In this document: positions 1 through 50,939 of the stretch, one piece after another
How the letters are laid out: every line of letters begins with the position of its first letter
How positions within the stretch are numbered: position 1 is the stretch's first letter
Assembly (NCBI GenBank): GCA_032718475.1
Contig: JAUCBJ010001190.1
Location: 1 to 50,939 of the forward strand
From: Nemertoderma westbladi
Taxonomy: Eukaryota; Animalia; Xenacoelomorpha
Direction: 5' to 3'
Length of the DNA: 50,939 bases
Translations under genes and position numbers: made by a program
Notes under the pieces: model-generated
Told to the model about the DNA's origin: nothing
Databases searched by the model: none
The model's input: the letters and a program-made list of their open reading frames with translations, nothing else

Positions 1-167
1 ATATCAAGGTTATTCAACTTTGTTTCGAGTCACGGTTATCATCGTTGCTAAGTCCAATAGGAATCTCCAAAGGCCCCCTACCAACCAGCGATATATATGA
101 CTATGATATCAAGATATATATATTCCACTGTAGGGCTACCGTCACTGAGTTACTATTACACCCCGAC

Positions 168-500
168 AGTAGTAGGGTCTTGGGCGGCTTTGCGACAGTT
201 AGACAACACTGATGAACCATTGTGTGTCAGGGCGCCATCAGTCTGATTAATTAGGATAATCAATTAAACCCTAATTAGGAGTCGTAAGACACCTATTAGG
301 GTTTAATTGTACTAATTAATTGATGACATCTGTCAATTAGGGTCTAATTAGCCTAATTGGGAGGTGTCACCCCAGACAGTCTGGCTCCAATGATACCCAA
401 TAACAACCCTATGGGGATAATAGGGTGCCAATGGGTGTCATGTGTGTCATGTGTGTCAGTGAGGTCTAACTGTCGCAAAGCCGCCCAAGACCCTACTACT
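168..500. mobile_element. MITE with 37-bp terminal inverted repeats
   Basis: 168-204 AGTAGTAGGGTCTTGGGCGGCTTTGCGACAGTTAGAC is the exact reverse complement of 464-500. The interior is non-coding with a further inner inverted repeat (~260-310). Confidence 0.8.
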
Positions 501-764
501 CCCGACCAGTCATTAAAAGATATAGATTTCGCACCCTAGTACATAGTTAGTCATATTATTTTATAATTTAATAATATGGTGGTATTGTATGCATGTTGTT
601 TTGGTGTAATCAAATTTTGAAAATATATATTAAAATCACATATATTGTACTTAATAAAGGCAATCACAATTACAGTAGACACGAAATAATAATAATAATA
701 ATGCCACAAATTATAATAAGATTATAAGATTATTAGATAATATAAGATTATAAGATTATTGAAT

Positions 765-1047
765 ATAAAGAGTTAATTGTATTTAATTATTAATCAAGCA
801 CTTTAAGTAAAAACCTTACCGGTAGGTATGTCAGTGTCAAAGTATGTAAAAAACTAAAAATCAACAAGACCTAGACGTTGCATGCAATCAGTGATCAGCT
901 GACGGCAGCCAGCTGATCACTGATTGAATGCAACGTCTAGGTCTTGTTGATTTTTAGTTTTTTACATACTTTGACACTGACATACCTACCGGTAAGGTTT
1001 TTACTTAAAGTGCTTGATTAATAAATAAAATACAATTAACTCTTTAT
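765..1047. repeat. Near-perfect long palindrome (arms ~135 bp, 8-nt spacer)
   Basis: Arms read ...GCAATCAGTGATCAGCTG-acggcagc-CAGCTGATCACTGATTGAATGC..., with only a few mismatches over the arm length. Confidence 0.95.
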
Positions 1048-1165
1048 TATTGGATTTTCAAACTTCAACTTCAACTTCAATTATTAATATATAATATTAT
1101 CTAATCAAAAAACATTTTTTTATTTCAATTTTGATAATTGATATATTGTGAACTAAAATACTTAC

Positions 1166-1236
1166 CTAAAGGTAATTATTCCTCTACAATAATTCCTGTG
1201 AATATCAACGACCTTTAAAATCATATTTAGAATCAT
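1166..1236 (-). other. Candidate first exon of a divergently transcribed gene
   Basis: On the minus strand an ATG at 1236 reads MILNMILKVVDIHRNYCRGIITF and ends in a consensus donor AG|GTAAGTAT (intron starts at 1165). It lies directly downstream of the X-box cluster and may be UTR rather than coding. Confidence 0.4.
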
Positions 1237-1242
1237 TGTCTA

Positions 1243-1683
1243 GTCTACATAGCAACAGTTGTCATGGTAACTGTGGCCAGAAGAAACCCAGTTCAATAAA
1301 CCCACTGTGCACTATGTACGATACAGCGGGGGTATGTTGAAACAGTACAATCATATAGTCATAGAATGCTTTGGTAGCTGGTTGCTACAGTACATATGAT
1401 ATACTACAGTAGTTACCGTAGCAACGGTTGTCATCATAACTGTGACTCGAATTGTCGAATACAAGTTCAGTATGCGATATACTAAGGGAGTATGTTGATA
1501 CTGAGGTCGCATAATGGTTAAGTTGGTTTTTGCTATGGGCGTGAACCGAAGATTACTGTCCCTAGCAACGGTTACCAGTCGAATTCGCAATCATTGGTTT
1601 AGTCAAGTTTGGGGTAAATCCTGTAACCATTGTGTGTTTAAAACATGGCAGTTGCATGTAAATACCCCGGTAACCATGGTAAC
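1243..1683. promoter_or_regulatory. Cluster of RFX X-box-like motifs
   Basis: GTCTACATAGCAAC 1243-1256, GTTGTCATGGTAAC 1258-1271, GTTACCGTAGCAAC 1412-1425, GTCCCTAGCAAC 1558-1569 and GTAACCATGGTAAC 1670-1683 all resemble the X-box palindrome GTTGCCATGGCAAC. Confidence 0.65.
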
Positions 1684-2011
1684 ACGATTTATGAGAAATG
1701 CTCAAGGTTGTAGGGGCGACACCCTCCTAAATATTGTTTAGTAGGGTCTAATGAGTACAAAACCGATAAAACATTTTATGGGTATAAAAAAACACGGTTC
1801 ACCAAAATTTGTGCTATTTGCTGACGGACTACTAATTTCACATTGAATCACAGCTTTATTGTGAAATTAATTAAATTATTCTGGAACATCACCAATTTGC
1901 TACTTACTTTTCCCTACTGTTCCTTTTGTTTGGCTTGTGTTATGCAAATTTACGCAGAATTTCCACGAATAAACATATGATCCGCAAAATAAAAGTTTAT
2001 AGACACTATAT

Positions 2012-2335
2012 AGCGGAAGCAAATACATGCAACATTCGAATGTCCATATCTCAGATATTCCCAACCAAATTTGAATATTTGTACATATTATTTGTAATCC
2101 TTGCATATGGCCAGCTTTCCATTGCTGCCAACAAACTACAGTACTATAAGGTTGAATAATAACTGCAGTAGGACTGGAGCAAAATCGCCGGAGACACTTT
2201 TTTCAAACGCTTGTAGCTAAATATTGAAAGCGAAAATAAAAATTCTGGCTCACCCACTAAGGCAGAGGGAGGTGAAGCGAAACTATCGCTGTTTCAAATT
2301 TCATGCAATCTCACCAGGATTTGTAGAATTTTTTT
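2012..2335. repeat. Dispersed repeat, copy 1 (second copy at ~38422-38760)
   Basis: Shared blocks such as GGAGACACTTTTTTCAAACGCTTGTAGCTAAA and AAAGCGAAAATAAAAATTCTGGCTCACCCA; both copies end at a poly-G tract. Confidence 0.85.
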
Positions 2336-3194
2336 TGGGGGGGGGGGGATGAAGGGGGGGGGGGGGGGGGGCGTAGTACATGGTGTAGTTAGATGTGAGT
2401 TACTGCTGATGTGAATACGCTTTTATCCCTCTTACCCATCGATCAGCTGTTCGTATCTTATTGAGTCATACTTATTCATCTTCAGCAGTAGAGAATGGAT
2501 GGGGGGGGGGGGGGGGGGGGGCTGTGCCTTGTCCAATGTACATGGTGCTTTAGTGAAGACATGCCGAAGCTTCTTGTGTGATGTTGGTTTGATTCGTGAA
2601 TTGATATCAGAATAATTTTTGTATGCAAAATGCAATAGGTCTAGGCCTATAAAGAAAAATAAGATGAAAAGTGTAGGCCTATCGTGCCTGCGTACGATGT
2701 ATCAACAGCAGCTGTTTGGTGGCATTCATAATCCTGTAATCATGCGTTGCGTACCGGTATCGGAATTTCCACAATAATCAATCTTCCCATACTACTGTAC
2801 TGTACCTTGATTGCAGCAAGCGCAGTTAGACCTTAGCCTTAGACAGCCAGACAGTGAACCGAACAGAACATTTACTTCATACTTCCGGATAAACAGATAA
2901 AGCGATAAAAAATATATTCCTGTAGGCCTATTCACTAATTAGAATTACCGTACAGTCAGATTGTCAGACAGTACCGGTACCGGTATTCGGTATTCTGGTA
3001 TTATTGGGCTCCCCTACTCCTACTGTAGTACAGTCAGACAGTAGTAAGTGTAGTATTTACAGTATTCTGGTATTATGCATGTGTAGCGTAGCGTGTACGC
3101 TACGGCCAGACGGCAGTACGACTGTATGCAGGTATGTACATGTACGTGCAAACGTGTTGGTACAGTGGCATCAGCTGCGCTCCCCCATTGTACG

Positions 3195-4350
3195 ACAGTT
3201 TGCGGCAAGAAAGCGTTCACTTACTTGGGCCCAAAAATTTGGAACGAACTGCCTCAAAGCTTACAGGCTTAACGAACGTGAAAACTTTAGAAGTGTTCAA
3301 ACACAACCTCAAAGACTACTACCTACAGCAGCTGTTAAGCGAAAATGCAAATGAATACATTTATTATGATTATTAATTCATCAAACATTGTATTTTATTG
3401 AACTTCATAATTATTTATTTTATAGGCTATATTTTATATATTACAGTGTTTTTATTATTGCATTTATTGCTATTTTTTATTTTATTTTTCAGTTACTTTT
3501 AGCATTTCATTGGCGCCATTCCATTTTCATTACAATTTTGGTGCAAATAATATTGTCTGCCGCATAGAGCACAGGGACCCTTATGGAAACGAGGTGAAAC
3601 CTCATAAGGCTATCCCTCCATTTTAATCTAATATTGCACATTTTCTACTTGTTTTTTATTTTAAGGTTCTACTTGTTTTATTTTTTTTGTCTACCTTGTT
3701 TTATTTTGTCTACCTTGTTTTATTTTTGTCTACCTTGTTTTATTTTGTATACCTTGTTTTATTGTATAAAATTATACTGAGACTCCGAGTTAATTTTACT
3801 GTACATATGTGATAAGTTTTAAACTATGTGTTCGTATTTTATTGTACCTTGTTAAATAAATTTTATTGTACCTTGTTAAATAAATTTCATTGTATGTATG
3901 TGATACTACTTTTTAAACTGTAGTTACGTACTGATACTCCGAGTTAATTTTACTATACATAATATGTGAAAAGTTTTAAACTACGTGTTCGTATTTTATT
4001 GTACCTTGTTAAATAAATTTTACTGTACGTATGTGATACTACTTTTTAAACTGTAGCTACGTAACAGATATATTTTAAACTGTAAATTTTATTTTATTTC
4101 AAGTTTAATGTATGTATATACGGTACACGTGATTTATTGTAAACTACTGTACAGAGTTAGACCATTTATGATACCTAGGCAAGACAATTTTATTATATAA
4201 TTTCAAACATGTATTACCATCCATTAATTGACATAATTTACATAAAACAATGTAAAATAAATTACCGGTAAATTGTGATTTATATATATTATTTCAGTAT
4301 TGTGCAGTATGTATTTTTATATGGGAAAAAATTCAATCAATCAATCAATC
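3195..4350 (+). mobile_element. 3' remnant of a CR1/L2-group LINE
   Basis: Frameshifted ORF2 C-terminus (LLGPKIWNELPQSL / VKTLEVFKHNLKDYYL), a 3'UTR with stem-loop (GGGACCCTTATGG...CATAAGGCTATCCC) and internal tandem duplications, and a terminal (CAAT)n microsatellite at ~4334-4350. Confidence 0.6.
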
Positions 4351-5524
4351 AGGCAGAGTGGTAGGCAGGTTGACCTATCACCTACTGAGCTATCGCACCC
4401 ATGCAGCCATGACTGCATGCTCTCGGCATTAGGCCTATCTGATTAGGGCATGTAGGGCATTTTACTGATTCACGCATACTTGTATTTTAGGCAGATAGGC
4501 CTAGTTCTGTAGTTAGTTGTTACACTTACACGATGCACGAGTTACGGTTACGGTCAGACGGTATGTCTTAATGCAGTACCGGTAATGCGGGTTCAGAAAT
4601 TGAGATACACTTCGCGAGTTCGCGGACATCTGGCTGCTGGGCTGCACGTGCCTTTCAGTGATCTCATGTCAGTTTATACTGAAATAGGCCTAAGCCTGTA
4701 GGCCTAAGCTGTAAGCCATAGGTAATGTACCTGAAGTACAACCTGAAGAATAACTGTAATTCATATCAAAATTAATTCCGATAGGCCTATTGGAATGGAA
4801 GTCCAATTTTGACTTAGCAAGTTCCAAAACTAAACTCTAGGCTATATGGGGGCTAGTTTATATAGCAAGGTTCTAGGTCGGTCGGTGGTTAGGCTAGCTC
4901 TAATCGGCGCTATCGGATTATCACGCTGGACTTCTTTCAGCCTTTTGGCACACAACTCTGTACCTAGCTGCCTAGATCAGTAGAGTGTGGATTACGTTTT
5001 AGATAATCGAATCATTGCGACACAAGTTTATCTATGGTGATTTAATTGACCTAGGCCTACGTCGTCTACAGGTCTAGCTGCGTGTTAAATAACAAGGATT
5101 TTTATTTATAAACACAGGCAGACAGGTTAGTCAGTTATTGTTTAGTAATTATTTTTACATAATGACTTATTACAGTACCGTACCGGTATCTTATTTCTAT
5201 GACGGAAAATGTCTTAAATTTGTTATTTGTTCAATGTACCGTTATTACACTTTACGTTGAAGGTTGATAAATTAAAGTAACATTAGTTCGTGTCGATGTT
5301 CGTTGAATAGCCGGTATGGAAGTTTTTTAGTTTCATCTTGAAATTCAGTTTTATTTCTACTTACGTAGTGTTTAGTTTGATTTTTTTCTATAATTTGCGC
5401 CAGTAAGTCACCGGAAAATGTTTGTTTGTTTTCTTGTTGTCAGTGAATAATTGCAAATACATTTCATAAAAAAGACAAAGCTATTCAATTGGTCGTATAT
5501 CGTTTATTTTTAAGGATTGTTACT

Positions 5525-5638
5525 ATGACGACGTGTCAACATCTTGCTGATTTCCTCGACACACATGGTACAAAAAGTTTCCTTATTATCCATCGGAAAA
5601 TAATATTTAGCTCTTCCAAATCCGGATTAAAGAGAAAG
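5525..5638 (+). CDS. USP22: USP22 exon 1
   Basis: [38 protein letters not shown] followed by AAG|GTAATT; the CxHL...KRK pattern matches the USP22 N-terminus. Confidence 0.85.
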
Positions 5639-8600
5639 GTAATTGAATAGGCAATCAATTATTGTTATAAGTTTTTAACCATGAGTTTTAGGAAATAAAG
5701 CAAATGTTAATGTTATTGCACATTGTATTTGTATTGTGTATGAAAATCGGAGACAGGGGGGGAAACTGGACGCAAATCCCATCTCGGCGAATTAATATCC
5801 CGCCGCAATGTTAAATTCTCAATTTAGGGAAAGGAGCAGGTTACAGAGGCACGTTATTCTAACCAAAACAATAAACTAAAGTTAATAAATTACAGTTTTA
5901 TTTTTGGTAGTAATCAGCTGTTATTTGCGTCGAATTTCCCCTAGTTTTATGCAGGGCTCCACAAAATGCGGAAACTAGGTTTCCGGAAGATTCTGAAAAA
6001 TTCCGAAGATTTTTTAGATTTTTGACTCCCTAAAAACCTGAGATACAATGGAAATAGAATTTATGCACCTAAACAGTAATACTAAAACAATAAAAAACCC
6101 CCCAAAAGTAGATCGCATTTACAAAACCGATCAAAAAGGGATAAAACATGTTCTGAGAAAAGTAAAAAACTAATGTGAGATTTTTCGAAAATAATTTTTG
6201 TACAAATTTACTTTCAAAATTTCTGAATTTCATGTCAATATCTTATGGCCCAGTCAATTAAAAATGCTTCGGAATATCATTTATTTCCTAATCAATTACA
6301 ATCAATCTTATTGTTTAATCTTATATTTTGAACAATATAATAATGTCAGAATGTTGAAAAATTTACACAAATGATTGGGGACAACACCATTATCTCATTT
6401 AGGTTCAATTTATGATGTAGATAAAGATTGGTGATGCACATTTGTGCACAATATAATAGCTGCTGTTATTTTTACACGTGTCGACCCTTTGTCCAAGGGG
6501 CTCTTTCACATAGTTTTATAACCCTGTGTCCTAGTGCAGCATTCGAGGTGGAATCACCCAATTACATAACCACATTAGTTACATTGACTATTTATCACCG
6601 CTTTAGTGATATCCATATTTAGGTTACTTTAATTGGTTAGTTGTGTATCCCACGTCGTAAAACCCCAGAGTAAATCAAGTTTACTGGATATCTACCGGTT
6701 ATTACATAAAATATTTACTTTTTGGGACATCTTCTGAAAACCTGTAACTTTAATTTACTTTTATATTAGTTTTTAACACAAATTTTTATATTCTACTATA
6801 ACTTTTAAGAACCCCGATAGTGGCCTCATGCTTTTCTACATCAAGGCAGTATGAATCAGCTGATGGACCAGTACAGCCTGACTGGCTGATTCTGTATTAC
6901 AGTTTTGATTGTGGATAAACCTGTTTTGCATTACTACTACGATCGGCATGCTGCATTGCAGCTGCATCTGCGCCGCCTTGTCGACAAAATTGCACCGCCA
7001 CAACTCCCTATCACCCATGACATTTGCTAGATCATCCGCATCTTCAAGGCCAGTGTCCTTTAAGATGCGTCTCAAGAAAGTCATGGGCTGTCCACCATGC
7101 TTATTCACTCCATGAGGCTGCCAAAGTACACGATTATGCACTGGCTGGTCCTCACGACGAAAGCAATGTCCTGCAAAGCGGAGGCGACTTTGTTCTAGTG
7201 TCAAGCTTGGGGGAACCAATGGGACACCTCCAATGTTATATAGTGTCTGGTTGGAGATGTGTGCATTGTACTTGACACAATGAACCCGGCGTAGCATTCT
7301 TGTGAATGTGCCATCCAGAGATTTGGTGTCCTCGGCAGTTAGAGTCCAGCTTGGACTCCCATAGAGGAGTACTGGAACTACTGCTGCTCTAAATAATCGG
7401 ACCTTATATATCTATCACTTCCAAATCCTGGAAAGCCTATTCAAGGCTACCCATGCCTTTCCCTTACGTATTCGAAGGTCCTCACCTGACTTCCGGATCC
7501 ATGATCCCAGTGCGGATTAAGCCTCTGGTGGCCCTAAGCCACATTTTAGTAATTTCCAAAAATGGCCCGAAAATTGATATTTTTCCGCAAACCCTTTCAA
7601 AATAAAAAGCTGCTAAAAACAACTGAAATTGTGAAAATGTTGCGAAGGAAATATAAAGTATTTTCGTTGGATGACTGACTGCGTGCATATAACTACTAAT
7701 TACTTTAATAATAAGTACTTTGCAAAAATAGTTTTCATCAAGAATTGTAACATTACTAAACGGCATATTATGCCTATAAAACCTTTGCTATAAAATGTGT
7801 AATGGTTTTGGTAGAATTTCTCAAGCTTTAATTTTTTAATATATTAATGGGACCATTACTGCATTACCCAAAATCTATTTGTTTTATTTATAAAGCTACT
7901 ATTCTGAAACTTTAACACAATGATCTGTGACCAGTTTATATACTATGAAAACTGAATATAGATAGCTTCATAAACCATTTGTTCGAAAAATATGGCACTT
8001 TTTGAACTGGTCGGTTTTTTCAAAATTAGGTGCAAAAAAATTGTTACAAAATCGGCTCTAGAAAATCCAAATGGTTATATTTTACAAAACCAACGATAGT
8101 AGTCCTAAAGCTGCTGAACATTTTGGTATATGTTTATGGCAATTGAGTAAAAAATAAAATAGTAGTAGAATTTAGTGATGAAGAAAGTCAAAATCGACAA
8201 ACTGATAAAAAGGTTGTTTTATACAAAGAGTCATAAATATCAGCAATATAATTATGTTGTTGAAAAGAGCAGTTTTGAGGTCAAAAAATAATTCAATGTT
8301 GAAAACCGATATCACCTTATGAAAGCCCTTCTATCAAACTACAAAAATTGTGCAAATTTTCGAAATTTTCATTTCAGTGGTGGTTATAGTTGGCCCCCTT
8401 AACCCTATTAGTACCGGGCTATAAAATGCTGCACAAATACCGGGGGGGGGGGGGGGGGGGGGTCATATTGACCACTCCCTCTAAAATCTACAAATATTAT
8501 CGAAAACGTCTGATTATTTGTTTGTACGTAGGTATCACTAGTCTGGATCCGACCGAAAAAAAAAATTTCGAAAAAATGTACTGGGGTGGTAATATTGCAG

Positions 8601-11600
8601 CACCAAAATTACAAGTAGTGCACATTTTTCACAAAAATAGAAAGTAACATTTTTCGGCTAATTGTTTTTCAATAAATGATATGATTACCATAAATGGCTG
8701 TTTAGTCCTCTATGCGTAGGAAAAAAATGAAAAAAAAACAAGTAACCAGCACTTTTCAGTTAGAACACAAAATTTATAATTCACTTATACGATGATATAA
8801 ATTCACATTTTCAGGTTTTCTAGAGCGCTGATTCTAATTGAATACATTTCAAATATGCCAGATCATTGCTACTTGTATTTTTCGGCGTAATTTGGCAAAT
8901 TTTGGTGCTAGCACCATATTTCGTACCCATCACCAAAAAGTACAAGTTTGCGATGTCCAGTGCTGTTTTTATTGATTCCATCGGATTCAGGACCCTCATA
9001 AACCCGTATAACGCAAGAAACAAGATGATACTATCTTACTATCTACTGATCAATTTACTCATTTTCCAAAATTTGGTGCTGGCACAACAATTTTCACCCA
9101 CCGGCGAAAAATACAAGTTTGAAAACTCTTATGAAATTTTTACTGATTCCATTGAATTCAGAACCCTAACAAACCCGTATAACGCAAGAAACAAGATGAC
9201 ACAATCAATTGATATATTTGATGGTTTTCAAAATTTGGTGCTAGCACCACATTTTGCACCCACTTCCGAAAAATACAAGTTTGAGATGTCTAGTTCGATA
9301 ATTATATATTCCATTGAATTCAGAACAGCCATAAACCTCTAAAATGCAAGAAATAAATTGTCACAAGCAATTTTATCTATTGAATGGATTTTCAAAATTT
9401 CGTGCTAGCACCAAAATTTGCACACAGCACCGAAAAATACAAGTTTGATACGCTTGGTGCAACTCGTATATATTCCGTCGACACCAGAACCCCAAAAATC
9501 CCCAATTGCGTAATAAACAAGTTTCAATCAATCAATTTAAAAAATTGACATATTTCAAAATTTGGTGCTGGCACCAAAATTTGGCATCCGCCGAAAAAAG
9601 CAAGTTTGAAATTTCTAAATCAATTTATATGAATTCCATCCAATTGCTAACACCAAAAAACCGGTGTAAATCAAAAATAGAGATGTTACAATTAATATTT
9701 AATGAAATGTAATTTTCAAAAAACGTCTCAAAAAAAGTGCCAAAAGTAGGGTTAAAAATGGTGCTATAACTCGAAAACTTTCCAATATTTTTGAAAACGG
9801 TTTTCACTACTATGAAGACAATAGATTTTTAGAAAAGTCATAAAATTTCAGATTCCCAACTGCGTTTGTTTCAGAATTATAATAAAAAAACCACGGGGGG
9901 GTCATATTGACCCCCCCCCCCCCCCCCCCCGGGTTTGATAGGGTTAAGGCTGACTGGCTCCTGTAGGCATTTAGCAATTTTGATCGGATCGTGGGAATGT
10001 GTTATTTATTTTCTGTAGGGTAGGTTTTGCACGGTACTTATCTTTACAGGACTTGCTGAGAAATATAACACACCAAAAGTGTGGGTTTTGTGCAAAGATA
10101 TAATATTTCTTATCTAGATTTGGACTTGCTGAGAAAGAAATGTTCTCCGATAGAGAACAGTCTCGGAAATAAGTACTTTTTGTCACTAATTTTAATTTAC
10201 CAAATTCAATTATGCCGCCCAATTATGCTTTTAGGTTTTGCAGGAATTGCACTAAAAGGCCATCGAATGCAAAATTCAATACACGAGGGCAGAACATCTG
10301 AATTTCGGTTAAATTAAATTAGTGTCAAGAATTTATTTCTGACACGTTTTTTTTATCAACAACTATATTTTATCTATAATTAATTTATCATTTTTTTTTA
10401 TCTATTAGGGCCTATATTTATAAAACTCGTTTCCGGTAAAAAAAATTAATTTCGCACTACCATATCTCCACGCGCCATACATTTACTATGAACAGTATTT
10501 CCAGTATGTCACCACGTCATTATTTGGTTGTTCCAGAAAGTTTAAGAGCATAACTAATTCCCCACAAATAAATAAAATTATATTCTCCATTGTTCATAAT
10601 TAGCACTTTTAAGTTTCACTGCCCATGTTTTTATTATTTCCCTGCCATCAGGTCTCGAACTAATAACACAGCCCCTGTCGGTCAACTGAGCTAGAATTTT
10701 GCAGCACTTTCTATCAGAAATTTAGGGATAGAAAGTAGTCGAAAGATGCACTTTCTTGCTCTGTTTTCTATAAATTTTAGTGAGAAAAAATGTGGACTTT
10801 TCGGATAAAAATATTTTTTTCACAAGAATGACTCGCTGAGAAAAAATGGCCCGTATTTTCGGCTGGCCCTAAGGCACAACGTGCCTTATATGCCTTAAGG
10901 TTAATCCGGCACTGCATGATCCCAGGTAACAGAAGTCATCCACATGCTCAAGCATACCATCTTTTGAGCTTATGATCATCCGATCAGAAACTTGCTGAGG
11001 ACTTTCAAAGTTAACTGTCAAAATTTGGGTCTTTTTGGAGTGAACAAAAAGACCAACACTAGAAGCAGCTTTTTCTATGGCGGTGTTTTCTGGAGTATAA
11101 CTGTGTTGGTTTCATTCTAATAAAACAGTGTTTTGTACAGGTCTTTATTGTGTCTGTATCTGTATTTGTTCTGTATTATATTTTTAAATTTATTATCAAG
11201 TTAATAAATCAAGTTATGTTTGCAAAACACAATACGTGACAGCCACACATTTTATTGTGACATCGAGATTGCCAATTGGATGTCTCCACGAGAAAGAGCA
11301 CAAATTTTTAATTGAGAAGGTATTTTTTTTAATGATTATTGGACCTACTGATCAGTTTATAAGACAACTTCAAATTTCTGGAATAAAGACGGGACTTGAA
11401 TAAGCGACTCTGCGGTCATTGCAGGATTACACGGAGTAGACTTATCGGTCATCGGGGATCTTCAAAATGTATAATCTCCAGTTCTAGTGATCGTTTAGGC
11501 ACATTCGAAAGCTCTTTTCTCAAAGAATAAAGTTACCATTTGATTTAAGATAAAATGGATGTGAAGCAACATAACATGAATTTGGGTAAAATATGCCTTG

Positions 11601-14600
11601 CAAAGTTTGTTCAAGTTATGATTGCTCAAGCAGCTTTCAAGAGTTTGCCAAACCAAATGGTAACTTTGTTCTCTGAGAAAAGAGCTTTCGAATGAGCCCA
11701 AAACGAACTCCATACGACCACTAGAACTGGAGATTATACAATTTGAAGATCTCCGATTACCGATAAGTCTATTCCGTGTATTCCCACAATGACCGCAGAG
11801 TCGCTTATTCAAGTCCCGTCTTTATTCCAGAAATTTGAAATTGTCTTATAAACTGATCAGTAGGTCCAGCAATCATAAAAAATTACCTTCTCGATTAAAA
11901 TGGTATGCTCTTTCTCGTGGAGACATCCAATTGGCACCACTGAGCACATAAATTTGCAGAAACTGAGTGCAAACCCCAAACGTCATCGCATTTACCGATA
12001 TCGCGATATATCGGAGCCAGAATCATCTACCCCAGATATCTCGAAAACTAAGAAAGATATGGGAAAACGGTTTCCATATTTAGATTTACCATGAAATTCT
12101 GCATCAGATAGGATATGTTTCAAAAATTCGACTTTTTGGTCAGAAAATGCGCTACAGCAAAAGGGTAGCAAAAGTGTGTAGGCCGAGAAATTGAATTATT
12201 TATAAATAACTCTAAAAATAAAATTTGGAAATTAATCTTGACCCAAGAAAACCAAAATTACAACGTCAAGTTGCTTTTTAAAGAACTCTTTTTGTGTGTA
12301 TATACCGTACTCCTATCGAAGTACCGTAACCAACTCTAAATACAGTCAGATTGAAATAGCTTCTTTCCAATTAATTGATTTGATTTCAGGAAATGTAAAG
12401 TTATTTCAGTGATGACAAAACTGACGTTAAAATATTTTTAGTTTTGTTTTTATAGCTGTTATCTTTTATCGAGTCTCTCAACCTTCTGTTCCCAACTATA
12501 TGTAACTCGTTACGTTTCTAGGCCTTGACTTCCCGCTGTTCAACGTGCAGCCAATCATTGGGTCGCATTCACAGTTGCGTTCATTGCGTTTACTTCGGTT
12601 GCTACCCCCGCAAGCACATACAGAATCACGCCAGGGAAACAGGGCACCATATCTGTTAGTACTGGGCCTCTAGTGCACTACAACTGGCCTATTATAGGGA
12701 GTGATTGTGGGTCGAATATGTCTTCTATTAAAACTTTGTTCGTTATTATTTGATTGTTTTGATTTTGGAATTGTTTTTAAAACATACATCAAAAGGCTGC
12801 CACTTCGTCTACTGGTGATATTCCTGGGCCTCCAATCACGAGGGCCAAGGCTCGATCCCTTTCCGTAGCAGCACTGTTTTGGCACAGTGCTTTAAATGCT
12901 GCAGCCTAGCTTCACCCATTCTTTCATCCTTTACTAGCCGATAAATTATTGGAACCAGGAAAACTTATAAAACAAACCTTCACATAGTTTAATATGTGAG
13001 AACACCCGTTGTGGTGAAAGTAAGCTCGTATAATTATCTGTAGAGTACAGTAATTAATATTCACCCTCGATTAATATAAAATAATTTATAATTGTAGCCG
13101 TTGATTTACGACTTGGGGCTACATATTGCCACCCTTGTGCCGACTATGTTTACAACGTAGACGTCGATAAATTAGCCAAGGACGCTTTCCAACGGAGTTG
13201 GGCTCGATGTGCAGGTATTTGTTATTAGAGAAAATAAATGTTGGTTAATAAATTGAACAATTCTTATTTACGAGTAAAAAGTTCGGTGAACCAGTGAAAC
13301 ACGAAACACCCGGGGGAACCCGAACGCACCTCTCCGGGCTTGTGTTGGGCGAGTAATTAAGGAGTGGAGTCTACTCTCTTGGGAGTTAGTGTGGCATCCC
13401 CGCCCCCTGTCTTATAGGTAACAGCCACGAGAGATGAGCCTACTGATAGTAATGGGGAGGGTTGCATCTAGGGAATAATCATTAGGCCTAATTCCTTCTT
13501 AGTTTCTAAACTGTAACACCCCCTTCCTACAATTCATAGTGACCAACTTTCTTCCAACCAACATGGCTCCAGTCTAATGGCTCCTCAATATATATTATCA
13601 CATTACGATACTTTTTTATTTAATTCTTTGTTGCAGCGCTTTAAATTCATTGTTTGTTACAGCGCTTTTTATTTTATTTTAATTTTATGTTACAGGCGCT
13701 TTTGATATTTGCCCAGACTGGGAACCAACCATCCAGGAACGGCAGTTACTCAATCGCGCTAAAAAGAGACGCAAAATAGTGGATAACTGCACTCTTGGTA
13801 GGATTCCTATAAATAGGTTTCTTAACTTGCAATTTTAACTTTAACTAACAATTTTACAACAATAACTATTTATTACATGGGGAATAAGTATAGGCTTTAT
13901 TTCCCCCGAGCTGTATAAGTTGACAAACGGGCTCAGCGACCAATAATATGTCACTAGGATTATGAGGGAAAAAATGTACTTTTTTTCATGCAATAATTTC
14001 GTTTAAAAGTATTTTTATACGTCATAATTATTGTGCGGCGATTGTAATTCTTATTTGATTGATTTATCGGGGAACTTATTTAAGGTTTCCACTGGAAGCT
14101 ATCAAGCTATGTGTGTAGTAATACTACTACTACTAGGATCGGCATGCTGCATTGCAGCTGCATTTTTAAGAATGCTGTGTCAGCTTGTCGACAAAATTGC
14201 ACCGCCACAACTCCCTATCACCCATTACATTTGCTAGATCATCCGCATCTTTAAGGCCAATGTCCTTTAAGATGCGTCTCAAGAAAGTCATGGGCTGTCC
14301 ACCATGCTTATTCACTCCATGAGGCTGCCAAAGCACAAGATTGTGCACTGGCTGGTCCTCACGGCGAAAGCAATGTCCTGCAAAGCGGAGGCGATTTTGT
14401 TCTAGTGTCAAGCTTGGGGGAACCATTGAGACACCTCCAATGTTATATAGTGTCTGGTTGGAGATGTGTGCATTGTACTTGACACAATGAACTGCCATCC
14501 GCCGAACTGACAAGTGAATGTGCCATCCAGAGATTTGATTATTGATAGTAACAATGTGTTGGCAAGCTGTATTTATCGAGGTGTTTGTTATTATACATTT

Positions 14601-17600
14601 ATTATAGGCTATATAGCTGGCTTTGAATTTAATACTCCATATCTCAAGAACCTGTGGCCTAGTGGTTGTAGTCTCGGCTTCCACCTCGAGGTCCCAGGTT
14701 CGAATCCGACACCACGCTGATGAGACCCAGTAAGGTCGAAACGCGTACGTGGTTTGGAGAGATATGAGATATTAATTTCAAGAAAAATTACGCGATTCCA
14801 AAATTTGTACACTACCCGGTTAAAAAGTACGCATGTGATGGGATTAGTCCTACAAATGCGCCAATAAAAGATAAGTTATTTTCGGTAAAATAAACTTATC
14901 ATTCGAGGTTAAGACCCCTAGATCCCTTCCTATAATAAATGTATCATAACAAACACCTCGAAAAATACAGCTTGCCAAAACCTTGTTACTATCAATAATC
15001 AAAAATCAGGGGCTAATAAAATGGCAGCTGGCTTTGAAATTAATACTCCATATCTCAAGAACCTGTGGCCTAGTGGTTGTTGTCTCGGCTTCCACCTCGA
15101 GGTCCTAGGTTCGAATCCGACACCACGCTGATGAGACCCAGTAAGGTCGAAACGCGTACGTGGTTTGGAGAGATATGAGATATTAATTTCAAGAAAAATT
15201 ACGCGATTCCAAAATTTGTACACTACCCGGTTAAAAAGTACGCATGTGATGGGATTAGTCCTACAATTGCGCCAATAAAAGATAAGTTATTTTCGGTAAA
15301 ATAAACTTATCATTCGAGGTTAAGACCCCTAGAACCCTTCCTATAATAAATCCAGAGATTTGATGTCCTCAGCAGTTAGAGCCCAGCATGGACTCTCATA
15401 GAGGAGTACTGGAACTACTGCTGCTCTAAATAATCGGACCTTACGTTTCCGATTAATTCTCGTTGACTTCCAAATCCTGGAAAGCCTATTCAAGGCTGCC
15501 CATGCCTTTCCCTTACGTATTCGAAGGTCCTCACCTGACTTCCGGATCCATGATCCCAGGTAACAGAAGTCATCCACATGCTCAAGCATACCATCTTTTG
15601 AGCTTATGCTCATCCGATCTGGAGAAGGGTCGTAGTGTAAATGCATTACAGTCTTGTATAGAGCTCCTGTATTTCCTACGAAACAGGATATGGTCTCTCT
15701 GGGACTTGTGACCACTGGGTTCACTATGAGTCATAGCTTTCCAGTTCGCTTCTTGAACTGGGTTCCAGCCGAAAACAATCCATTTCCAGAGATAAAATCC
15801 TGAAGATTGACGGAATTTCGGTTAACACTATTGCTATAGACCCAGGGCGAAGTAGGTGATTGATGCAGACTTGCATTAAAGTCTCCCAGGAATGTTAAGA
15901 ATGCATGCTGATCCACTCCATCAGTAGCTGCTTGTAGATTGTGGTATAAATTTTCCACCTCCTCTACAGGGGCAACACTAGTTGGAGAGTAGCACACAAT
16001 CAGAACCACCTTAGGAAACTTCTTAGCCAGTCTTCCAGAACATGAGAAGTGGCAACGGATGATGCGGTTAGAGATTTGGTCTATTTTGTCCAATGCTGCA
16101 TGTGCATTGCCACTATCATCTGCTGAGGCGAGTGCGAGTCGCCAACCGCCCCCATGTCCTTAATCAGAACCTCATCCGTCTGTCCAGTCTGCATTCGGTG
16201 CTCTTGAACACCCACTGCGCTAAGAGAAAGCTTATCTGCCAAGGCAGTCAGCTCACCTTGTCGCATTGGGGACCCGAGTGTTAGGGTGTTTACTGAGGCT
16301 AGTCTAGTGATTTGCCTCAGATTCACCAATGGCTTTGTTGGTCGGGGTGGAACATGAGAGTAGCCTCCAACTCCAGAATCCCTCTCCCCCTCGCAATCTG
16401 GCTTCGCTGGTGACCCAGTGTTTGGGCCAGAAAGGTCATCAGGAAAGGGACTCAAAGAATTGTTTGCCGCTCTCTCTCCAGTAGGGGGTGAGACAGGCAG
16501 CCGGTCAGGAGTTAACTGACGCCTGTGAGGCCGATTGTGTCCGGTCATTCCACTGGCCTCTAGTGGCTGGACCTGCGCATTACTAATGTAATCCATAGTG
16601 GGGGTTGGGGGGTGCTTTTTTGCCGAGTCAGCTCTCGGGGCAAATACCACACCCTGGTTTGCCATTCCACAGGGTGGGTGTCGCAGTGGAGTCAGATATG
16701 AGGCCCATCACCCATATCTACTCTGGCGCACATAACCCACCATTGGCTGTGCAGCTCATCTGCTGGGTCATGCCCTGTACCCTTTCATCCAGGTGCAGGT
16801 CGCAGTGAAGTGCTCTCAGACTGGACATGAGAACACTCTACTCCTGACCAGCCATTGGTAGATCACTATCTGCCTGGTCAGGCCATATACCCCTGCAGCC
16901 AAGTATATGGGTCCTTAATCCAGGACCAAGGGCGTCCTATTCCCAGAACGAAGGGGGTCCTAGTTAGTAGTTACAGGACCAGATTTGCCCTAGTAAGAGG
17001 GTCTATACATCTACAGGTGGCACCTCCTTTATGCTGCGTGGAGGTGGCAAGTTTTCTTGATCAATGACCTAGAATACCTGACCTGACCTTGTAGTAATAA
17101 CCAAAATGTGATTAAGCAAAATAAATACTACATGTATTTATTTAGCCCTGTGGCATAGCCCATTTAGTGTTACACTAATTTATACTTTTTTTAATTCATA
17201 TTGTTTGACCTTTAAGTAAATAGTTCACCTGTTCTTATATTTAGGGTTACGTGGACTAATTAATTTGGGACAGACTTGTTTTATGAACTGCATTCTACAA
17301 GCGATCGCCCACACACCAGTGCTACGCAACTATTTTCTATCCGATAAACACCATTGCCCGCCCTCTATGCTGTCCCAATGCGTCGCATGCGAACTCTCTG
17401 GTCTATTCCAGCAGGTAAGTCGTACAGCGGGTAATTTGTACAGCGGGTAAGTCGTACAGCGGGTAAGTCGTACAGCGGGTAAGTCGTACAGCGGGTAAGT
17501 CGTACAGCGGGTAAGTCGTACAGCGGGTAAGTCGTACAGCGGGTAAGTTGTACAGCGGGTAAGTCGTACAGCGGGTAAGTCGTACAGCGGGTAAGTCGTA

Positions 17601-20600
17601 CAGCGGGTAAGTCGTACAGCGGGTAAGTCGTACAGCGGGTAAGTCGTACAGCAGGTAAGTCGTACAGCGGGTAAGTCGTACAGCGGGTAAGTCGTACAGC
17701 GGGTAAGTCGTACAGCGGGTAAGTCGTACAGCGGGTAAGTCGTACAGCGGGTAAGTCGTACAGCAGGTAAGTCGTACAGCGGGTAAGTCGTACAGCGGGT
17801 AAGTCGTACAGCAGGTAAGTCGTACAGCGGGTAAGTCGTACAGCGGGTAAGTCGTACAGCGGGTAAGTCGTACAGCGGGTAAGTCGTACAGCGGGTAAGT
17901 CGTACAGCGGGTAAGTCGTACAGCAGGTAAGTCGTACAGCGGGTAAGTCGTACAGCGGGTAAGTCGTACAGCGGGTAAGTCGTACAGCGGGTAAGTTGTA
18001 CAGCGGGTAAGTCGTACAGCGGGTAAGTCGTACAGCGGGTAAGTCGTACAGCGGGTAAGTCGTACAGCGGGTAAGTCGTACAGCGGGTAAGTCGTACAGC
18101 GGGTAAGTCGTACAGCGGGTAAGTCGTCTAGCGGGTAAGTCGTACAGCGGGTAAGTCGTACAGCGGGTAAGTCGTACAGCGGGTAAGTCGTACAGCGGGT
18201 AAGTCGTGCAGCGGGTAAGTCGTACAGCAGGTAAGTTGTACAGCGGGTAAGTCGTACAGCGGGTAAGTCGTACAGCGGGTAAGTCGTACAGCAGGTAAGT
18301 CGTACAGCGGGTAAGTTGTACAGCGGGTAAGTCGTACAGCAGGTAAGTCGTACAGCGGGTAAGTCGTACAGCGGGTAAGTCGTATAGCGGGTAAGTCGTA
18401 CAGCAGGTAAGTCGTACAGCAGGTAAGTCGTACAGCGGGTAAGTCGTACAGCTGGTAAGTCGTACAGCGGGTAAGTCGTACAGCGGGTAAGTCGTACAGC
18501 GGGTAAGTCGTACAGCGGGTAAGTCGTACAGCAGGTAAGTCGTACAGCGGGTAAGTCGTACAGCGGGTAAGTTGTACAGCGGGTAAGTCGTACAGCGGGT
18601 AAGTCGTCTAGCGGGTAAGTCGTACAGCAGGTAAGTTGTACAGCGGGTAAGTCGTACAGCGGGTAAGTCGTACAGCAGGTAAGTCGTACAGCAGGTAAGT
18701 CGTACAGCAGGTAAGTCGTACAGCAGGTAAGTCGTACAGCGGGTAAGTCGTACAGCGGGTAAGTCGTACAGCGGGTAAGTCGTACAGCGGGTAAGTCGTA
18801 CAGCAGGTAAGTCGTACAGCGGGTAAGTCGTACAGCGGGTAAGTCGTACAGCAGGTAAGTCGTACAGCAGGTAAGTCGTACAGCAGGTAAGTCGTACAGC
18901 AGGTAAGTCGTACAGCAGGTAAGTCGTACAGCGGGTAAGTCGTACAGCGGGTAAGTCGTACAGCGGGTAAGTCGTACAGCGGGTAAGTCGTACAGCAGGT
19001 AAGTCGTACAGCGGGTAAGTCGTACAGCGGGTAAGTCGTACAGCGGGTAAGTCGTACAGCGGGTAAGTCGTACAGCGGGTAAGTCGTACAGCGGGTAAGT
19101 CGTACAGCAGGTAAGTCGTACAGCAGGTAAGTCGTACAGCAGGTAAGTCGTACAGCAGGTAAGTCGTACAGCAGGTAAGTCGTACAGCGGGTAAGTCGTA
19201 CAGCGGGTAAGTCGTACAGCGGGTAAGTCGTACAGCGGGTAAGTCGTACAGCAGGTAAGTCGTACAGCAGGTAAGTCGTACAGCGGGTAAGTCGTACAGC
19301 TGGTAAGTCGTACAGCAGGTAAGTCGTACAGCGGGTAAGTCGTACAGCAGGTAAGTCGTACAGCAGGTAAGTCGTACAGCAGGTAAGTCGTACAGCGGGT
19401 AAGTCGTACAGCTGGTAAGTCGTACAGCAGGTAAGTCGTACAGCGGGTAAGTCGTACAGCAGGTAAGTCGTACAGCGGGTAAGTCGTACAGCAGGTAAGT
19501 CGTACAGCAGGTAAGTCGTCTAGCGGGTAAGTTGTACAGCGGGTAAGTTGTACAGCGGGTAAGACGTACAGCAGGTAAGTCGTACAGCAGGTAAGTCGTA
19601 CAGCAGGTAAGTCGTACAGCGGGTAAGTCGTACAGCAGGTAAGTCGTACAGCGGGTAAGTCGTACAGCGGGTATAAGTCGTACAGCGGGTAAGTCGTACA
19701 GCGGGTATAAGTCGTACAGCGGGTAAGTCGTACAGCGGGTAAGTCGGGGTAAGTCGTACAGCGGGTAAGTCGTACAGCAGGTAAGTCGTACAGCAGGTAA
19801 GTCGTACAGCAGGTAAGTCGTACAGCAGGTAAGTCGTACAGCGGGTAAGTCGTACAGCGGGTAAGTCGTACAGCAGGTAAGTCGTACAGCAGGTAAGTCG
19901 TACAGCGGGTAAGTCGTACAGCGGGTAAGTCGTACAGCAGGTAAGTCGTACAGCGGGTAAGTCGTACAGCAGGTAAGTCGTACAGCGGGTAAGTCGTACA
20001 GCGGGTATAAGTCGTACAGCGGGTAAGTCGTACAGCGGGTAAGTCGGGGTAAGTCGTACAGCGGGTAAGTCGTACAGCAGGTAAGTCGTACAGCAGGTAA
20101 GTCGTACAGCGGGTAAGTCGTACAGCGGGTAAGTCGTACAGCAGGTAAGTCGTACAGCGGGTAAGTTGTACAGCGGGTAAGTCGTACAGCGGGTAAGTCG
20201 TACAGCGGGTAAGTCGTACAGCGGGTAAGTCGTACAGCGGGTAAGTCGTACAGCGGGTAAGTCGTCTAGCGGGTAAGTCGTACAGCGGGTAAGTCGTCTA
20301 GCGGGTAAGTCGTACAGCGGGTAAGTCGTACAGCGGGTAAGTCGTACAGCGGGTAAGTCGTCTAGCGGGTAAGTCGTACAGCGGGTAAGTCGTCTAGCGG
20401 GTAAGTCGGGGTCAGTCGTACAGCGGGTAAGTCGTATAGCGGGTAAGTCGTACAGCGGGTAAGTCGTACAGCGGGTAAGTTGTACAGCGGGTAAGTCGTA
20501 CAGCAGGTAAGTCGTACAGCGGGTAAGTCGTACAGCTGGTAAGTCGTACAGCGGGTAAGTCGTACAGCAGGTAAGTCGTACAGCGGGTAAGTCGTACAGC

Positions 20601-23600
20601 AGGTAAGTCGTACAGCGGGTAAGTCGTACAGCAGGTAAGTCGTACAGCGGGTAAGTCGTACAGCAGGTAAGTCGTACAGCGGGTAAGTCGTACAGCAGGT
20701 AAGTCGTACAGCGGGTAAGTCGTACAGCGGGTAAGTCGTACAGCGGGTAAGTCGTACAGCGGGTAAGTCGTACAGCGGGTAAGTTGTACAGCAGGTAAGT
20801 CGTACAGCGGGTAAGTTGTACAGCGGGTAAGTCGTACAGCAGGTAAGTCGTACAGCGGGTAAGTCGTACAGCGGGTAAGTCGTACAGCGGGTAAGTCGTC
20901 TAGCGGGTAAGTCGTACAGCGGGTAAGTCGTCTAGCGGGTAAGTCGTACAGCGGGTAAGTCGTACAGCTGGTAAGTCGTACAGCGGGTAAGTCGTACAGC
21001 GGGTAAGTCGTACAGCGGGTAAGTCGTACAGCGGGTAAGTTGTACAGCAGGTAAGTCGTACAGCGGGTAAGTTGTACAGCAGGTAAGTCGTACAGCGGGT
21101 AAGTTGTACAGCAGGTAAGTCGTACAGCAGGTAAGTCGTACAGCGGGTAAGTCGTACAGCGGGTAAGTCGTACAGCGGGTAAGTCGTCTAGCGGGTAAGT
21201 CGTACAGCGGGTAAGTCGTACAGCGGGTAAGTCGTACAGCGGGTAAGTCGTACAGCGGGTAAGTTGTACAGCAGGTAAGTCGTACAGCGGGTAAGTCGTA
21301 CAGCGGGTAAGTCGTACAGCGGGTAAGTCGTCTAGCGGGTAAGTCGTACAGCGGGTAAGTCGTCTAGCGGGTAAGTCGTACAGCGGGTAAGTCGTACAGC
21401 TGGTAAGTCGTACAGCGGGTAAGTCGTACAGCGGGTAAGTCGTACAGCGGGTAAGTCGTACAGCGGGTAAATTGTACAGCAGGTAAGTCGTACAGCGGGT
21501 AAGTTGTACAGCGGGTAAGTCGTACATCAGGTAAGTCGTACAGCGGGTAAGTCGTACAGCGGGTAAGTCGTACAGCGGGTAAGTCGTACAGCGGGTAAGT
21601 CGTACAGCGGGTAAGTCGTACGCAGGTAAGTCGTACAGCGGGTAAGTCGTACAGCGGGTAAGTCGTACAGCGGGTAAGTCGTACAGCGGGTAAGTCGTAC
21701 AGCGGGTAAGTCGTACAGCGGGTAAGTCGTACAGCGGGTAAGTCGTACAGCAGGTAAGTCGTACAGCAGGTAAGTCGTACAGCAGGTAAGTCGTACAGCG
21801 GGTAAGTCGTACAGCGGGTAAGTTGTACAGCAGGTAAGTCGTACAGCGGGTAAGTCGTACAGCGGGTAAGTCGTACAGCTGCAGGTAAGTCGTACAGCGG
21901 GTAAGTTGTACAGCAGGTAAGTCGTACAGCGGGTAAGTCGTACAGCAGGTAAGTTGTACAGCGGGTAAGTCGTACAGCGGGTAAGTCGTACAGCGGGTAA
22001 GTTGTACAGCGGGTAAGTCGTACAGCGGGTAAGTCGTACAGCGGGTAAGTCGTACAGCGGGTAAGTCGTACAGCGGGTAAGTCGTACAGCGGGTAAGTCG
22101 TACAGCGGGTAAGTCGTACAGCGGGTAAGTTGTACAGCGGGTAAGTCGTACAGCGGGTAAGTCGTACAGCGGGTAAGTCGTACAGCGGGTAAGTCGTACA
22201 GCGGGTAAGTCGTACAGCGGGTAAGTCGTACAGCGGGTAAGTCGTACAGCGGGTAAGTCGTACAGCGGGTAAGTCGTACAGCGGGTAAGTCGTACAGCGG
22301 GTAAGTCGTACAGCGGGTAAGTCGTACAGCAGGTAAGTCGTACAGCGGGTAAGTCGTACAGCGGGTAAGTCGTACAGCGGGTAAGTCGTACAGCAGGTAA
22401 GTCGTACAGCGGGTAAGTCGTACAGCGGGTAAGTCGTACAGCGGGTAAGTCGTACAGCGGGTAAGTCGTACAGCGGGTAAGTCGTACAGCGGGTAAGTTG
22501 TACAGCAGGGAAGTCGTACAGCGGGTAAGTCGTACAGCGGGTAAGTTGTACAGCAGGTAAGTCGTACAGCGGGTAAGTCGTACAGCGGGTAAGTCGTACA
22601 GCGGGTAAGTCGTACAGCGGGTAAGTCGTACAGCGGGTAAGTCGTACAGCGGGTAAGTCGTATACAGCGGGTAAGTCGTACAGCGGGTAAGTCGTACAGC
22701 GGGTAAGTCGTACAGCGGGTAAGTCGTACAGCGGGTAAGTCGTACAGCGGGTAAGTCGTACAGCGGGTAAGTCGTACAGCGGGTAAGTCGTACAGCGGGT
22801 AAGTCGTACAGCGGGTAAGTCGTACAGCGGGTAAGTCGTACAGCGGGTAAGTCGTACAGCGGGTAAGTCGTACAGCGGGTAAGTCGTACAGCAGGTAAGT
22901 CGTACAGCGGGTAAGTCGTACAGCGGGTAAGTCGTACAGCGGGTAAGTCGTACAGCGGGTAAGTCGTACAGCGGGTAAGTTGTACAGCAGGTAAGTCGTA
23001 CAGCGGGTAAGTCGTATAGCGGGTAAGTCGTACAGCGGGTAAGTCGTACAGCGGGTAAGTCGTACAGCGGGTAAGTCGTACAGCGGGTAAGTCGTACAGC
23101 GGGTAAGTCGTACAGCGGGTAAGTCGTACAGCGGGTAAGTCGTACAGCGGGTAAGTCGTACAGCGGGTAAGTCGTACAGCGGGTAAGTTGTACAGCGGGT
23201 AAGTCGTACAGTGGGTAAGTCGTACAGCGGGTAAGTCGTGCAGCGGGTAAGTCGTACAGCGGGTAAGTCGTACAGCGGGTAAGTCGTACAGCTGCAGGTA
23301 AGTCGTACAGCGGGTAAGTTGTACAGCAGGTAAGTCGTACAGCGGGTAAGTCGTACAGCAGGTAAGTTGTACAGCGGGTAAGTCGTCTAGCGGGTAAGTC
23401 GTCTAGCGGGTAAGTCGTACAGCGGGTAAGTCGTACAGCGGGTAAGTCGTACAGCGGGTAAGTCGTACAGCGGGTAAGTCGTACAGCGGGTAAGTCGTAC
23501 AGCGGGTAAGTCGTACAGCGGGTAAGTTGTACAGCGGGTAAGTCGTACAGTGGGTAAGTCGTACAGCGGGTAAGTCGTGCAGCGGGTAAGTCGTACAGCG

Positions 23601-26600
23601 GGTAAGTCGTACAGCGGGTAAGTCGTACAGCGGGTAAGTCGTACAGCGGGTAAGTCGTACAGCGGGTAAGTCGTACAGCGGGTAAGTCGTACAGCGGGTA
23701 AGTCGTACAGCGGGTAAGTCGTACAGCAGGTAAGTCGTACAGCGGGTAAGTTGTACAGCGGGTAAGTCGTACAGTGGGTAAGTCGTACAGCGGGTAAGTC
23801 GTGCAGCGGGTAAGTCGTACAGCGGGTAAGTCGTACAGCGGGTAAGTCGTACAGCGGGTAAGTCGTACAGCGGGTAAGTCGTACAGCGGGTAAGTCGTAC
23901 AGCGGGTAAGTCGTACAGCGGGTAAGTCGTACAGCGGGTAAGTCGTACAGCGGGTAAGTCGTACAGCGGGTAAGTTGTACAGCGGGTAAGTCGTACAGTG
24001 GGTAAGTCGTACAGCGGGTAAGTCGTGCAGCGGGTAAGTCGTACAGCGGGTAAGTCGTACAGCGGGTAAGTCGTACAGCTGCAGGTAAGTCGTACAGCGG
24101 GTAAGTTGTACAGCAGGTAAGTCGTACAGCGGGTAAGTCGTACAGCAGGTAAGTTGTACAGCGGGTAAGTCGTCTAGCGGGTAAGTCGTCTAGCGGGTAA
24201 GTCGTACAGCGGGTAAGTCGTACAGCGGGTAAGTCGTACAGCGGGTAAGTCGTACAGCAGGTAAGTCGTACAGCGGGTAAGTCGTACAGCGGGTAAGTCG
24301 TACAGCGGGTAAGTCGTACAGCGGGTAAGTCGTACAGCGGGTAAGTTGTACAGCAGGTAAGTCGTACAGCGGGTAAGTCGTATAGCGGGTAAGTCGTACA
24401 GCGGGTAAGTCGTACAGCGGGTAAGTCGTACAGCGGGTAAGTCGTACAGCGGGTAAGTCGTACAGCGGGTAAGTCGTACAGCGGGTAAGTCGTACAGCGG
24501 GTAAGTCGTACAGCGGGTAAGTCGTACAGCGGGTAAGTCGTACAGCGGGTAAGTCGTACAGCGGGTAAGTTGTACAGCGGGTAAGTCGTACAGTGGGTAA
24601 GTCGTACAGCGGGTAAGTCGTGCAGCGGGTAAGTCGTACAGCGGGTAAGTCGTACAGCGGGTAAGTCGTACAGCTGCAGGTAAGTCGTACAGCGGGTAAG
24701 TTGTACAGCAGGTAAGTCGTACAGCGGGTAAGTCGTACAGCAGGTAAGTTGTACAGCGGGTAAGTCGTCTAGCGGGTAAGTCGTCTAGCGGGTAAGTCGT
24801 ACAGCGGGTAAGTCGTACAGCGGGTGAGTCTTACAGCAGGTAAGTCGTACAGCGGGTAAGTCGTACAGCGGGTAAGTCGTACAGCGGGTAAGTCGTACAG
24901 CGGGTAAGTCGTACAGCGGGTAAGTCGTACAGCAGGTAAGTCGTACAGCAGGTAAGTCGTACAGCGGGTAAGTCGTACAGCGGGTAAGTCGTACAGTGGC
25001 TTTATTAATTTCTTTTATTGCTATTGAAATTTGCAACATTGGATCCTTTTTATTTAATAAATACTTAGTGGTAATTCAAATTTAAATTGACCGCAAGTGA
25101 AATAAAGTATCGTTCATTGTTTTGGTTATAAAACACCGCCATGTAACCTGCTCTCCTTTCTTTACCTTAATATTTTAAATTAAATTAAATTAATTTTTTA
25201 AAGCCTCTAAACACTTTTGATGTCTGGGGTTATTTTTCGCCATTAACTCAAAAAAAATCTGTATTTGGGCCCCTTTAACTTTAAAACAACAAGTTTAGTC
25301 CGGCAGCTAAGTAGCTTTTCCTGCATAATTATATTATCTTCTGCAGTTTTACTAACTATTATGCTGTGATTGTCGTCTATTATTATTAATAACAACAAAT
25401 TGACCTTTGACGTTTTAATTTTTAGTTCTTCTCCGGCGATAAGAATCCCTACGTTCCCTACAAACTGCTCCATTTAATCTGGACTAACGCGCGCCACCTA
25501 GCGGGCTACGAGCAACAGGACGCCCACGAGTTCCTAATAGCGGCGCTAGATGTCCTACACCGACACAGTCGGGACCAACCCAGACGGGAGTGTCTCACCA
25601 ACGGTGTCCTCCCCAACGGTACTCTCCCCCTCGCCAGTAGAAACAGCCCCTCCCCGCCCCCCGAGAATTGCCCCACTACGCAGTGCAGTTGTATCATAGA
25701 CCAGGTCTTTACTGGCGGTCTACAGAGCGACGTCGTCTGTCAGATATGCCACGGTGTATCGACCACAGGTGAGTTCTACACCGGTTTAAGTTTACTTGTT
25801 AAATATCGATTCATTCCGAGAGAATAATGGGGTCGTTTGAATAATTATTAACCTCTATTTTAGAGTAAGGCGGGGGGGGGATTGATGCTAGTGGCTCGTT
25901 ATTCTAACCAAAACAATAAACGGAAGTCAATAGAACATGATACAGTTTTATTTTTTGGAAGTAATCAGCTGTTATTTACGTAAATTTTCCCTGGAGAGGG
26001 ATGGATTTTTATTGCGTCGTTAGCCCCCCCCCCCCCCCCCCCCCCCCTCCCCCAACTGCTATGTTAACTATACCAAAACGCCAGTACTGACATAGAAACC
26101 TAATTAAAACGATAAAACTGTTTTGAATATAATTAAAAAGTTATAAATAGATGAATACTCTGGCGTCCCGAATAGACGGGGTGGGTGGAAAAATTTCATT
26201 ATGCTAATATTCGGGGTGGCTGGAATAAACGTGGTGGGTGGAAAATCAAAATTTAATATACTTACTTAACATACAGTATAGGCGTACAGGTACAGTTAGT
26301 ACCTACGGCTACCGGTGGTATATTCGCTACACGGTTTTGGTTTTCTTTCACTTTCAACTCTCATTTATTATGAGAAACGTTTATTTACTCATAATAAAAA
26401 ATGTACTAAATTTTTTTGAAAAAATTAATAGGGCCCGTCTATTCGGGACTCCAGAGTACCTGGCCAATATTTTCCCAATTTTGGTATCGTTCATGTCTGG
26501 AGGATTGCATAAGACAACATTATAAATCACACTTACCTTATAAGCTGTCATCTACTATTTAATTGTAGTCAACGGGGCCATACAATTCCTGGTAACAAAG

Positions 26601-28385
26601 TCTAAGTCGGTCCCCGAATTAGTAAGGGTTTGAGTTTGGGACCGGCGTTATTGTAAGTTACACATAATGTTCCTCTAGGGGCTCCCTTAATAACTGTCCA
26701 ATAATACTGCATTCCATTATATAGTCGACCCGTTCTGGGATATCAGTCTGGAGATATCTGGTTGCTATGATACGGTAGAACCTCAGAGGTGTTCCAGTCA
26801 GATGAGTAACAGCAGTTCCGACTCTGTCTCTTTGGGTAGGTTTAATTCTATTTTTTTATTATATTATATTAATCTATATTACTATTTCTAGGTAAGTTTA
26901 ACATGTTCACTTCAGCTTCATACGCTAGGTTTTGATTTAAATACGGCTACTTAGGTTGTTTTAATACGTTTAATCGGGGAAGTTTAATACGTCTCTTAAA
27001 ACGCGTATCTGCAGGGTGATGCTGGGTCTTAACAATGAGATGTTGCCATAGTTGTATACCCTCATAGCTTATGTGTGCATCATGGGCGATGTTGTGCGCA
27101 TCCTGTTATATGTACCGGTCCGGTACCATCCATAGACCTGGTGCAGCATCATTTAGAGCCCAACATGATGGGCTGTCATAGAGCAGCACAGCTCCACTTC
27201 TGCACGGAAAGGGCGTACCCTTTAGGAACCTTTTTTGGAGATTACTTTATATCACTGGAGATTACTTTATAACACTGGAGATTACTTTATGTAACTGGAG
27301 ATTACTTTATGTCACTGGAGATTACTTTAATACTGGAATTGCGTTTAATTAGATGGTTCGACATATACATCATCGGATGACCAACCTCCTACGTCATTGG
27401 CTGACTGCCTCCGTCGGTTTACGAAACCGGAACATTTGGGCGGCGCCAAAATCCGTTGTGGTACCTGCCAAAGTTACGAGGAAAGTACAAAGCAACTGAC
27501 TTGGAGGACCCTCCCGGTGGTAGCGTGTTTCCATCTCAAGGTAAGTGCTAAGTAAATGTGCAACCCTTTCGCTGGTAAGGTGTTTCCATCTCAAGGTAAG
27601 TATAAAGCAACTCTCTACGACCCTTTCTCTGGTAAGGTATTTCCATCTCAAGGTAAGTGCTAAGCAAATGGGCAACCCTTTGGCTGGTAAGGTGTTTCCA
27701 TCTCAAGGTAAAAAACAAGGCAACAATGGTTTGGGGACCCTGCTCGTGGTAACGTGTTTCCATTTCAAGGAAAGTACACCGCAACTGATTTGGGGAACCA
27801 TCTGTTTCCCTCTAGTTCAGATTGCCCAGGGGTTTTAGCGTCGGACAGTTTTCGTAAAGCTGTTTTAAGGAACCAACCTTAACCCACCAAGCTGTAATGG
27901 GTACCCGGTTTATTTTTACTGTTCGAAAATTGAGAAAATTGTCGGATATATATAAATTCAACCTTGGGGATATGGGTGCCCCCCGCGCTGCCTTACAGGT
28001 AACATGAGTGGGACATTTATATTTCGTCTTCATTTAAAACGTAAGTAATGCAACTGCAAATTTTAATATATATTGCATTTATAATAATATATATTGCACT
28101 TATAATAATATATATTGCATTTATAATAATATATATTGCATTTATAATAATATATATTGCACTTATAATAATATATATTGCACAGAAATCTAGAGATTGC
28201 ATTGCACTTTATTTTCAGCGTTTCGAACATTCAACGAAATCTCGTCGAAAAGTGACGTCACCAATATCGTTTCCAGAGCAACTGGACATGGCGCCGTATA
28301 TGTCGTCACATCGTTCAGTAACCGCTCGACACAGTCGCAACAATAACAGTGAGAGTAACAAACAACTTAATCCGGCTGAGTACAT
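5525..28385 (+). CDS. USP22: Ubiquitin carboxyl-terminal hydrolase 22-like (USP22/Nonstop/Ubp8 family); exons 1-9, 3' end not in window
   Basis: join(5525-5638,12522-12654,13098-13214,13696-13797,17245-17414,25426-25768,26725-26835,27353-27540,28219-28385) is 1445 nt, all GT-AG, with consistent phases and no stops. It encodes a ZnF-UBP domain, Cys box [29 protein letters not shown] and CFHLKRFEH, collinear with USP22 as I recall it. Confidence 0.95.
7508..10914. mobile_element. Non-autonomous hAT-like DNA transposon
   Basis: Ends CAGTGCGGATTAA...TTAATCCGGCACTG with an 8-bp TSD CATGATCC at 7500-7507 and 10915-10922. The empty site is visible in the RTE copy at ~15549. Confidence 0.85.
8403..9943. 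mobile_element. Non-autonomous piggyBac-like element nested in the hAT element
   Basis: TTAA|CCCTAT...ATAGGG|TTAA ends; GGGGGTCATATTGACC near both ends; internal degenerate ~178-bp tandem repeats at ~8890-9610. Confidence 0.8.
11270..11936. mobile_element. MITE/foldback with ~225-bp inverted arms
   Basis: 11270-~11499 is the slightly diverged reverse complement of ~11710-11936 (TGCCAATTGGATGTCTCCACGAGAAAGAGCA ... TGCTCTTTCTCGTGGAGACATCCAATTGGCA). Confidence 0.85.
12522..12654 (+). CDS. USP22: USP22 exon 2 (ZnF-UBP)
   Basis: TTTCTAG|[44 protein letters not shown]|GTTAGT. Confidence 0.93.
13098..13214 (+). CDS. USP22: USP22 exon 3
   Basis: TTGTAG|(S)[38 protein letters not shown]|GTATTT. Confidence 0.93.
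13239..13528 (-). mobile_element. Probable LTR remnant with polypurine tract
   Basis: On the minus strand AGGAAGGGGG (13528-13519) is immediately followed by TGTTACAG...CCAACA (280 bp, TG...CA) with an internal TATAAG. No TSD found. Confidence 0.5.
13696..13797 (+). CDS. USP22: USP22 exon 4
   Basis: TTACAG|(G)[33 protein letters not shown]|GTAGGA; WEPT...KRRKI..NCT is typical of USP22. Confidence 0.93.
14655..14707 (+). promoter_or_regulatory. tRNA-derived internal Pol III promoter (repeated in every monomer)
   Basis: A box TGGCCTAGTGG 14655-14665 and B box GGTTCGAATCC 14697-14707 at tRNA spacing; anticodon-arm-like CTCGG-CTTCCAC-CTCGAG; no acceptor stem. Confidence 0.85.
14711..14753 (+). 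ncRNA. Type I minimal hammerhead ribozyme, copy 1
   Basis: Stem I ACCACG/CGTGGT, core CTGATGA, stem II GACC-CAGTAA-GGTC, GAAA, minimal palindromic stem III ACGCGT, cleavage triplet GTA (cut after 14747). Confidence 0.92.
15122..15164 (+). ncRNA. Type I minimal hammerhead ribozyme, copy 2
   Basis: Identical to 14711-14753, 411 bp downstream. Confidence 0.92.
17245..17414 (+). CDS. USP22: USP22 exon 5 (catalytic Cys box)
   Basis: TTTAG|(G)[37 protein letters not shown]...CELSGLFQQ|GTAAGT. Confidence 0.97.
17409..24996. repeat. 16-bp satellite CAGC(G/A)GGTAAGTCGTA, ~470 copies, beginning at the exon 5 donor
   Basis: Uninterrupted 7.6-kb array; the first unit is the real exon/intron junction CAGCAG|GTAAGTCGTA. 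Confidence 0.98.
25426..25768 (+). CDS. USP22: USP22 exon 6
   Basis: TTTTAG|[47 protein letters not shown]...[28 protein letters not shown]|GTGAGT. Confidence 0.97.
26158..26456. mobile_element. Tc1/mariner-type MITE
   Basis: TA|CTCTGGCGTCCCGAATAGACGGG ... CCCGTCTATTCGGGACTCCAGAG|TA. Confidence 0.85.
26725..26835 (+). CDS. USP22: USP22 exon 7
   Basis: TATAG|(V)[36 protein letters not shown]|GTAGGT; phase matches both neighbouring exons. Confidence 0.9.
27236..27337. repeat. 20-bp minisatellite (CTGGAGATTACTTTATRNCA, ~5 copies) just upstream of the exon 8 acceptor
   Basis: Direct tandem repeats ending ~15 nt before the AG at 27351-27352. Confidence 0.95.
27353..27540 (+). CDS. USP22: USP22 exon 8
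   Basis: AATTAG|(D)[62 protein letters not shown]|GTAAGT. Confidence 0.95.
27481..27799 (+). repeat. Diverged tandem copies (55-62 bp) of the exon 8 3' end plus donor
   Basis: TTTCCAT(C/T)TCAAG ends at 27540, 27595, 27652, 27707 and 27769. The first three are followed by GTAAGT, the fourth by GTAAAA. Confidence 0.92.
28064..28182. repeat. 21-bp AT-rich minisatellite upstream of the exon 9 acceptor
   Basis: TAATATATATTGCA(T/C)TTATAA, ~5.5 copies. Confidence 0.95.
28219..28385 (+). CDS. USP22: USP22 exon 9
   Basis: TTTTCAG|[31 protein letters not shown]...NPAEY|GTAAGT (phase 2). Confidence 0.95.
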
Positions 28386-28781
28386 GTAAGTAAATTATAT
28401 TATAAAAATCATAAAATATACTTTATTTAGTTTGTAATAAGTAACTTATTATTATAACTTTCATTGGGCATAGCTTTGCAAAGTCGGCTATGACGTCCAG
28501 GTGGGATCGAACTGGTCACCTCCAGTTTTTCTTTCTCACTTTTTAATCAGCTTTGAAATTACCACTACCATAAAACATTAATTTACCGTAGAGTAAATTT
28601 ACATTTACTTTACTTTATTTAAAATATGATGATAATAATATAAAGACTTTACCTTGTTGAGCATTTACGATTAAATAAGTATTCATACATACAACACATA
28701 TTCACTAAATTGTACAATAACTACGACAACCGTAACCTTTACAGTAGTCCAAGTCCAGGGTGTAACACGGTTTTGATATCC

Positions 28782-31700
28782 CTGGTAGTAGATATATCTA
28801 TCTTACAGGAGCAGTAAAACAGCTTCCTCACTGGTAGTAATATCTTCCACAAACAGCTTCCTCACTGGCAGTAGATATATCTATCTTACAGGAGCAGTAA
28901 AACAGCTTCCTCACTGGTAGTAGATATATCTATCTTACAGGAGCATTAAAACAGCTTCCTCACTGGTAGTAGATATTTCTTCCTCAAACAGCTTCCTCAC
29001 TGGTAGTAGATATATCTATCTTACAGGAGCAGTAAAAACAGCTTCCTCACTGGTAGTAGATATATCTATCTTACAGGAGCAGTAAAACAGCTTTCCTCAC
29101 TGGTAGTAGATATATCTTCCACAAACAGCTTCCTCACTGGTAGTAGATATATCTATCTTACAGGAGCATTAAAACAGCTTCCTCACTGGTAGTAGATATA
29201 TCTATCTTACAGGAGCAGTAAAAACAGCTTCCTCACTGGTAGTAGATATATCTATCTTACAGGAGCAGTAAAACAGCTTCCTCACTGGTAGTAGATATAT
29301 CTTCCACAAACAGCTTCCTCACTGGTAGTAGATATATCTATCTTACAGGAGCATTAAAACAGCTTCCTCACTGGTAGTAGATATATCTATCTTACAGGAG
29401 CAGTAAAACAGCTTCCTCACTGGTAGTAGATATATCTATCTTACAGGAGCATTAAAACAGCTTCCTCACTGGTAGTAGATATATCTATCTTACAGGAGCA
29501 GTAAAACAGCTTCCTCACTGGTAGTAGATATATCTATCTTACAGGAGCAGTAAAACAGCTTCCTCACTGGTAGTAGATATATCTTCCACAAACAGCTTCC
29601 TCACTGGTTGTAGATATATCTATCTTACAGGAGCAGTAAAAACAGCTTCCTCACTGGTAGTAGATATATCTATCTTACAGGAGCAGTAAAAACAGCTTCC
29701 TCACTGGTAGTAGATATATCTTCCACAAACAGCTTCCTCACTGGTAGTAGATATATCTTTCACAAACAGCTTCCTCACTGGTAGTAGATATATCTATCTT
29801 ACAGGAGCAGTAAAACAGCTTCCTCACTGGTAGTAGATATATCTATCTTACAGGAGCAGTAAAAACAGCTTCCTCACTGGTAGTAGATATATCTTCCACA
29901 AACAGCTTCCTCACTGGTAGTAGATATATCTATCTTACAGGAGCAGTAAAAACAGCTTCCTCACTGGTAGTAGATATATCTTCCACAAACAGCTTCCTCA
30001 CTGGTAGTAGATATATCTATCTTACAGGAGCATTAAAACAGCTTCCTCACTGGTAGTAGATATATCTATCTTACAGGAGCATTAAAACAGCTTTCCTCAC
30101 TGGTAGTAGATATATCTTCCACAAACAGCTTCCTCGCTGGTAGTAGATATATCTATCTTACAGGAGCAGTAAAACAGCTTCCTCACTGGTAGTAGATATA
30201 TATATCTTACAGGAGCAGTAAAAACAGCTTCCTCACTGGTAGTAGATATATCTATCTTACAGGAGCATTAAAACAGCTTCCTCACTGGTAGTAGATATAT
30301 CTATCTTACAGGAGCATTAAAACAGCTTCCTCACTGGTAGTAGATATATCTATCTTACAGGAGCAGTAAAACAGCTTCCTCACTGGTAGTAAATATATCT
30401 ATCTTACAGGAGCAGTAAAACAGCTTCCTCTTCCTCACTGGTAGTAGATATATCTATCTTACAGGAGCATTAAAACAGCTTCCTCACTGGTAGTAGATAT
30501 ATCTATCTTACAGGAGCAGTAAAACAGCTTCCTCACTGGTAGTAAATATATCTATCTTACAGGAGCAGTAAAACAGCTTCCTCTTCCTCACTGGTAGTAG
30601 ATATATCTATCTTACAGGAGCATTAAAACAGCTTCCTCACTGGTAGTAGATATATCTATCTTACAGGAGCAGTAAAAACAGCTTCCTCACTGGTAGTAGA
30701 TATATCTTCCACAAACAGCTTCCTCACTGGTAGTAGATATATCTATCTTACAGGAGCATTAAAACAGCTTCCTCACTGGTAGTAGATATATCTATCTTAC
30801 AGGAGCATTAAAACAGCTTTCCTCACTGGTAGTAGATATATCTTCCACAAACAGCTTCCTCGCTGGTAGTAGATATATCTATCTTACAGGAGCAGTAAAA
30901 CAGCTTCCTCACTGGTAGTAGATATATATATCTTACAGGAGCAGTAAAAACAGCTTCCTCACTGGTAGTAGATATATCTATCTTACAGGAGCATTAAAAC
31001 AGCTTCCTCACTGGTAGTAGATATATCTATCTTACAGGAGCATTAAAACAGCTTCCTCACTGGTAGTAGATATATCTATCTTACAGGAGCAGTAAAACAG
31101 CTTCCTCACTGGTAGTAAATATATCTATCTTACAGGAGCAGTAAAACAGCTTCCTCTTCCTCACTGGTAGTAGATATATCTATCTTACAGGAGCATTAAA
31201 ACAGCTTCCTCACTGGTAGTAGATATATCTATCTTACAGGAGCAGTAAAACAGCTTCCTCACTGGTAGTAGATATATCTTCCACAAACAGCTTCCTCACT
31301 GGTAGTAGATATATCTATCTTACAGGAGCATTAAAACAGCTTCCTCACTGGTAGTAGATATATCTATCTTACAGGAGCAGTAAAACAGCTTCCTCACTGA
31401 TAGTAGATATATCTTCCACAAACAGCTTCCTCACTGGTAGTAGATATATCTATCTTACAGGAGCATTAAAACAGCTTCCTCACTGGTAGTAGATATATCT
31501 ATCTTACAGGAGCAGTAAAACAGCTTCCTCACTGGTAGTAGATATATCTTCCACAAACAGCTTCCTCACTGGTAGTAGATATATCTTCCACAAACAGCTT
31601 CCTCACTGGTAGTAGATATATCTTCCACAAACAGCTTCCTCACTGGTAGTAGATATATCTATCTTACAGGAGCAGTAAAACAGCTTCCTCACTGGTAGTA

Positions 31701-34396
31701 GATATATCTATCTTACAGGAGCAGTAAAAACAGCTTCCTCACTGGTAGTAGATATATCTATCTTACAGGAGCATTAAAACAGCTTCCTCACTGGTAGTAG
31801 ATATATCTATCTTACAGGAGCATTAAAACAGCTTTCCTCACTGGTAGTAGATATATCTTCCACAAACAGCTTCCTCACTGGTAGTAGATATATCTATCTT
31901 ACAGGAGCAGTAAAAACAGCTTCCTCACTGGTAGTAGATATATCTATCTTACAGGAGCATTAAAACAGCTTCCTCACTGGTAGTAGATATATCTATCTTG
32001 CAGGAGCAGTAAAACAGCTTCCTCGCTGGTAGTAGATATATCTATCTTACAGGAGCAGTAAAACAGCTTCCTCACTGGTAGTAGATATATCTATCTTACA
32101 GGAGCATTAAAACAGCTTCCTCACTGGTAGTAGATATATCTATCTTACAGGAGCATTAAAACAGCTTCCTCACTGGTAGTAGATATATCTATCTTACAGG
32201 AGCAGTAAAACAGCTTCCTCACTGGTAGTAAATATATCTATCTTACAGGAGCAGTAAAACAGCTTCCTCACTGGTAGTAGATATTTCTTCCTCAAACAGC
32301 TTCCTCACTGGTAGTAGATATATCTATCTTACAGGAGCATTAAAACAGCTTTCCTCACTGGTAGTAGATATATCTTCCACAAACAGCTTCCTCACTGGTA
32401 GTAGATATATCTTCCACAAACAGCTTCCTCACTGGTAGTAGATATATCTATCTTACAGGAGCAGTAAAACAGCTTCCTCACTGGTAGTAGATATTTCTTC
32501 CTCAAACAGCTTCCTCACTGGTAGTAGATATATCTATCTTACAGGAGCAGTAAAAACAGCTTCCTCACTGGTAGTAGATATATCTATCTTACAGGAGCAG
32601 TAAAACAGCTTCCTCACTGGTAGTAGATATTTCTTCCTCAAACAGCTTCCTCACTGGTAGTAGATATATCTATCTTACAGGAGCAGTAAAAACAGCTTCC
32701 TCACTGGTAGTAGATATATCTATCTTACAGGAGCAGTAAAACAGCTTCCTCACTGGTAGTAGATATTTCTTCCTCAAACAGCTTCCTCACTGGTAGTAGA
32801 TATATCTATCTTACAGGAGCAGTAAAAACAGCTTCCTCACTGGTAGTAGATATATCTATCTTACAGGAGCAGTAAAACAGCTTCCTCACTGGTAGTAGAT
32901 ATTTCTTCCTCAAACAGCTTCCTCACTGGTAGTAGATATATCTATCTTACAGGAGCAGTAAAACAGCTTCCTCACTGGTAGTAGATATTTCTTCCTCAAA
33001 CAGCTTCCTCACTGGTAGTAGATATATCTATCTTACAGGAGCATTAAAACAACTTCCTCACTGGTAGTAGATATATCTATCTTACAGGAGCAGTAAAACA
33101 GCTTCCTCACTGGTAGTAGATATATCTTCCACAAACAGCTTCCTCACTGGTAGTAGATATATCTTCCTCAAACAGCTTCCTCACTGGTAGTAGATATATC
33201 TATCTTACAGGAGCAGTAAAACAGCTTCCTCACTGGTAGTAGATATATCTATCTTACAGGAGCAGTAAAACAGCTTTCCTCACTGGTAGTAGATATTTCT
33301 TCCTCAAACAGCTTCCTCACTGGTAGTAGATATATCTATCTTACAGGAGCATTAAAACAGCTTTCCTCACTGGTAGTAGATATATCTTCCACAAACAGCT
33401 TCCTCGCTGGTAGTAGATATATCTTCCACAAACAGCTTCCTCACTGGTAGTAGATATATCTTCCACAAACAGCTTCCTCGCTGGTAGTAGATATATCTAT
33501 CTTACAGGAGCATTAAAACAGCTTTCCTCACTGGTAGTAGATATATCTTCCACAAACAGCTTCCTCACTGGTAGTAGATATATCTATCTTACAGGAGCAG
33601 TAAAAACAGCTTCCTCACTGGTAGTAGATATATCTATCTTACAGGAGCAGTAAAACAGCTTCCTCACTGGTAGTAGATATATCTATCTTACAGGAGCAGT
33701 AAAACAGCTTTCCTCACTGGTAGTAGATATTTCTTCCTCAAACAGCTTCCTCACTGGTAGTAGATATATCTATCTTACAGGAGCATTAAAACAGCTTTCC
33801 TCACTGGTAGTAGATATATCTTCCACAAACAGCTTCCTCGCTGGTAGTAGATATATCTTCCACAAACAGCTTCCTCACTGGTAGTAGATATATCTTCCAC
33901 AAACAGCTTCCTCGCTGGTAGTAGATATATCTATCTTACAGGAGCATTAAAACAGCTTTCCTCACTGGTAGTAGATATATCTTCCACAAACAGCTTCCTC
34001 ACTGGTAGTAGATATATCTATCTTACAGGAGCAGTAAAAACAGCTTCCTCACTGGTAGTAGATATATCTATCTTACAGGAGCAGTAAAACAGCTTCCTCA
34101 CTGGTAGTAGATATATCTTCCTCAAACAGCTTTCCTCACTGGTAGTAGATATATCTTCCACAAACAGCTTCCTCACTGGTAGTAGATATATCTATCTTAC
34201 AGGAGCAGTAAAAACAGCTTCCTCACTGGTAGTAGATATATCTATCTTACAGGAGCAGTAAAACAGCTTTCCTCACTGGTAGTAGATATATCTTCCACAA
34301 ACAGCTTCCTCACTGGTAGTAGATATATCTTCCACAAACAGCTTCCTCACTGGTAGTAGATATATCTTCCACAAACAGCTTCCTCGCTGGTAGTAG
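28782..34396. repeat. Two-unit satellite (49-bp and 37-bp monomers interleaved), roughly 125 units
   Basis: CTGGTAGTAGATATATCTATCTTACAGGAGCAGTAAAACAGCTTCCTCA (49) and CTGGTAGTAGATATATCTTCCACAAACAGCTTCCTCA (37). Confidence 0.98.
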
Positions 34397-34506
34397 CTAC
34401 ATCTTCTTCCACATTTTCCTTTCCTTATGTATTTCGTTCGCAGGACCTTCATAATTCTCCAATAATCTCCGCCCAGTTTGCTATAAAGCTGCTTTACGCT
34501 CTCAGT

Positions 34507-34558
34507 TCAGTTTAATAAAGAGTCTCTCTCGCCACGATCAGATTTGGTTGGTTGTTTC
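34507..34558 (-). CDS. Ig-TM gene exon 5 (cytoplasmic tail, stop)
   Basis: TTTCAG|G-KQPTKSDRGERDSLLN*; homologous to 44214-44265. Confidence 0.8.
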
Positions 34559-37500
34559 CTGAAATATTGTTATATTTTGATGTATTAGTGGCCTAAATTA
34601 TACCGCATAAGGTTGAAACTTGAAACAAGCTTAATAATATTTGGGTAAAAACAAATTTAGAGACAATGAAATTTATATACAGACAATACCTTCAATAAGG
34701 GACTATCCTTAAATTGCGTAACGCGTGAGAGGGAGGGGGGGGGGGGGGGGGGGGGTGGTCAAAAATCGTCTAAAATACCGTCACTAAATTTAAGGATGAC
34801 TCCTAATGACTCCTGTTTGACTCACTTTCTCTTATAAATAGCGCAGATAATGGCAAGAATGAGTATTATCCAAGATGCTACCGCTATCCCAACCATAATT
34901 CCCCAATGACTTTCCAATTCTGCCTCTGTGCCCGCTACTACCTGGTCTACAACACCGTTGTCACTCAGTGCGTTATTGAGTGTGTCTTCTAGATCATTCT
35001 TCATCTCCGAGATTTTGTTTTCTTTCACGTTGATTTTTGAGACTACCCAGAGCTGACTGGTCTTCCTCTTTTGAACAATGCATTCCCATTGTCCGATATA
35101 TGTTGCTTCCATGGCAGGAATGGAATACGACATATCCTGGGGGAATATTATTTATTATTATATATACTTCTGGTAGCTTCACAACAACTTGTTGTGGTTT
35201 TTCTACTGCAGACATAGACTATGTGTGTTAGCGGATCCAGTCCACTATGCGCTCCCATTACAAAGTGGAGCGGGTGCCAATTTACCAATATTGGCCGTAA
35301 GAAACATCAGGCTAGTAAGTGAGTTAAACTCACTTACAGCAAACCCAAAACCCAATATAGCTCGGCAGGGGGATAAGCGTGATATTGCAGCCAATGAGCA
35401 GGGTGTATCAACTCTAAGGCTACCATATTGGTACGATTATCAATTCCCAGTTGTCGGTCAGCTGACGGTCAGTCGGAAGGCCGAACCCTTCATAGGGCGG
35501 CAGTTAATTTAACCCACAGAGGGTGATACGTTTTGTATAATCGTATCATATAGGCTACAGTACAACATCGGCTACCGGTCTAGTATCTTCAGTCAGTGCA
35601 ATCGACAATTTCATTATATTGACGCCACAGTTATTAACTATATCCGCTTTTCTGTACCTGACCCCCGACAACAATCTGTGTATTGCTAAGTTAATAAGAA
35701 AACTAACCCCAGCATCAACCTATAACATCCGCCGCGCCAACCTCCCTCCCGTCACAATGTGGGTGGCCTGGTCTGGTCACTCATTCAGTGGTCACTCTTC
35801 TCACATAGACCAGACAGGTATTCAGTAGTTATTCCACCAAAGAGTGGCCGTTGTATTACTTGTATTATACTCACAGATTTTTCAGTCTTTTTATCTCCTA
35901 TAAGTTTAGGTCGCTTTATTTTGACCCCATCCTGGACCCAGTAGACTTCAGTGTCTGCCAAGTAATGAACCAATGATTGACTTGGGCATTTTAATATCAA
36001 CGGCTGACCAACATCAAGTGATACCGTGACAGATACTGCAAAATAATTTCATTAAATTTGGTTTAGCTTATCAAAAACAAATGTAATGTAATTAACAAAA
36101 GATTGGCAAGTGAATAATGAATTGTTCTTGTCTCTCCTATTTCACTCTATTTTAATTAATCCGTTAGGTTATGACACTTAAAACCCTGCCGTTAGTAAAT
36201 AGTAAAGAAAAAGATTAAGTGTCATGGGACTTTAAGAAAATCCATGTTTTTTTTTATTATACTCAACAAACCATATTAACGATACCGACACTATTCAATA
36301 CAAATTAATAGCAATATTAATTTGACTACAATAATTATTTAAATAACATTTAAATTAGTTATACTTAACTTATCTTAGGAAACATACCAGTGATCAAGTA
36401 GCAATCCAAAGTTTCTGTTTTGTTCACCGCCCAGTTAATGTGATATACGTATATGCCATTGTTTTTTTCTTGAGCTTTTTCTATCAATAGTTTGTTTATC
36501 CAATGGTAATCGCCTTTGAATTTTAAAAAAGAAACTATTTGCTGTTATGAACTATTTGCAATGTAACTTTATTGCAAGAGTTATATTTTCGATTTGTTCG
36601 ACATAATATATCGACAAATATTCGATACAAACCAAATAGGTTCAGCGAAATTCCAGGAAGATCTTACTGTACAATTAATATTTTTCTTTATAATGTAATA
36701 TATATTCTAGAACATCTCTAATTCGATCCTAATTCTTCACTATACTGCACTCTATGATTTGCTTGAACAGCCAATTACAATAATTACCAACTTCATACAA
36801 TTATGCCAACTCCAAATCATCGACGTCCAACATTTGAACTGAAGTTTCATAATATAATTAATACATTGGTAATTTACGGTTCGACTATTTAGAGCGGCAT
36901 TAGAACAGGTACTCCTATATAGGTGTCCATGCTGGGCTCTAACTGCTGAGGACACCAAATCTCTGGATAGTAACAATGTGTTGGCAAGCTGTATTTTTCG
37001 AGGTGTTTGTTATTATACATTTTATTATAAGAAGGGATCTAGGGGTCTTAACCTCGAATGATAAGTTTATTTTACCGAAAATAACTTATCTTTTATTGGC
37101 GCAATTGTAGGACTAATCCCATCACATGCGTACTTTTTAACCGGGTAGTGTACAAATTTAGGAATCGCGTAATTTTTCTTGAAATTAATATCTCATATCT
37201 CTCCAAACCACGTACGCGTTTCGACCTTACTGGGTCTCATCAGCGTGGTGTCGGATTCGAACCTGGGACCTCGAGGCGGAAGCCGAGACTACAACCACTA
37301 GGCCACAGGTTCTTGAGATATGGAGTATTAATTTCAAAGACAGCTGCCATTTTATTAGCCCCTGATTTTTGATTATTGATAGTAACAATGTGTTGGCAAG
37401 CTGTATTTTTCGAGGTGTTTGTTATTATACATTTTATTATAAGAAGGGATCTAGGGGTCTTAACCTCGAATGATAAGTTTATTTTACCGAAAATAACTTA

Positions 37501-40500
37501 TCTTTTATTGGCGCAATTGTAGGACTAATCCCATCACATGCGTACTTTTTAACCGGGTAGTGTACAAATTTAGGAATCGCGTAATTTTTCTTGAAATTAA
37601 TATCTCATATCTCTCCAAACCACGTACGCGTTTCGACCTTACTGGGTCTCATCAGCGTGGTGTCGGATTCGAACCTGGGACCTCGAGGCGGAAGCCGAGA
37701 CTACAACCACTAGGCCACAGGTTCTTGAGATATGGAGTATTAATTTCAAAGACAGCTGCCATTTTATTAGCCCCTGATTTTTGATTATTGATAGTAACAA
37801 TGTGTTGGCAAGCTGTATTTTTCGAGGTGTTTGTTATTATACATTTTATTATCCTAGACCCCTTAACCGTTAAGACCGTTAAGACCCCTAGATCCCTTCT
37901 TATAATAAAATCTCTGGATGGCACATTCACAAGAATGCTACGCCGGGTTCATTGTGACAAGTACAATGCACACATCTCCAACGAGTATATAACATTGGAG
38001 GTGTCTCATTGGTACCCCCAAGCTTGACACTAGAACAAAATCGCCTCCGCTTTGCAGGACATTGCTTTCGCCGTGAGGACCAGCCAGTGCATAATCTTGT
38101 ACTTTGGCAGCCTCATGGAGTGAATAAGCATGGTGGACAGCCCATTTCGCACACTTCGCCGGGAGGCCTGGCGGCGTGAGGCCGTATCGCAGCGCGAGGT
38201 TGTCGCGGAACACCTCTGGGGCCAGGTCGGTGTTATCGACGACGTAAGGCTGCGCCGACAGCCACCCACACGTCTTGTGGGACACCGTACGGTCGACAGT
38301 TCGGCGCCTTTCGGCAGGGACGGAATGGACTGCGGACTCCATAGCTGCCTTATAGGCAGCGTCCTGGGCGACGCGACTCGCAGCCAATGCGGAGACAGGA
38401 CGGACTGAGTGGTCGACGACGATTTGGTTGGGAAATAGCTCAGTTATGGGCATTGGAATGTTGCATGTATTTGCTTCCGCTGCAGGCCATTTTTTATATT
38501 TAATAAATACACAAATATTTTTACATATTTGGAATCCTTGCATGGCCAGCTTTCCATTGGTACCAACAAACAGCTATAAGGTTGAAGAATAACTGCGGTG
38601 TAACTGGTGCAAAATCGACGGAGACACTTTTTTCAAACGCTTGTAGCTAAAGGATGAAAGCGAAAATAAAAATTCTGGCTCACCCAGCAAGGAGGAGGTA
38701 TAGGTGCAAAACTATCTCTGTTTCAAATTTCATGCAATCGAATTTGTAGTCGAATTTGGGGGGGGGGGGGGGTGGCACTGAATTACGACACTATATTCCA
38801 GAACATGGTTGCCAACTTCTATAGAATTTATATCAATTAAACAGATCTCCTATTGGTTGATTATTCGCTATTTGCTGCGTTATATTGACGAAAATGTGTT
38901 TTTTTAATGTGTTTTTTTGTGATTTTATTTTTATTTTTTATTTTTTACATAATGATTAGCTAGTAGAGTTGTAATTAAAATGATTAGCTCATTAGATTTT
39001 TAATTAAAATATGTTACTGAGTCACTTTTCAGTTAATAGTTTGCTTTTATCAGGTCAATTAGATCAAGAAACGGTGTCTCGACATGAAGTCCACGCCATC
39101 TGAACTCCCCTAAGTGATTTTCAATGTTTGCCACAGCACTTTTATTTCGATGCATAATTGCGAATTTAGCATGGCGCCACATCCCTTCTATACGTTGGGT
39201 ATTAGCCCCGGTTGCTGGGTTCACAAAACGCCCCTTTCCCTTGGTAGCATGCTTCACTTTGAGGTGCGTGTAGCCCCCATTTCCATCGCTGCACTGCCAC
39301 TGATCCCTCCTGTTCATGATACCAACTCGCCGACCGCAATATGCTGACCATTCATCTGACATAATTGTCGTTCCACCTTTGATATGGCGTTCAACAATCG
39401 GTCGTAGTGTTTCTGTGTCACGTCGCTGCACATGGAACATTCGCATGTCGACTGATTTATCAGCTCTTTTATGGACTAGCCCAAAAATCCATGGCCCATC
39501 AACAACTGCTCGTCCATAATTCCTTGCAGCGCTGATGTAATCTCCTTTCAGCTTCCTCCCGCGCTTATATTTCCTCCGACCCCAAAACAGTGATTCATCG
39601 ATTTGAATCGATTCTCCTGGGCCGCCCATTGGGTCTGCCTCCTTCATGTCCTTGTACATTAATTCACGTTCAAAGTTGGCCCAATCAATCATCGTGTGAT
39701 CATTGATGTAACCAACTATTCCACCAAGTAGACGGTGAGTTACCTTCATAGTTGTTTCTATGATGAAGAAGAACATCAGCCAGAGAATTTGCTTTACCAA
39801 TAGATTTGAGTTGTTTGCAAACCATGTTTCAACACGTGCAGACCGGCGATGCCTCTTTGGAGAACTGCAGAGCCACATCAGACGTGGAAAACAGTGTCTA
39901 GGTTACAATCTTGTTCAATTTGTGCGTCATCTTTCGGAAGTAGACCAACTCGTTGCATGAATTTTATAGCATTACCTGCATCTCCAATCTGAGAAACCAA
40001 CTCTTCCACGTTCGGATCATGCCGATTAGGTCTAGGATAGTGGTGTCTTATATCACCGCCACCACCTGCCATTTTATAGCTAGTCGTATAAATATAAAAT
40101 AAACGCACTTAAGAATGTGTAAAACAAAATAATACAAATTAAAAATGTTCCAGAAAAACCAACGTTATTAAATCACAAAAAAAAACACATTTTCGTCACC
40201 CGGGCCACAGTAGTACCTGGCACGTTATGCTAACCAAAACAAACATTAAACAATGTGTGCGACAATCCCCCTGCCTGTGATAACTCAGGAGTTGAAGTGC
40301 TAATTCGATGTGTTTACGGTAAGGTCAAGTAATTAACAACCCCAACCCATCTTATAATTAAACTTGAAATTGGCGCTATTGATGTATTATTGTATTGATT
40401 GACCAGAAATTAACTTACTTTTTTTGGGTCCCTTTTCATGACTATTTATTGATGATATATTTCTGCCATTATGCGTCCAGTAAGCATATTTGTATGACAT

Positions 40501-41352
40501 CAACATATAAATATTTTCTATCTTAATTTTTCTTTCAATTACAATTTTCTCATTCTCTTTTACCACGATGTTGTGTTCAACGTTATTTAATGTGCTGCAC
40601 TTTACGACACGAATTGATTTCAAAAGTACCTTCTGGACATTTGTAAATATGTCCAATAGTTTTCCATGGTCAGTTTCTCTAATAGTTACTACATCTTTCC
40701 ATGCCGTGTTCCTTGATGTTTCATCTTTCTTCGTGTCGGGTTCTTTTTCAACCTGTCCACTACTTCCATCTCTCATCCGGGTTATTCCTTGTTTAACATT
40801 ATATTTCGGATGCTCATGAGCAACACTGTTAATTAAAGAGCGTCCGATTGTATTATCACTGTTGGTTTTATAATTAGTTTCTGTCCCACGATTAATTAAT
40901 TTACTGTTTTTCAGTAATCTTACTTCGTTATCCATTGAAGACATGTAAGAGAATTTCGTCCCGTTCTTGTCTTGTATCTCAAATCCCATATCGACATTTT
41001 CATCTTCTGGTATCTCAAATCCAATGCTATTTGTATTTTCGGTTTTATTGCCGTGAGATGCGCTTAAAATTATTTCTGTTTTTGAATCCAATGCTCGTTT
41101 CTCTGGTTTCCTACCGAGCGGAGTGTGGGGGTCTTGATTTCCCAGGACGATATGATTATCCTTCGTGTGTTGCTTCCCCGTAGAAGAATGCGTTATTCTT
41201 TCGTTTTGTTTTCTTACCGATGATATTATATTTACACGATCTGAGTGTCTTTCCTCTAACCTGTTCGGCTGACATGCTATTTTCAGATGAAATAATGTTA
41301 ATGTTATAATTATAGCTGCTAAATTAACGTTATACATTTCTTTTGTAATCAT
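34507..41352 (-). CDS. Nested antisense gene: 527-aa type I membrane protein with two Ig-like domains
   Basis: complement(join(40419-41352,36388-36513,35875-36035,34826-35136,34507-34558)) is 1584 nt, all GT-AG, phases 1,1,0,2 consistent, no stops. It has a signal peptide (LAAIIITLTLFHLKIAC), polar stalk, Ig1 (YWTHNG...LLIEKAQEKNNGIY), Ig2 (GQPLILKC...VYWVQDG...GQWECIV), TM (WGIMVGIAVASWIILILAIICAIY) and tail KRKKQPTKSDRGERDSLLN. Confidence 0.85.
34826..35136 (-). CDS. Ig-TM gene exon 4 (end of Ig2, transmembrane helix)
   Basis: CCCCAG|DMSYSIPAMEATYIGQWECIV...AIICAIYKR|GTGAGT. Confidence 0.85.
35875..36035 (-). CDS. Ig-TM gene exon 3 (start of Ig2)
   Basis: TTTGCAG|(V)SVTVSLDVGQPLILKCPSQSLVHYLADTEVYWVQDG...KTEKS|GTGAGT. 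Confidence 0.85.
36388..36513 (-). CDS. Ig-TM gene exon 2 (end of Ig1)
   Basis: TTCAAAG|(S)DYHWINKLLIEKAQEKNNGIYVYHINWAVNKTETLDCYLIT|GTATGT; the acceptor is a weak AAG, so the 5' edge is less certain. Confidence 0.75.
37207..37249 (-). ncRNA. Type I minimal hammerhead ribozyme, copy 3
   Basis: Exact reverse complement of 14711-14753. Confidence 0.92.
37619..37661 (-). ncRNA. Type I minimal hammerhead ribozyme, copy 4
   Basis: Exact reverse complement of 14711-14753. Confidence 0.92.
38146..38420 (-). mobile_element. GC-rich fragment of a CRE-like non-LTR retrotransposon
   Basis: GWLSAQP...LAPEVFRDNLALRYGLTPPGLPAKC resembles the WL..P...FRD.L.LRYG..P..LP..C segment that precedes the zinc knuckle of CRE-clade elements (from memory). 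Confidence 0.65.
38422..38760. repeat. Dispersed repeat, copy 2 (see 2012-2335)
   Basis: Direct match from ~38513 onward; the first ~60 bp is inverted relative to copy 1. Confidence 0.85.
38886..40198 (-). mobile_element. Merlin (IS1595/ISXO2-like) DNA transposon
   Basis: Inverted ends TGACGAAAATGTGTTTTTTT (38886-38905) and AAAAAAACACATTTTCGTCA (40179-40198) enclose a DDE transposase. No TSD seen. Confidence 0.85.
39033..40072 (-). pseudogene. Merlin/ISXO2-like DDE transposase, frameshifted near 39880
   Basis: GGPGESIQIDES, WIFGLV, TIMSDEWSAY, VKH...FVNP.TGANTQRIEGMW. The N-terminal part (from ATG 40072) is in a different frame. Confidence 0.88.
40419..41352 (-). CDS. Ig-TM gene exon 1 (signal peptide, stalk, start of Ig1)
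   Basis: A 311-codon open frame in very AT-rich DNA, ending GPKK-A|GTAAGT. Confidence 0.85.
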
Positions 41353-41805
41353 GGTAGCTATTCCCTCCGACTCTAGTTTACATTTTCTTCATATTTTAGT
41401 TGCCAAAGATACTTTGATATATTAATCCCCAAATTAATTATAACTATCTGTTTGAATATTGCTACTTTTCAAAAAAAAAACATTTAAAAAAATTCTAGAA
41501 CAAACAAATTAAGAACATTTAAAAAATGTTTTATACGTCATTGTTCATAAAGTAGCACTTTATAGCGTTACGGCTCGAGGGATTTTGTTTCCCGAGCGAC
41601 AGCGTCGTTTCCCGAACGACCGCGAGGGAGATAATAGAATGAGGGCCGTAAAAACTTTAAAGTGCTAATCTAATGATGTCCAATGGCGAATCTAATTTTT
41701 TTTATTTGCGAGGAATTATTTGTAGTTATGCACTTAAACTTTCTAGAACAACCTATTAATGTCGCGGTGACATACTGGGTATATTGGATATACTGGAAAT
41801 ACATA

Positions 41806-42099
41806 GGCCTGTGTACACGTGGCAACTTTTAGAGCAACTTTCTCGGCAACTTGTAGAGCAACCCAGGTTGCCGATCAAGTTGCTCCGTGTAAACACGTAA
41901 AAAAGTTGCTGTAAAAGTTTCTCAACTTTTACGGCAACTTGAAGGAATTTGCGTTGGCGAATTAAAGCGAGATAATCAAATTAAATTATCATAAACTAGC
42001 TGTAGATAAAATGACCCACTATTTTACAGTCAAACTAGCCAAGTTGCTCTAAACGTTGCCGGCCAAGTTGCTGGTAAAGTTGCCACGTCTAAACAGGCC
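41806..42099. mobile_element. PIF/Harbinger-type MITE
   Basis: GGCCTGTGTACACGTGGCAACTTT ... AAAGTTGCCACGTCTAAACAGGCC with ATA/TTA flanks and internal GCAACTT/AAGTTGC repeats. Confidence 0.75.
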
Positions 42100-42370
42100 T
42101 TAAGCCAAGAAAGCATAAGCTTATTGAACCTGTTCATACACAATAATATATGTATGTATGTAAGATTCACTGTACACCAAATTAATTACACAAATTTTAC
42201 AACCGAAAATAAAAGAATGGGAAACTAAACTAAGCGTCGCACTAACTATTTCCATACTTGTGTGTAAAGTAGCACTTTACAGTGTGATGATCCGAGTGGC
42301 TTTGTTAAACGAACGAACGTTAGTGAGTGAGTGAAAATAAAGCCACGAGGATCAGGTACATTGCAATAAG

Positions 42371-43100
42371 TATGTATGTAGGTTTATTCCAAAATTTTAA
42401 CATTACGAAATGATTGTACATATAGATTATAAGTGATAGAAACTGCACAAATTATATTAGTTGCTGTATAAATAAATGTAAAAATGACATAAATTATGTT
42501 ATAAATAAGTTAGCAGCTTATATTTATGGTGGGGTGTGGAGCCATATTATAATAGGAAAAGTACAAATTAAAATTTACCCGAACAAAATGGCCAATCTTA
42601 TAAAAACAATAAGACATTAAAATTTACCCAAACAAAGTGGCCAATCTTATACAAACAATAATACAGAGATTGAGATCAATGTGTGAAGAATATAATCTAA
42701 AAATAGTCCCGTGTATATATCTACAGTATAATCAGACAAAATAGAAATTACACAAACTCAAATTGAGATCACCAAAAAAAATTAATTAATAATTAATTAA
42801 TTATATAATATTAAAATAAATGAAATTAAAAATGAAATAAAAATAAAAATGTGAACCAATCTAGAGTAGATCTAACGAATGTAATAATGTAAGTTTGTAG
42901 TTGGCTTTATAAGTTACTAAGGAAGTGAGTGTGGAAGGGATAACGCCTATGTCTACCACGAGGGAGTGAACTTCAGGGGTAGGTTATGGCAGTGATCGTT
43001 TAGGCGTGATATGAAGATATTCAATGATGAGGACGATACGACCATATCACTTAGGGAGTTCCAAGGGTCTATGACTCTGAAGTGGAAGGTTTGAGTTTCG
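42371..43100 (-). mobile_element. CR1-type LINE 3' fragment
   Basis: FHFRVIDPWNSLSDMVVSSSSLNIFISRLND matches the CR1 ORF2 C-terminus; AATAAA plus a (TACA)n tail at ~42371-42388. Confidence 0.7.
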
Positions 43101-44213
43101 CTGTAGGAGGCGTAGGGACATACTGAGAAATAATGTCGCACTGCGATATAAAACTGGAAAATATGTCGCCCTGGCGATTTGAAGTGCGAAATTAATTCCA
43201 TACAAATAAATATAATATCTAATGTGATGTGATGAAATATATATCTTTTTGTAATGTGTGATGATTAATCTTTGACTAGTCGCCCTAGCGACTGGAGAAC
43301 TGTTGAGACACTCATTCAAATTATATTTCAGACTTTCGTCTTGTGTACCAGGTTTGGTTTAATTTCATCAAAATAGTTATTAGTCTTTAAACGTTTGCCG
43401 AATTATTATAGCCTATGAAACTGGGTGATTTCATTGTCCTATCATTGCCCAATGGCCATTAATAATTGAGCAGAAACATATTGTAATGTCAGCCACAGAG
43501 CTTACCTATACTTCGAAAACAAATTGTATGCCGAAAATGTTGTAGAGCTATTTCATAGCAATGGCATCAGACACCATATTTTGAATCATATTTAGGGCAA
43601 TCGTAATGTTGGTCACACGAGACAAATCTCTGTTGCAGATGTCACGTAACTTATAGATACTGAAAGTATTTGAATTAGTTCAGCCATTCCATATGTGGAA
43701 TTTTTTCTTCTGATTTTAAGAAACAACCTGGAATTTAAGATTTATTCTTTAACTTTTAGGAAAAATGCGCAATGATGTTAGAATGCTATCTTGGACTTCC
43801 AAGTAAATATTTTACATAGTGAAGCGACAACTTATAAGAAAAATAATAAAATAATATACGAACATAATAAAAACAAACTTTGGTACCGGTATCACATTAC
43901 AGGTTATCAAGATATTATTATTATTATCTAACTGGTCTATTATAAGTGACATACTCAGGTAGTCACACATAGAGATACTCAGACATCCTCGGAAGTTAGT
44001 GCAGCAGTTTATATAATGATTGTTTATTCTCTAAGTTCGTTATTAATCCATTTGTAATATATTTCTAGAGTTAATTAATCTATTTATGGTGTCTAGAACT
44101 TCATATCTTCAAGAGGCAGTTACAGGTTCCTCACTGGTAGTAGCTACATCTTACTTTCGCATTCTCCAATAATCTCCTTCCAGTGTGATATAAAGCTGCT
44201 TTAAGCTCTCGGT

Positions 44214-44265
44214 TTATTCCAATAAAGAGTCACTCTCTTCAGGATCCGGTTTAGTTTCTTGTTTC
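44214..44265 (-). CDS. Last coding exon of a paralogous Ig-TM gene (upstream exons not found in window)
   Basis: TTTCAG|G-KQETKPDPEESDSLLE*; same length and phase as 34507-34558, and the 3' flank is alignable too. Confidence 0.75.
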
Positions 44266-44440
44266 CTGAAATATATATTTCGAGACTGAGACGAATTGAC
44301 AAACTTTATAAATTTTGCATTCAGAAGTTATGTACATACTTTTGCGTAAAGTTGCACTTTACGTGAGCCAAGTGGTTTGTTACCCGGAGGAACATAGTGA
44401 GTGAGAGTGAAGCGTCTCGAGGTCGGAACAACACTGAGAG

Positions 44441-47085
44441 TAGATAGATAGATAGATTTATTTATACATTATGTAAAAAACAATAACAAATACACCAAAC
44501 AATGTACCGGTATAAAGGTATTGTCCAACATAACATATAGGATTACCCCTAAAGCTTTGCAGCTTATTTCCAAGGGCGTCCTTTATGTTACTTGGTTACA
44601 AATACAATATTACACTACGCTAACCTAAAACCAATATAAAACGTAATTACACTATGTACATGTACAACTTTACCGAGAGCGTGACAATGCCCGACTCAAC
44701 GATAAAGATGTAATGTACAGAACAATTTATTATAAAACGTAATTACAGTATAAATAGTAAATAATTAATAAACTAATAACTTACTGTAGGACTATTGTAC
44801 CTATTTTTACATTGCACACGGAGGTGAGATTTAACTGCAGATTTAAAAGAATGTTGATTATTTAGGTTTTTAATTTCATTAGGCAGAGCGTTCCAATTTT
44901 TTATGCCGTTAAAAAAGAAAGTATCAGATTCAAAGGATTTACAATTCGGGAGGTAGAAGTTTGAAGCACTAGCTCTGGTACTGTAAGAGTGTGTATCGCG
45001 TACTCTGTTGAATTTTTGTTTTAGGTAATTGGGACATTTACCATTATACACTTTATGCACATGGTTAAGGCGTAGCTGCTTAACTCTACTATCTAAGTTA
45101 AGTAGTCCAGATTCAGAAAAGTCATCTGGAGTTAGGTGGTGCCTAGGTTTGTAGTCTTTAATAAATCGTACTACTTTATTCTGAGCTACTTGTAATTTAC
45201 ATTTAAGCTGTTTGGTTAAGCCTTCATACCAAGAAGAGCACGCATAGTCCATGTGACACTGTATTAAAGAAGAGCAAAGTAACTTGCGGGAGTCGGTGTT
45301 TAAACTATTTTTATTTCTGTATAGAAACCTAAGCCTACTGTTAACTTTCGAGAAAATATTTTTCACTGTACTTTCTCCTGATAAGCAGTTATCAAATGTG
45401 GCGCCTAAATATTTAACTTCCTTTTTATTTTCAATCTTATGTCCATTACTAGTGACTTCAAACTTAGTTACCTTCTTTAACTTTCTTTTGGAACCAAACA
45501 AAATACTTTCAGTTTTACCGTAGTGAATGGATAGCTTATTATCAACCAACCACTCATTACAGGATTCTAGAACTGCACTTAACTTTTGGGAAATATGGAT
45601 AGGATCTTTATGAGAGAAAATAAGAGCACTGTCGTCGGCATATAAAATGAGTTTAAAATCGGGATCTATACTACTTATCATATCATTTACATAGCATACA
45701 AAAAGCAGAGGACCTAATATACTACCTTGCGGTACACCACAGGTAATCTCTTGTACAGTAGACAGCGATTTGCTAATGACTACAGTTTGACCTCTGTCTG
45801 ACAGGTAGGACTTGAACCAGTCTATAGAACCTACACCCATCAGGCCTAACTTACCAAGCAGAATTTCGTGATCTACAGTATCGAAAGCCTTTTGTAGGTC
45901 CAACATTACCATACCAGTATATAAACCCTTTGCGTTATTACATCTAATTGTATCAGTTAAGTTAATAAGGCAGGTGTCTGTAGAATATGATTTACGAAAA
46001 CCGGACTGAAGTTCATAGATCAGATTTAGCCTACTAAGATGTGCCTCCAGCTGTAGAAAAACAGAACGTTCTAGAATTTTAGATACAATACTTAAGATAC
46101 TAACAGGTCTGTAATTACAGGGTTCTACTTTACTATTCTTTTTATACAGAGGAACAACCTTAGCTAATTTCAGTTCGTCTGGTACTACATTATCTACGAT
46201 AGAGTAATTAATAATAAAAGTAATAGGCACTTTAAGTACTTCAGCACCATCCTTAAGAAAACGGGCAGGTATTAGGTCTAGACCGGTACTTTTTGAGGGT
46301 GATAGGCTAAGTAGATTTTTAAAAACGAAATCCTCAGAAACGGGTTTTAAAAATAACTTTTCTGAATTTTGTAACTTTTCTAAATAAAAATTATTTAGAG
46401 TTTCGGACCCTATACTATATTTATTACTTGATAACGGTAATTTCTTAACTAAATTAGAGGCAACATTAGTAAAATAATTATTAAATAAATTACTAACTAG
46501 AGTATGATCATGAATCAGCTCACCGTTATCTTGCAGAACAATATTCGATTTAGATTTAAGGTTTTTATAACCTAAAGATTTTAGGGTAGACCATAGACTT
46601 TTTGGATTATCTTTATTCTCACTTATTTTGTTGTACAAATATTCAGATTTAGCTTTTTTTTATTTCCCGTTGGACAAGGTTTCTATATTTGCAGTAATTA
46701 TTATAATCAGCTAAAACACGGTATTTCCTAAATTTATACAAATAGTTATCTCTTTCTCTGATATTACTAAGAATACCCGAGGTCATCCAGGGCTCAGTGC
46801 GTTGTTTAAGACTAATTTCTTTAATTGGTGCTACAGTATTAAGTGCCTTTAAAAATATATCTTTAAAAACAGTGTACGCAAGGTTAATGTCAGCGGCCTT
46901 AAAACAGGGTTCCCAGTCAGAATTAACTAACAAACTTAAAAAGCGTTCCTTGCTGTAATTTTTCATAGACCTAACTGTTACTGTTTTATGATCCCCGAAA
47001 AAAGATTTTTGTGTCTTTCTTGTGCAAAAAACTATAAAATGATCGCTTAGACCTATAGGTAAAACCCCAGATTGAGTACATGGCA
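44441..47085 (-). mobile_element. 5'-truncated L2/Crack/CR1-group LINE
   Basis: End of APE (GLSDHFIVF), a frameshift near 46640, then a 621-aa RT frame at 44773-46638 ([32 protein letters not shown]); 3'UTR stem-loop, AATAAA and (TCTA)n tail. Confidence 0.92.
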
Positions 47086-47323
47086 ACAACGTAGTTTTAT
47101 TCCAAAATTGTAACATTACGAAACGGCTACTGAAGAAAATCTGAGTATGAAACTTTTGATATTAAAAAAAGAGCATAATTGTTGTTGGAATTCATCATGT
47201 AAGATTAGCTCACCCCCCCCCCCCCCCCCCCCCCCCCAAACAGTAGTTAATGTAATTACGGTTTGCTGTTGCCTTCACCAGTTCATTTTGCTAATTGGTC
47301 TAGCTAGTATTTACATTTATTTA

Positions 47324-50300
47324 GGGTAGGTGTAAAACGCGGATCCGGATCCGGATCCGGATTCAGGATCCGGATACGGATCAGGACCCGGATTTGAGAG
47401 TGTAAAAGGCGGATCCGGATTTACATACAATCCGTAACTGAGTGTAATATGCGGATTCTGAAATACGCAATCCGTATTGCAGTGTAAAACGCGGATTCAT
47501 ATATTTTGTGAATCCGGAATGGAGTGTAAAACACGGATTTACGTTAATTACCAAGTTTTAATGGATCCGGAATGGAGTGTAAAACACGGATTTTCGTTAA
47601 TTACCAAGTTTTGTTGGATCCGGAACGGAGTGTAAAATACGGATTTTCGTTAATTACCAAGTTTTATTGGATCCGGAATGGAGTGTAAAACACGGATTTA
47701 CGTTAATTACCAAGCTTTATTGGATCCGGAATGGAGTGTAAAACACGGATTTTCGTTAATTACCAAGTTTTGTTGGATCCGGAACGGAGTGTAAAATACG
47801 GATTTAAGTTAATTACCAAGTTTTATTGGATCCGGAATGGAGTGTAAAACACGGATTTACGTTAATTACCAAGTTTTGTTGGATCCGGAACGGAGTGTAA
47901 AATACGGATTTTCGCTAATTACCAAGTTTTATTGGATCCGGAATGGAGTGTAAAATACGGATTTACGTTAATTACCAAGTTTTATTGGATCCGGAATGGA
48001 GTGTAAAACACGGATTTACGTTAATTACCAAGCTTTATTGGATCCGGAATGGAGTGTAAAACACGGATTTTCGTTAATTACCAAGTTTTGTTGGATCCGG
48101 AACGGAGTGTAAAATACGGATTTAAGTTAATTACCAAGTTTTATTGGATCCGGAATGGAGTGTAAAACACGGATTTACGTTAATTACCAAGTTTTGTTGG
48201 ATCCGGAACGGAGTGTAAAATACGGATTTTCGCTAATTACCAAGTTTTATTGGATCCGGAATGGAGTGTAAAATACGGATTTACGTTAATTACCAAGTTT
48301 TATTGGATCCGGAATGGAGTGTAAAACACGGATTTTCGTTAATTACCAAGTTTTGTTGGATCCGGAACGGAGTGTAAAATACGGATTTTCGTTAATTACC
48401 AAGTTTTATTGGATCCGGAATGGAGTGTAAAACACGGATTTTCGTTAATTACCAAGTTTTGTTGGATCCGGAACGGGGTGTAAAACGCGGATTCAATTTA
48501 TTTACCAAGTGTTACTGGATCCGGGAAGGGGTGTAAAACGCGGATTGATTCAGGTTTATTACAAAGTGTTACTGGATCCGGGAAGGGGTGTAAAATGCGG
48601 ATTTACGTTAATTACTGAGTTTGTTAATGAGGGACACAACTATTAATGAGGGACACATATTAAAGAGGGACACAAACATTAATGGGGGACACCGTAATAG
48701 TTAATAGACACCTTAATAATTTGTCTATGTCTAGGGGCCACACATATGCTTAATCCGGCTCTGGGGGACACCTTAATAGGGGTCAATGCTTCCCAATGAA
48801 TTATTAATAAGGGGCGATGGTGATGCTGGCCGTCAGACATTATTAGATATTGATTAGCTGAAAAACTACTACTGTGGGAACGTGACCTCTCTGGTAGAGC
48901 GGCTCTGTAGACAACAGAGCCAATACAACGATATGTGTCCCACATTAATGTTTGAGTCCTGGCCGCCGCTATGGGCTTCCGTACCCCTTATACTAGAGAC
49001 AACACAACCATATATATTAGTATTACCTTTTATGTCCTGTTCTGTTCCCTGATTGGCTTATCCATCCCAACCTCCCTTACAAACAAGAATCACTGTTCTG
49101 CCTAGCTGGCGGTAGTTTGTACTGCATCATAGCGTCTTCTATTTAAGGCCTTGCAAGCGTGCTGCCTTCCTAATTAATGGAGGCTGAACTGTTCAGTATA
49201 ATTTCTTATTTAATTTCTTATTAAACATGGATGACAGTGATGACTTTGTAAAGGTTCCATTTACGGGATTCGTTATTCCGAGTCCAACCAATGAAACAGC
49301 CATTGTTGAGCCGCTTGAACTCACTACCCAAACATCGTGCACCCCGAGTCCGGAGAAGAAAAAAACCAGGAAAGTCCGCAAGCCAAGAAAAGTTACTAAA
49401 GAACAATAAACATTGTACTAATTAATAATTGTAACTAGATGAGGGTCTGGGTCTTTATTGCATATGCGTTTTACAAATTGTTCATTAAAACTTACTAATT
49501 TCACTTGAATCCGCGTTTTACACCCCTTCCCGGATCCAATAAAACTTGGTAATTAACGTAAATCCGTGTTTTACACTCCATCCCGGATCCAACAAAACTT
49601 GGTAATTAACGTAAATCCGTGTTTTACACTCCATTCCGGATCCAATAAAACTTGGTAATTAACGTAAATCCGTGTTTTACACTCCATTCCGGATCAAATA
49701 AAACTTGGTAATTGACGTAAATCCGTGTTTTACACTCCATTCCGGATCCAACAAAACTTGGTAATTAACGTAAATCCGTGTTTTACACTCCATTCCGGAT
49801 CCAATAAAACTTGGTAATTAATGTAAATCCGTGTTTTACACTCCATTCCGGATCCAACAAAACTTGGTAATTAACGTAAATCCGTGTTTTACACTCCATT
49901 CCGGATCCAACAAAACTTGGTAATTACGTAAATCCGTGTTTTACACTCCGTTCCGGATCCAATAAAACTTGGTAATTAATGTAAACCCGTGTTTTACACC
50001 CCTTCTCGGATCCAATAAACTAGGTAATTAACGTAAATCCGCGTTATACACCCCTTCTCGGATCCAATAAAACTTTGTAATTAACTAGAATCCGCGTTTT
50101 ACACCCCTTCCCGGATCCAATAAAACTTGGTAATTAACGTAAATCCGTGTTTTACACTCCATCCCGGATCCATTAAAACTTGGTAATTAACGTAAATCCG
50201 TGTTTTACACTCCATTCCGGATCCAACAAAACTTGGTAATTAACGTAAATCCGTGTTTTACACTCCATTCCGGATCCAATAAAACTTGGTAATTAACGTA

Positions 50301-50939
50301 AATCCGTGTTTTACACTCCATTCCGGATCAAATAAAACTTGGTAATTGACGTAAATCCGTGTTTTACACTCCATTCCGGATCCAACAAAACTTGGTAATT
50401 AACGTAAATCCGTGTTTTACACTCCATTCCGGATCCAATAAAACTTGGTAATTAACGTAAATCCGTGTTTTACACTCCATTCCGGATCCAATAAAACTTG
50501 GTAATTAACGTAAATCCGTGTTTTACACTCCATTCCGGATCCAACAAAACTTGGTAATTAACGTAAATCCGTGTTTTACACTCCATTCCGGATCCAACAA
50601 AACTTGGTAATTAACGTAAATCCGTGTTTTACACTCCATTCCGGATCCAATAAAACTTGGTAATTAACGTAAATCCGTGTTTTACACTCCATTCCGGATC
50701 CAACAAAACTTGGTAATTAACGTAAATCCGTGTTTTACACTCCATTCCGGATCCAACAAAACTTGGTAATTAACGTAAATCCGTGTTTTACACTCCATTC
50801 CGGATCCAATAAAACTTGGTAATTAACGTAAATCCGTGTTTTACACTCCATTCCGGATCCAATAAAACTTGGTAATTAACGTAAATCCGTGTTTTACACT
50901 CCATTCCGGATCCAACAAAACTTGGTAATTAACGTAAAT
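47324..50939. mobile_element. Foldback-type element: inverted arrays of a 53-bp unit around a ~0.9-kb core; right end outside window
   Basis: Left array ~47510-48620 (GGATCCGGAATGGAGTGTAAAACACGGATTTACGTTAATTACCAAGTTTTATT), right array ~49507-50939 is its reverse complement. The left terminus is TTA|GGGTAGGTGTAAAACGCGGATCCGG. Confidence 0.85.
49227..49409 (+). CDS. Possible 60-aa micro-ORF with a basic C-terminus in the foldback core
   Basis: AAACATGG start context, upstream ATTGG (49052) and TATTTAA (49140), AATAAA overlapping the stop, and KKKTRKVRKPRK. Confidence 0.35.
   Translation: MDDSDDFVKVPFTGFVIPSPTNETAIVEPLELTTQTSCTPSPEKKKTRKVRKPRKVTKEQ

Follow-up and report, generated by a model that had tools for sequence, protein, structure and literature searches.

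How does a short tandem repeat that joins Pol III promoter boxes to a hammerhead ribozyme motif spread through the genome of Nemertoderma westbladi, and why do two of its insertions sit at one and the same LINE nucleotide? The stretch of DNA analysed here (the window, 50,939 nucleotides) holds two loci that together contain four units of 411/412 bp (spacing 411 and 412; Table 1). Judged from its sequence, this high-copy tandem element is probably a non-LTR retrozyme that spreads by means of the enzyme of a Penelope-like element. In all four units exact A and B boxes, separated by a 31-nt gap, lie directly 5' of a type I hammerhead, just as the earlier note had described (chance expectation 8e-5 box pairs). 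The boxes were called on the A-box and B-box consensus, and since the head gave neither an Rfam tRNA match at E 10 nor an ARAGORN call, the tRNA character that the note gave it refers to the boxes and their spacing only. A loose-pattern scan of the window placed the hammerhead cores at 14717 and 15128 (+ strand) and at 37243 and 37655 (- strand); with the same loose pattern, shuffled sequences gave a mean of 0.59 matches, and 1 of 100 shuffles gave four. All four copies score 26.6 bits against Rfam HH9, under its gathering cut-off of 52, and the Hammerhead_1 search proposed in the note does return a match (model positions 1-45, E 3.9e-5 for a 53-nt stretch), at 26.0 bits, under the cut-off of 34. 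Because helix I has 6 bp and helix II 4 bp, with no extra base before helix II, the motif fits the canonical metazoan type I or retrozyme geometry and not the minimal Penelope-type hammerhead with which it had been compared (in the Penelope pLTR, helix II of 7-8 bp, helix I of 4-5 bp and an extra base).

The identity of the core in all four copies had been read as a sign of conservation, an argument that falls away because merely 9 of 325 columns vary among them (probability of no change 0.69 for 13 nt and 0.30 for 40 nt, overall range 0.2-0.7). Preferential conservation of the core, named in the earlier note as a test, is significant neither in these four copies nor in six common variants from the public contig runs X1 and X3 (P 0.51), and one contig of run X5 with a decayed core counts against the retrozyme reading. 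The unit is non-coding (no long ORF within it), has a GC content of 39%, and shows no LTR, PBS or PPT, the last two judged by eye. Each unit also carries a single T4 run, a possible Pol III terminator, which the note overlooked, as it did the LINE nucleotide common to both insertions; T runs are not significantly depleted in the unit (P about 0.55). With a T4 in every unit, Pol III would have to read through before reaching the second hammerhead, and T4 is a very efficient terminator of human Pol III in vitro (PMC3141230), which counts against the proposed mechanism.

Table 1. Features of the element, its insertions and its LINE target, in window coordinates.
Feature	Position	Strand	Remarks
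Empty target site, third LINE copy (6932-7510)	7313..7327	+	
Host LINE copy interrupted by locus 1	14128..16707	-	5' limit approximate
Left target-site duplication, locus 1	14525..14539	+	15 bp, ATCCAGAGATTTGAT
Inverted 5' piece, locus 1	14540..14608	-	monomer about 183-251; 6-nt microhomology to end of left duplication
Sense body, locus 1	14615..15349	+	1.8 units; begins 33 nt upstream of putative Pol III start
A and B boxes, unit 1	14655..14707	+	A box 14655-14665, B box 14697-14707
Type I hammerhead, unit 1	14711..14753	+	predicted cut after 14747
23-bp stem, 3' arm (predicted)	14759..14781	+	pairs with 15034-15056 in cut-to-cut monomer
T4 run, possible Pol III terminator	14879..14882	+	second copy 15290-15293
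Putative reverse-transcription start zone A	14935..14944	+	monomer about 188-197
Putative reverse-transcription start zone B	14991..15004	+	monomer about 244-257
23-bp stem, 5' arm (predicted)	15034..15056	+	upstream of putative Pol III start, unit 2
A and B boxes, unit 2	15066..15118	+	
Type I hammerhead, unit 2	15122..15164	+	predicted cut after 15158
Right target-site duplication, locus 1	15350..15364	+	
Downstream target duplication, locus 2	36957..36968	-	12 bp
Sense body, locus 2	36969..37854	-	2.15 units; 3' junction at monomer position 244
Boxes, locus 2	37665-37717, 37253-37305	-	
Hammerheads, locus 2	37619-37661, 37207-37249	-	predicted cuts after 37625 and 37213
Scrambled short junction, locus 2	37855-37877		
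Inverted 5' piece, locus 2	37878..37907	+	ends at monomer position 190; 4-nt microhomology
Upstream target duplication, locus 2	37908..37919	-	12 bp

The architecture itself is already known from Schistosoma Sm-alpha and from animal non-LTR retrozymes. In the accessible parts of the Schistosoma literature (PMC6765202, PMC2770079, PMC8490949), each unit of Sm-alpha/Sj-alpha likewise has a Pol III promoter ahead of a type I hammerhead, the units form tandems of at least two with a tRNA-related head, which the boxes and their spacing would fit here, and more than 10,000 copies are given, high copy number being common to both; the Sm-alpha unit is about 335 bp against 411 bp here, the element here stays under the Hammerhead_1 cut-off, and those parts of the literature describe neither integration marks nor a partner or target site for Sm-alpha. 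Animal non-LTR retrozymes, in the portions seen of PMC7229834, PMC7761336 and bioRxiv 10.64898/2026.07.22.740005, share with this element short non-coding tandem repeats with GC below 50%, a canonical type I hammerhead with a weak palindromic helix III, a self-paired monomer, duplications of more than 4 bp and a proposed Penelope partner. Among the features that define this class, units of 150-450 bp with no ORF, LTR, PBS or PPT, GC below 50%, duplications of more than 4 bp and, as a fold prediction, a self-paired monomer are found here. Three differences stand out in the same portions: retrozymes seem to harbour no promoter (PMC7761336), whereas exact A and B boxes are present here; 411 nt is slightly above the 170-400 nt of the circles in PMC7761336; and those accounts contain neither marks of both-strand priming nor a reused site.

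The anatomy of the insertions bears on how the element integrates. The earlier note saw head-to-tail dimers; the tandem arrangement stands, but neither locus is a clean dimer, since each consists of an inverted piece followed by 1.8 (locus 1) or 2.15 units (locus 2). A partial tandem, an inverted 5' piece and two putative internal start sites are found in 2/2 insertions. Each has one junction at monomer about 190 and the other at about 244-257, with the roles swapped between the loci (in locus 1 the 3' junction lies at position 191 of the monomer and has 2 nt of microhomology), and poly(A) is absent from both 3' junctions. In the excerpts of PMC11167929, PMC8557442 and PMC4209133, EN+ Penelope-like elements resemble these insertions: their duplications vary in length, their flanks are AT-rich, copying starts at two neighbouring internal sites, and the partial tandem carries an inverted 5' piece, an arrangement typical of Penelope elements (PMC8557442). 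The PAc enzyme extends both strands and begins at two neighbouring internal positions of the RNA (PMC11167929). By analogy, the end pattern is likely the one that Penelope elements leave when both cut strands serve as primers. Differences remain with respect to those excerpts: the two zones lie about 60 nt apart, compared with a 30-40 bp tail in EN+ elements, the junctions show 2-6 nt of microhomology where PAc starts without homology (PMC11167929), and an autonomous Penelope carries an RT and GIY-YIG ORF that the element lacks. That no Penelope ORF or GIY-YIG domain was found among 62 ORF scans of the window counts against such a partner.

In the proposed mechanism Pol III would start at the unit head and sometimes pass T4, or a host transcript would cross the element. 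Two hammerheads would then join through their palindromic stems III and cleave, freeing a 411-nt monomer; its two ends would come together in a long stem, and a host ligase would close it. A Penelope-type RT/GIY-YIG dimer would nick both target strands 12-15 nt apart, with priming from both nicks in the two A-rich zones. From one primer the circle would be copied for about two turns; the other would yield the short inverted piece. In predicted folding, the cut-to-cut monomer folds with a z of -5.5 and both ends inside one long stem, an arrangement compatible with ligation, and as a circle it is predicted to be 57-59% paired. The 23-bp stem requires an arm located upstream of the putative Pol III start, which counts in favour of the proposed mechanism. 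With this arm present stems I and II have mean predicted probabilities of 0.91 and 0.99, and the extension of stem I into the B box, suggested earlier, reappears in the predicted folds; stem III is not formed within a single motif (predicted palindrome duplex -9.5 kcal/mol). A folding switch blocking the first hammerhead was also considered and ruled out, because stem I keeps a probability of 0.88-0.91 in short nascent transcripts and falls only in longer ones that lack the arm.

Both sense bodies start upstream of the first promoter and contain two hammerheads, and a circular template would supply such bodies with no longer source needed. The insert lengths fit a linear multimer equally well, and the same element with a Penelope-type partner may use an uncleaved linear multimer, its hammerhead being slow or protein-gated and the circle unnecessary. 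PAc inserts from unprocessed RNA, its insertion not needing hammerhead cleavage (PMC11167929), and its hammerhead needs protein; 8/9 dimers of Xenopus retrozymes failed to cleave in vitro; and the predicted absence of stem III in a single motif points the same way. We nevertheless regard a linear template as improbable: it requires source arrays of at least three units read uncut, the predicted 23-bp stem closes precisely the stretch between two cuts, and circles do form from coral, mussel and axolotl retrozymes.

An APE-type LINE, be it the RTE-like host itself or one of the L1/Tx1 type, could instead mobilise the element, with twin priming producing the inversions and a site-specific endonuclease the shared site. 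Target-specific Tx1 elements insert into other transposons, the host LINE is very abundant in public contigs, and L1, in abstracts on it, likewise shows 5' inversions and duplications of 12-15 bp, 15-bp ones among them, which counts against a Penelope-type enzyme. Such a LINE is a decidedly unlikely agent, given that the element has neither poly(A) nor a common 3' tail, its 3' ends being internal and variable, that the two zones are used interchangeably by both primers, and that the element runs antisense to the LINE, to which it shows no similarity in a self-comparison of the window.

Returning to the retrozyme with a Penelope-type partner, loci 1 and 2 occupy the identical nucleotide of two diverged APE-RT LINE copies; at locus 1 the host is an APE fragment joined to an RT C-terminal region, with the RT core missing and a short-repeat tail. 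All four junctions differ, as do the duplication lengths (15 vs 12 bp), and the flanks differ at 26/304 positions (8.6%) against 16/735 in the inserts (2.2%; Fisher p 8e-6), about a fourfold excess. The two insertion events were independent, because the junctions differ and the flanks are more diverged than the inserts. The locus 2 left flank is nearer the empty copy (7/226 differences) than locus 1 (13/225), and public contigs contain a third event at the LINE site, with a 12-bp duplication. A single ancient LINE insertion, later duplicated and rearranged, would agree with the identical nucleotide and orientation 22 kb apart and would make the shared site uninformative on targeting, but is already largely refuted by these observations and is the least credible reading of all.

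In the public contigs the family is highly repeated (3,542 contigs placed on the monomer in run X1 and 1,379 in X3). Among the matches listed (18 of 481), loose ends in X1/X3 cluster at monomer 188-197 and 252, and inverted pieces are present in other contigs too. The loose ends in the matches listed run into mixed AT-rich flanks, with many insertions elsewhere. Because a third event struck the LINE site, yet many insertions lie elsewhere, that site appears, on these sequences, to be a hotspot and not an exclusive target; a nuclease sequence preference, met by chance in a very abundant LINE, would account for it. Penelope targets given in the excerpts of PMC11167929, PMC8557442 and PMC4209133 are microsatellites, telomeres and 28S rDNA, in contrast to the LINE here. 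More tentatively, and with appreciable doubt, the promoter-bearing retrozyme and its partner might prefer a site between the invariant Asp-Gly codons of an RTE-like LINE, in which case it would be a parasite that spreads as circular RNA and targets a second transposon, and every insertion would record the priming of both strands on the circle. Titles and abstract openings, from a partial set of journals, yielded no case of a Penelope element or retrozyme inserted into an RTE or another transposon and, with the same coverage, no tRNA-derived Penelope partners. When metagenomes were scanned for a B box together with the core, 5 loci matched, 0 of them resembling the window, and a protein atlas search gave only unnamed clusters. 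In run X4 (another species label; only tentatively taken as RNA) one 441-nt contig of depth 13.8 returns to its own start; it was set aside as evidence for a circle because tandem DNA yields the identical shape.

Finally, the assignment to a retrozyme-like, Sm-alpha-like and retrotransposed class, made in the earlier note, is supported and gains further weight from the target duplications, the inverted 5' pieces and the high abundance, none of which had been noted there. What is new is the duplications, the inverted pieces, the two end zones and the shared LINE nucleotide with an empty third copy. On the transcription and integration of animal retrozymes, reviews state that promoters are lacking and go no further than suggesting Penelope partners. 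This family brings Pol III boxes of its own, and the pattern at its junctions matches what a Penelope enzyme does in vitro, with both strands primed and two internal starts. Given thousands of near-identical copies, and a target that is reused and also found empty, junction statistics could define where a Penelope-type nuclease nicks and which sequence it prefers, and could test circular against linear templates.

Both insertions of the 411/412-bp retrozyme-like monomer, designated locus 1 and locus 2, are bounded by duplications that start at the identical nucleotide in two copies of one LINE, while a third copy retains the empty site. The LINE segment aligns to the C-terminal part of ~1,000-aa single-ORF APE-RT proteins (6 hits among 604 candidates), and from its protein layout and short-repeat tail we label the host RTE-like. 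The duplication begins between the codons for Asp33 and Gly34, both invariant in 7/7 aligned sequences. The flanks differ at 26/304 positions and the inserts at 16/735 (p 8e-6), and all four insertion junctions are distinct from one another, arguing that the two insertions are independent events.

The order of parts within each insertion points to how it was primed. Locus 1 opens and closes with a 15-bp duplication, between whose copies lie an inverted piece and then 1.8 sense units. In locus 2 a 12-bp duplication is followed by an inverted piece, then by a short scrambled junction and finally by 2.15 units, with junction microhomologies of 2 and 6 nt (locus 1) and 3 and 4 nt (locus 2). On the monomer, the end of locus 1 maps to position 191 and its inverted piece starts from 251, whereas the end of locus 2 maps to 244 and its inverted piece starts from 190, so that each event would have used one primer in zone A (~188-197) and one in zone B (~244-257), the putative reverse-transcription start zones. 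Loose contig ends from public sequencing runs cluster at 188-197 and 252 (X1, X3), and inverted pieces are also present in X3 and X5 contigs, in both cases among 18 of 481 rows listed. The Penelope element PAc cleaves both strands and extends them, initiating at two neighbouring internal sites (PMC11167929), and members of the Penelope class typically form partial tandems that carry an inverted 5' copy, with the tail at one end or the other (PMC8557442). The insertions themselves carry no poly(A) tail. Because 62 ORF scans yielded no Penelope ORF within the window, we infer the Penelope partner.

Is the LINE site a hotspot or an exclusive target? A third event there (X1 and X2 contigs, one sample) repeats the 12-bp duplication around an insert of 20 nt, the first 7 letters of which match inverted zone B, the remainder being unlike the element; in X5, 3/112 contigs aligned to the empty LINE site end abruptly at 7324. 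Counting against exclusive targeting, the site is not among the 24 of 642 rows listed for X1-X3, and the element's own loose ends enter mixed AT-rich flanks (agreement 0.42-0.53). Repeat-repeat junctions yield very short contigs and cannot be counted from either listing. For a six- or seven-base motif, chosen post hoc, the chance of both insertions falling in LINE sites is ~0.005. The simplest reading is a moderate-length sequence preference that is satisfied by a very abundant LINE.

The hammerhead core occurs four times in the window (14717, 15128, 37243, 37655; spacing 411 and 412 nt). The earlier note's complete type I hammerhead stands in that Rfam Hammerhead_1 is covered over the whole model with every pair intact, but its 26.0 bits lie under the curated cut-off, as do the 26.6 bits of HH9 on each copy. 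Units were matched against the A-box and B-box consensus; the noted boxes ahead of the hammerhead are confirmed as exact in each copy with a 31-nt gap (8e-5 such pairs expected by chance), and neither ARAGORN nor Rfam calls a tRNA on the element. The motif pairs 6 bp in helix I and 4 bp in helix II, which is capped by a 6-nt loop, and has nothing beyond the palindrome for helix III. PMC4209133 describes a canonical metazoan and a minimal Penelope motif, and the helix geometry agrees with the former rather than with the minimal type. Nor does core identity across the four copies signal conservation, since only 9/325 columns vary and chance suffices.

The cut-to-cut monomer is predicted to fold at -109.7 kcal/mol (z -5.5), its 5' end pairing with the 3' region. 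One arm of a 23-bp stem lies upstream of the putative Pol III start, restricting that stem to the read-through transcript, the cut monomer or the circle. Stems I and II have high predicted formation probability and stem III is absent within one motif, while a palindrome-palindrome duplex is predicted at -9.5 kcal/mol, as in double hammerheads. Each unit holds one T4 run (14879-14882 in the first); according to PMC3141230, T4 was a very efficient stop for human Pol III in vitro, with read-through observed in vivo. The T4 in every unit is where the Pol III dimer model is weakest.

Contigs aligned to the monomer number 3,542 (X1), 1,379 (X3) and 77 (X5). Summed versus single-contig depth suggests ~3,000-40,000 units, an order of magnitude only because depth is not copy number, and a more numerous LINE. 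One X5 contig over 14866-14990 shows 14 differences, 9 of them T-to-C (binomial p 1e-4 to 2e-6) and 3 others found only in the window copy. Every one of the 9 T-to-C sites precedes A or T (context p 0.05), a pattern resembling A-to-I hyper-editing that acted on an antisense or inverted piece, which would later have been reverse-transcribed.

The window background (36% GC) contains satellites, LINE fragments and UCH-domain gene exons, and neither retrozyme insertion falls within those exons. An Rfam mir-8515 match at the fold-back palindromes is due to the hairpin alone.

Features of the window
Feature	Position	Strand	Remarks
Locus 1 insertion	~14525-15364	+	
Locus 2 insertion	~36957-37919	-	
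LINE copy, target site empty	6932-7510		
Host LINE copy	14128-16707	-	APE fragment fused directly to RT C-terminal region, RT core absent; possibly a non-autonomous derivative present in very many copies
Ubiquitin carboxyl-terminal hydrolase exons	25426-25824, 28045-28386	+	
Satellite array, 16 bp	17409-24996		474 copies
Satellite array, 37/49 bp	28782-34406		
Satellite arrays, 53 bp	47512-48622, 49486-50939		Opposite orientations
Fold-back palindromes	765-1047, 11270-11936		96% and 82% respectively; probably MITEs
ISXO2-like (IS1595) transposase	39036-39902	-	Pfam E 1e-9; probably a Merlin-type DNA transposon
Further LINE, open RT frame 628 aa	44776-47161	-	Pfam RVT_1, E 3e-36
ORF fragment	37941-38573	-	Adjoins LINE fragment of locus 2; no Pfam match; a motif presumably resembles the C-terminus of CRE-type non-LTR elements

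A metagenome scan for a B box with a hammerhead core turned up 5 loci, none resembling the window. Two further loci, L002 (~264-795) and L003 (~1027-1343), are closely packed tRNA arrays of prokaryotic or phage-like type in which hammerhead-like motifs sit between the tRNA genes; L003 scores 40.4 bits for Rfam Hammerhead_1 and also contains a GOLLD RNA. Both are unrelated to the window element.

Sm-alpha follows the design of a Pol III promoter then a hammerhead in tandem units (PMC6765202, PMC2770079, PMC8490949), and the window element is alike in carrying promoter boxes then a hammerhead per unit. Animal non-LTR retrozymes are tandem type I hammerhead repeats yielding circles (PMC7229834) and have been proposed as Penelope dependants (bioRxiv 10.64898/2026.07.22.740005). 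A review describes retrozymes as seemingly promoterless (PMC7761336), in contrast to the A and B boxes of the window element. On its sequence features the element is classed as a retrozyme, whose cleavage and circles are predicted, and not as a Penelope element. No monomer look-alike was found in the index of surveyed sequences. The suggestion of a known class but possibly a new family is borne out: the element is real and abundant and forms a new family within a known kind. It is distinguished by promoter boxes of its own, by clear marks of both-strand priming and by a LINE site used more than once.

Follow-up and report, generated by a model that had tools for sequence, protein, structure and literature searches.

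Two copies of one protein-less hammerhead retrozyme family were found inserted at the same 12-bp site of a LINE in contig JAUCBJ010001190.1 of Nemertoderma westbladi (the window, that is the whole analysed stretch of 50,939 nucleotides). These are independent insertions, likely made by the enzyme of a Penelope-like element (PLE) that would recognise a near-palindromic motif carried by the LINE. The LINE itself is likely a motif-driven hotspot and no dedicated target.

The preliminary description had taken the arrays for two different retrozymes, but their units align as a single 411/412-bp family with 402 matches, 9 mismatches and 1 gap. The units are in tandem with one type I hammerhead motif each, which is the arrangement of a retrozyme, and the hammerhead core is intact in all four units; self-cleavage is predicted. 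An Rfam scan at the gathering score gave no match, and the HH9 model aligned with the motif at 26.6 bits (E 3.1e-4), under its gathering score of 52. Stem III is absent from the predicted fold of the monomer and hence cleavage may need a dimer; cofolding of two hammerheads did not give the canonical double hammerhead. Every unit also has matches to the A and B box patterns, a predicted Pol III promoter, while ARAGORN detected no full tRNA gene at this tRNA-like head. Against an AC-rich loop of the PLE type, the helix needed to close it is no more stable in folding than shuffled sequence (z 0.6). No ORF of at least 120 aa is present on the sense strand of the units, and the layout is without LTR, PBS or PPT (the last two judged by layout alone), with a 12-bp target site duplication (TSD). 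A tRNA-headed SINE with the tail of a partner LINE was considered and rejected, as the A and B boxes are present but the unit has at most 7 nt in common with the 3' end of the host LINE and carries no (TAG)n tail. The hammerhead pattern had no match in metagenome or viral contigs. The pattern combining B box and hammerhead core matched six phage loci, none of which resembles the retrozyme unit, and a sigma-70 promoter scan was set aside as irrelevant for a eukaryote repeat.

Each array runs antisense to its LINE, as first described (array 1 on the + strand and its LINE on the -, array 2 and its LINE the reverse), and both are flanked by the duplicated 12-mer ATCCAGAGATTT. This sequence has five exact matches in the window, at 7313, 14525 and 15350 (+) and at 36957 and 37908 (-), all inside copies of one LINE. 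Four of them flank the arrays (14525/15350 and 36957/37908), and the fifth is the empty site already noticed in another LINE copy. When up to two mismatches were allowed, 11 matches were found against 3.6 expected, a number reached in 0 of 100 shuffles. The different junctions and the few nucleotides of microhomology reported earlier were also recovered: array 1 ends in ...CCTATAATAA and array 2 in ...CATTGTTACT, the inverted 5' arms measure 72 and 30 nt, and the homologies to the target are AT and AAA for array 1 and ATC and AAAT for array 2, giving 2-4 nt of target-RNA homology at four of four junctions. The free circular permutations first envisaged gave way to two preferred end sites, A and B, which lie about 50-60 nt apart, are used crosswise by the two arrays, and correspond to the known PLE 'tail' with its two RT start sites (PMC11167929).

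Table 1 Features of the LINE copies and retrozyme arrays in the window. Promoter boxes, hammerheads, RT start sites and cDNA arms are predictions from pattern, fold or layout.
Feature	Position	Strand	Remarks
LINE copy 1	6932..7510	-	5'-truncated; target site empty
Empty target site, LINE copy 1	7313-7324		codons K-S-L-D, late part of ORF2
Candidate 10-bp TSD of LINE copy 2	14114-14123 / 17090-17099
LINE copy 2, host of array 1	14124..17089	-	5' end present; internal deletion at 15619; (TAG)n tail
TSD left copy, array 1	14525..14536	+
Inverted 5' arm, array 1	14537..14608	-	72 nt; the 'tail', putatively a short cDNA that runs back from B to slightly beyond A
Palindromic seam between inverted and direct arms, array 1	14609..14615
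Direct arm, array 1	14616..15349	+	1.8 units of 411 bp, ending at site A
tRNA-like head	14655..14707	+	Pol III A box 14655, B box 14697; again at 15066/15108; pattern match
Type I hammerhead motif	14711..14753	+	cut predicted 3' of 14747; stem III palindromic; second copy at 15122-15164
Strong hairpin	14870..14900	+	contains the only T4 run of the unit; folding z -4.6
AC-rich stretch	14930..15006	+	68% A+C; putative RT start sites A ~14935-14944, B ~14990-15003
TSD right copy, array 1	15350..15361	+
LINE copy 3, host of array 2	36872..38145	+	~340-bp fragment, both ends cut, without 3' tail
TSD, long-arm end, array 2	36957..36968	-
Direct arm, array 2	36969..37852	-	2.1 identical 412-bp units, ending at site B
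Hammerhead motifs, array 2	37619-37661 and 37207-37249	-
Patchwork seam between arms, array 2	37853..37877		short templated pieces
Inverted 5' arm, array 2	37878..37907	+	putative 30-nt cDNA begun at site A
TSD, inverted-arm end, array 2	37908..37919	-

The retrozyme family and the LINE are both abundant in four sequencing runs from three studies, and on this ground both repeats are considered real. The LINE, which we take to be of the RTE type from its LDG.YTRMLR motif, has relatives at 41-43% identity in which PF00078 is present, with PF14529/PF03372 added in two that are full-length; copy 2 itself gave weak matches to PF14529 and DUF6451. Judged via the domains of these relatives, it has the APE endonuclease and RT of an RTE-clade LINE. 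The AT^GG half of the target falls in Asp-Gly codons that are largely kept in 12 distant relative proteins (D in 9, G in 11), whereas the other half, in T-K-S codons, is poorly kept (T in 0, K in 5 and S in 3). Relatives of the LINE were not found in metagenome contigs, nor did the target-site pattern match in prokaryote genomes.

The host LINEs of the two arrays differ at 26 of 312 sites and the retrozyme units at 9 of 411 (p 1.7e-4). When the most diverged parts were left out, the hosts still differed at 13 of 248 sites (p 0.043 against the units). In addition, each inverted arm bears the alleles of its own array at site A, and the array 2 units are identical (0 differences in 376) although LINE copy 3 is a dead fragment. 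As the hosts are more diverged than the arrays, the two insertions are, on sequence comparison, independent events at the same nucleotide site. This agrees with the earlier proposal of independent, sequence-specific integrations from a multimeric or circular RNA, each long copy (1.8 and 2.1 units) spanning two hammerheads. It is quite improbable that both forms go back to one older insertion, first multiplied together with an active LINE (by its retrotransposition, by duplication or by gene conversion) and rearranged afterwards. Such an origin would account for the ends of array 2 being roughly the reverse complement of those of array 1, with A and B swapped, and 10 alignment columns do join the two filled LINEs against the empty copy; however, 17 and 19 columns instead pair each filled LINE with the empty copy, LINE copy 3 has no LINE 3' tail, and all junctions have their own homology to the adjoining target end, which an inversion would not produce. 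Also in its favour, the joint between LINE and inverted tail (14480>14540) has a depth of 293 (X1), 204 (X2) and 416 (X3), about ten times single-copy, and some LINE-retrozyme chimera is therefore multi-copy.

The layout of the arrays, with a partial tandem, an inverted 5'-truncated arm and a one-sided tail whose ends fall at two adjacent RT start sites, is by analogy the published PLE signature, which consists of an inverted pLTR, a one-sided tail, an 8-10-bp TSD and a palindromic seam (PMC3846280; PMC8557442). In the PAc element both strands are nicked and extended, and RT starts from two neighbouring positions of an AC-rich loop; its priming is reported as non-homologous to the cut DNA, contrary to the retrozyme junctions (PMC11167929). 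An autonomous PLE was not detected in the window, nor was an element with RT and GIY-YIG among the 10 window ORFs scanned. In the mechanism that we propose, Pol III read-through would give a multimeric RNA that may be cut and circularised by its hammerheads. Two nicks, one per strand and 12 bp apart, would be made at T^GG in approximately CC[AT-N6-ATTT]GG by a PLE protein that is probably dimeric. At site A or B of the RNA, each nicked 3' end would pair over 2-4 nt and prime cDNA. One cDNA would cover about two units while the other would stop early, and both would be end-joined head to head. The crosswise junctions would arise because either strand can take either site.

Twin priming likewise yields inverted 5' pieces, and the machinery of the LINE itself might have mobilised the retrozyme RNA in this way, favouring its own DNA. 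LINEs have been proposed as possible retrozyme partners alongside PLEs in the discussion of one account (PMC7229834). This reading is very improbable given the unit's at most 7 nt in common with the LINE 3' end, its missing (TAG)n tail and the start of both arms at the internal sites A and B, which is a PLE trait (PMC11167929). Guidance of the RNA to the site through its own base pairing with the target would fit the homology at every junction, but is hardly credible, since the longest word common to the unit (either strand) and the target with 30 bp on each side is 7 nt, and 7 nt or more was obtained in 1,809 of 2,000 shuffles.

Flanks and ends of other copies were taken from contigs of runs X1 and X2, which come from two studies, are of the same species and have insertions in common. 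The table of loose ends counts contigs, and identical LINE junctions are under-counted in it because they collapse into one. Unit ends concentrate at sites A and B: of the 12 loose-end rows listed, with 344 others outside the listing, 8 fall at 14935-14944 and 14999. Minority alleles that the window carries at 14945 and 15000 may have drawn the ends at 14944 and 14999 there. Loose ends also occur at 15619, the deletion point of LINE copy 2. The best-supported ends in both runs have mixed flanks, with an agreement of 0.42-0.52 and medians of up to 255 nt, the maximum length. Two rows at 14935 that resemble unit variants were left out of the motif count, and four 'before' rows (1-3 contigs) were also unused. 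The motif is based on a few consensus lines of 5-17 contigs each. The consensus flank of 10 long contigs ending at 14940 matched the LINE context at 7 of 7 places in positions 7-13 and at 7 of 23 elsewhere, and in one row ATTTGGT was in register with the LINE second-nick context. A run of at least 7 with at most 14 total matches occurred in 0.07% of random sets, in at most 0.6% of sets with 1-2 LINE flanks, and in 31-93% under a motif model fitted post hoc. All 5 rows with unit end AT have G at position 11 or 12, and overall G is in register in 5 of 6 rows, the sixth (X2, 14937) being without GG in register; a G at 11 or 12 turns up in 17-21% of trials with a random row. For X1 alone, G occupied 4 of 6 cells, compared with 6 of 84 (p 0.001). 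Non-LINE flanks thus seem to share the second-nick context of the LINE, and on this basis the target is likely near-palindromic, about the motif given above, of which the abundant LINE would offer thousands of copies.

The preliminary description had raised a possible LINE-targeting parasite. In a strict form of this reading, the mobilising enzyme would be tuned to the LINE site, which would offer it many safe places of insertion, and the copies outside the LINE would be off-target spill. Both window arrays occupy the LINE site, the Asp-Gly half of which is conserved, and the summed contig depth of the left junction, 1,868 in X1 and 3,230 in X2, exceeds that of one copy (about 20-30). Dedicated targeting is unlikely all the same: the flanks in the 42 (X1) and 40 (X2) contigs of the eight top rows are mixed and mostly long, apparently sharing the motif rather than the LINE, the T-K-S half of the site is not kept by relatives, and the junction depth is about 0.5-1.2% of the neighbouring tail depth, uncorrected. 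The same orientation in two of two arrays is a coin-toss outcome half the time. The insertions may still be strongly biased towards the LINE. Precedents are the crocodilian SINEU and Tx1-Mar, Tx1-8_Crp and Tx1-9_AMi, non-autonomous retroelements that prefer another repeat (PMC4494074), and the spike-moss PLE-X, a site-specific PLE in 28S rDNA (PMC8557442); those are Tx1-driven or rDNA-specific, whereas the retrozyme has a LINE as its host, is likely driven by a PLE and has many insertions elsewhere. To a similarly small degree we entertain a retrozyme living on two retroelements, in which an enzyme of Penelope type, adapted to the Asp-Gly codons conserved in the RTE LINE, would insert a large share antisense into it, where the hammerhead cannot cut LINE RNA, and the LINE would carry some copies further, as the multi-copy LINE-tail joint might suggest.

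Under the preferred reading of PLE-made insertions at a motif, the closest systems include the metazoan non-LTR retrozymes. The portions available of two accounts (PMC7229834; Li, Clavereau and Pollet, bioRxiv 10.64898/2026.07.22.740005) describe short, AT-rich, ORF-less units in tandem, each bearing a type I hammerhead, with a TSD of more than 4 bp and a proposed dependence on PLEs, as here. Unit sizes in this group are about 170-400 nt, up to 972. In the present case a tRNA-like head stands right before the hammerhead, both putative RT start sites are resolved, and there seems to be a target motif with a LINE hotspot, of which those portions hold no such description. The endonuclease-bearing PLEs Pen2a of Adineta (PMC3846280), Naiad/Penelope (PMC8557442) and PAc of Anolis (PMC11167929) share the partial tandem, the inverted 5'-truncated arm, the single-end tail, the palindromic seam, the use of both strands and a pair of RT start sites within AC-rich sequence. 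Unlike them, the retrozyme has no ORF, a 12-bp TSD, microhomology at all four junctions, a tail of 50-60 nt (theirs is described as 30-40 nt) and a symmetric motif containing G/C, where theirs is ATT, AT-rich DNA or (TA)n. The SINE-like Sm-alpha and Sj-alpha repeats of schistosomes, likened by description only, also have a Pol III promoter followed by a hammerhead and tandems of at least two; the available part of that source (PMC6765202) mentions neither ends of PLE type nor a target preference.

The arrays bear on the origin of the inverted arm and one-sided tail of Penelope-type insertions and on the mobiliser of animal retrozymes. A shared site in two LINEs can arise from motif preference alone. 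The use of the same site twice with the start sites swapped is a natural experiment, and fits both nicked strands priming on the RNA through 2-4 nt of pairing. A defined 12-bp symmetric target, if true, would provide a substrate for in vitro work and would point to a PLE endonuclease more specific than those described.

Five exact matches to the 12-mer ATCCAGAGATTT were found in the window, two flanking each retrozyme array and one standing unfilled (Table). All five occupy one position of a single LINE family, presumably RTE, at which the 12-mer encodes K-S-L-D close to the end of ORF2. A reverse transcriptase (RT) is present in the sequence relatives of this LINE stretch, accompanied in the two longest by an APE endonuclease. 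Thus, as the preliminary description had stated, the same 12-bp site is filled by both arrays, each antisense to the LINE, while a third LINE copy has the site empty. Since the empty site reads CC-ATCCAGAGATTT-GG, each of the two strands would be nicked at T^GG.

Features of the window (14480/14540 joint from the sequencing runs)
Feature	Position	Strand	Observation
Unfilled 12-mer, LINE copy 1	7313	+	
12-mers flanking array 1	14525, 15350	+	
12-mers flanking array 2	36957, 37908	-	
Array 1	14537-15349		inverted arm 72 nt, palindromic seam, 1.8 direct units; long arm: start site A, homology AT; short arm: start site B, homology AAA
Array 2	36969-37907		inverted arm 30 nt, patchwork seam, 2.1 identical units; long arm: start site B, homology ATC; short arm: start site A, homology AAAT
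Site A	~14935-14944		preferred RT start, AC-rich stretch
Site B	~14990-15003		preferred RT start, AC-rich stretch
LINE copy 2	14124-17089		5' end and part of endonuclease kept; internal deletion at 15619
LINE fragment	10915-11010		continuation past 15619 found in most reads
Replaced patch, LINE copy 2	14493-14512		20 nt beside target site, repeats TGCCATCC of site; possibly a repair scar
LINE joined to inverted tail	14480/14540		~55 bp off target site; ~10x single-copy depth, X1-X3
Adjoining LINE copy 3	38146-38573		no Pfam match
Second LINE	44773-47161	-	RT frame 628 aa, RVT_1, E 2.8e-36
ISXO2-like transposase frame	39033-39902	-	PF12762, E 1e-9
Exon-like ORF	25426-25827	+	ubiquitin hydrolase family UCH, E 4.7e-12
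Phage locus L005 (own coordinates, outside the window)	1501-1531	-	tRNA-like sequence, then directly hammerhead-like core with GAAAC
Fold-back elements, MITE-like	765-1047, 11270-11936		96% and 82% self-complementary
Large satellites (16-, 37/49-, 53-bp units)	17409-24996, 28782-34406, 47512-48622, 49486-50939		

The arrays had been described as two different retrozymes; they belong to one family, their units differing by 9 mismatches in 411, and the inverted 5' pieces do differ as described. The unit (411-412 bp) carries, in order, Pol III-type A and B boxes, a predicted hammerhead motif of type I (E 3.1e-4 against Rfam HH9, under the gathering score), a hairpin that is strong on folding (z -4.6) and an AC-rich stretch; ARAGORN detected no full tRNA gene in it. 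Hammerhead stem III is a short palindrome, absent from the predicted monomer fold. Locus L005 is unrelated to the unit. The segment adjoining LINE copy 3 resembles, as we take it, the C-terminus of a CRE-type retroelement. The window is probably in or near a host gene, because of the UCH-matching ORF.

Comparison of the sequences gives good support to the earlier proposal that the two arrays were inserted separately at the same nucleotide position. Between the LINE copies carrying arrays 1 and 2 (hosts 2 and 3), 26 of 312 aligned positions are different, against 9/411 for the units (p 1.7e-4); once the far end, which is diverged, and the replaced patch are excluded, the count is 13/248 (p 0.043). 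LINE-copy columns were divided 10, 17 and 19 over three groupings, the 10 joining the two filled copies, which are therefore not each other's closest pair. The site A alleles of each inverted arm are those of its own array; at 14930, array 2 carries a rare allele (~3% of depth in the runs). Host 3 is a 340-bp LINE fragment without tail and the array 2 units are identical (0/376 differences), so array 2 entered dead DNA.

On a priming reading, the target 3' ends would each be extended into cDNA of the sense RNA. The microhomology of a few nucleotides noted earlier is present at all four junctions, giving 12 matching letters (chance ~0.3^12 by our own arithmetic). The array ends had been read as circular permutations; they do differ, but are not freely permuted, being sites A and B swapped. 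If the homologous letters were RNA-derived, the target-site duplications (TSDs) would shrink to 7 and 5 bp; the simpler reading counts them as target, with 12-bp TSDs at both arrays. At the array 1 left junction (14533), one contig of run X1 has two extra T, possibly a third insertion event in the form expected from GATTT pairing with AAAUC.

Insertions of Penelope-like elements (PLEs) are described as showing partial tandems, an inverted arm, a one-sided tail, 8-10-bp TSDs and palindromic seams (PMC3846280, PMC8557442). For PAc, a PLE of Anolis, the published account describes nicking and extension of both strands, two start sites in an AC-rich loop, a preference for ATT, a dimer in the model and priming without homology (PMC11167929). 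PLE dependence of retrozymes has been proposed (PMC7229834; bioRxiv 2026.07.22.740005), schistosome tandems of Pol III promoter and hammerhead are known (PMC6765202), and SINEU and Tx1 prefer other transposons (PMC4494074). The literature searched contained no account of a LINE serving as a hotspot for retrozymes or PLEs, nor of a symmetric PLE target; subscription journals, Repbase or supplements may hold one.

Contigs of four (X1-X4) among eight listed runs, from three studies, covering both LINE and unit, were compared with the window. Summed contig depth is not copy number; dividing it by single-copy depth (~30, from the long contigs of X1) and then by 31, the maximum overlap that is possible, gave floors, by our estimate, of ~750 units and ~2,500 LINE 3' parts. 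Among the 12 listed rows of contigs leaving one monomer (X1, X2; there are 344 further rows), 8 fall at sites A and B, just behind 14935-14944 and 14999. X1 contributes 42 contigs to these 8 rows and X2 contributes 40; their agreement is 0.42-0.52 and their flank medians are 27 to at least 255 letters. Their flanks are mixed and other than one LINE site, which makes targeting of the LINE by the retrozyme, the idea of the preliminary description, improbable. LINE junctions are under-counted among these ends because identical junctions collapse into one contig. Depth at 14533, partly from empty sites, was 1,868, 3,230, 2,791 and 380 in X1-X4, or, uncorrected, 0.5-1.2% of the LINE-neighbouring tail depth in X1-X3; under the most generous correction we estimate up to ~1/5 of all arrays at the LINE site. 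The 14480/14540 joint may mark a second insertion site; alternatively, it may come from a chimera that underwent deletion and amplification. In X5, a possible RNA run with another organism label, 0.17 of the words were present.

The LINE sequence fixes the continuation to be expected beyond an array-1-type end at 14940. A consensus built from 10 long X1 flanks at this end matched the LINE context at positions 7-13 (ATTTGGT), spanning the second nick, with just 7/23 matches elsewhere. Runs of at least 7 within a total of no more than 14 matches were obtained in 0.07% of random flank sets, in 0.6%, 0.5% and 0/30,000 with one, two and three LINE flanks mixed in, and in 31-93% of sets under a shared-motif model, which was fitted post hoc. 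G at position 11 or 12 occurs in 5/5 rows with unit end AT (X1 alone p 0.001; p 0.03 leaving out the 14940 row), and row 14937, the sixth, departs from this pattern; the rows are few and include insertions common to the runs, and the window's reference alleles may draw loose ends to 14944 and 14999. Per Mb, 2.3 perfect CCAT-N6-ATTTGG sites are expected, and 45 of a looser symmetric form. With thousands of copies, such a LINE would account for a few percent to about half of the good motif sites, which suffices for two hits in a single window.

The two filled sites are real and non-random, and most likely reflect a PLE-mobilised retrozyme whose enzyme favours a short symmetric motif present in the LINE. 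With start sites A and B swapped at one target, the PLE two-primer insertion model becomes directly testable.

Follow-up and report, generated by a model that had tools for sequence, protein, structure and literature searches.

A 474-copy minisatellite across the USP22 exon 5 splice donor of Nemertoderma westbladi, probably tolerated as a neutral repeat

Intron 5 of the Nemertoderma westbladi USP22 gene consists almost entirely of a 16-bp minisatellite with 474 copies; its unit reaches across the splice donor of exon 5 and repeats it. A spliced, RNA-like contig shows use of the first of these donors, and the array is likely a neutral passenger that USP22 tolerates because this donor is the one used. 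The array is a real, unusually large case of an already known class of repeats.

Results and Discussion

The USP22 locus

The sequence analysed (the window) comprises positions 1–50,939 of the forward strand of contig JAUCBJ010001190.1 (GCA_032718475.1), i.e., 50,939 nt in total. It harbors a USP22/nonstop gene with nine exons between 5525 and 28385, in which every intron follows the GT..AG rule and the exons form an open frame of 481 codons (Table 1). Both zf-UBP and UCH domains are scored on the exons by Pfam, and USP22 proteins are the best hits, which assigns the encoded protein to the USP22/27/51 (Ubp8, nonstop) group; its closest structure matches are yeast Ubp8. The exon numbering of an earlier, sequence-only reading holds in this model, with a spliced contig running over exons 2 to 5 and ending in stretches that match exons 1 and 6.

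The USP22 exons carrying the His box of the catalytic triad were not found within the window by motif scan and tblastn. The 22.5 kb downstream of exon 9 (28386–50939), which lack these exons and contain genes on the opposite strand, represent either a very long intron 9 with nested genes or a broken assembly. By arithmetic, 696 nt of the spliced contig lie beyond exon 9, which would suffice for the missing exons.

Table 1. Features of the USP22 gene and its junction-spanning repeats in the window.
Feature	Position	Strand	Basis
Exon 1, coding part	5525..5638	+	Open frame; tblastn/homology; loose end of X4 contig before exon 2 matches exon 1 end
Exon 2 (zf-UBP)	12522..12654	+	Open frame, Pfam, spliced X4 contig
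Exon 3	13098..13214	+	Open frame, spliced X4 contig
Exon 4	13696..13797	+	Open frame, spliced X4 contig
Exon 5 (catalytic Cys box)	17245..17414	+	Open frame; Pfam UCH (E 3e-12); spliced X4 contig
474-copy minisatellite; 16-bp unit composed of the exon 5 end (6 nt) and the intron 5 start (10 nt)	17409..24996	+	TRF, unit splitting
Authentic 5' splice site, cut 17414|17415	17412..17420	+	X4 contig: the 30 nt that open exon 6 follow directly on 17414 as a loose end
Intron 5	17415..25425 (8011 nt)	+	Gene model
Second donor copy (17431), weakened, CGG|GTAATTTG (GTAATT)	17428..17438	+	Unit splitting; X1 contig with 0 differences to 17445
In-frame TAA cutting off any in-frame exon 5 extension	17448..17450	+	Frame reading
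Unique 3' part of intron 5 (429 nt) with T-rich acceptor	24997..25425	+	Gene model, acceptor composition
Exon 6	25426..25768	+	Pfam UCH; USP22/nonstop homologues 47–59% identical (best 120 of 555 matches); X4 contig loose end
Exon 7 (predicted)	26725..26835	+	Open frame, homology
Exon 8 (predicted)	27353..27540	+	Open frame, homology
Second junction-spanning repeat, at the exon 8 donor (55-bp unit, x3.5)	27518..27711	+	TRF, donor scan
Exon 9 (predicted)	28219..28385	+	Open frame, homology

Anatomy of the array

TRF reports the array with a period of 16, 474.2 copies, 94% matches and a score of 13484. Of the 473 complete units obtained by splitting at each of the 474 donor sites, 459 have a length of 16 bp. 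With 7.6 kb in the assembly, the array makes up 94.6% of intron 5, close to the approximately 470 copies and 95% estimated in the sequence-only reading. As that reading had also noted, nearly all copies contain G|GTAAGT (465 of 474 sites, the core being broken at the remaining nine) and many carry the perfect consensus CAG|GTAAGT, which is present at 96 sites and hence at 95 downstream of the real donor. An 11-mer identical to that of the real donor is common to 90 of the 474 sites, the real donor counted in. The 16-bp unit is absent elsewhere in the window, a check which the same reading had proposed.

Two parts of the initial description have to be revised. The unit had been given as a CAGCAG| junction; it is indeed a junction-spanning 16-mer, but the commonest unit is of the CGG|GT type (305/473) and the exact CAG|GT unit accounts for only 73/473. 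Moreover, the copies had been regarded as hundreds of equal donors. The second donor is mutated, and the next one equal to the real donor is the 16th, which lies 240 nt downstream and would yield a 410-nt exon. Together with the CGG|GT majority, this indicates that the donors are not all equal. The proposal that downstream donors shift the frame or meet an in-frame stop is confirmed, as splicing from each of the 473 downstream donors leads to a premature stop codon, in 471 cases inside the retained array and in two cases in a frame-shifted exon 6.

The main mRNA uses the first donor

Of six public runs, none of them recorded as RNA, the contigs of four (X1–X4) were compared with positions 12400–17445. 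In X4, depth is zero in three intron bins, indicating that this run is RNA-like rather than genomic. It contains one spliced contig of 2390 nt (depth 2712) that covers exons 2, 3, 4, and 5 with GT..AG joints, and whose loose ends correspond to the end of exon 1 before exon 2 and to the start of exon 6 behind 17414. Thus, the first donor is joined to position 25426. The depth of this contig alone reproduces the last two bins exactly (2132.6 and 914.9), so that no other X4 contig is present on 17415–17445, i.e., the first two repeat units, and no contig of this run extends into the array beyond 17414. One contig of one run therefore supports that the main USP22 mRNA uses the first, genuine donor, in line with the earlier expectation that splicing has to pick this site. 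This holds for the main form, since donor use is read from the contigs of one RNA-like run, and contigs drop rare variants, which are also hidden by NMD.

A known class of repeats

Minisatellites spanning exon-intron borders were named “mirage” minisatellites in amphioxus, where splicing is undisturbed (PMC3087553, PMC3902484). Examples are Adh3 (Canestro et al. 2002) and the globins BflGb6/9 (PMC3087553) as well as PGBD5 and TnC (PMC3902484). As in USP22, the amphioxus units span the border and copy the splice signal, and there are several such repeats per gene. As further similarities, no aberrant mRNA is reported in amphioxus and edge units escape homogenisation. Features of the class found here are a unit of minisatellite size, a first unit spanning the border and a repeated splice signal, and normal mRNA from the authentic site is seen, for the main form, in one contig of one run. 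The copy number is different: the globin repeats are described with 10–160 bp units in 3–6 copies (PMC3087553), whereas the USP22 array has 474 copies in 7.6 kb.

In human F7, 6-16 (IFI6), CBS, LMNB2, and PDGFA, the first unit of a minisatellite likewise spans the donor, with 5–26 copies as summarised in PMC1557585. The 37-bp VNTR in F7 intron 7 resembles the USP22 array in that its first unit lies over the donor and only the most upstream copy is used, although the downstream copies are identical (PMC1557585). The same text describes F7 minigenes in which the most upstream intact donor wins, while pseudo-sites with perfect consensus drew some splicing (PMC1557585). The latter result counts against neutrality, because 95 downstream USP22 copies are perfect CAG|GTAAGT sites. 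F7 carries 5–9 copies of a weak donor, in contrast to 474 copies spaced 16 nt apart in USP22, and the arrays of LMNB2, PDGFA, 6-16, and CBS are given with 10–26 copies (PMC1557585). Two pseudo-sites are described as used in 6-16 and CBS (PMC1557585); no such use is seen in the USP22 X4 contig. Compared with the 3–26 copies of the published cases considered here, the USP22 array stands out by more than 10-fold, which makes extrapolation from these cases uncertain. Neither a published array as large as this one nor any in USP22 turned up in a search that largely excluded the subscription literature, so that this is a weak negative.

Little indication of selection on the donor copies

An alternative to neutrality, which we consider unlikely, is that some transcripts use downstream donors such as the 2nd, 3rd, or 16th and are directed to NMD, so that the length and make-up of the array tune USP22 output. 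The stop codon behind every downstream donor and the abundance of perfect consensus sites would fit such a rheostat, as would the leakage described for 6-16 and CBS (PMC1557585) and a CBS VNTR that is linked to lower activity in the title of a paper. The donor actually observed in the X4 contig, however, is solely the first, and the second is broken. Leakage by itself would, moreover, leave no sign of selection.

The variants within the array were analyzed in units of modal length. Singleton substitutions comprise five in the seven donor-core positions versus two in the nine other positions. In contrast, amplified substitutions affect none of the seven core positions but five of the nine others (Fisher p 0.034); an insertion in the core occurs three times. 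Of all results, only this weak shortage of amplified core variants points towards a function, and it loses significance without the CpG positions (p 0.15), and three control arrays in the window are as invariant, with amplified variants at 1/49, 1/53, and 4/53 positions of their modal-length units, which led us to reject selection on the donor core. Thus, nothing clearly points to selection for maintaining the donor copies. Masking of the decoys by RNA structure was likewise rejected: the array RNA folds no better than shuffled sequences (z 0.28), and the first donor is not predicted to be more accessible than the copies, with an unpaired probability of 0.005 compared to means of 0.002–0.051.

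Length of the array

We regard it as quite improbable that the repeat exists but owes its 7.6-kb length to inflation or collapse during assembly. In favor of such an artefact, the run comparison reached only the first two units, with no array-spanning read; the longest exact repeat inside the array measures 454 bp; and X2, an independent sample with allelic differences, has only a ~26-fold excess of summed depth at the array edge, where its contig ends at 17419. On the other hand, depth at the array edge in X1 is ~200x that of single-copy sequence, as a rough estimate from summed contigs, and an X1 contig matches the window exactly, the mutated second unit included. The three unique pieces of X1 are free of differences, and this run is treated as not independent. 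Little excess depth at the edge is seen in X3. With regard to length polymorphism, another trait of the mirage class, the ratios of X1 (about 200) and X2 (26) differ, but neither represents a copy number. Within the array, rare indel units come back three to four times, a block of 26–27 units is present three times (maximum of 8 in 100 shuffles), and the variant make-up shifts, with CAG-type donors thinning out along the array, from 21 to 4 per 50. The internal structure of the array thus looks biological.

U1 binding and stepwise splicing as improbable roles

A role as a landing array that sequesters U1, or that protects long downstream introns from premature cleavage, appears very improbable. 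Although 452 of the 474 sites (325+90+31+6) form 9 of 11 possible pairs with U1, G-U pairs counted, and the gene runs for more than 22 kb past exon 9, the array contains no poly(A) signals to mask and shows no selection signal, and one locus is small relative to the cellular U1 pool.

Stepwise splicing along a ladder of the 95 internal AG|GT sites is hardly credible. Recursive splicing sites juxtapose AG|GT and are preceded by a polypyrimidine tract. The array shares the AG|GT but neither the tract nor an AG-free zone in front of it: T accounts for 0.14–0.24 of the upstream sequence compared to 0.38–0.71 at the eight real acceptors of the gene, the pyrimidine share is 0.33–0.43, and there are at least 4 competing AGs in the upstream 40 nt compared to 0–3 at the real acceptors. 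Furthermore, an intron of 8 kb is short and needs no recursive splicing. The sequence-only reading had itself doubted classical recursive splicing, and rightly so. Its suggestions of a U1 sink, an NMD rheostat, or a splicing ladder find no support, given that the first donor alone is observed, that selection leaves no clear sign and that the array belongs to a known, mostly silent class.

Repeats at other exon borders and elsewhere in the window

Apart from the intron 5 array, tandem repeats account for 25% of the window, including another 5.6-kb array. A second junction-spanning repeat copies the exon 8 donor at 27596, 27653, and 27708 (+55, +112, and +167), with a decayed copy at 27770; all copies are out of frame, and the one at +55 pairs with U1 better at +7/+8 than the real exon 8 donor. 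Inside the gene, four of five arrays overlap an exon border or come within 40 nt of one. Leaving out the intron 5 array, three of four do so (p 0.0005; 0.009 when each large intron is counted as only 800 nt). As this clustering was noticed after the fact and in one gene, it is a lead only. It could be combined with the decoy donors into a broader reading, in which tandem repeats of this genome are born preferentially at exon borders and the 474-donor array, through its variable length, sets how many USP22 transcripts are lost to NMD. We consider this improbable; if true, no natural test of first-donor choice would be more extreme than this array.

A 20-bp array (27236–27337) stops 16 nt short of the exon 8 acceptor, and a 21-bp array (28064–28182) stops 37 nt short of that of exon 9. 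The 5.6-kb array (28782–34406) has mixed 49/50/37-bp units and is situated in the predicted 3' UTR of a membrane-protein gene on the minus strand, which has an exon at 34825–35151 without Pfam hit and a last exon from about 34558. A paralogue of this last exon (44161–44274, 83% identical) retains a single unit within 44104–44274 and thus shows the pre-expansion state. Two 53-bp arrays of opposite orientation (47512–48622 and 49486–50939), separated by an 860-nt spacer, resemble the end or centre of a foldback-type element, and a near-perfect palindrome of ~200 nt is located at 820–1030 (centre near 908). Frames for an ISXO2-like transposase (PF12762; 39036–39902) and a LINE-type reverse transcriptase (PF00078; 44776–46659) are found on the minus strand. 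Intron 4 consists almost wholly (14090–17131) of a very high-copy interspersed repeat, with depths of 10^5–10^6 in the DNA runs, that includes a 412-bp unit recurring at 36966–37852.

Proposed origin of the array

Extra residues directly after LFQE are present in 3 of 120 homologues, all of them vertebrate, and two of these insertions begin with V. Their position at the exon 5/6 codon border, with V as expected for a read-through GT, suggests that intron 5 existed before the array. Gain of the intron by tandem duplication (Rogers model) was considered and rejected on the basis of these same-position insertions, which are indirect evidence, and of the 429 nt of the intron that are unique and carry an acceptor of their own.

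The left flank of the array ends with CAGCAG, and the right flank starts with CAGTGG 16 nt on in the unit register, with the majority sequence CAGCGG in between. As the simplest seed, the CAG ending the exon may have slipped against a second CAG located 16 nt inside the old intron, which is still recognizable as CAGTGG at the 3' edge; this shift of 16 nt would have duplicated the junction. Growth could have proceeded by slippage and unequal exchange, copying blocks of 26–27 units. CpG-type transitions represent 133 of the 192 substitutions relative to the consensus; 90 of these transitions are the CGG/CAG switch, whose direction is ambiguous.

The choice of the first donor would result from exon definition over the 170 nt of exon 5 together with a 5'-to-3' priority, probably aided by the mutated second donor and the distance of 240 nt to the nearest equal one. 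Transcripts leaking to other donors would meet a premature stop codon and presumably be removed by NMD, as noise rather than regulation.

Conclusions

The USP22 array offers no evidence of a new function. What it illustrates is that 95 perfect decoy donors downstream of the real one need not prevent a conserved chromatin gene from producing correct mRNA, and this makes it a good natural substrate for studying 5' splice-site choice based on position.

Follow-up and report, generated by a model that had tools for sequence, protein, structure and literature searches.

A five-exon gene for a predicted two-Ig-domain membrane protein, likely nested antisense in USP22 of Nemertoderma westbladi

The window analysed here is a 50,939-nt stretch of Nemertoderma westbladi DNA (positions 1 to 50,939 of contig JAUCBJ010001190.1). 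It holds a USP22/nonstop-type gene on the plus strand and, on the minus strand, a five-exon gene (41352-34507) whose predicted product is a membrane protein with two immunoglobulin (Ig)-like domains. Mobile elements occupy part of its first intron, a satellite lies past its stop codon, and a second copy of its last exon is found 3 kb upstream of the gene (Table 1).

The USP22 model encodes 481 amino acids (aa), aligns to residues 2-463 of a 530-aa scallop USP22, and scores nearly equally against mammalian and scallop proteins. Its nine intact exons all lie on one side of the Ig gene, the ninth ending in a strong donor, and the last ~66 residues found no match among the 2812 six-frame segments of the window. 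Because the last USP22 exon falls outside the window, we infer the nesting: the Ig gene likely sits antisense in the last USP22 intron. For genes nested in introns, counts stand at 659 internal genes in Drosophila, and in mouse and human 12-17% of genes act as hosts (PMC13343718; 10.1101/2023.05.02.539096).

Table 1. Features of the window, with positions counted from its first nucleotide.
Feature	Position	Strand	Remarks
USP22/nonstop-type host gene	5525..28385	+	9 exons; terminal exon outside window
USP22 exons 1-5	5525-5638, 12522-12654, 13098-13214, 13696-13797, 17245-17414	+	
USP22 exons 6-9	25426-25768, 26725-26835, 27353-27540, 28219-28385	+	
Satellite	28782..34367		5.6 kb, 37/49-nt units
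Ig gene exon 5, coding part	34507..34558	-	Short predicted cytoplasmic tail without tyrosine; ExxxLL directly ahead of stop
Ig gene exon 4	34826..35136	-	aa 408-510; putative domain 2 strands E-F-G (G422, W424, C426), acidic stalk, TM helix
Ig gene exon 3	35875..36035	-	aa 354-407; putative domain 2 strands A'-B-C (G363, C370, W386)
Ig gene exon 2	36388..36513	-	aa 312-353; putative domain 1 second half; phase 1-1; skippable in frame
Non-LTR retrozyme dimer, intron 1 (putative)	36957..37907	-	412 bp x 2.2 tandem
Retrotransposon fragments, intron 1	37908..38480		Copies of 37908-38145 elsewhere in window
IS1595/Merlin-type DNA transposon, intron 1	38886..40198	-	PF12762, E 1e-9; frame 39033-39902
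Ig gene exon 1	40419..41352	-	aa 1-311; predicted signal peptide, polar region, amphipathic 227-247, putative first half of domain 1 (W292)
Paralogous last exon and 3' UTR	44085..44265	-	blastn 83% over 114 nt

The five-exon minus-strand gene model stands, its frame is intact, and the protein is predicted from it. The coding sequence totals 1584 nt (527 aa plus stop) and its introns have phases 1, 1, 0 and 2. That five exons join in frame, as the initial annotation had claimed, is borne out by the open 527-codon frame, GT-AG boundaries throughout, codon periodicity and donor ranks. The exon-1 frame runs for 333 codons, a length reached in none of 300 dinucleotide shuffles of 34400-41500 (longest stop-free frame, 248 codons), and exon 1 has no stop in the coding frame against 11-33 in each of the other five. 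Base composition is biased by codon position across the coding sequence (p 1.5e-8), also when residues 28-240 are taken by themselves (p 0.001); none of five intron or flank controls shows such a bias (p 0.17-0.76). Scored with a matrix built from the 9 USP22 donors, the four donors fall within the top 2.0, 0.3, 2.8 and 5.3% of 395 GT sites. The acceptors of exons 2-5 rank at 23.9, 3.2, 73.7 and 7.3% of 410 AG sites; that of exon 4 scores poorly, yet it is the sole one of four in-frame options to retain C426. Exon 2 was chosen partly by eye and its boundaries are ambiguous, with five acceptors (36534 being another possible one) and two donors giving ten open models. It sits in unique sequence, and its donor ranks best among 76 candidates in the intron.

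Merlin, CRE, RTE and retrozyme inserts had been reported in intron 1. The first of these is confirmed by its Pfam match and carries 20-nt inverted arms (38886-38905 and 40179-40198), and the retrozyme by its tandem structure and hammerhead matches; the RTE and CRE labels found no Pfam match (37941-38573 scanned), and the fragments are ones we take to be RTE-like and CRE-like by resemblance. The retrozyme was inserted into a retrotransposon fragment with a 12-nt duplication, and a contig from run X1 joins the empty site (joint 36956-37908). Its hammerheads, at 37192-37259 and 37604-37671, occur one per full unit with E 3.6e-4, which is under the gathering score; shuffled sequences fold as well as the hammerhead taken by itself (z -0.40), and the ribozyme is a candidate. 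The insert appears to fit the definition of a non-LTR retrozyme, namely tandem units with a type I hammerhead in each (10.64898/2026.07.22.740005). The satellite arose from the segment 3' of the Ig gene stop, which is single-copy in the paralog. Separately, a palindrome, TAGGCCTA, is present in 10 copies in ~34 kb; it may be characteristic of echinoderm DNA.

The predicted protein has hydrophobic segments at residues ~9-27 and ~485-507. Between the first of these and the Ig-like part lies a polar N-terminal region of about 200 residues (28-225) that is predicted to be unfolded. In the initial annotation this was a ~210-aa polar stalk, a label that fails: the region is N-terminal and membrane-distal, and the actual stalk would be the 38 acidic residues (446-483) between domain 2 and the transmembrane (TM) helix. 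The remainder of that layout holds as a prediction, with signal peptide, TM helix, short tail and two Ig-like domains, the first of them weakly. A mucin stalk was considered and ruled out by composition (Ser+Thr 18%, Pro 4%). The ectodomain contains dibasic pairs only, and no R-x-K/R-R site of a furin-type propeptide was found in it. Four extracellular cysteines, an even number, would be left after signal peptide removal. The cytoplasmic tail has 20 residues, no tyrosine beyond residue 508, and an ExxxLL motif; signals of the form [DE]xxxL[LI] bind clathrin adaptors.

The product is best read as a divergent member of the Ig superfamily, a type I surface protein. Domain 2 has a complete Cys-Trp-Cys core, with C370 on the B strand, W386 on the C strand and C426 on the F strand. 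Among the matches listed for exon 3 in the PDB (60 of 64), all are antibody chains (best E 0.043), and the alignments pair its B-strand Cys and C-strand Trp with antibody residues. Nine of the ten best family-bearing Atlas matches to exon 4 (top score 0.85) belong to a common family or clan, which is Ig in the rows listed; this is a lead only. An I-set profile that we built from 60 bacterial I-set domains finds exactly two domains in the spliced protein, 292-337 and 385-430, each spanning an exon junction, and aligns C426 to its F strand. The scores are only 6.9 and 6.5 bits for domains 1 and 2, respectively, and were equalled or beaten by 2/1000 and 1/1000 shuffles, against 480/1000 and 556/1000 for controls from the polar region. 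A second, full-length scoring gave z of 2.4 and 2.6, with 6/150 and 4/150 shuffles as high. The border between the domains, at residues 353/354, falls on a phase-1 intron, as is usual for domain borders in Ig genes, and the domains abut.

Several searches returned nothing of the kind. Pfam matched none of four exons scanned singly at E up to 1, and the PDB returned no match to exon 2 or to the Ig part of exon 4. Checks of exon 1 covered Pfam, its final 72 residues in the PDB (unrelated matches only) and residues 200-311 in the Atlas, where no Ig match was found and short unnamed clusters at 0.90 were uninformative. Similarity between domains 1 and 2 was not significant (365/1000 shuffles). Structure models were made from unspliced single-exon frames, in which each Ig-like domain is split by an intron. 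Under that limit, the exon-4 single-sequence model turns residues 8-59 of that exon, a stretch that takes in the proposed strands F and G, into one helix (pLDDT 70.7 in 2/5 models, pTM 0.29), and the exon-1 model is of low confidence (pLDDT 33.6).

The Ig call for domain 1 is weak. W292 is kept, and R274 and Y335 occupy the canonical cysteine positions. This lowers the likelihood of Ig membership, but does not exclude it, since cysteine-less Ig domains are known (PMC9546547). It is possible, though unlikely, that domain 1 is not an Ig domain or that exon 2 is unused, in which case the protein would have one Ig domain behind a long N-terminus of unrelated sequence. Besides the missing cysteines and the blank Atlas result, such a model could draw on the in-frame skippability of exon 2, its several acceptors, and the 10 of 205 alternative in-frame candidates that outscore it on the profile, all of them within the retrozyme. 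Against it stand the unique sequence and leading donor of exon 2, and C349, which exon 2 contributes and which makes the cysteine count even. The profile score of exon 2 was attained in 1/1000 shuffles. Further, 992/1000 shuffles score below domain 1's first half alone, a segment not picked by eye.

The upstream paralog shares its acceptor context and stop position with exon 5 (TGA/TAA) and retains ExxxLL. Of 16 tail codons compared, 6 encode a different residue. The two copies are identical at 39/52 coding nt before the stop and 47/53 nt past it, a difference that is not significant (p 0.08). Read-through of the stop into a tyrosine-bearing tail is unlikely: both copies are open past the stop, but only 1/6 changed codons is silent. 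An earlier description of the gene as tandemly duplicated holds for one tail exon and its 3' UTR; tblastn of the window found no further exon of the paralog, and the visible copies number two. Relatives elsewhere were sought with exon 4 among 1.84 billion protein representatives (0 matches at E 0.001), by word-indexed searches (0/111 candidates confirmed for exon 4, 0/9 for exon 3) and among metagenome contigs (0/124 and 0/594 pattern matches confirmed). The absence of relatives for exons 3 and 4 is consistent with fast evolution.

We propose, with a probability of roughly 0.55, that this five-exon frame, likely nested in USP22, encodes a lineage-specific type I membrane protein that probably acts in non-signalling adhesion or recognition through two adjacent Ig-like domains. 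The signal peptide would be removed after C27. Domain 2 would belong to the I/V type of Ig domain, with C370-C426 as its closing disulfide, and domain 1 would be an Ig domain that has lost its core disulfide and may instead be tied by C252-C349. With domain 2 beginning at its A' strand directly past the last strand of domain 1, the pair could form a stiff rod, with the acidic stalk of 38 residues holding it away from the membrane. A flexible N-terminal arm, possibly cleaved, would be made up of the 200 polar residues. Through ExxxLL, the protein may bind clathrin adaptors and be stored in, or recycled via, vesicles. It would then act by surface display and not by a phosphotyrosine signal.

That the protein may serve in recognition is a reasonable supposition. 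The tyrosine-free tail and the ExxxLL motif in both copies would point to adhesion without signalling more than to an immune receptor. Among the gamete, allorecognition and immune roles suggested earlier, immune signalling and Alr-type allorecognition appear to fit worst, because the tail lacks a tyrosine motif and each Ig domain is split over two exons. If expressed, the gene is one that homology-based annotation would overlook, exons 3 and 4 having no detectable relatives. Animals commonly have both nested genes and orphan membrane proteins with two Ig domains, and alone this gene alters no model.

A special case of the adhesion explanation, to which we give a minor chance, is a sperm-surface fertilisation protein resembling FAM187/SPE-40 or IZUMO1/SPACA6/TMEM81, stored through its dileucine in an acrosome-type vesicle until it is presented to bind the egg. 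The SPARK complex includes the sperm Ig proteins FAM187A/B and, in C. elegans, SPE-40 (10.64898/2026.05.13.724128, 10.64898/2026.05.14.723898). FAM187, found across bilaterians, has a signal peptide, two Ig-like domains, a TM helix and a short tail (10.64898/2026.05.13.724128), and SPE-40 starts out in vesicles and then reaches the surface of sperm (10.64898/2026.05.14.723898). Testis is prominent among nested gene pairs of mammals and flies (PMC13343718; 10.1101/2023.05.02.539096). The lack of relatives found for exons 3 and 4 and the chiefly residue-changing differences between the tail copies also suit such a role. However, the Ig domains of human FAM187A (48-129 and 273-361) lie ~140 residues apart, while those predicted here abut behind a polar arm. 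In IZUMO1, SPACA6 and TMEM81 a hinge precedes a lone Ig domain, and reports of these proteins are confined to vertebrates (10.1101/2023.07.27.550750). FAM187 similarity was defined by BLAST E below 0.001 (10.64898/2026.05.13.724128); FAM187 proteins are absent from the matches of single exons 3 and 4 in the Atlas and sequence searches. If testis-specific and positively selected, the gene would be a concrete candidate for an Ig-type sperm adhesion protein outside vertebrates and nematodes, currently an open question (10.64898/2026.05.13.724128, 10.64898/2026.05.14.723898). We speculate further, as a long shot, that a small, very fast-evolving family of invertebrate sperm-surface Ig proteins has here its first known member, a functional counterpart or unrecognisable offshoot of FAM187/SPE-40 that was duplicated in the USP22 intron and is diverging under gamete-recognition selection. 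Its outer Ig domain would lack cysteines, and its flexible arm would span 200 residues.

Rather improbably, the gene could be a recently silenced copy, its frame still open and its expression lost after the intron-1 insertions and the growth of the satellite. The two hammerheads lie on its sense strand, and retrozymes are reported to be depleted from Xenopus introns (10.64898/2026.07.22.740005). The first minus-strand AATAAA past the stop is at 28619, 5.9 kb off and beyond the satellite, and the adjoining duplicate could make this copy redundant. Yet there is no stop or frameshift in 527 codons, every splice dinucleotide is intact, and USP22 itself is intact despite an intron carrying the same retrozyme on its own sense strand. 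Run X1 covered only repeats in 34420-44400; in 25300-28700 it covered no USP22 exon at 80% likeness, and is consequently uninformative on expression.

That the protein is a receptor in immunity or allorecognition like Hydractinia Alr, from a tandem array of polymorphic Ig proteins, is very improbable: Alr I-set domains also keep the Trp without paired cysteines, as domain 1 does, and a second copy lies nearby, but Alr genes have one exon per domain 'without exception', most Alr proteins have an Fn3-like spacer where an acidic stalk is predicted here, many of their tails carry an ITAM or ITIM (PMC9546547), and only two copies are visible in the window.

Among known systems, Alr proteins share with this one the character of divergent, tandem-copied Ig surface proteins (PMC9546547), although here the tail exon alone is seen duplicated. 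IZUMO1, SPACA6 and TMEM81 likewise have a membrane-proximal Ig-like domain, a linker that is flexible and one TM helix at the C terminus (10.1101/2023.07.27.550750); they differ in that two candidate domains are present here, with no cysteine-rich hinge and one cysteine ahead of domain 1. The likeness to FAM187/SPE-40 is one of predicted layout (signal peptide, two Ig-like domains, TM helix, short tail) and does not imply homology; the 200-residue polar N-terminus sets the present protein apart, as does the inter-domain segment of human FAM187A, which has no equivalent here. As the Ig gene would, intron-nested genes of other animals keep all their coding sequence within a large host-gene intron, on the opposite strand. 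There is no difference in kind, and the nested arrangement is ordinary.

A five-exon gene on the minus strand, predicted to encode a 527-residue membrane protein with two immunoglobulin (Ig) domains, is probably real. Enumeration of its acceptors and donors left ten open models differing solely in exon 2, and the version in the initial annotation is the one with the most pyrimidine-rich exon-2 acceptor and a GTATGT donor (intron phases 1, 1, 0 and 2). We regard this model as coding DNA because of the length of its exon-1 frame, its codon-position composition and its donor ranks. The 333-codon frame of exon 1 was equalled in none of 300 shuffles (maximum 248). Base composition varies with codon position across the coding sequence (p = 1.5e-8), within residues 28-240 (p = 0.001) and within exons 2-5 (p = 0.0007), a dependence absent from all five intron or flank controls. 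Further, all four donors fall in the top 0.3-5.3% of 395 GT sites. The in-frame model stands, and the observation behind it was largely right. Under a matrix derived from just eight sites, two acceptors rank well (3.2% and 7.3%), one is middling (23.9%) and that of exon 4 is poor (73.7%); that the model is wrong in part is rather unlikely.

Coordinates of the Ig-gene exons in the chosen open model and of the neighbouring LINE
Feature	Position	Strand	Remark
Ig gene exon 1	41352-40419	minus	chosen open model
Ig gene exon 2	36513-36388	minus	chosen open model
Ig gene exon 3	36035-35875	minus	chosen open model
Ig gene exon 4	35136-34826	minus	chosen open model
Ig gene exon 5 (coding)	34558-34507	minus	chosen open model
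LINE, 628-codon reverse-transcriptase frame	44450-47200	minus	PF00078, E 2.8e-36; intron upstream of paralogous tail exon

The sole hydrophobic segments of the predicted protein, residues 9-27 and 485-507, are read, much as first described, as a signal peptide and a transmembrane (TM) helix. A predicted cytoplasmic tail of 20 residues follows, with an ExxxLL motif and no tyrosine. The polar region originally called a stalk was misplaced: residues 28-225, polar and predicted to be unfolded (FoldIndex -0.14), sit distal to the membrane, and the stalk is instead the acidic stretch 446-483. A mucin identity for residues 28-225 was rejected (Ser+Thr 18%, Pro 4%). At residues 110-126 (40950-41030, minus strand) of this polar region, a four-residue motif occurs twice, 11 codons apart, forming a short internal duplication.

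The proposal of two Ig-like domains fares better for one domain than for the other. Domain 2 (354-445) places G363, C370, W386, G422, W424 and C426 at Ig spacings, including the Cys-Trp-Cys pattern, and, of the 64 PDB matches to its first half, the 60 listed were all to antibody chains (best E 0.043). Domain 1 (about 255-353) carries W292 and a G331-x-Y333 F-strand pattern, yet lacks both core cysteines, R274 and Y335 occupying their expected positions. An I-set profile of 60 bacterial domains (60 of 186 matches, with matches in eight of ten genomes) recovered two domains on the spliced protein, at 292-337 and 385-430, both spanning a predicted junction. Its scores were equalled or beaten by 2 of 1000 shuffles for domain 1 and 1 of 1000 for domain 2, as against 480 and 556 of 1000 for polar control regions; full-length scoring gave z of only 2.4 and 2.6. 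Exon 4 also found Ig-plus-TM clusters in the Atlas cluster resource at 0.81-0.85, one of them from a poxvirus, which is a lead only.

Several results count against the Ig call. Both domains score just 6-7 bits and show no detectable likeness to each other, and 10 of 205 alternative exon-2 candidates, all within a retrozyme insert, scored above the chosen exon, which carries the best donor of 76. Exon 4, modelled by itself from its single sequence, came out helical at the proposed strands F and G (pTM 0.29; pLDDT 70.7 in two of five models). Pfam matched none of the four exons scanned, a null of limited weight since half domains are expected to cost power. In PDB, no informative match came up for exon 2, for the last stretch of exon 1 or for the Ig portion of exon 4, and the exon-1 structure model was uninformative (pLDDT 33.6). 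In our judgement, domain 2 is very likely an Ig domain, and domain 1 is reasonably likely to be one.

The tail has a second copy. A paralogous minus-strand exon starts at 44265, in the same acceptor context as exon 5, with 39 of 52 coding bases identical and a stop at the matching codon (TAA, versus TGA in the Ig gene). Both tails end in ExxxLL, although the residue has changed in 6 of the 16 codons compared. From this alignment, at least the 3′ end of the gene has been duplicated. None of the copy's remaining exons was found in the window, where the LINE and satellites occupy their expected place; tandem duplication is supported for one tail exon with its 3′ end, rather than for a second whole gene. 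Past the stop, the same minus-strand frame stays open for at least 69 codons in the Ig gene (34400-34506) and 20 in the copy (44085-44213), with two tyrosines at matching positions and no silent-site bias seen; it may be what remains of a once longer tail, or be due to chance. A 5.6-kb satellite (28782-34367) expanded from a short segment behind the Ig-gene stop, a segment present just once in the paralog (44122-44152), and the first minus-strand AATAAA lies past this array, at 28619.

We infer, with a probability of roughly 55%, that the product is a type I membrane protein in which the pair of domains would form a rigid rod raised on a short stalk, with a flexible N-terminal arm, and that it would bind a partner in its own membrane or on a different cell. 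The ExxxLL motif, kept in both tails, resembles adaptor-binding dileucine signals, so the protein would be controlled through trafficking. Among alternatives, whose estimates overlap one another, a sperm protein would be a special case of partner binding and is possible, if unlikely. Recent silencing of the gene is doubtful, its frame being open throughout. A fast-evolving sperm adhesion protein is improbable, and would make the gene more significant if true. A 20-residue tail without tyrosine leaves no means of ITAM or ITIM signalling, and an immune or allorecognition receptor has little to recommend it.

The surrounding window is animal DNA, with about 35% GC outside satellites. On its plus strand lies a USP22/nonstop deubiquitinase gene: exon 25429-25767 matches Pfam UCH (E 3.5e-12), and named homologues are nearly all USP22 or nonstop (120 of 465 listed). 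Using tblastn and a profile of these homologues, nine exons were placed between 5525 and 28385; joined, they give 481 open codons that align with positions 2-463 of a scallop protein of 530 residues. Profile positions 454-535, which include the catalytic His region, found no match among the window's 2812 six-frame segments, and a GTAAGT donor closes the ninth exon. The last exon consequently most likely lies beyond 50939, which would put everything from 28386 on, including the Ig gene, inside a final intron longer than 22 kb. A 7.6-kb satellite (17409-24996; 474 copies of a 16-nt unit) begins at the donor of USP22 exon 5 and holds GGTAAGT 465 times, so that hundreds of donor-like sites stand right behind the true one. 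At 27518-27711 there are 3.5 copies of a 55-nt unit that takes in the end of USP22 exon 8 together with its donor, a second splice donor multiplied at its own site.

Intron 1 of the Ig gene is rich in inserts, as the initial annotation had it. A Merlin-type (IS1595) transposase frame (E 1e-9) with inverted arms and a retrozyme dimer were recovered; the retrotransposon fragments may be RTE and CRE, names for which Pfam gave no confirmation. The 412-bp dimer has a hammerhead match in each unit (E 3.6e-4, under the Rfam gathering score) and, on sequence grounds, agrees with what has been defined as a non-LTR retrozyme (10.64898/2026.07.22.740005). Its empty site appears in a contig of sequencing run X1 that joins 36956 to 37908, with 12 shared letters. 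Retrozyme insertions occur at 14534-15350 and 36957-37907, each inside a retrotransposon fragment and with hammerheads in the sense orientation of the gene they occupy (USP22, plus; Ig gene, minus); the latter terminates in a 34-nt inverted copy. Elsewhere, a 53-nt satellite forms two arrays in opposite orientation (47512-48622 and 49486-50939). The sequence between them is unique and contains a short plus-strand frame near 49228-49410; the arrangement resembles a foldback-type element.

Nested genes are common (PMC13343718; 10.1101/2023.05.02.539096), and the arrangement seems ordinary; the gene itself cannot, from its predicted features, be assigned to a known family. No homologue emerged among 111 candidates for exon 4 or nine for exon 3, from 1.84 billion protein representatives searched with exon 4, or in metagenome contigs. 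These searches used single exons other than exon 1, so remote relatives could still exist. A literature search found no description of the protein, which does not itself show absence from print, and a term search of a recent sea-urchin gamete-protein paper returned no 'immunoglobulin', 'Ig-like' or 'FAM187' (PMC13672419). On the features compared, the protein could be placed in none of FAM187/SPE-40, IZUMO1/SPACA6/TMEM81 and Alr. FAM187, described across bilaterians (10.64898/2026.05.13.724128), has the same parts list, but with about 140 residues between its domains; SPE-40 is reported to start out in vesicles and then reach the surface of the sperm (10.64898/2026.05.14.723898). IZUMO1, SPACA6 and TMEM81 are described as combining a hinge with one Ig domain (10.1101/2023.07.27.550750). 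Alr proteins, as described in PMC9546547, share a cysteine-less I-set domain with the Ig protein, but differ in that a single exon encodes each domain, an Fn3-like spacer is present and the tails frequently bear ITAM or ITIM motifs.
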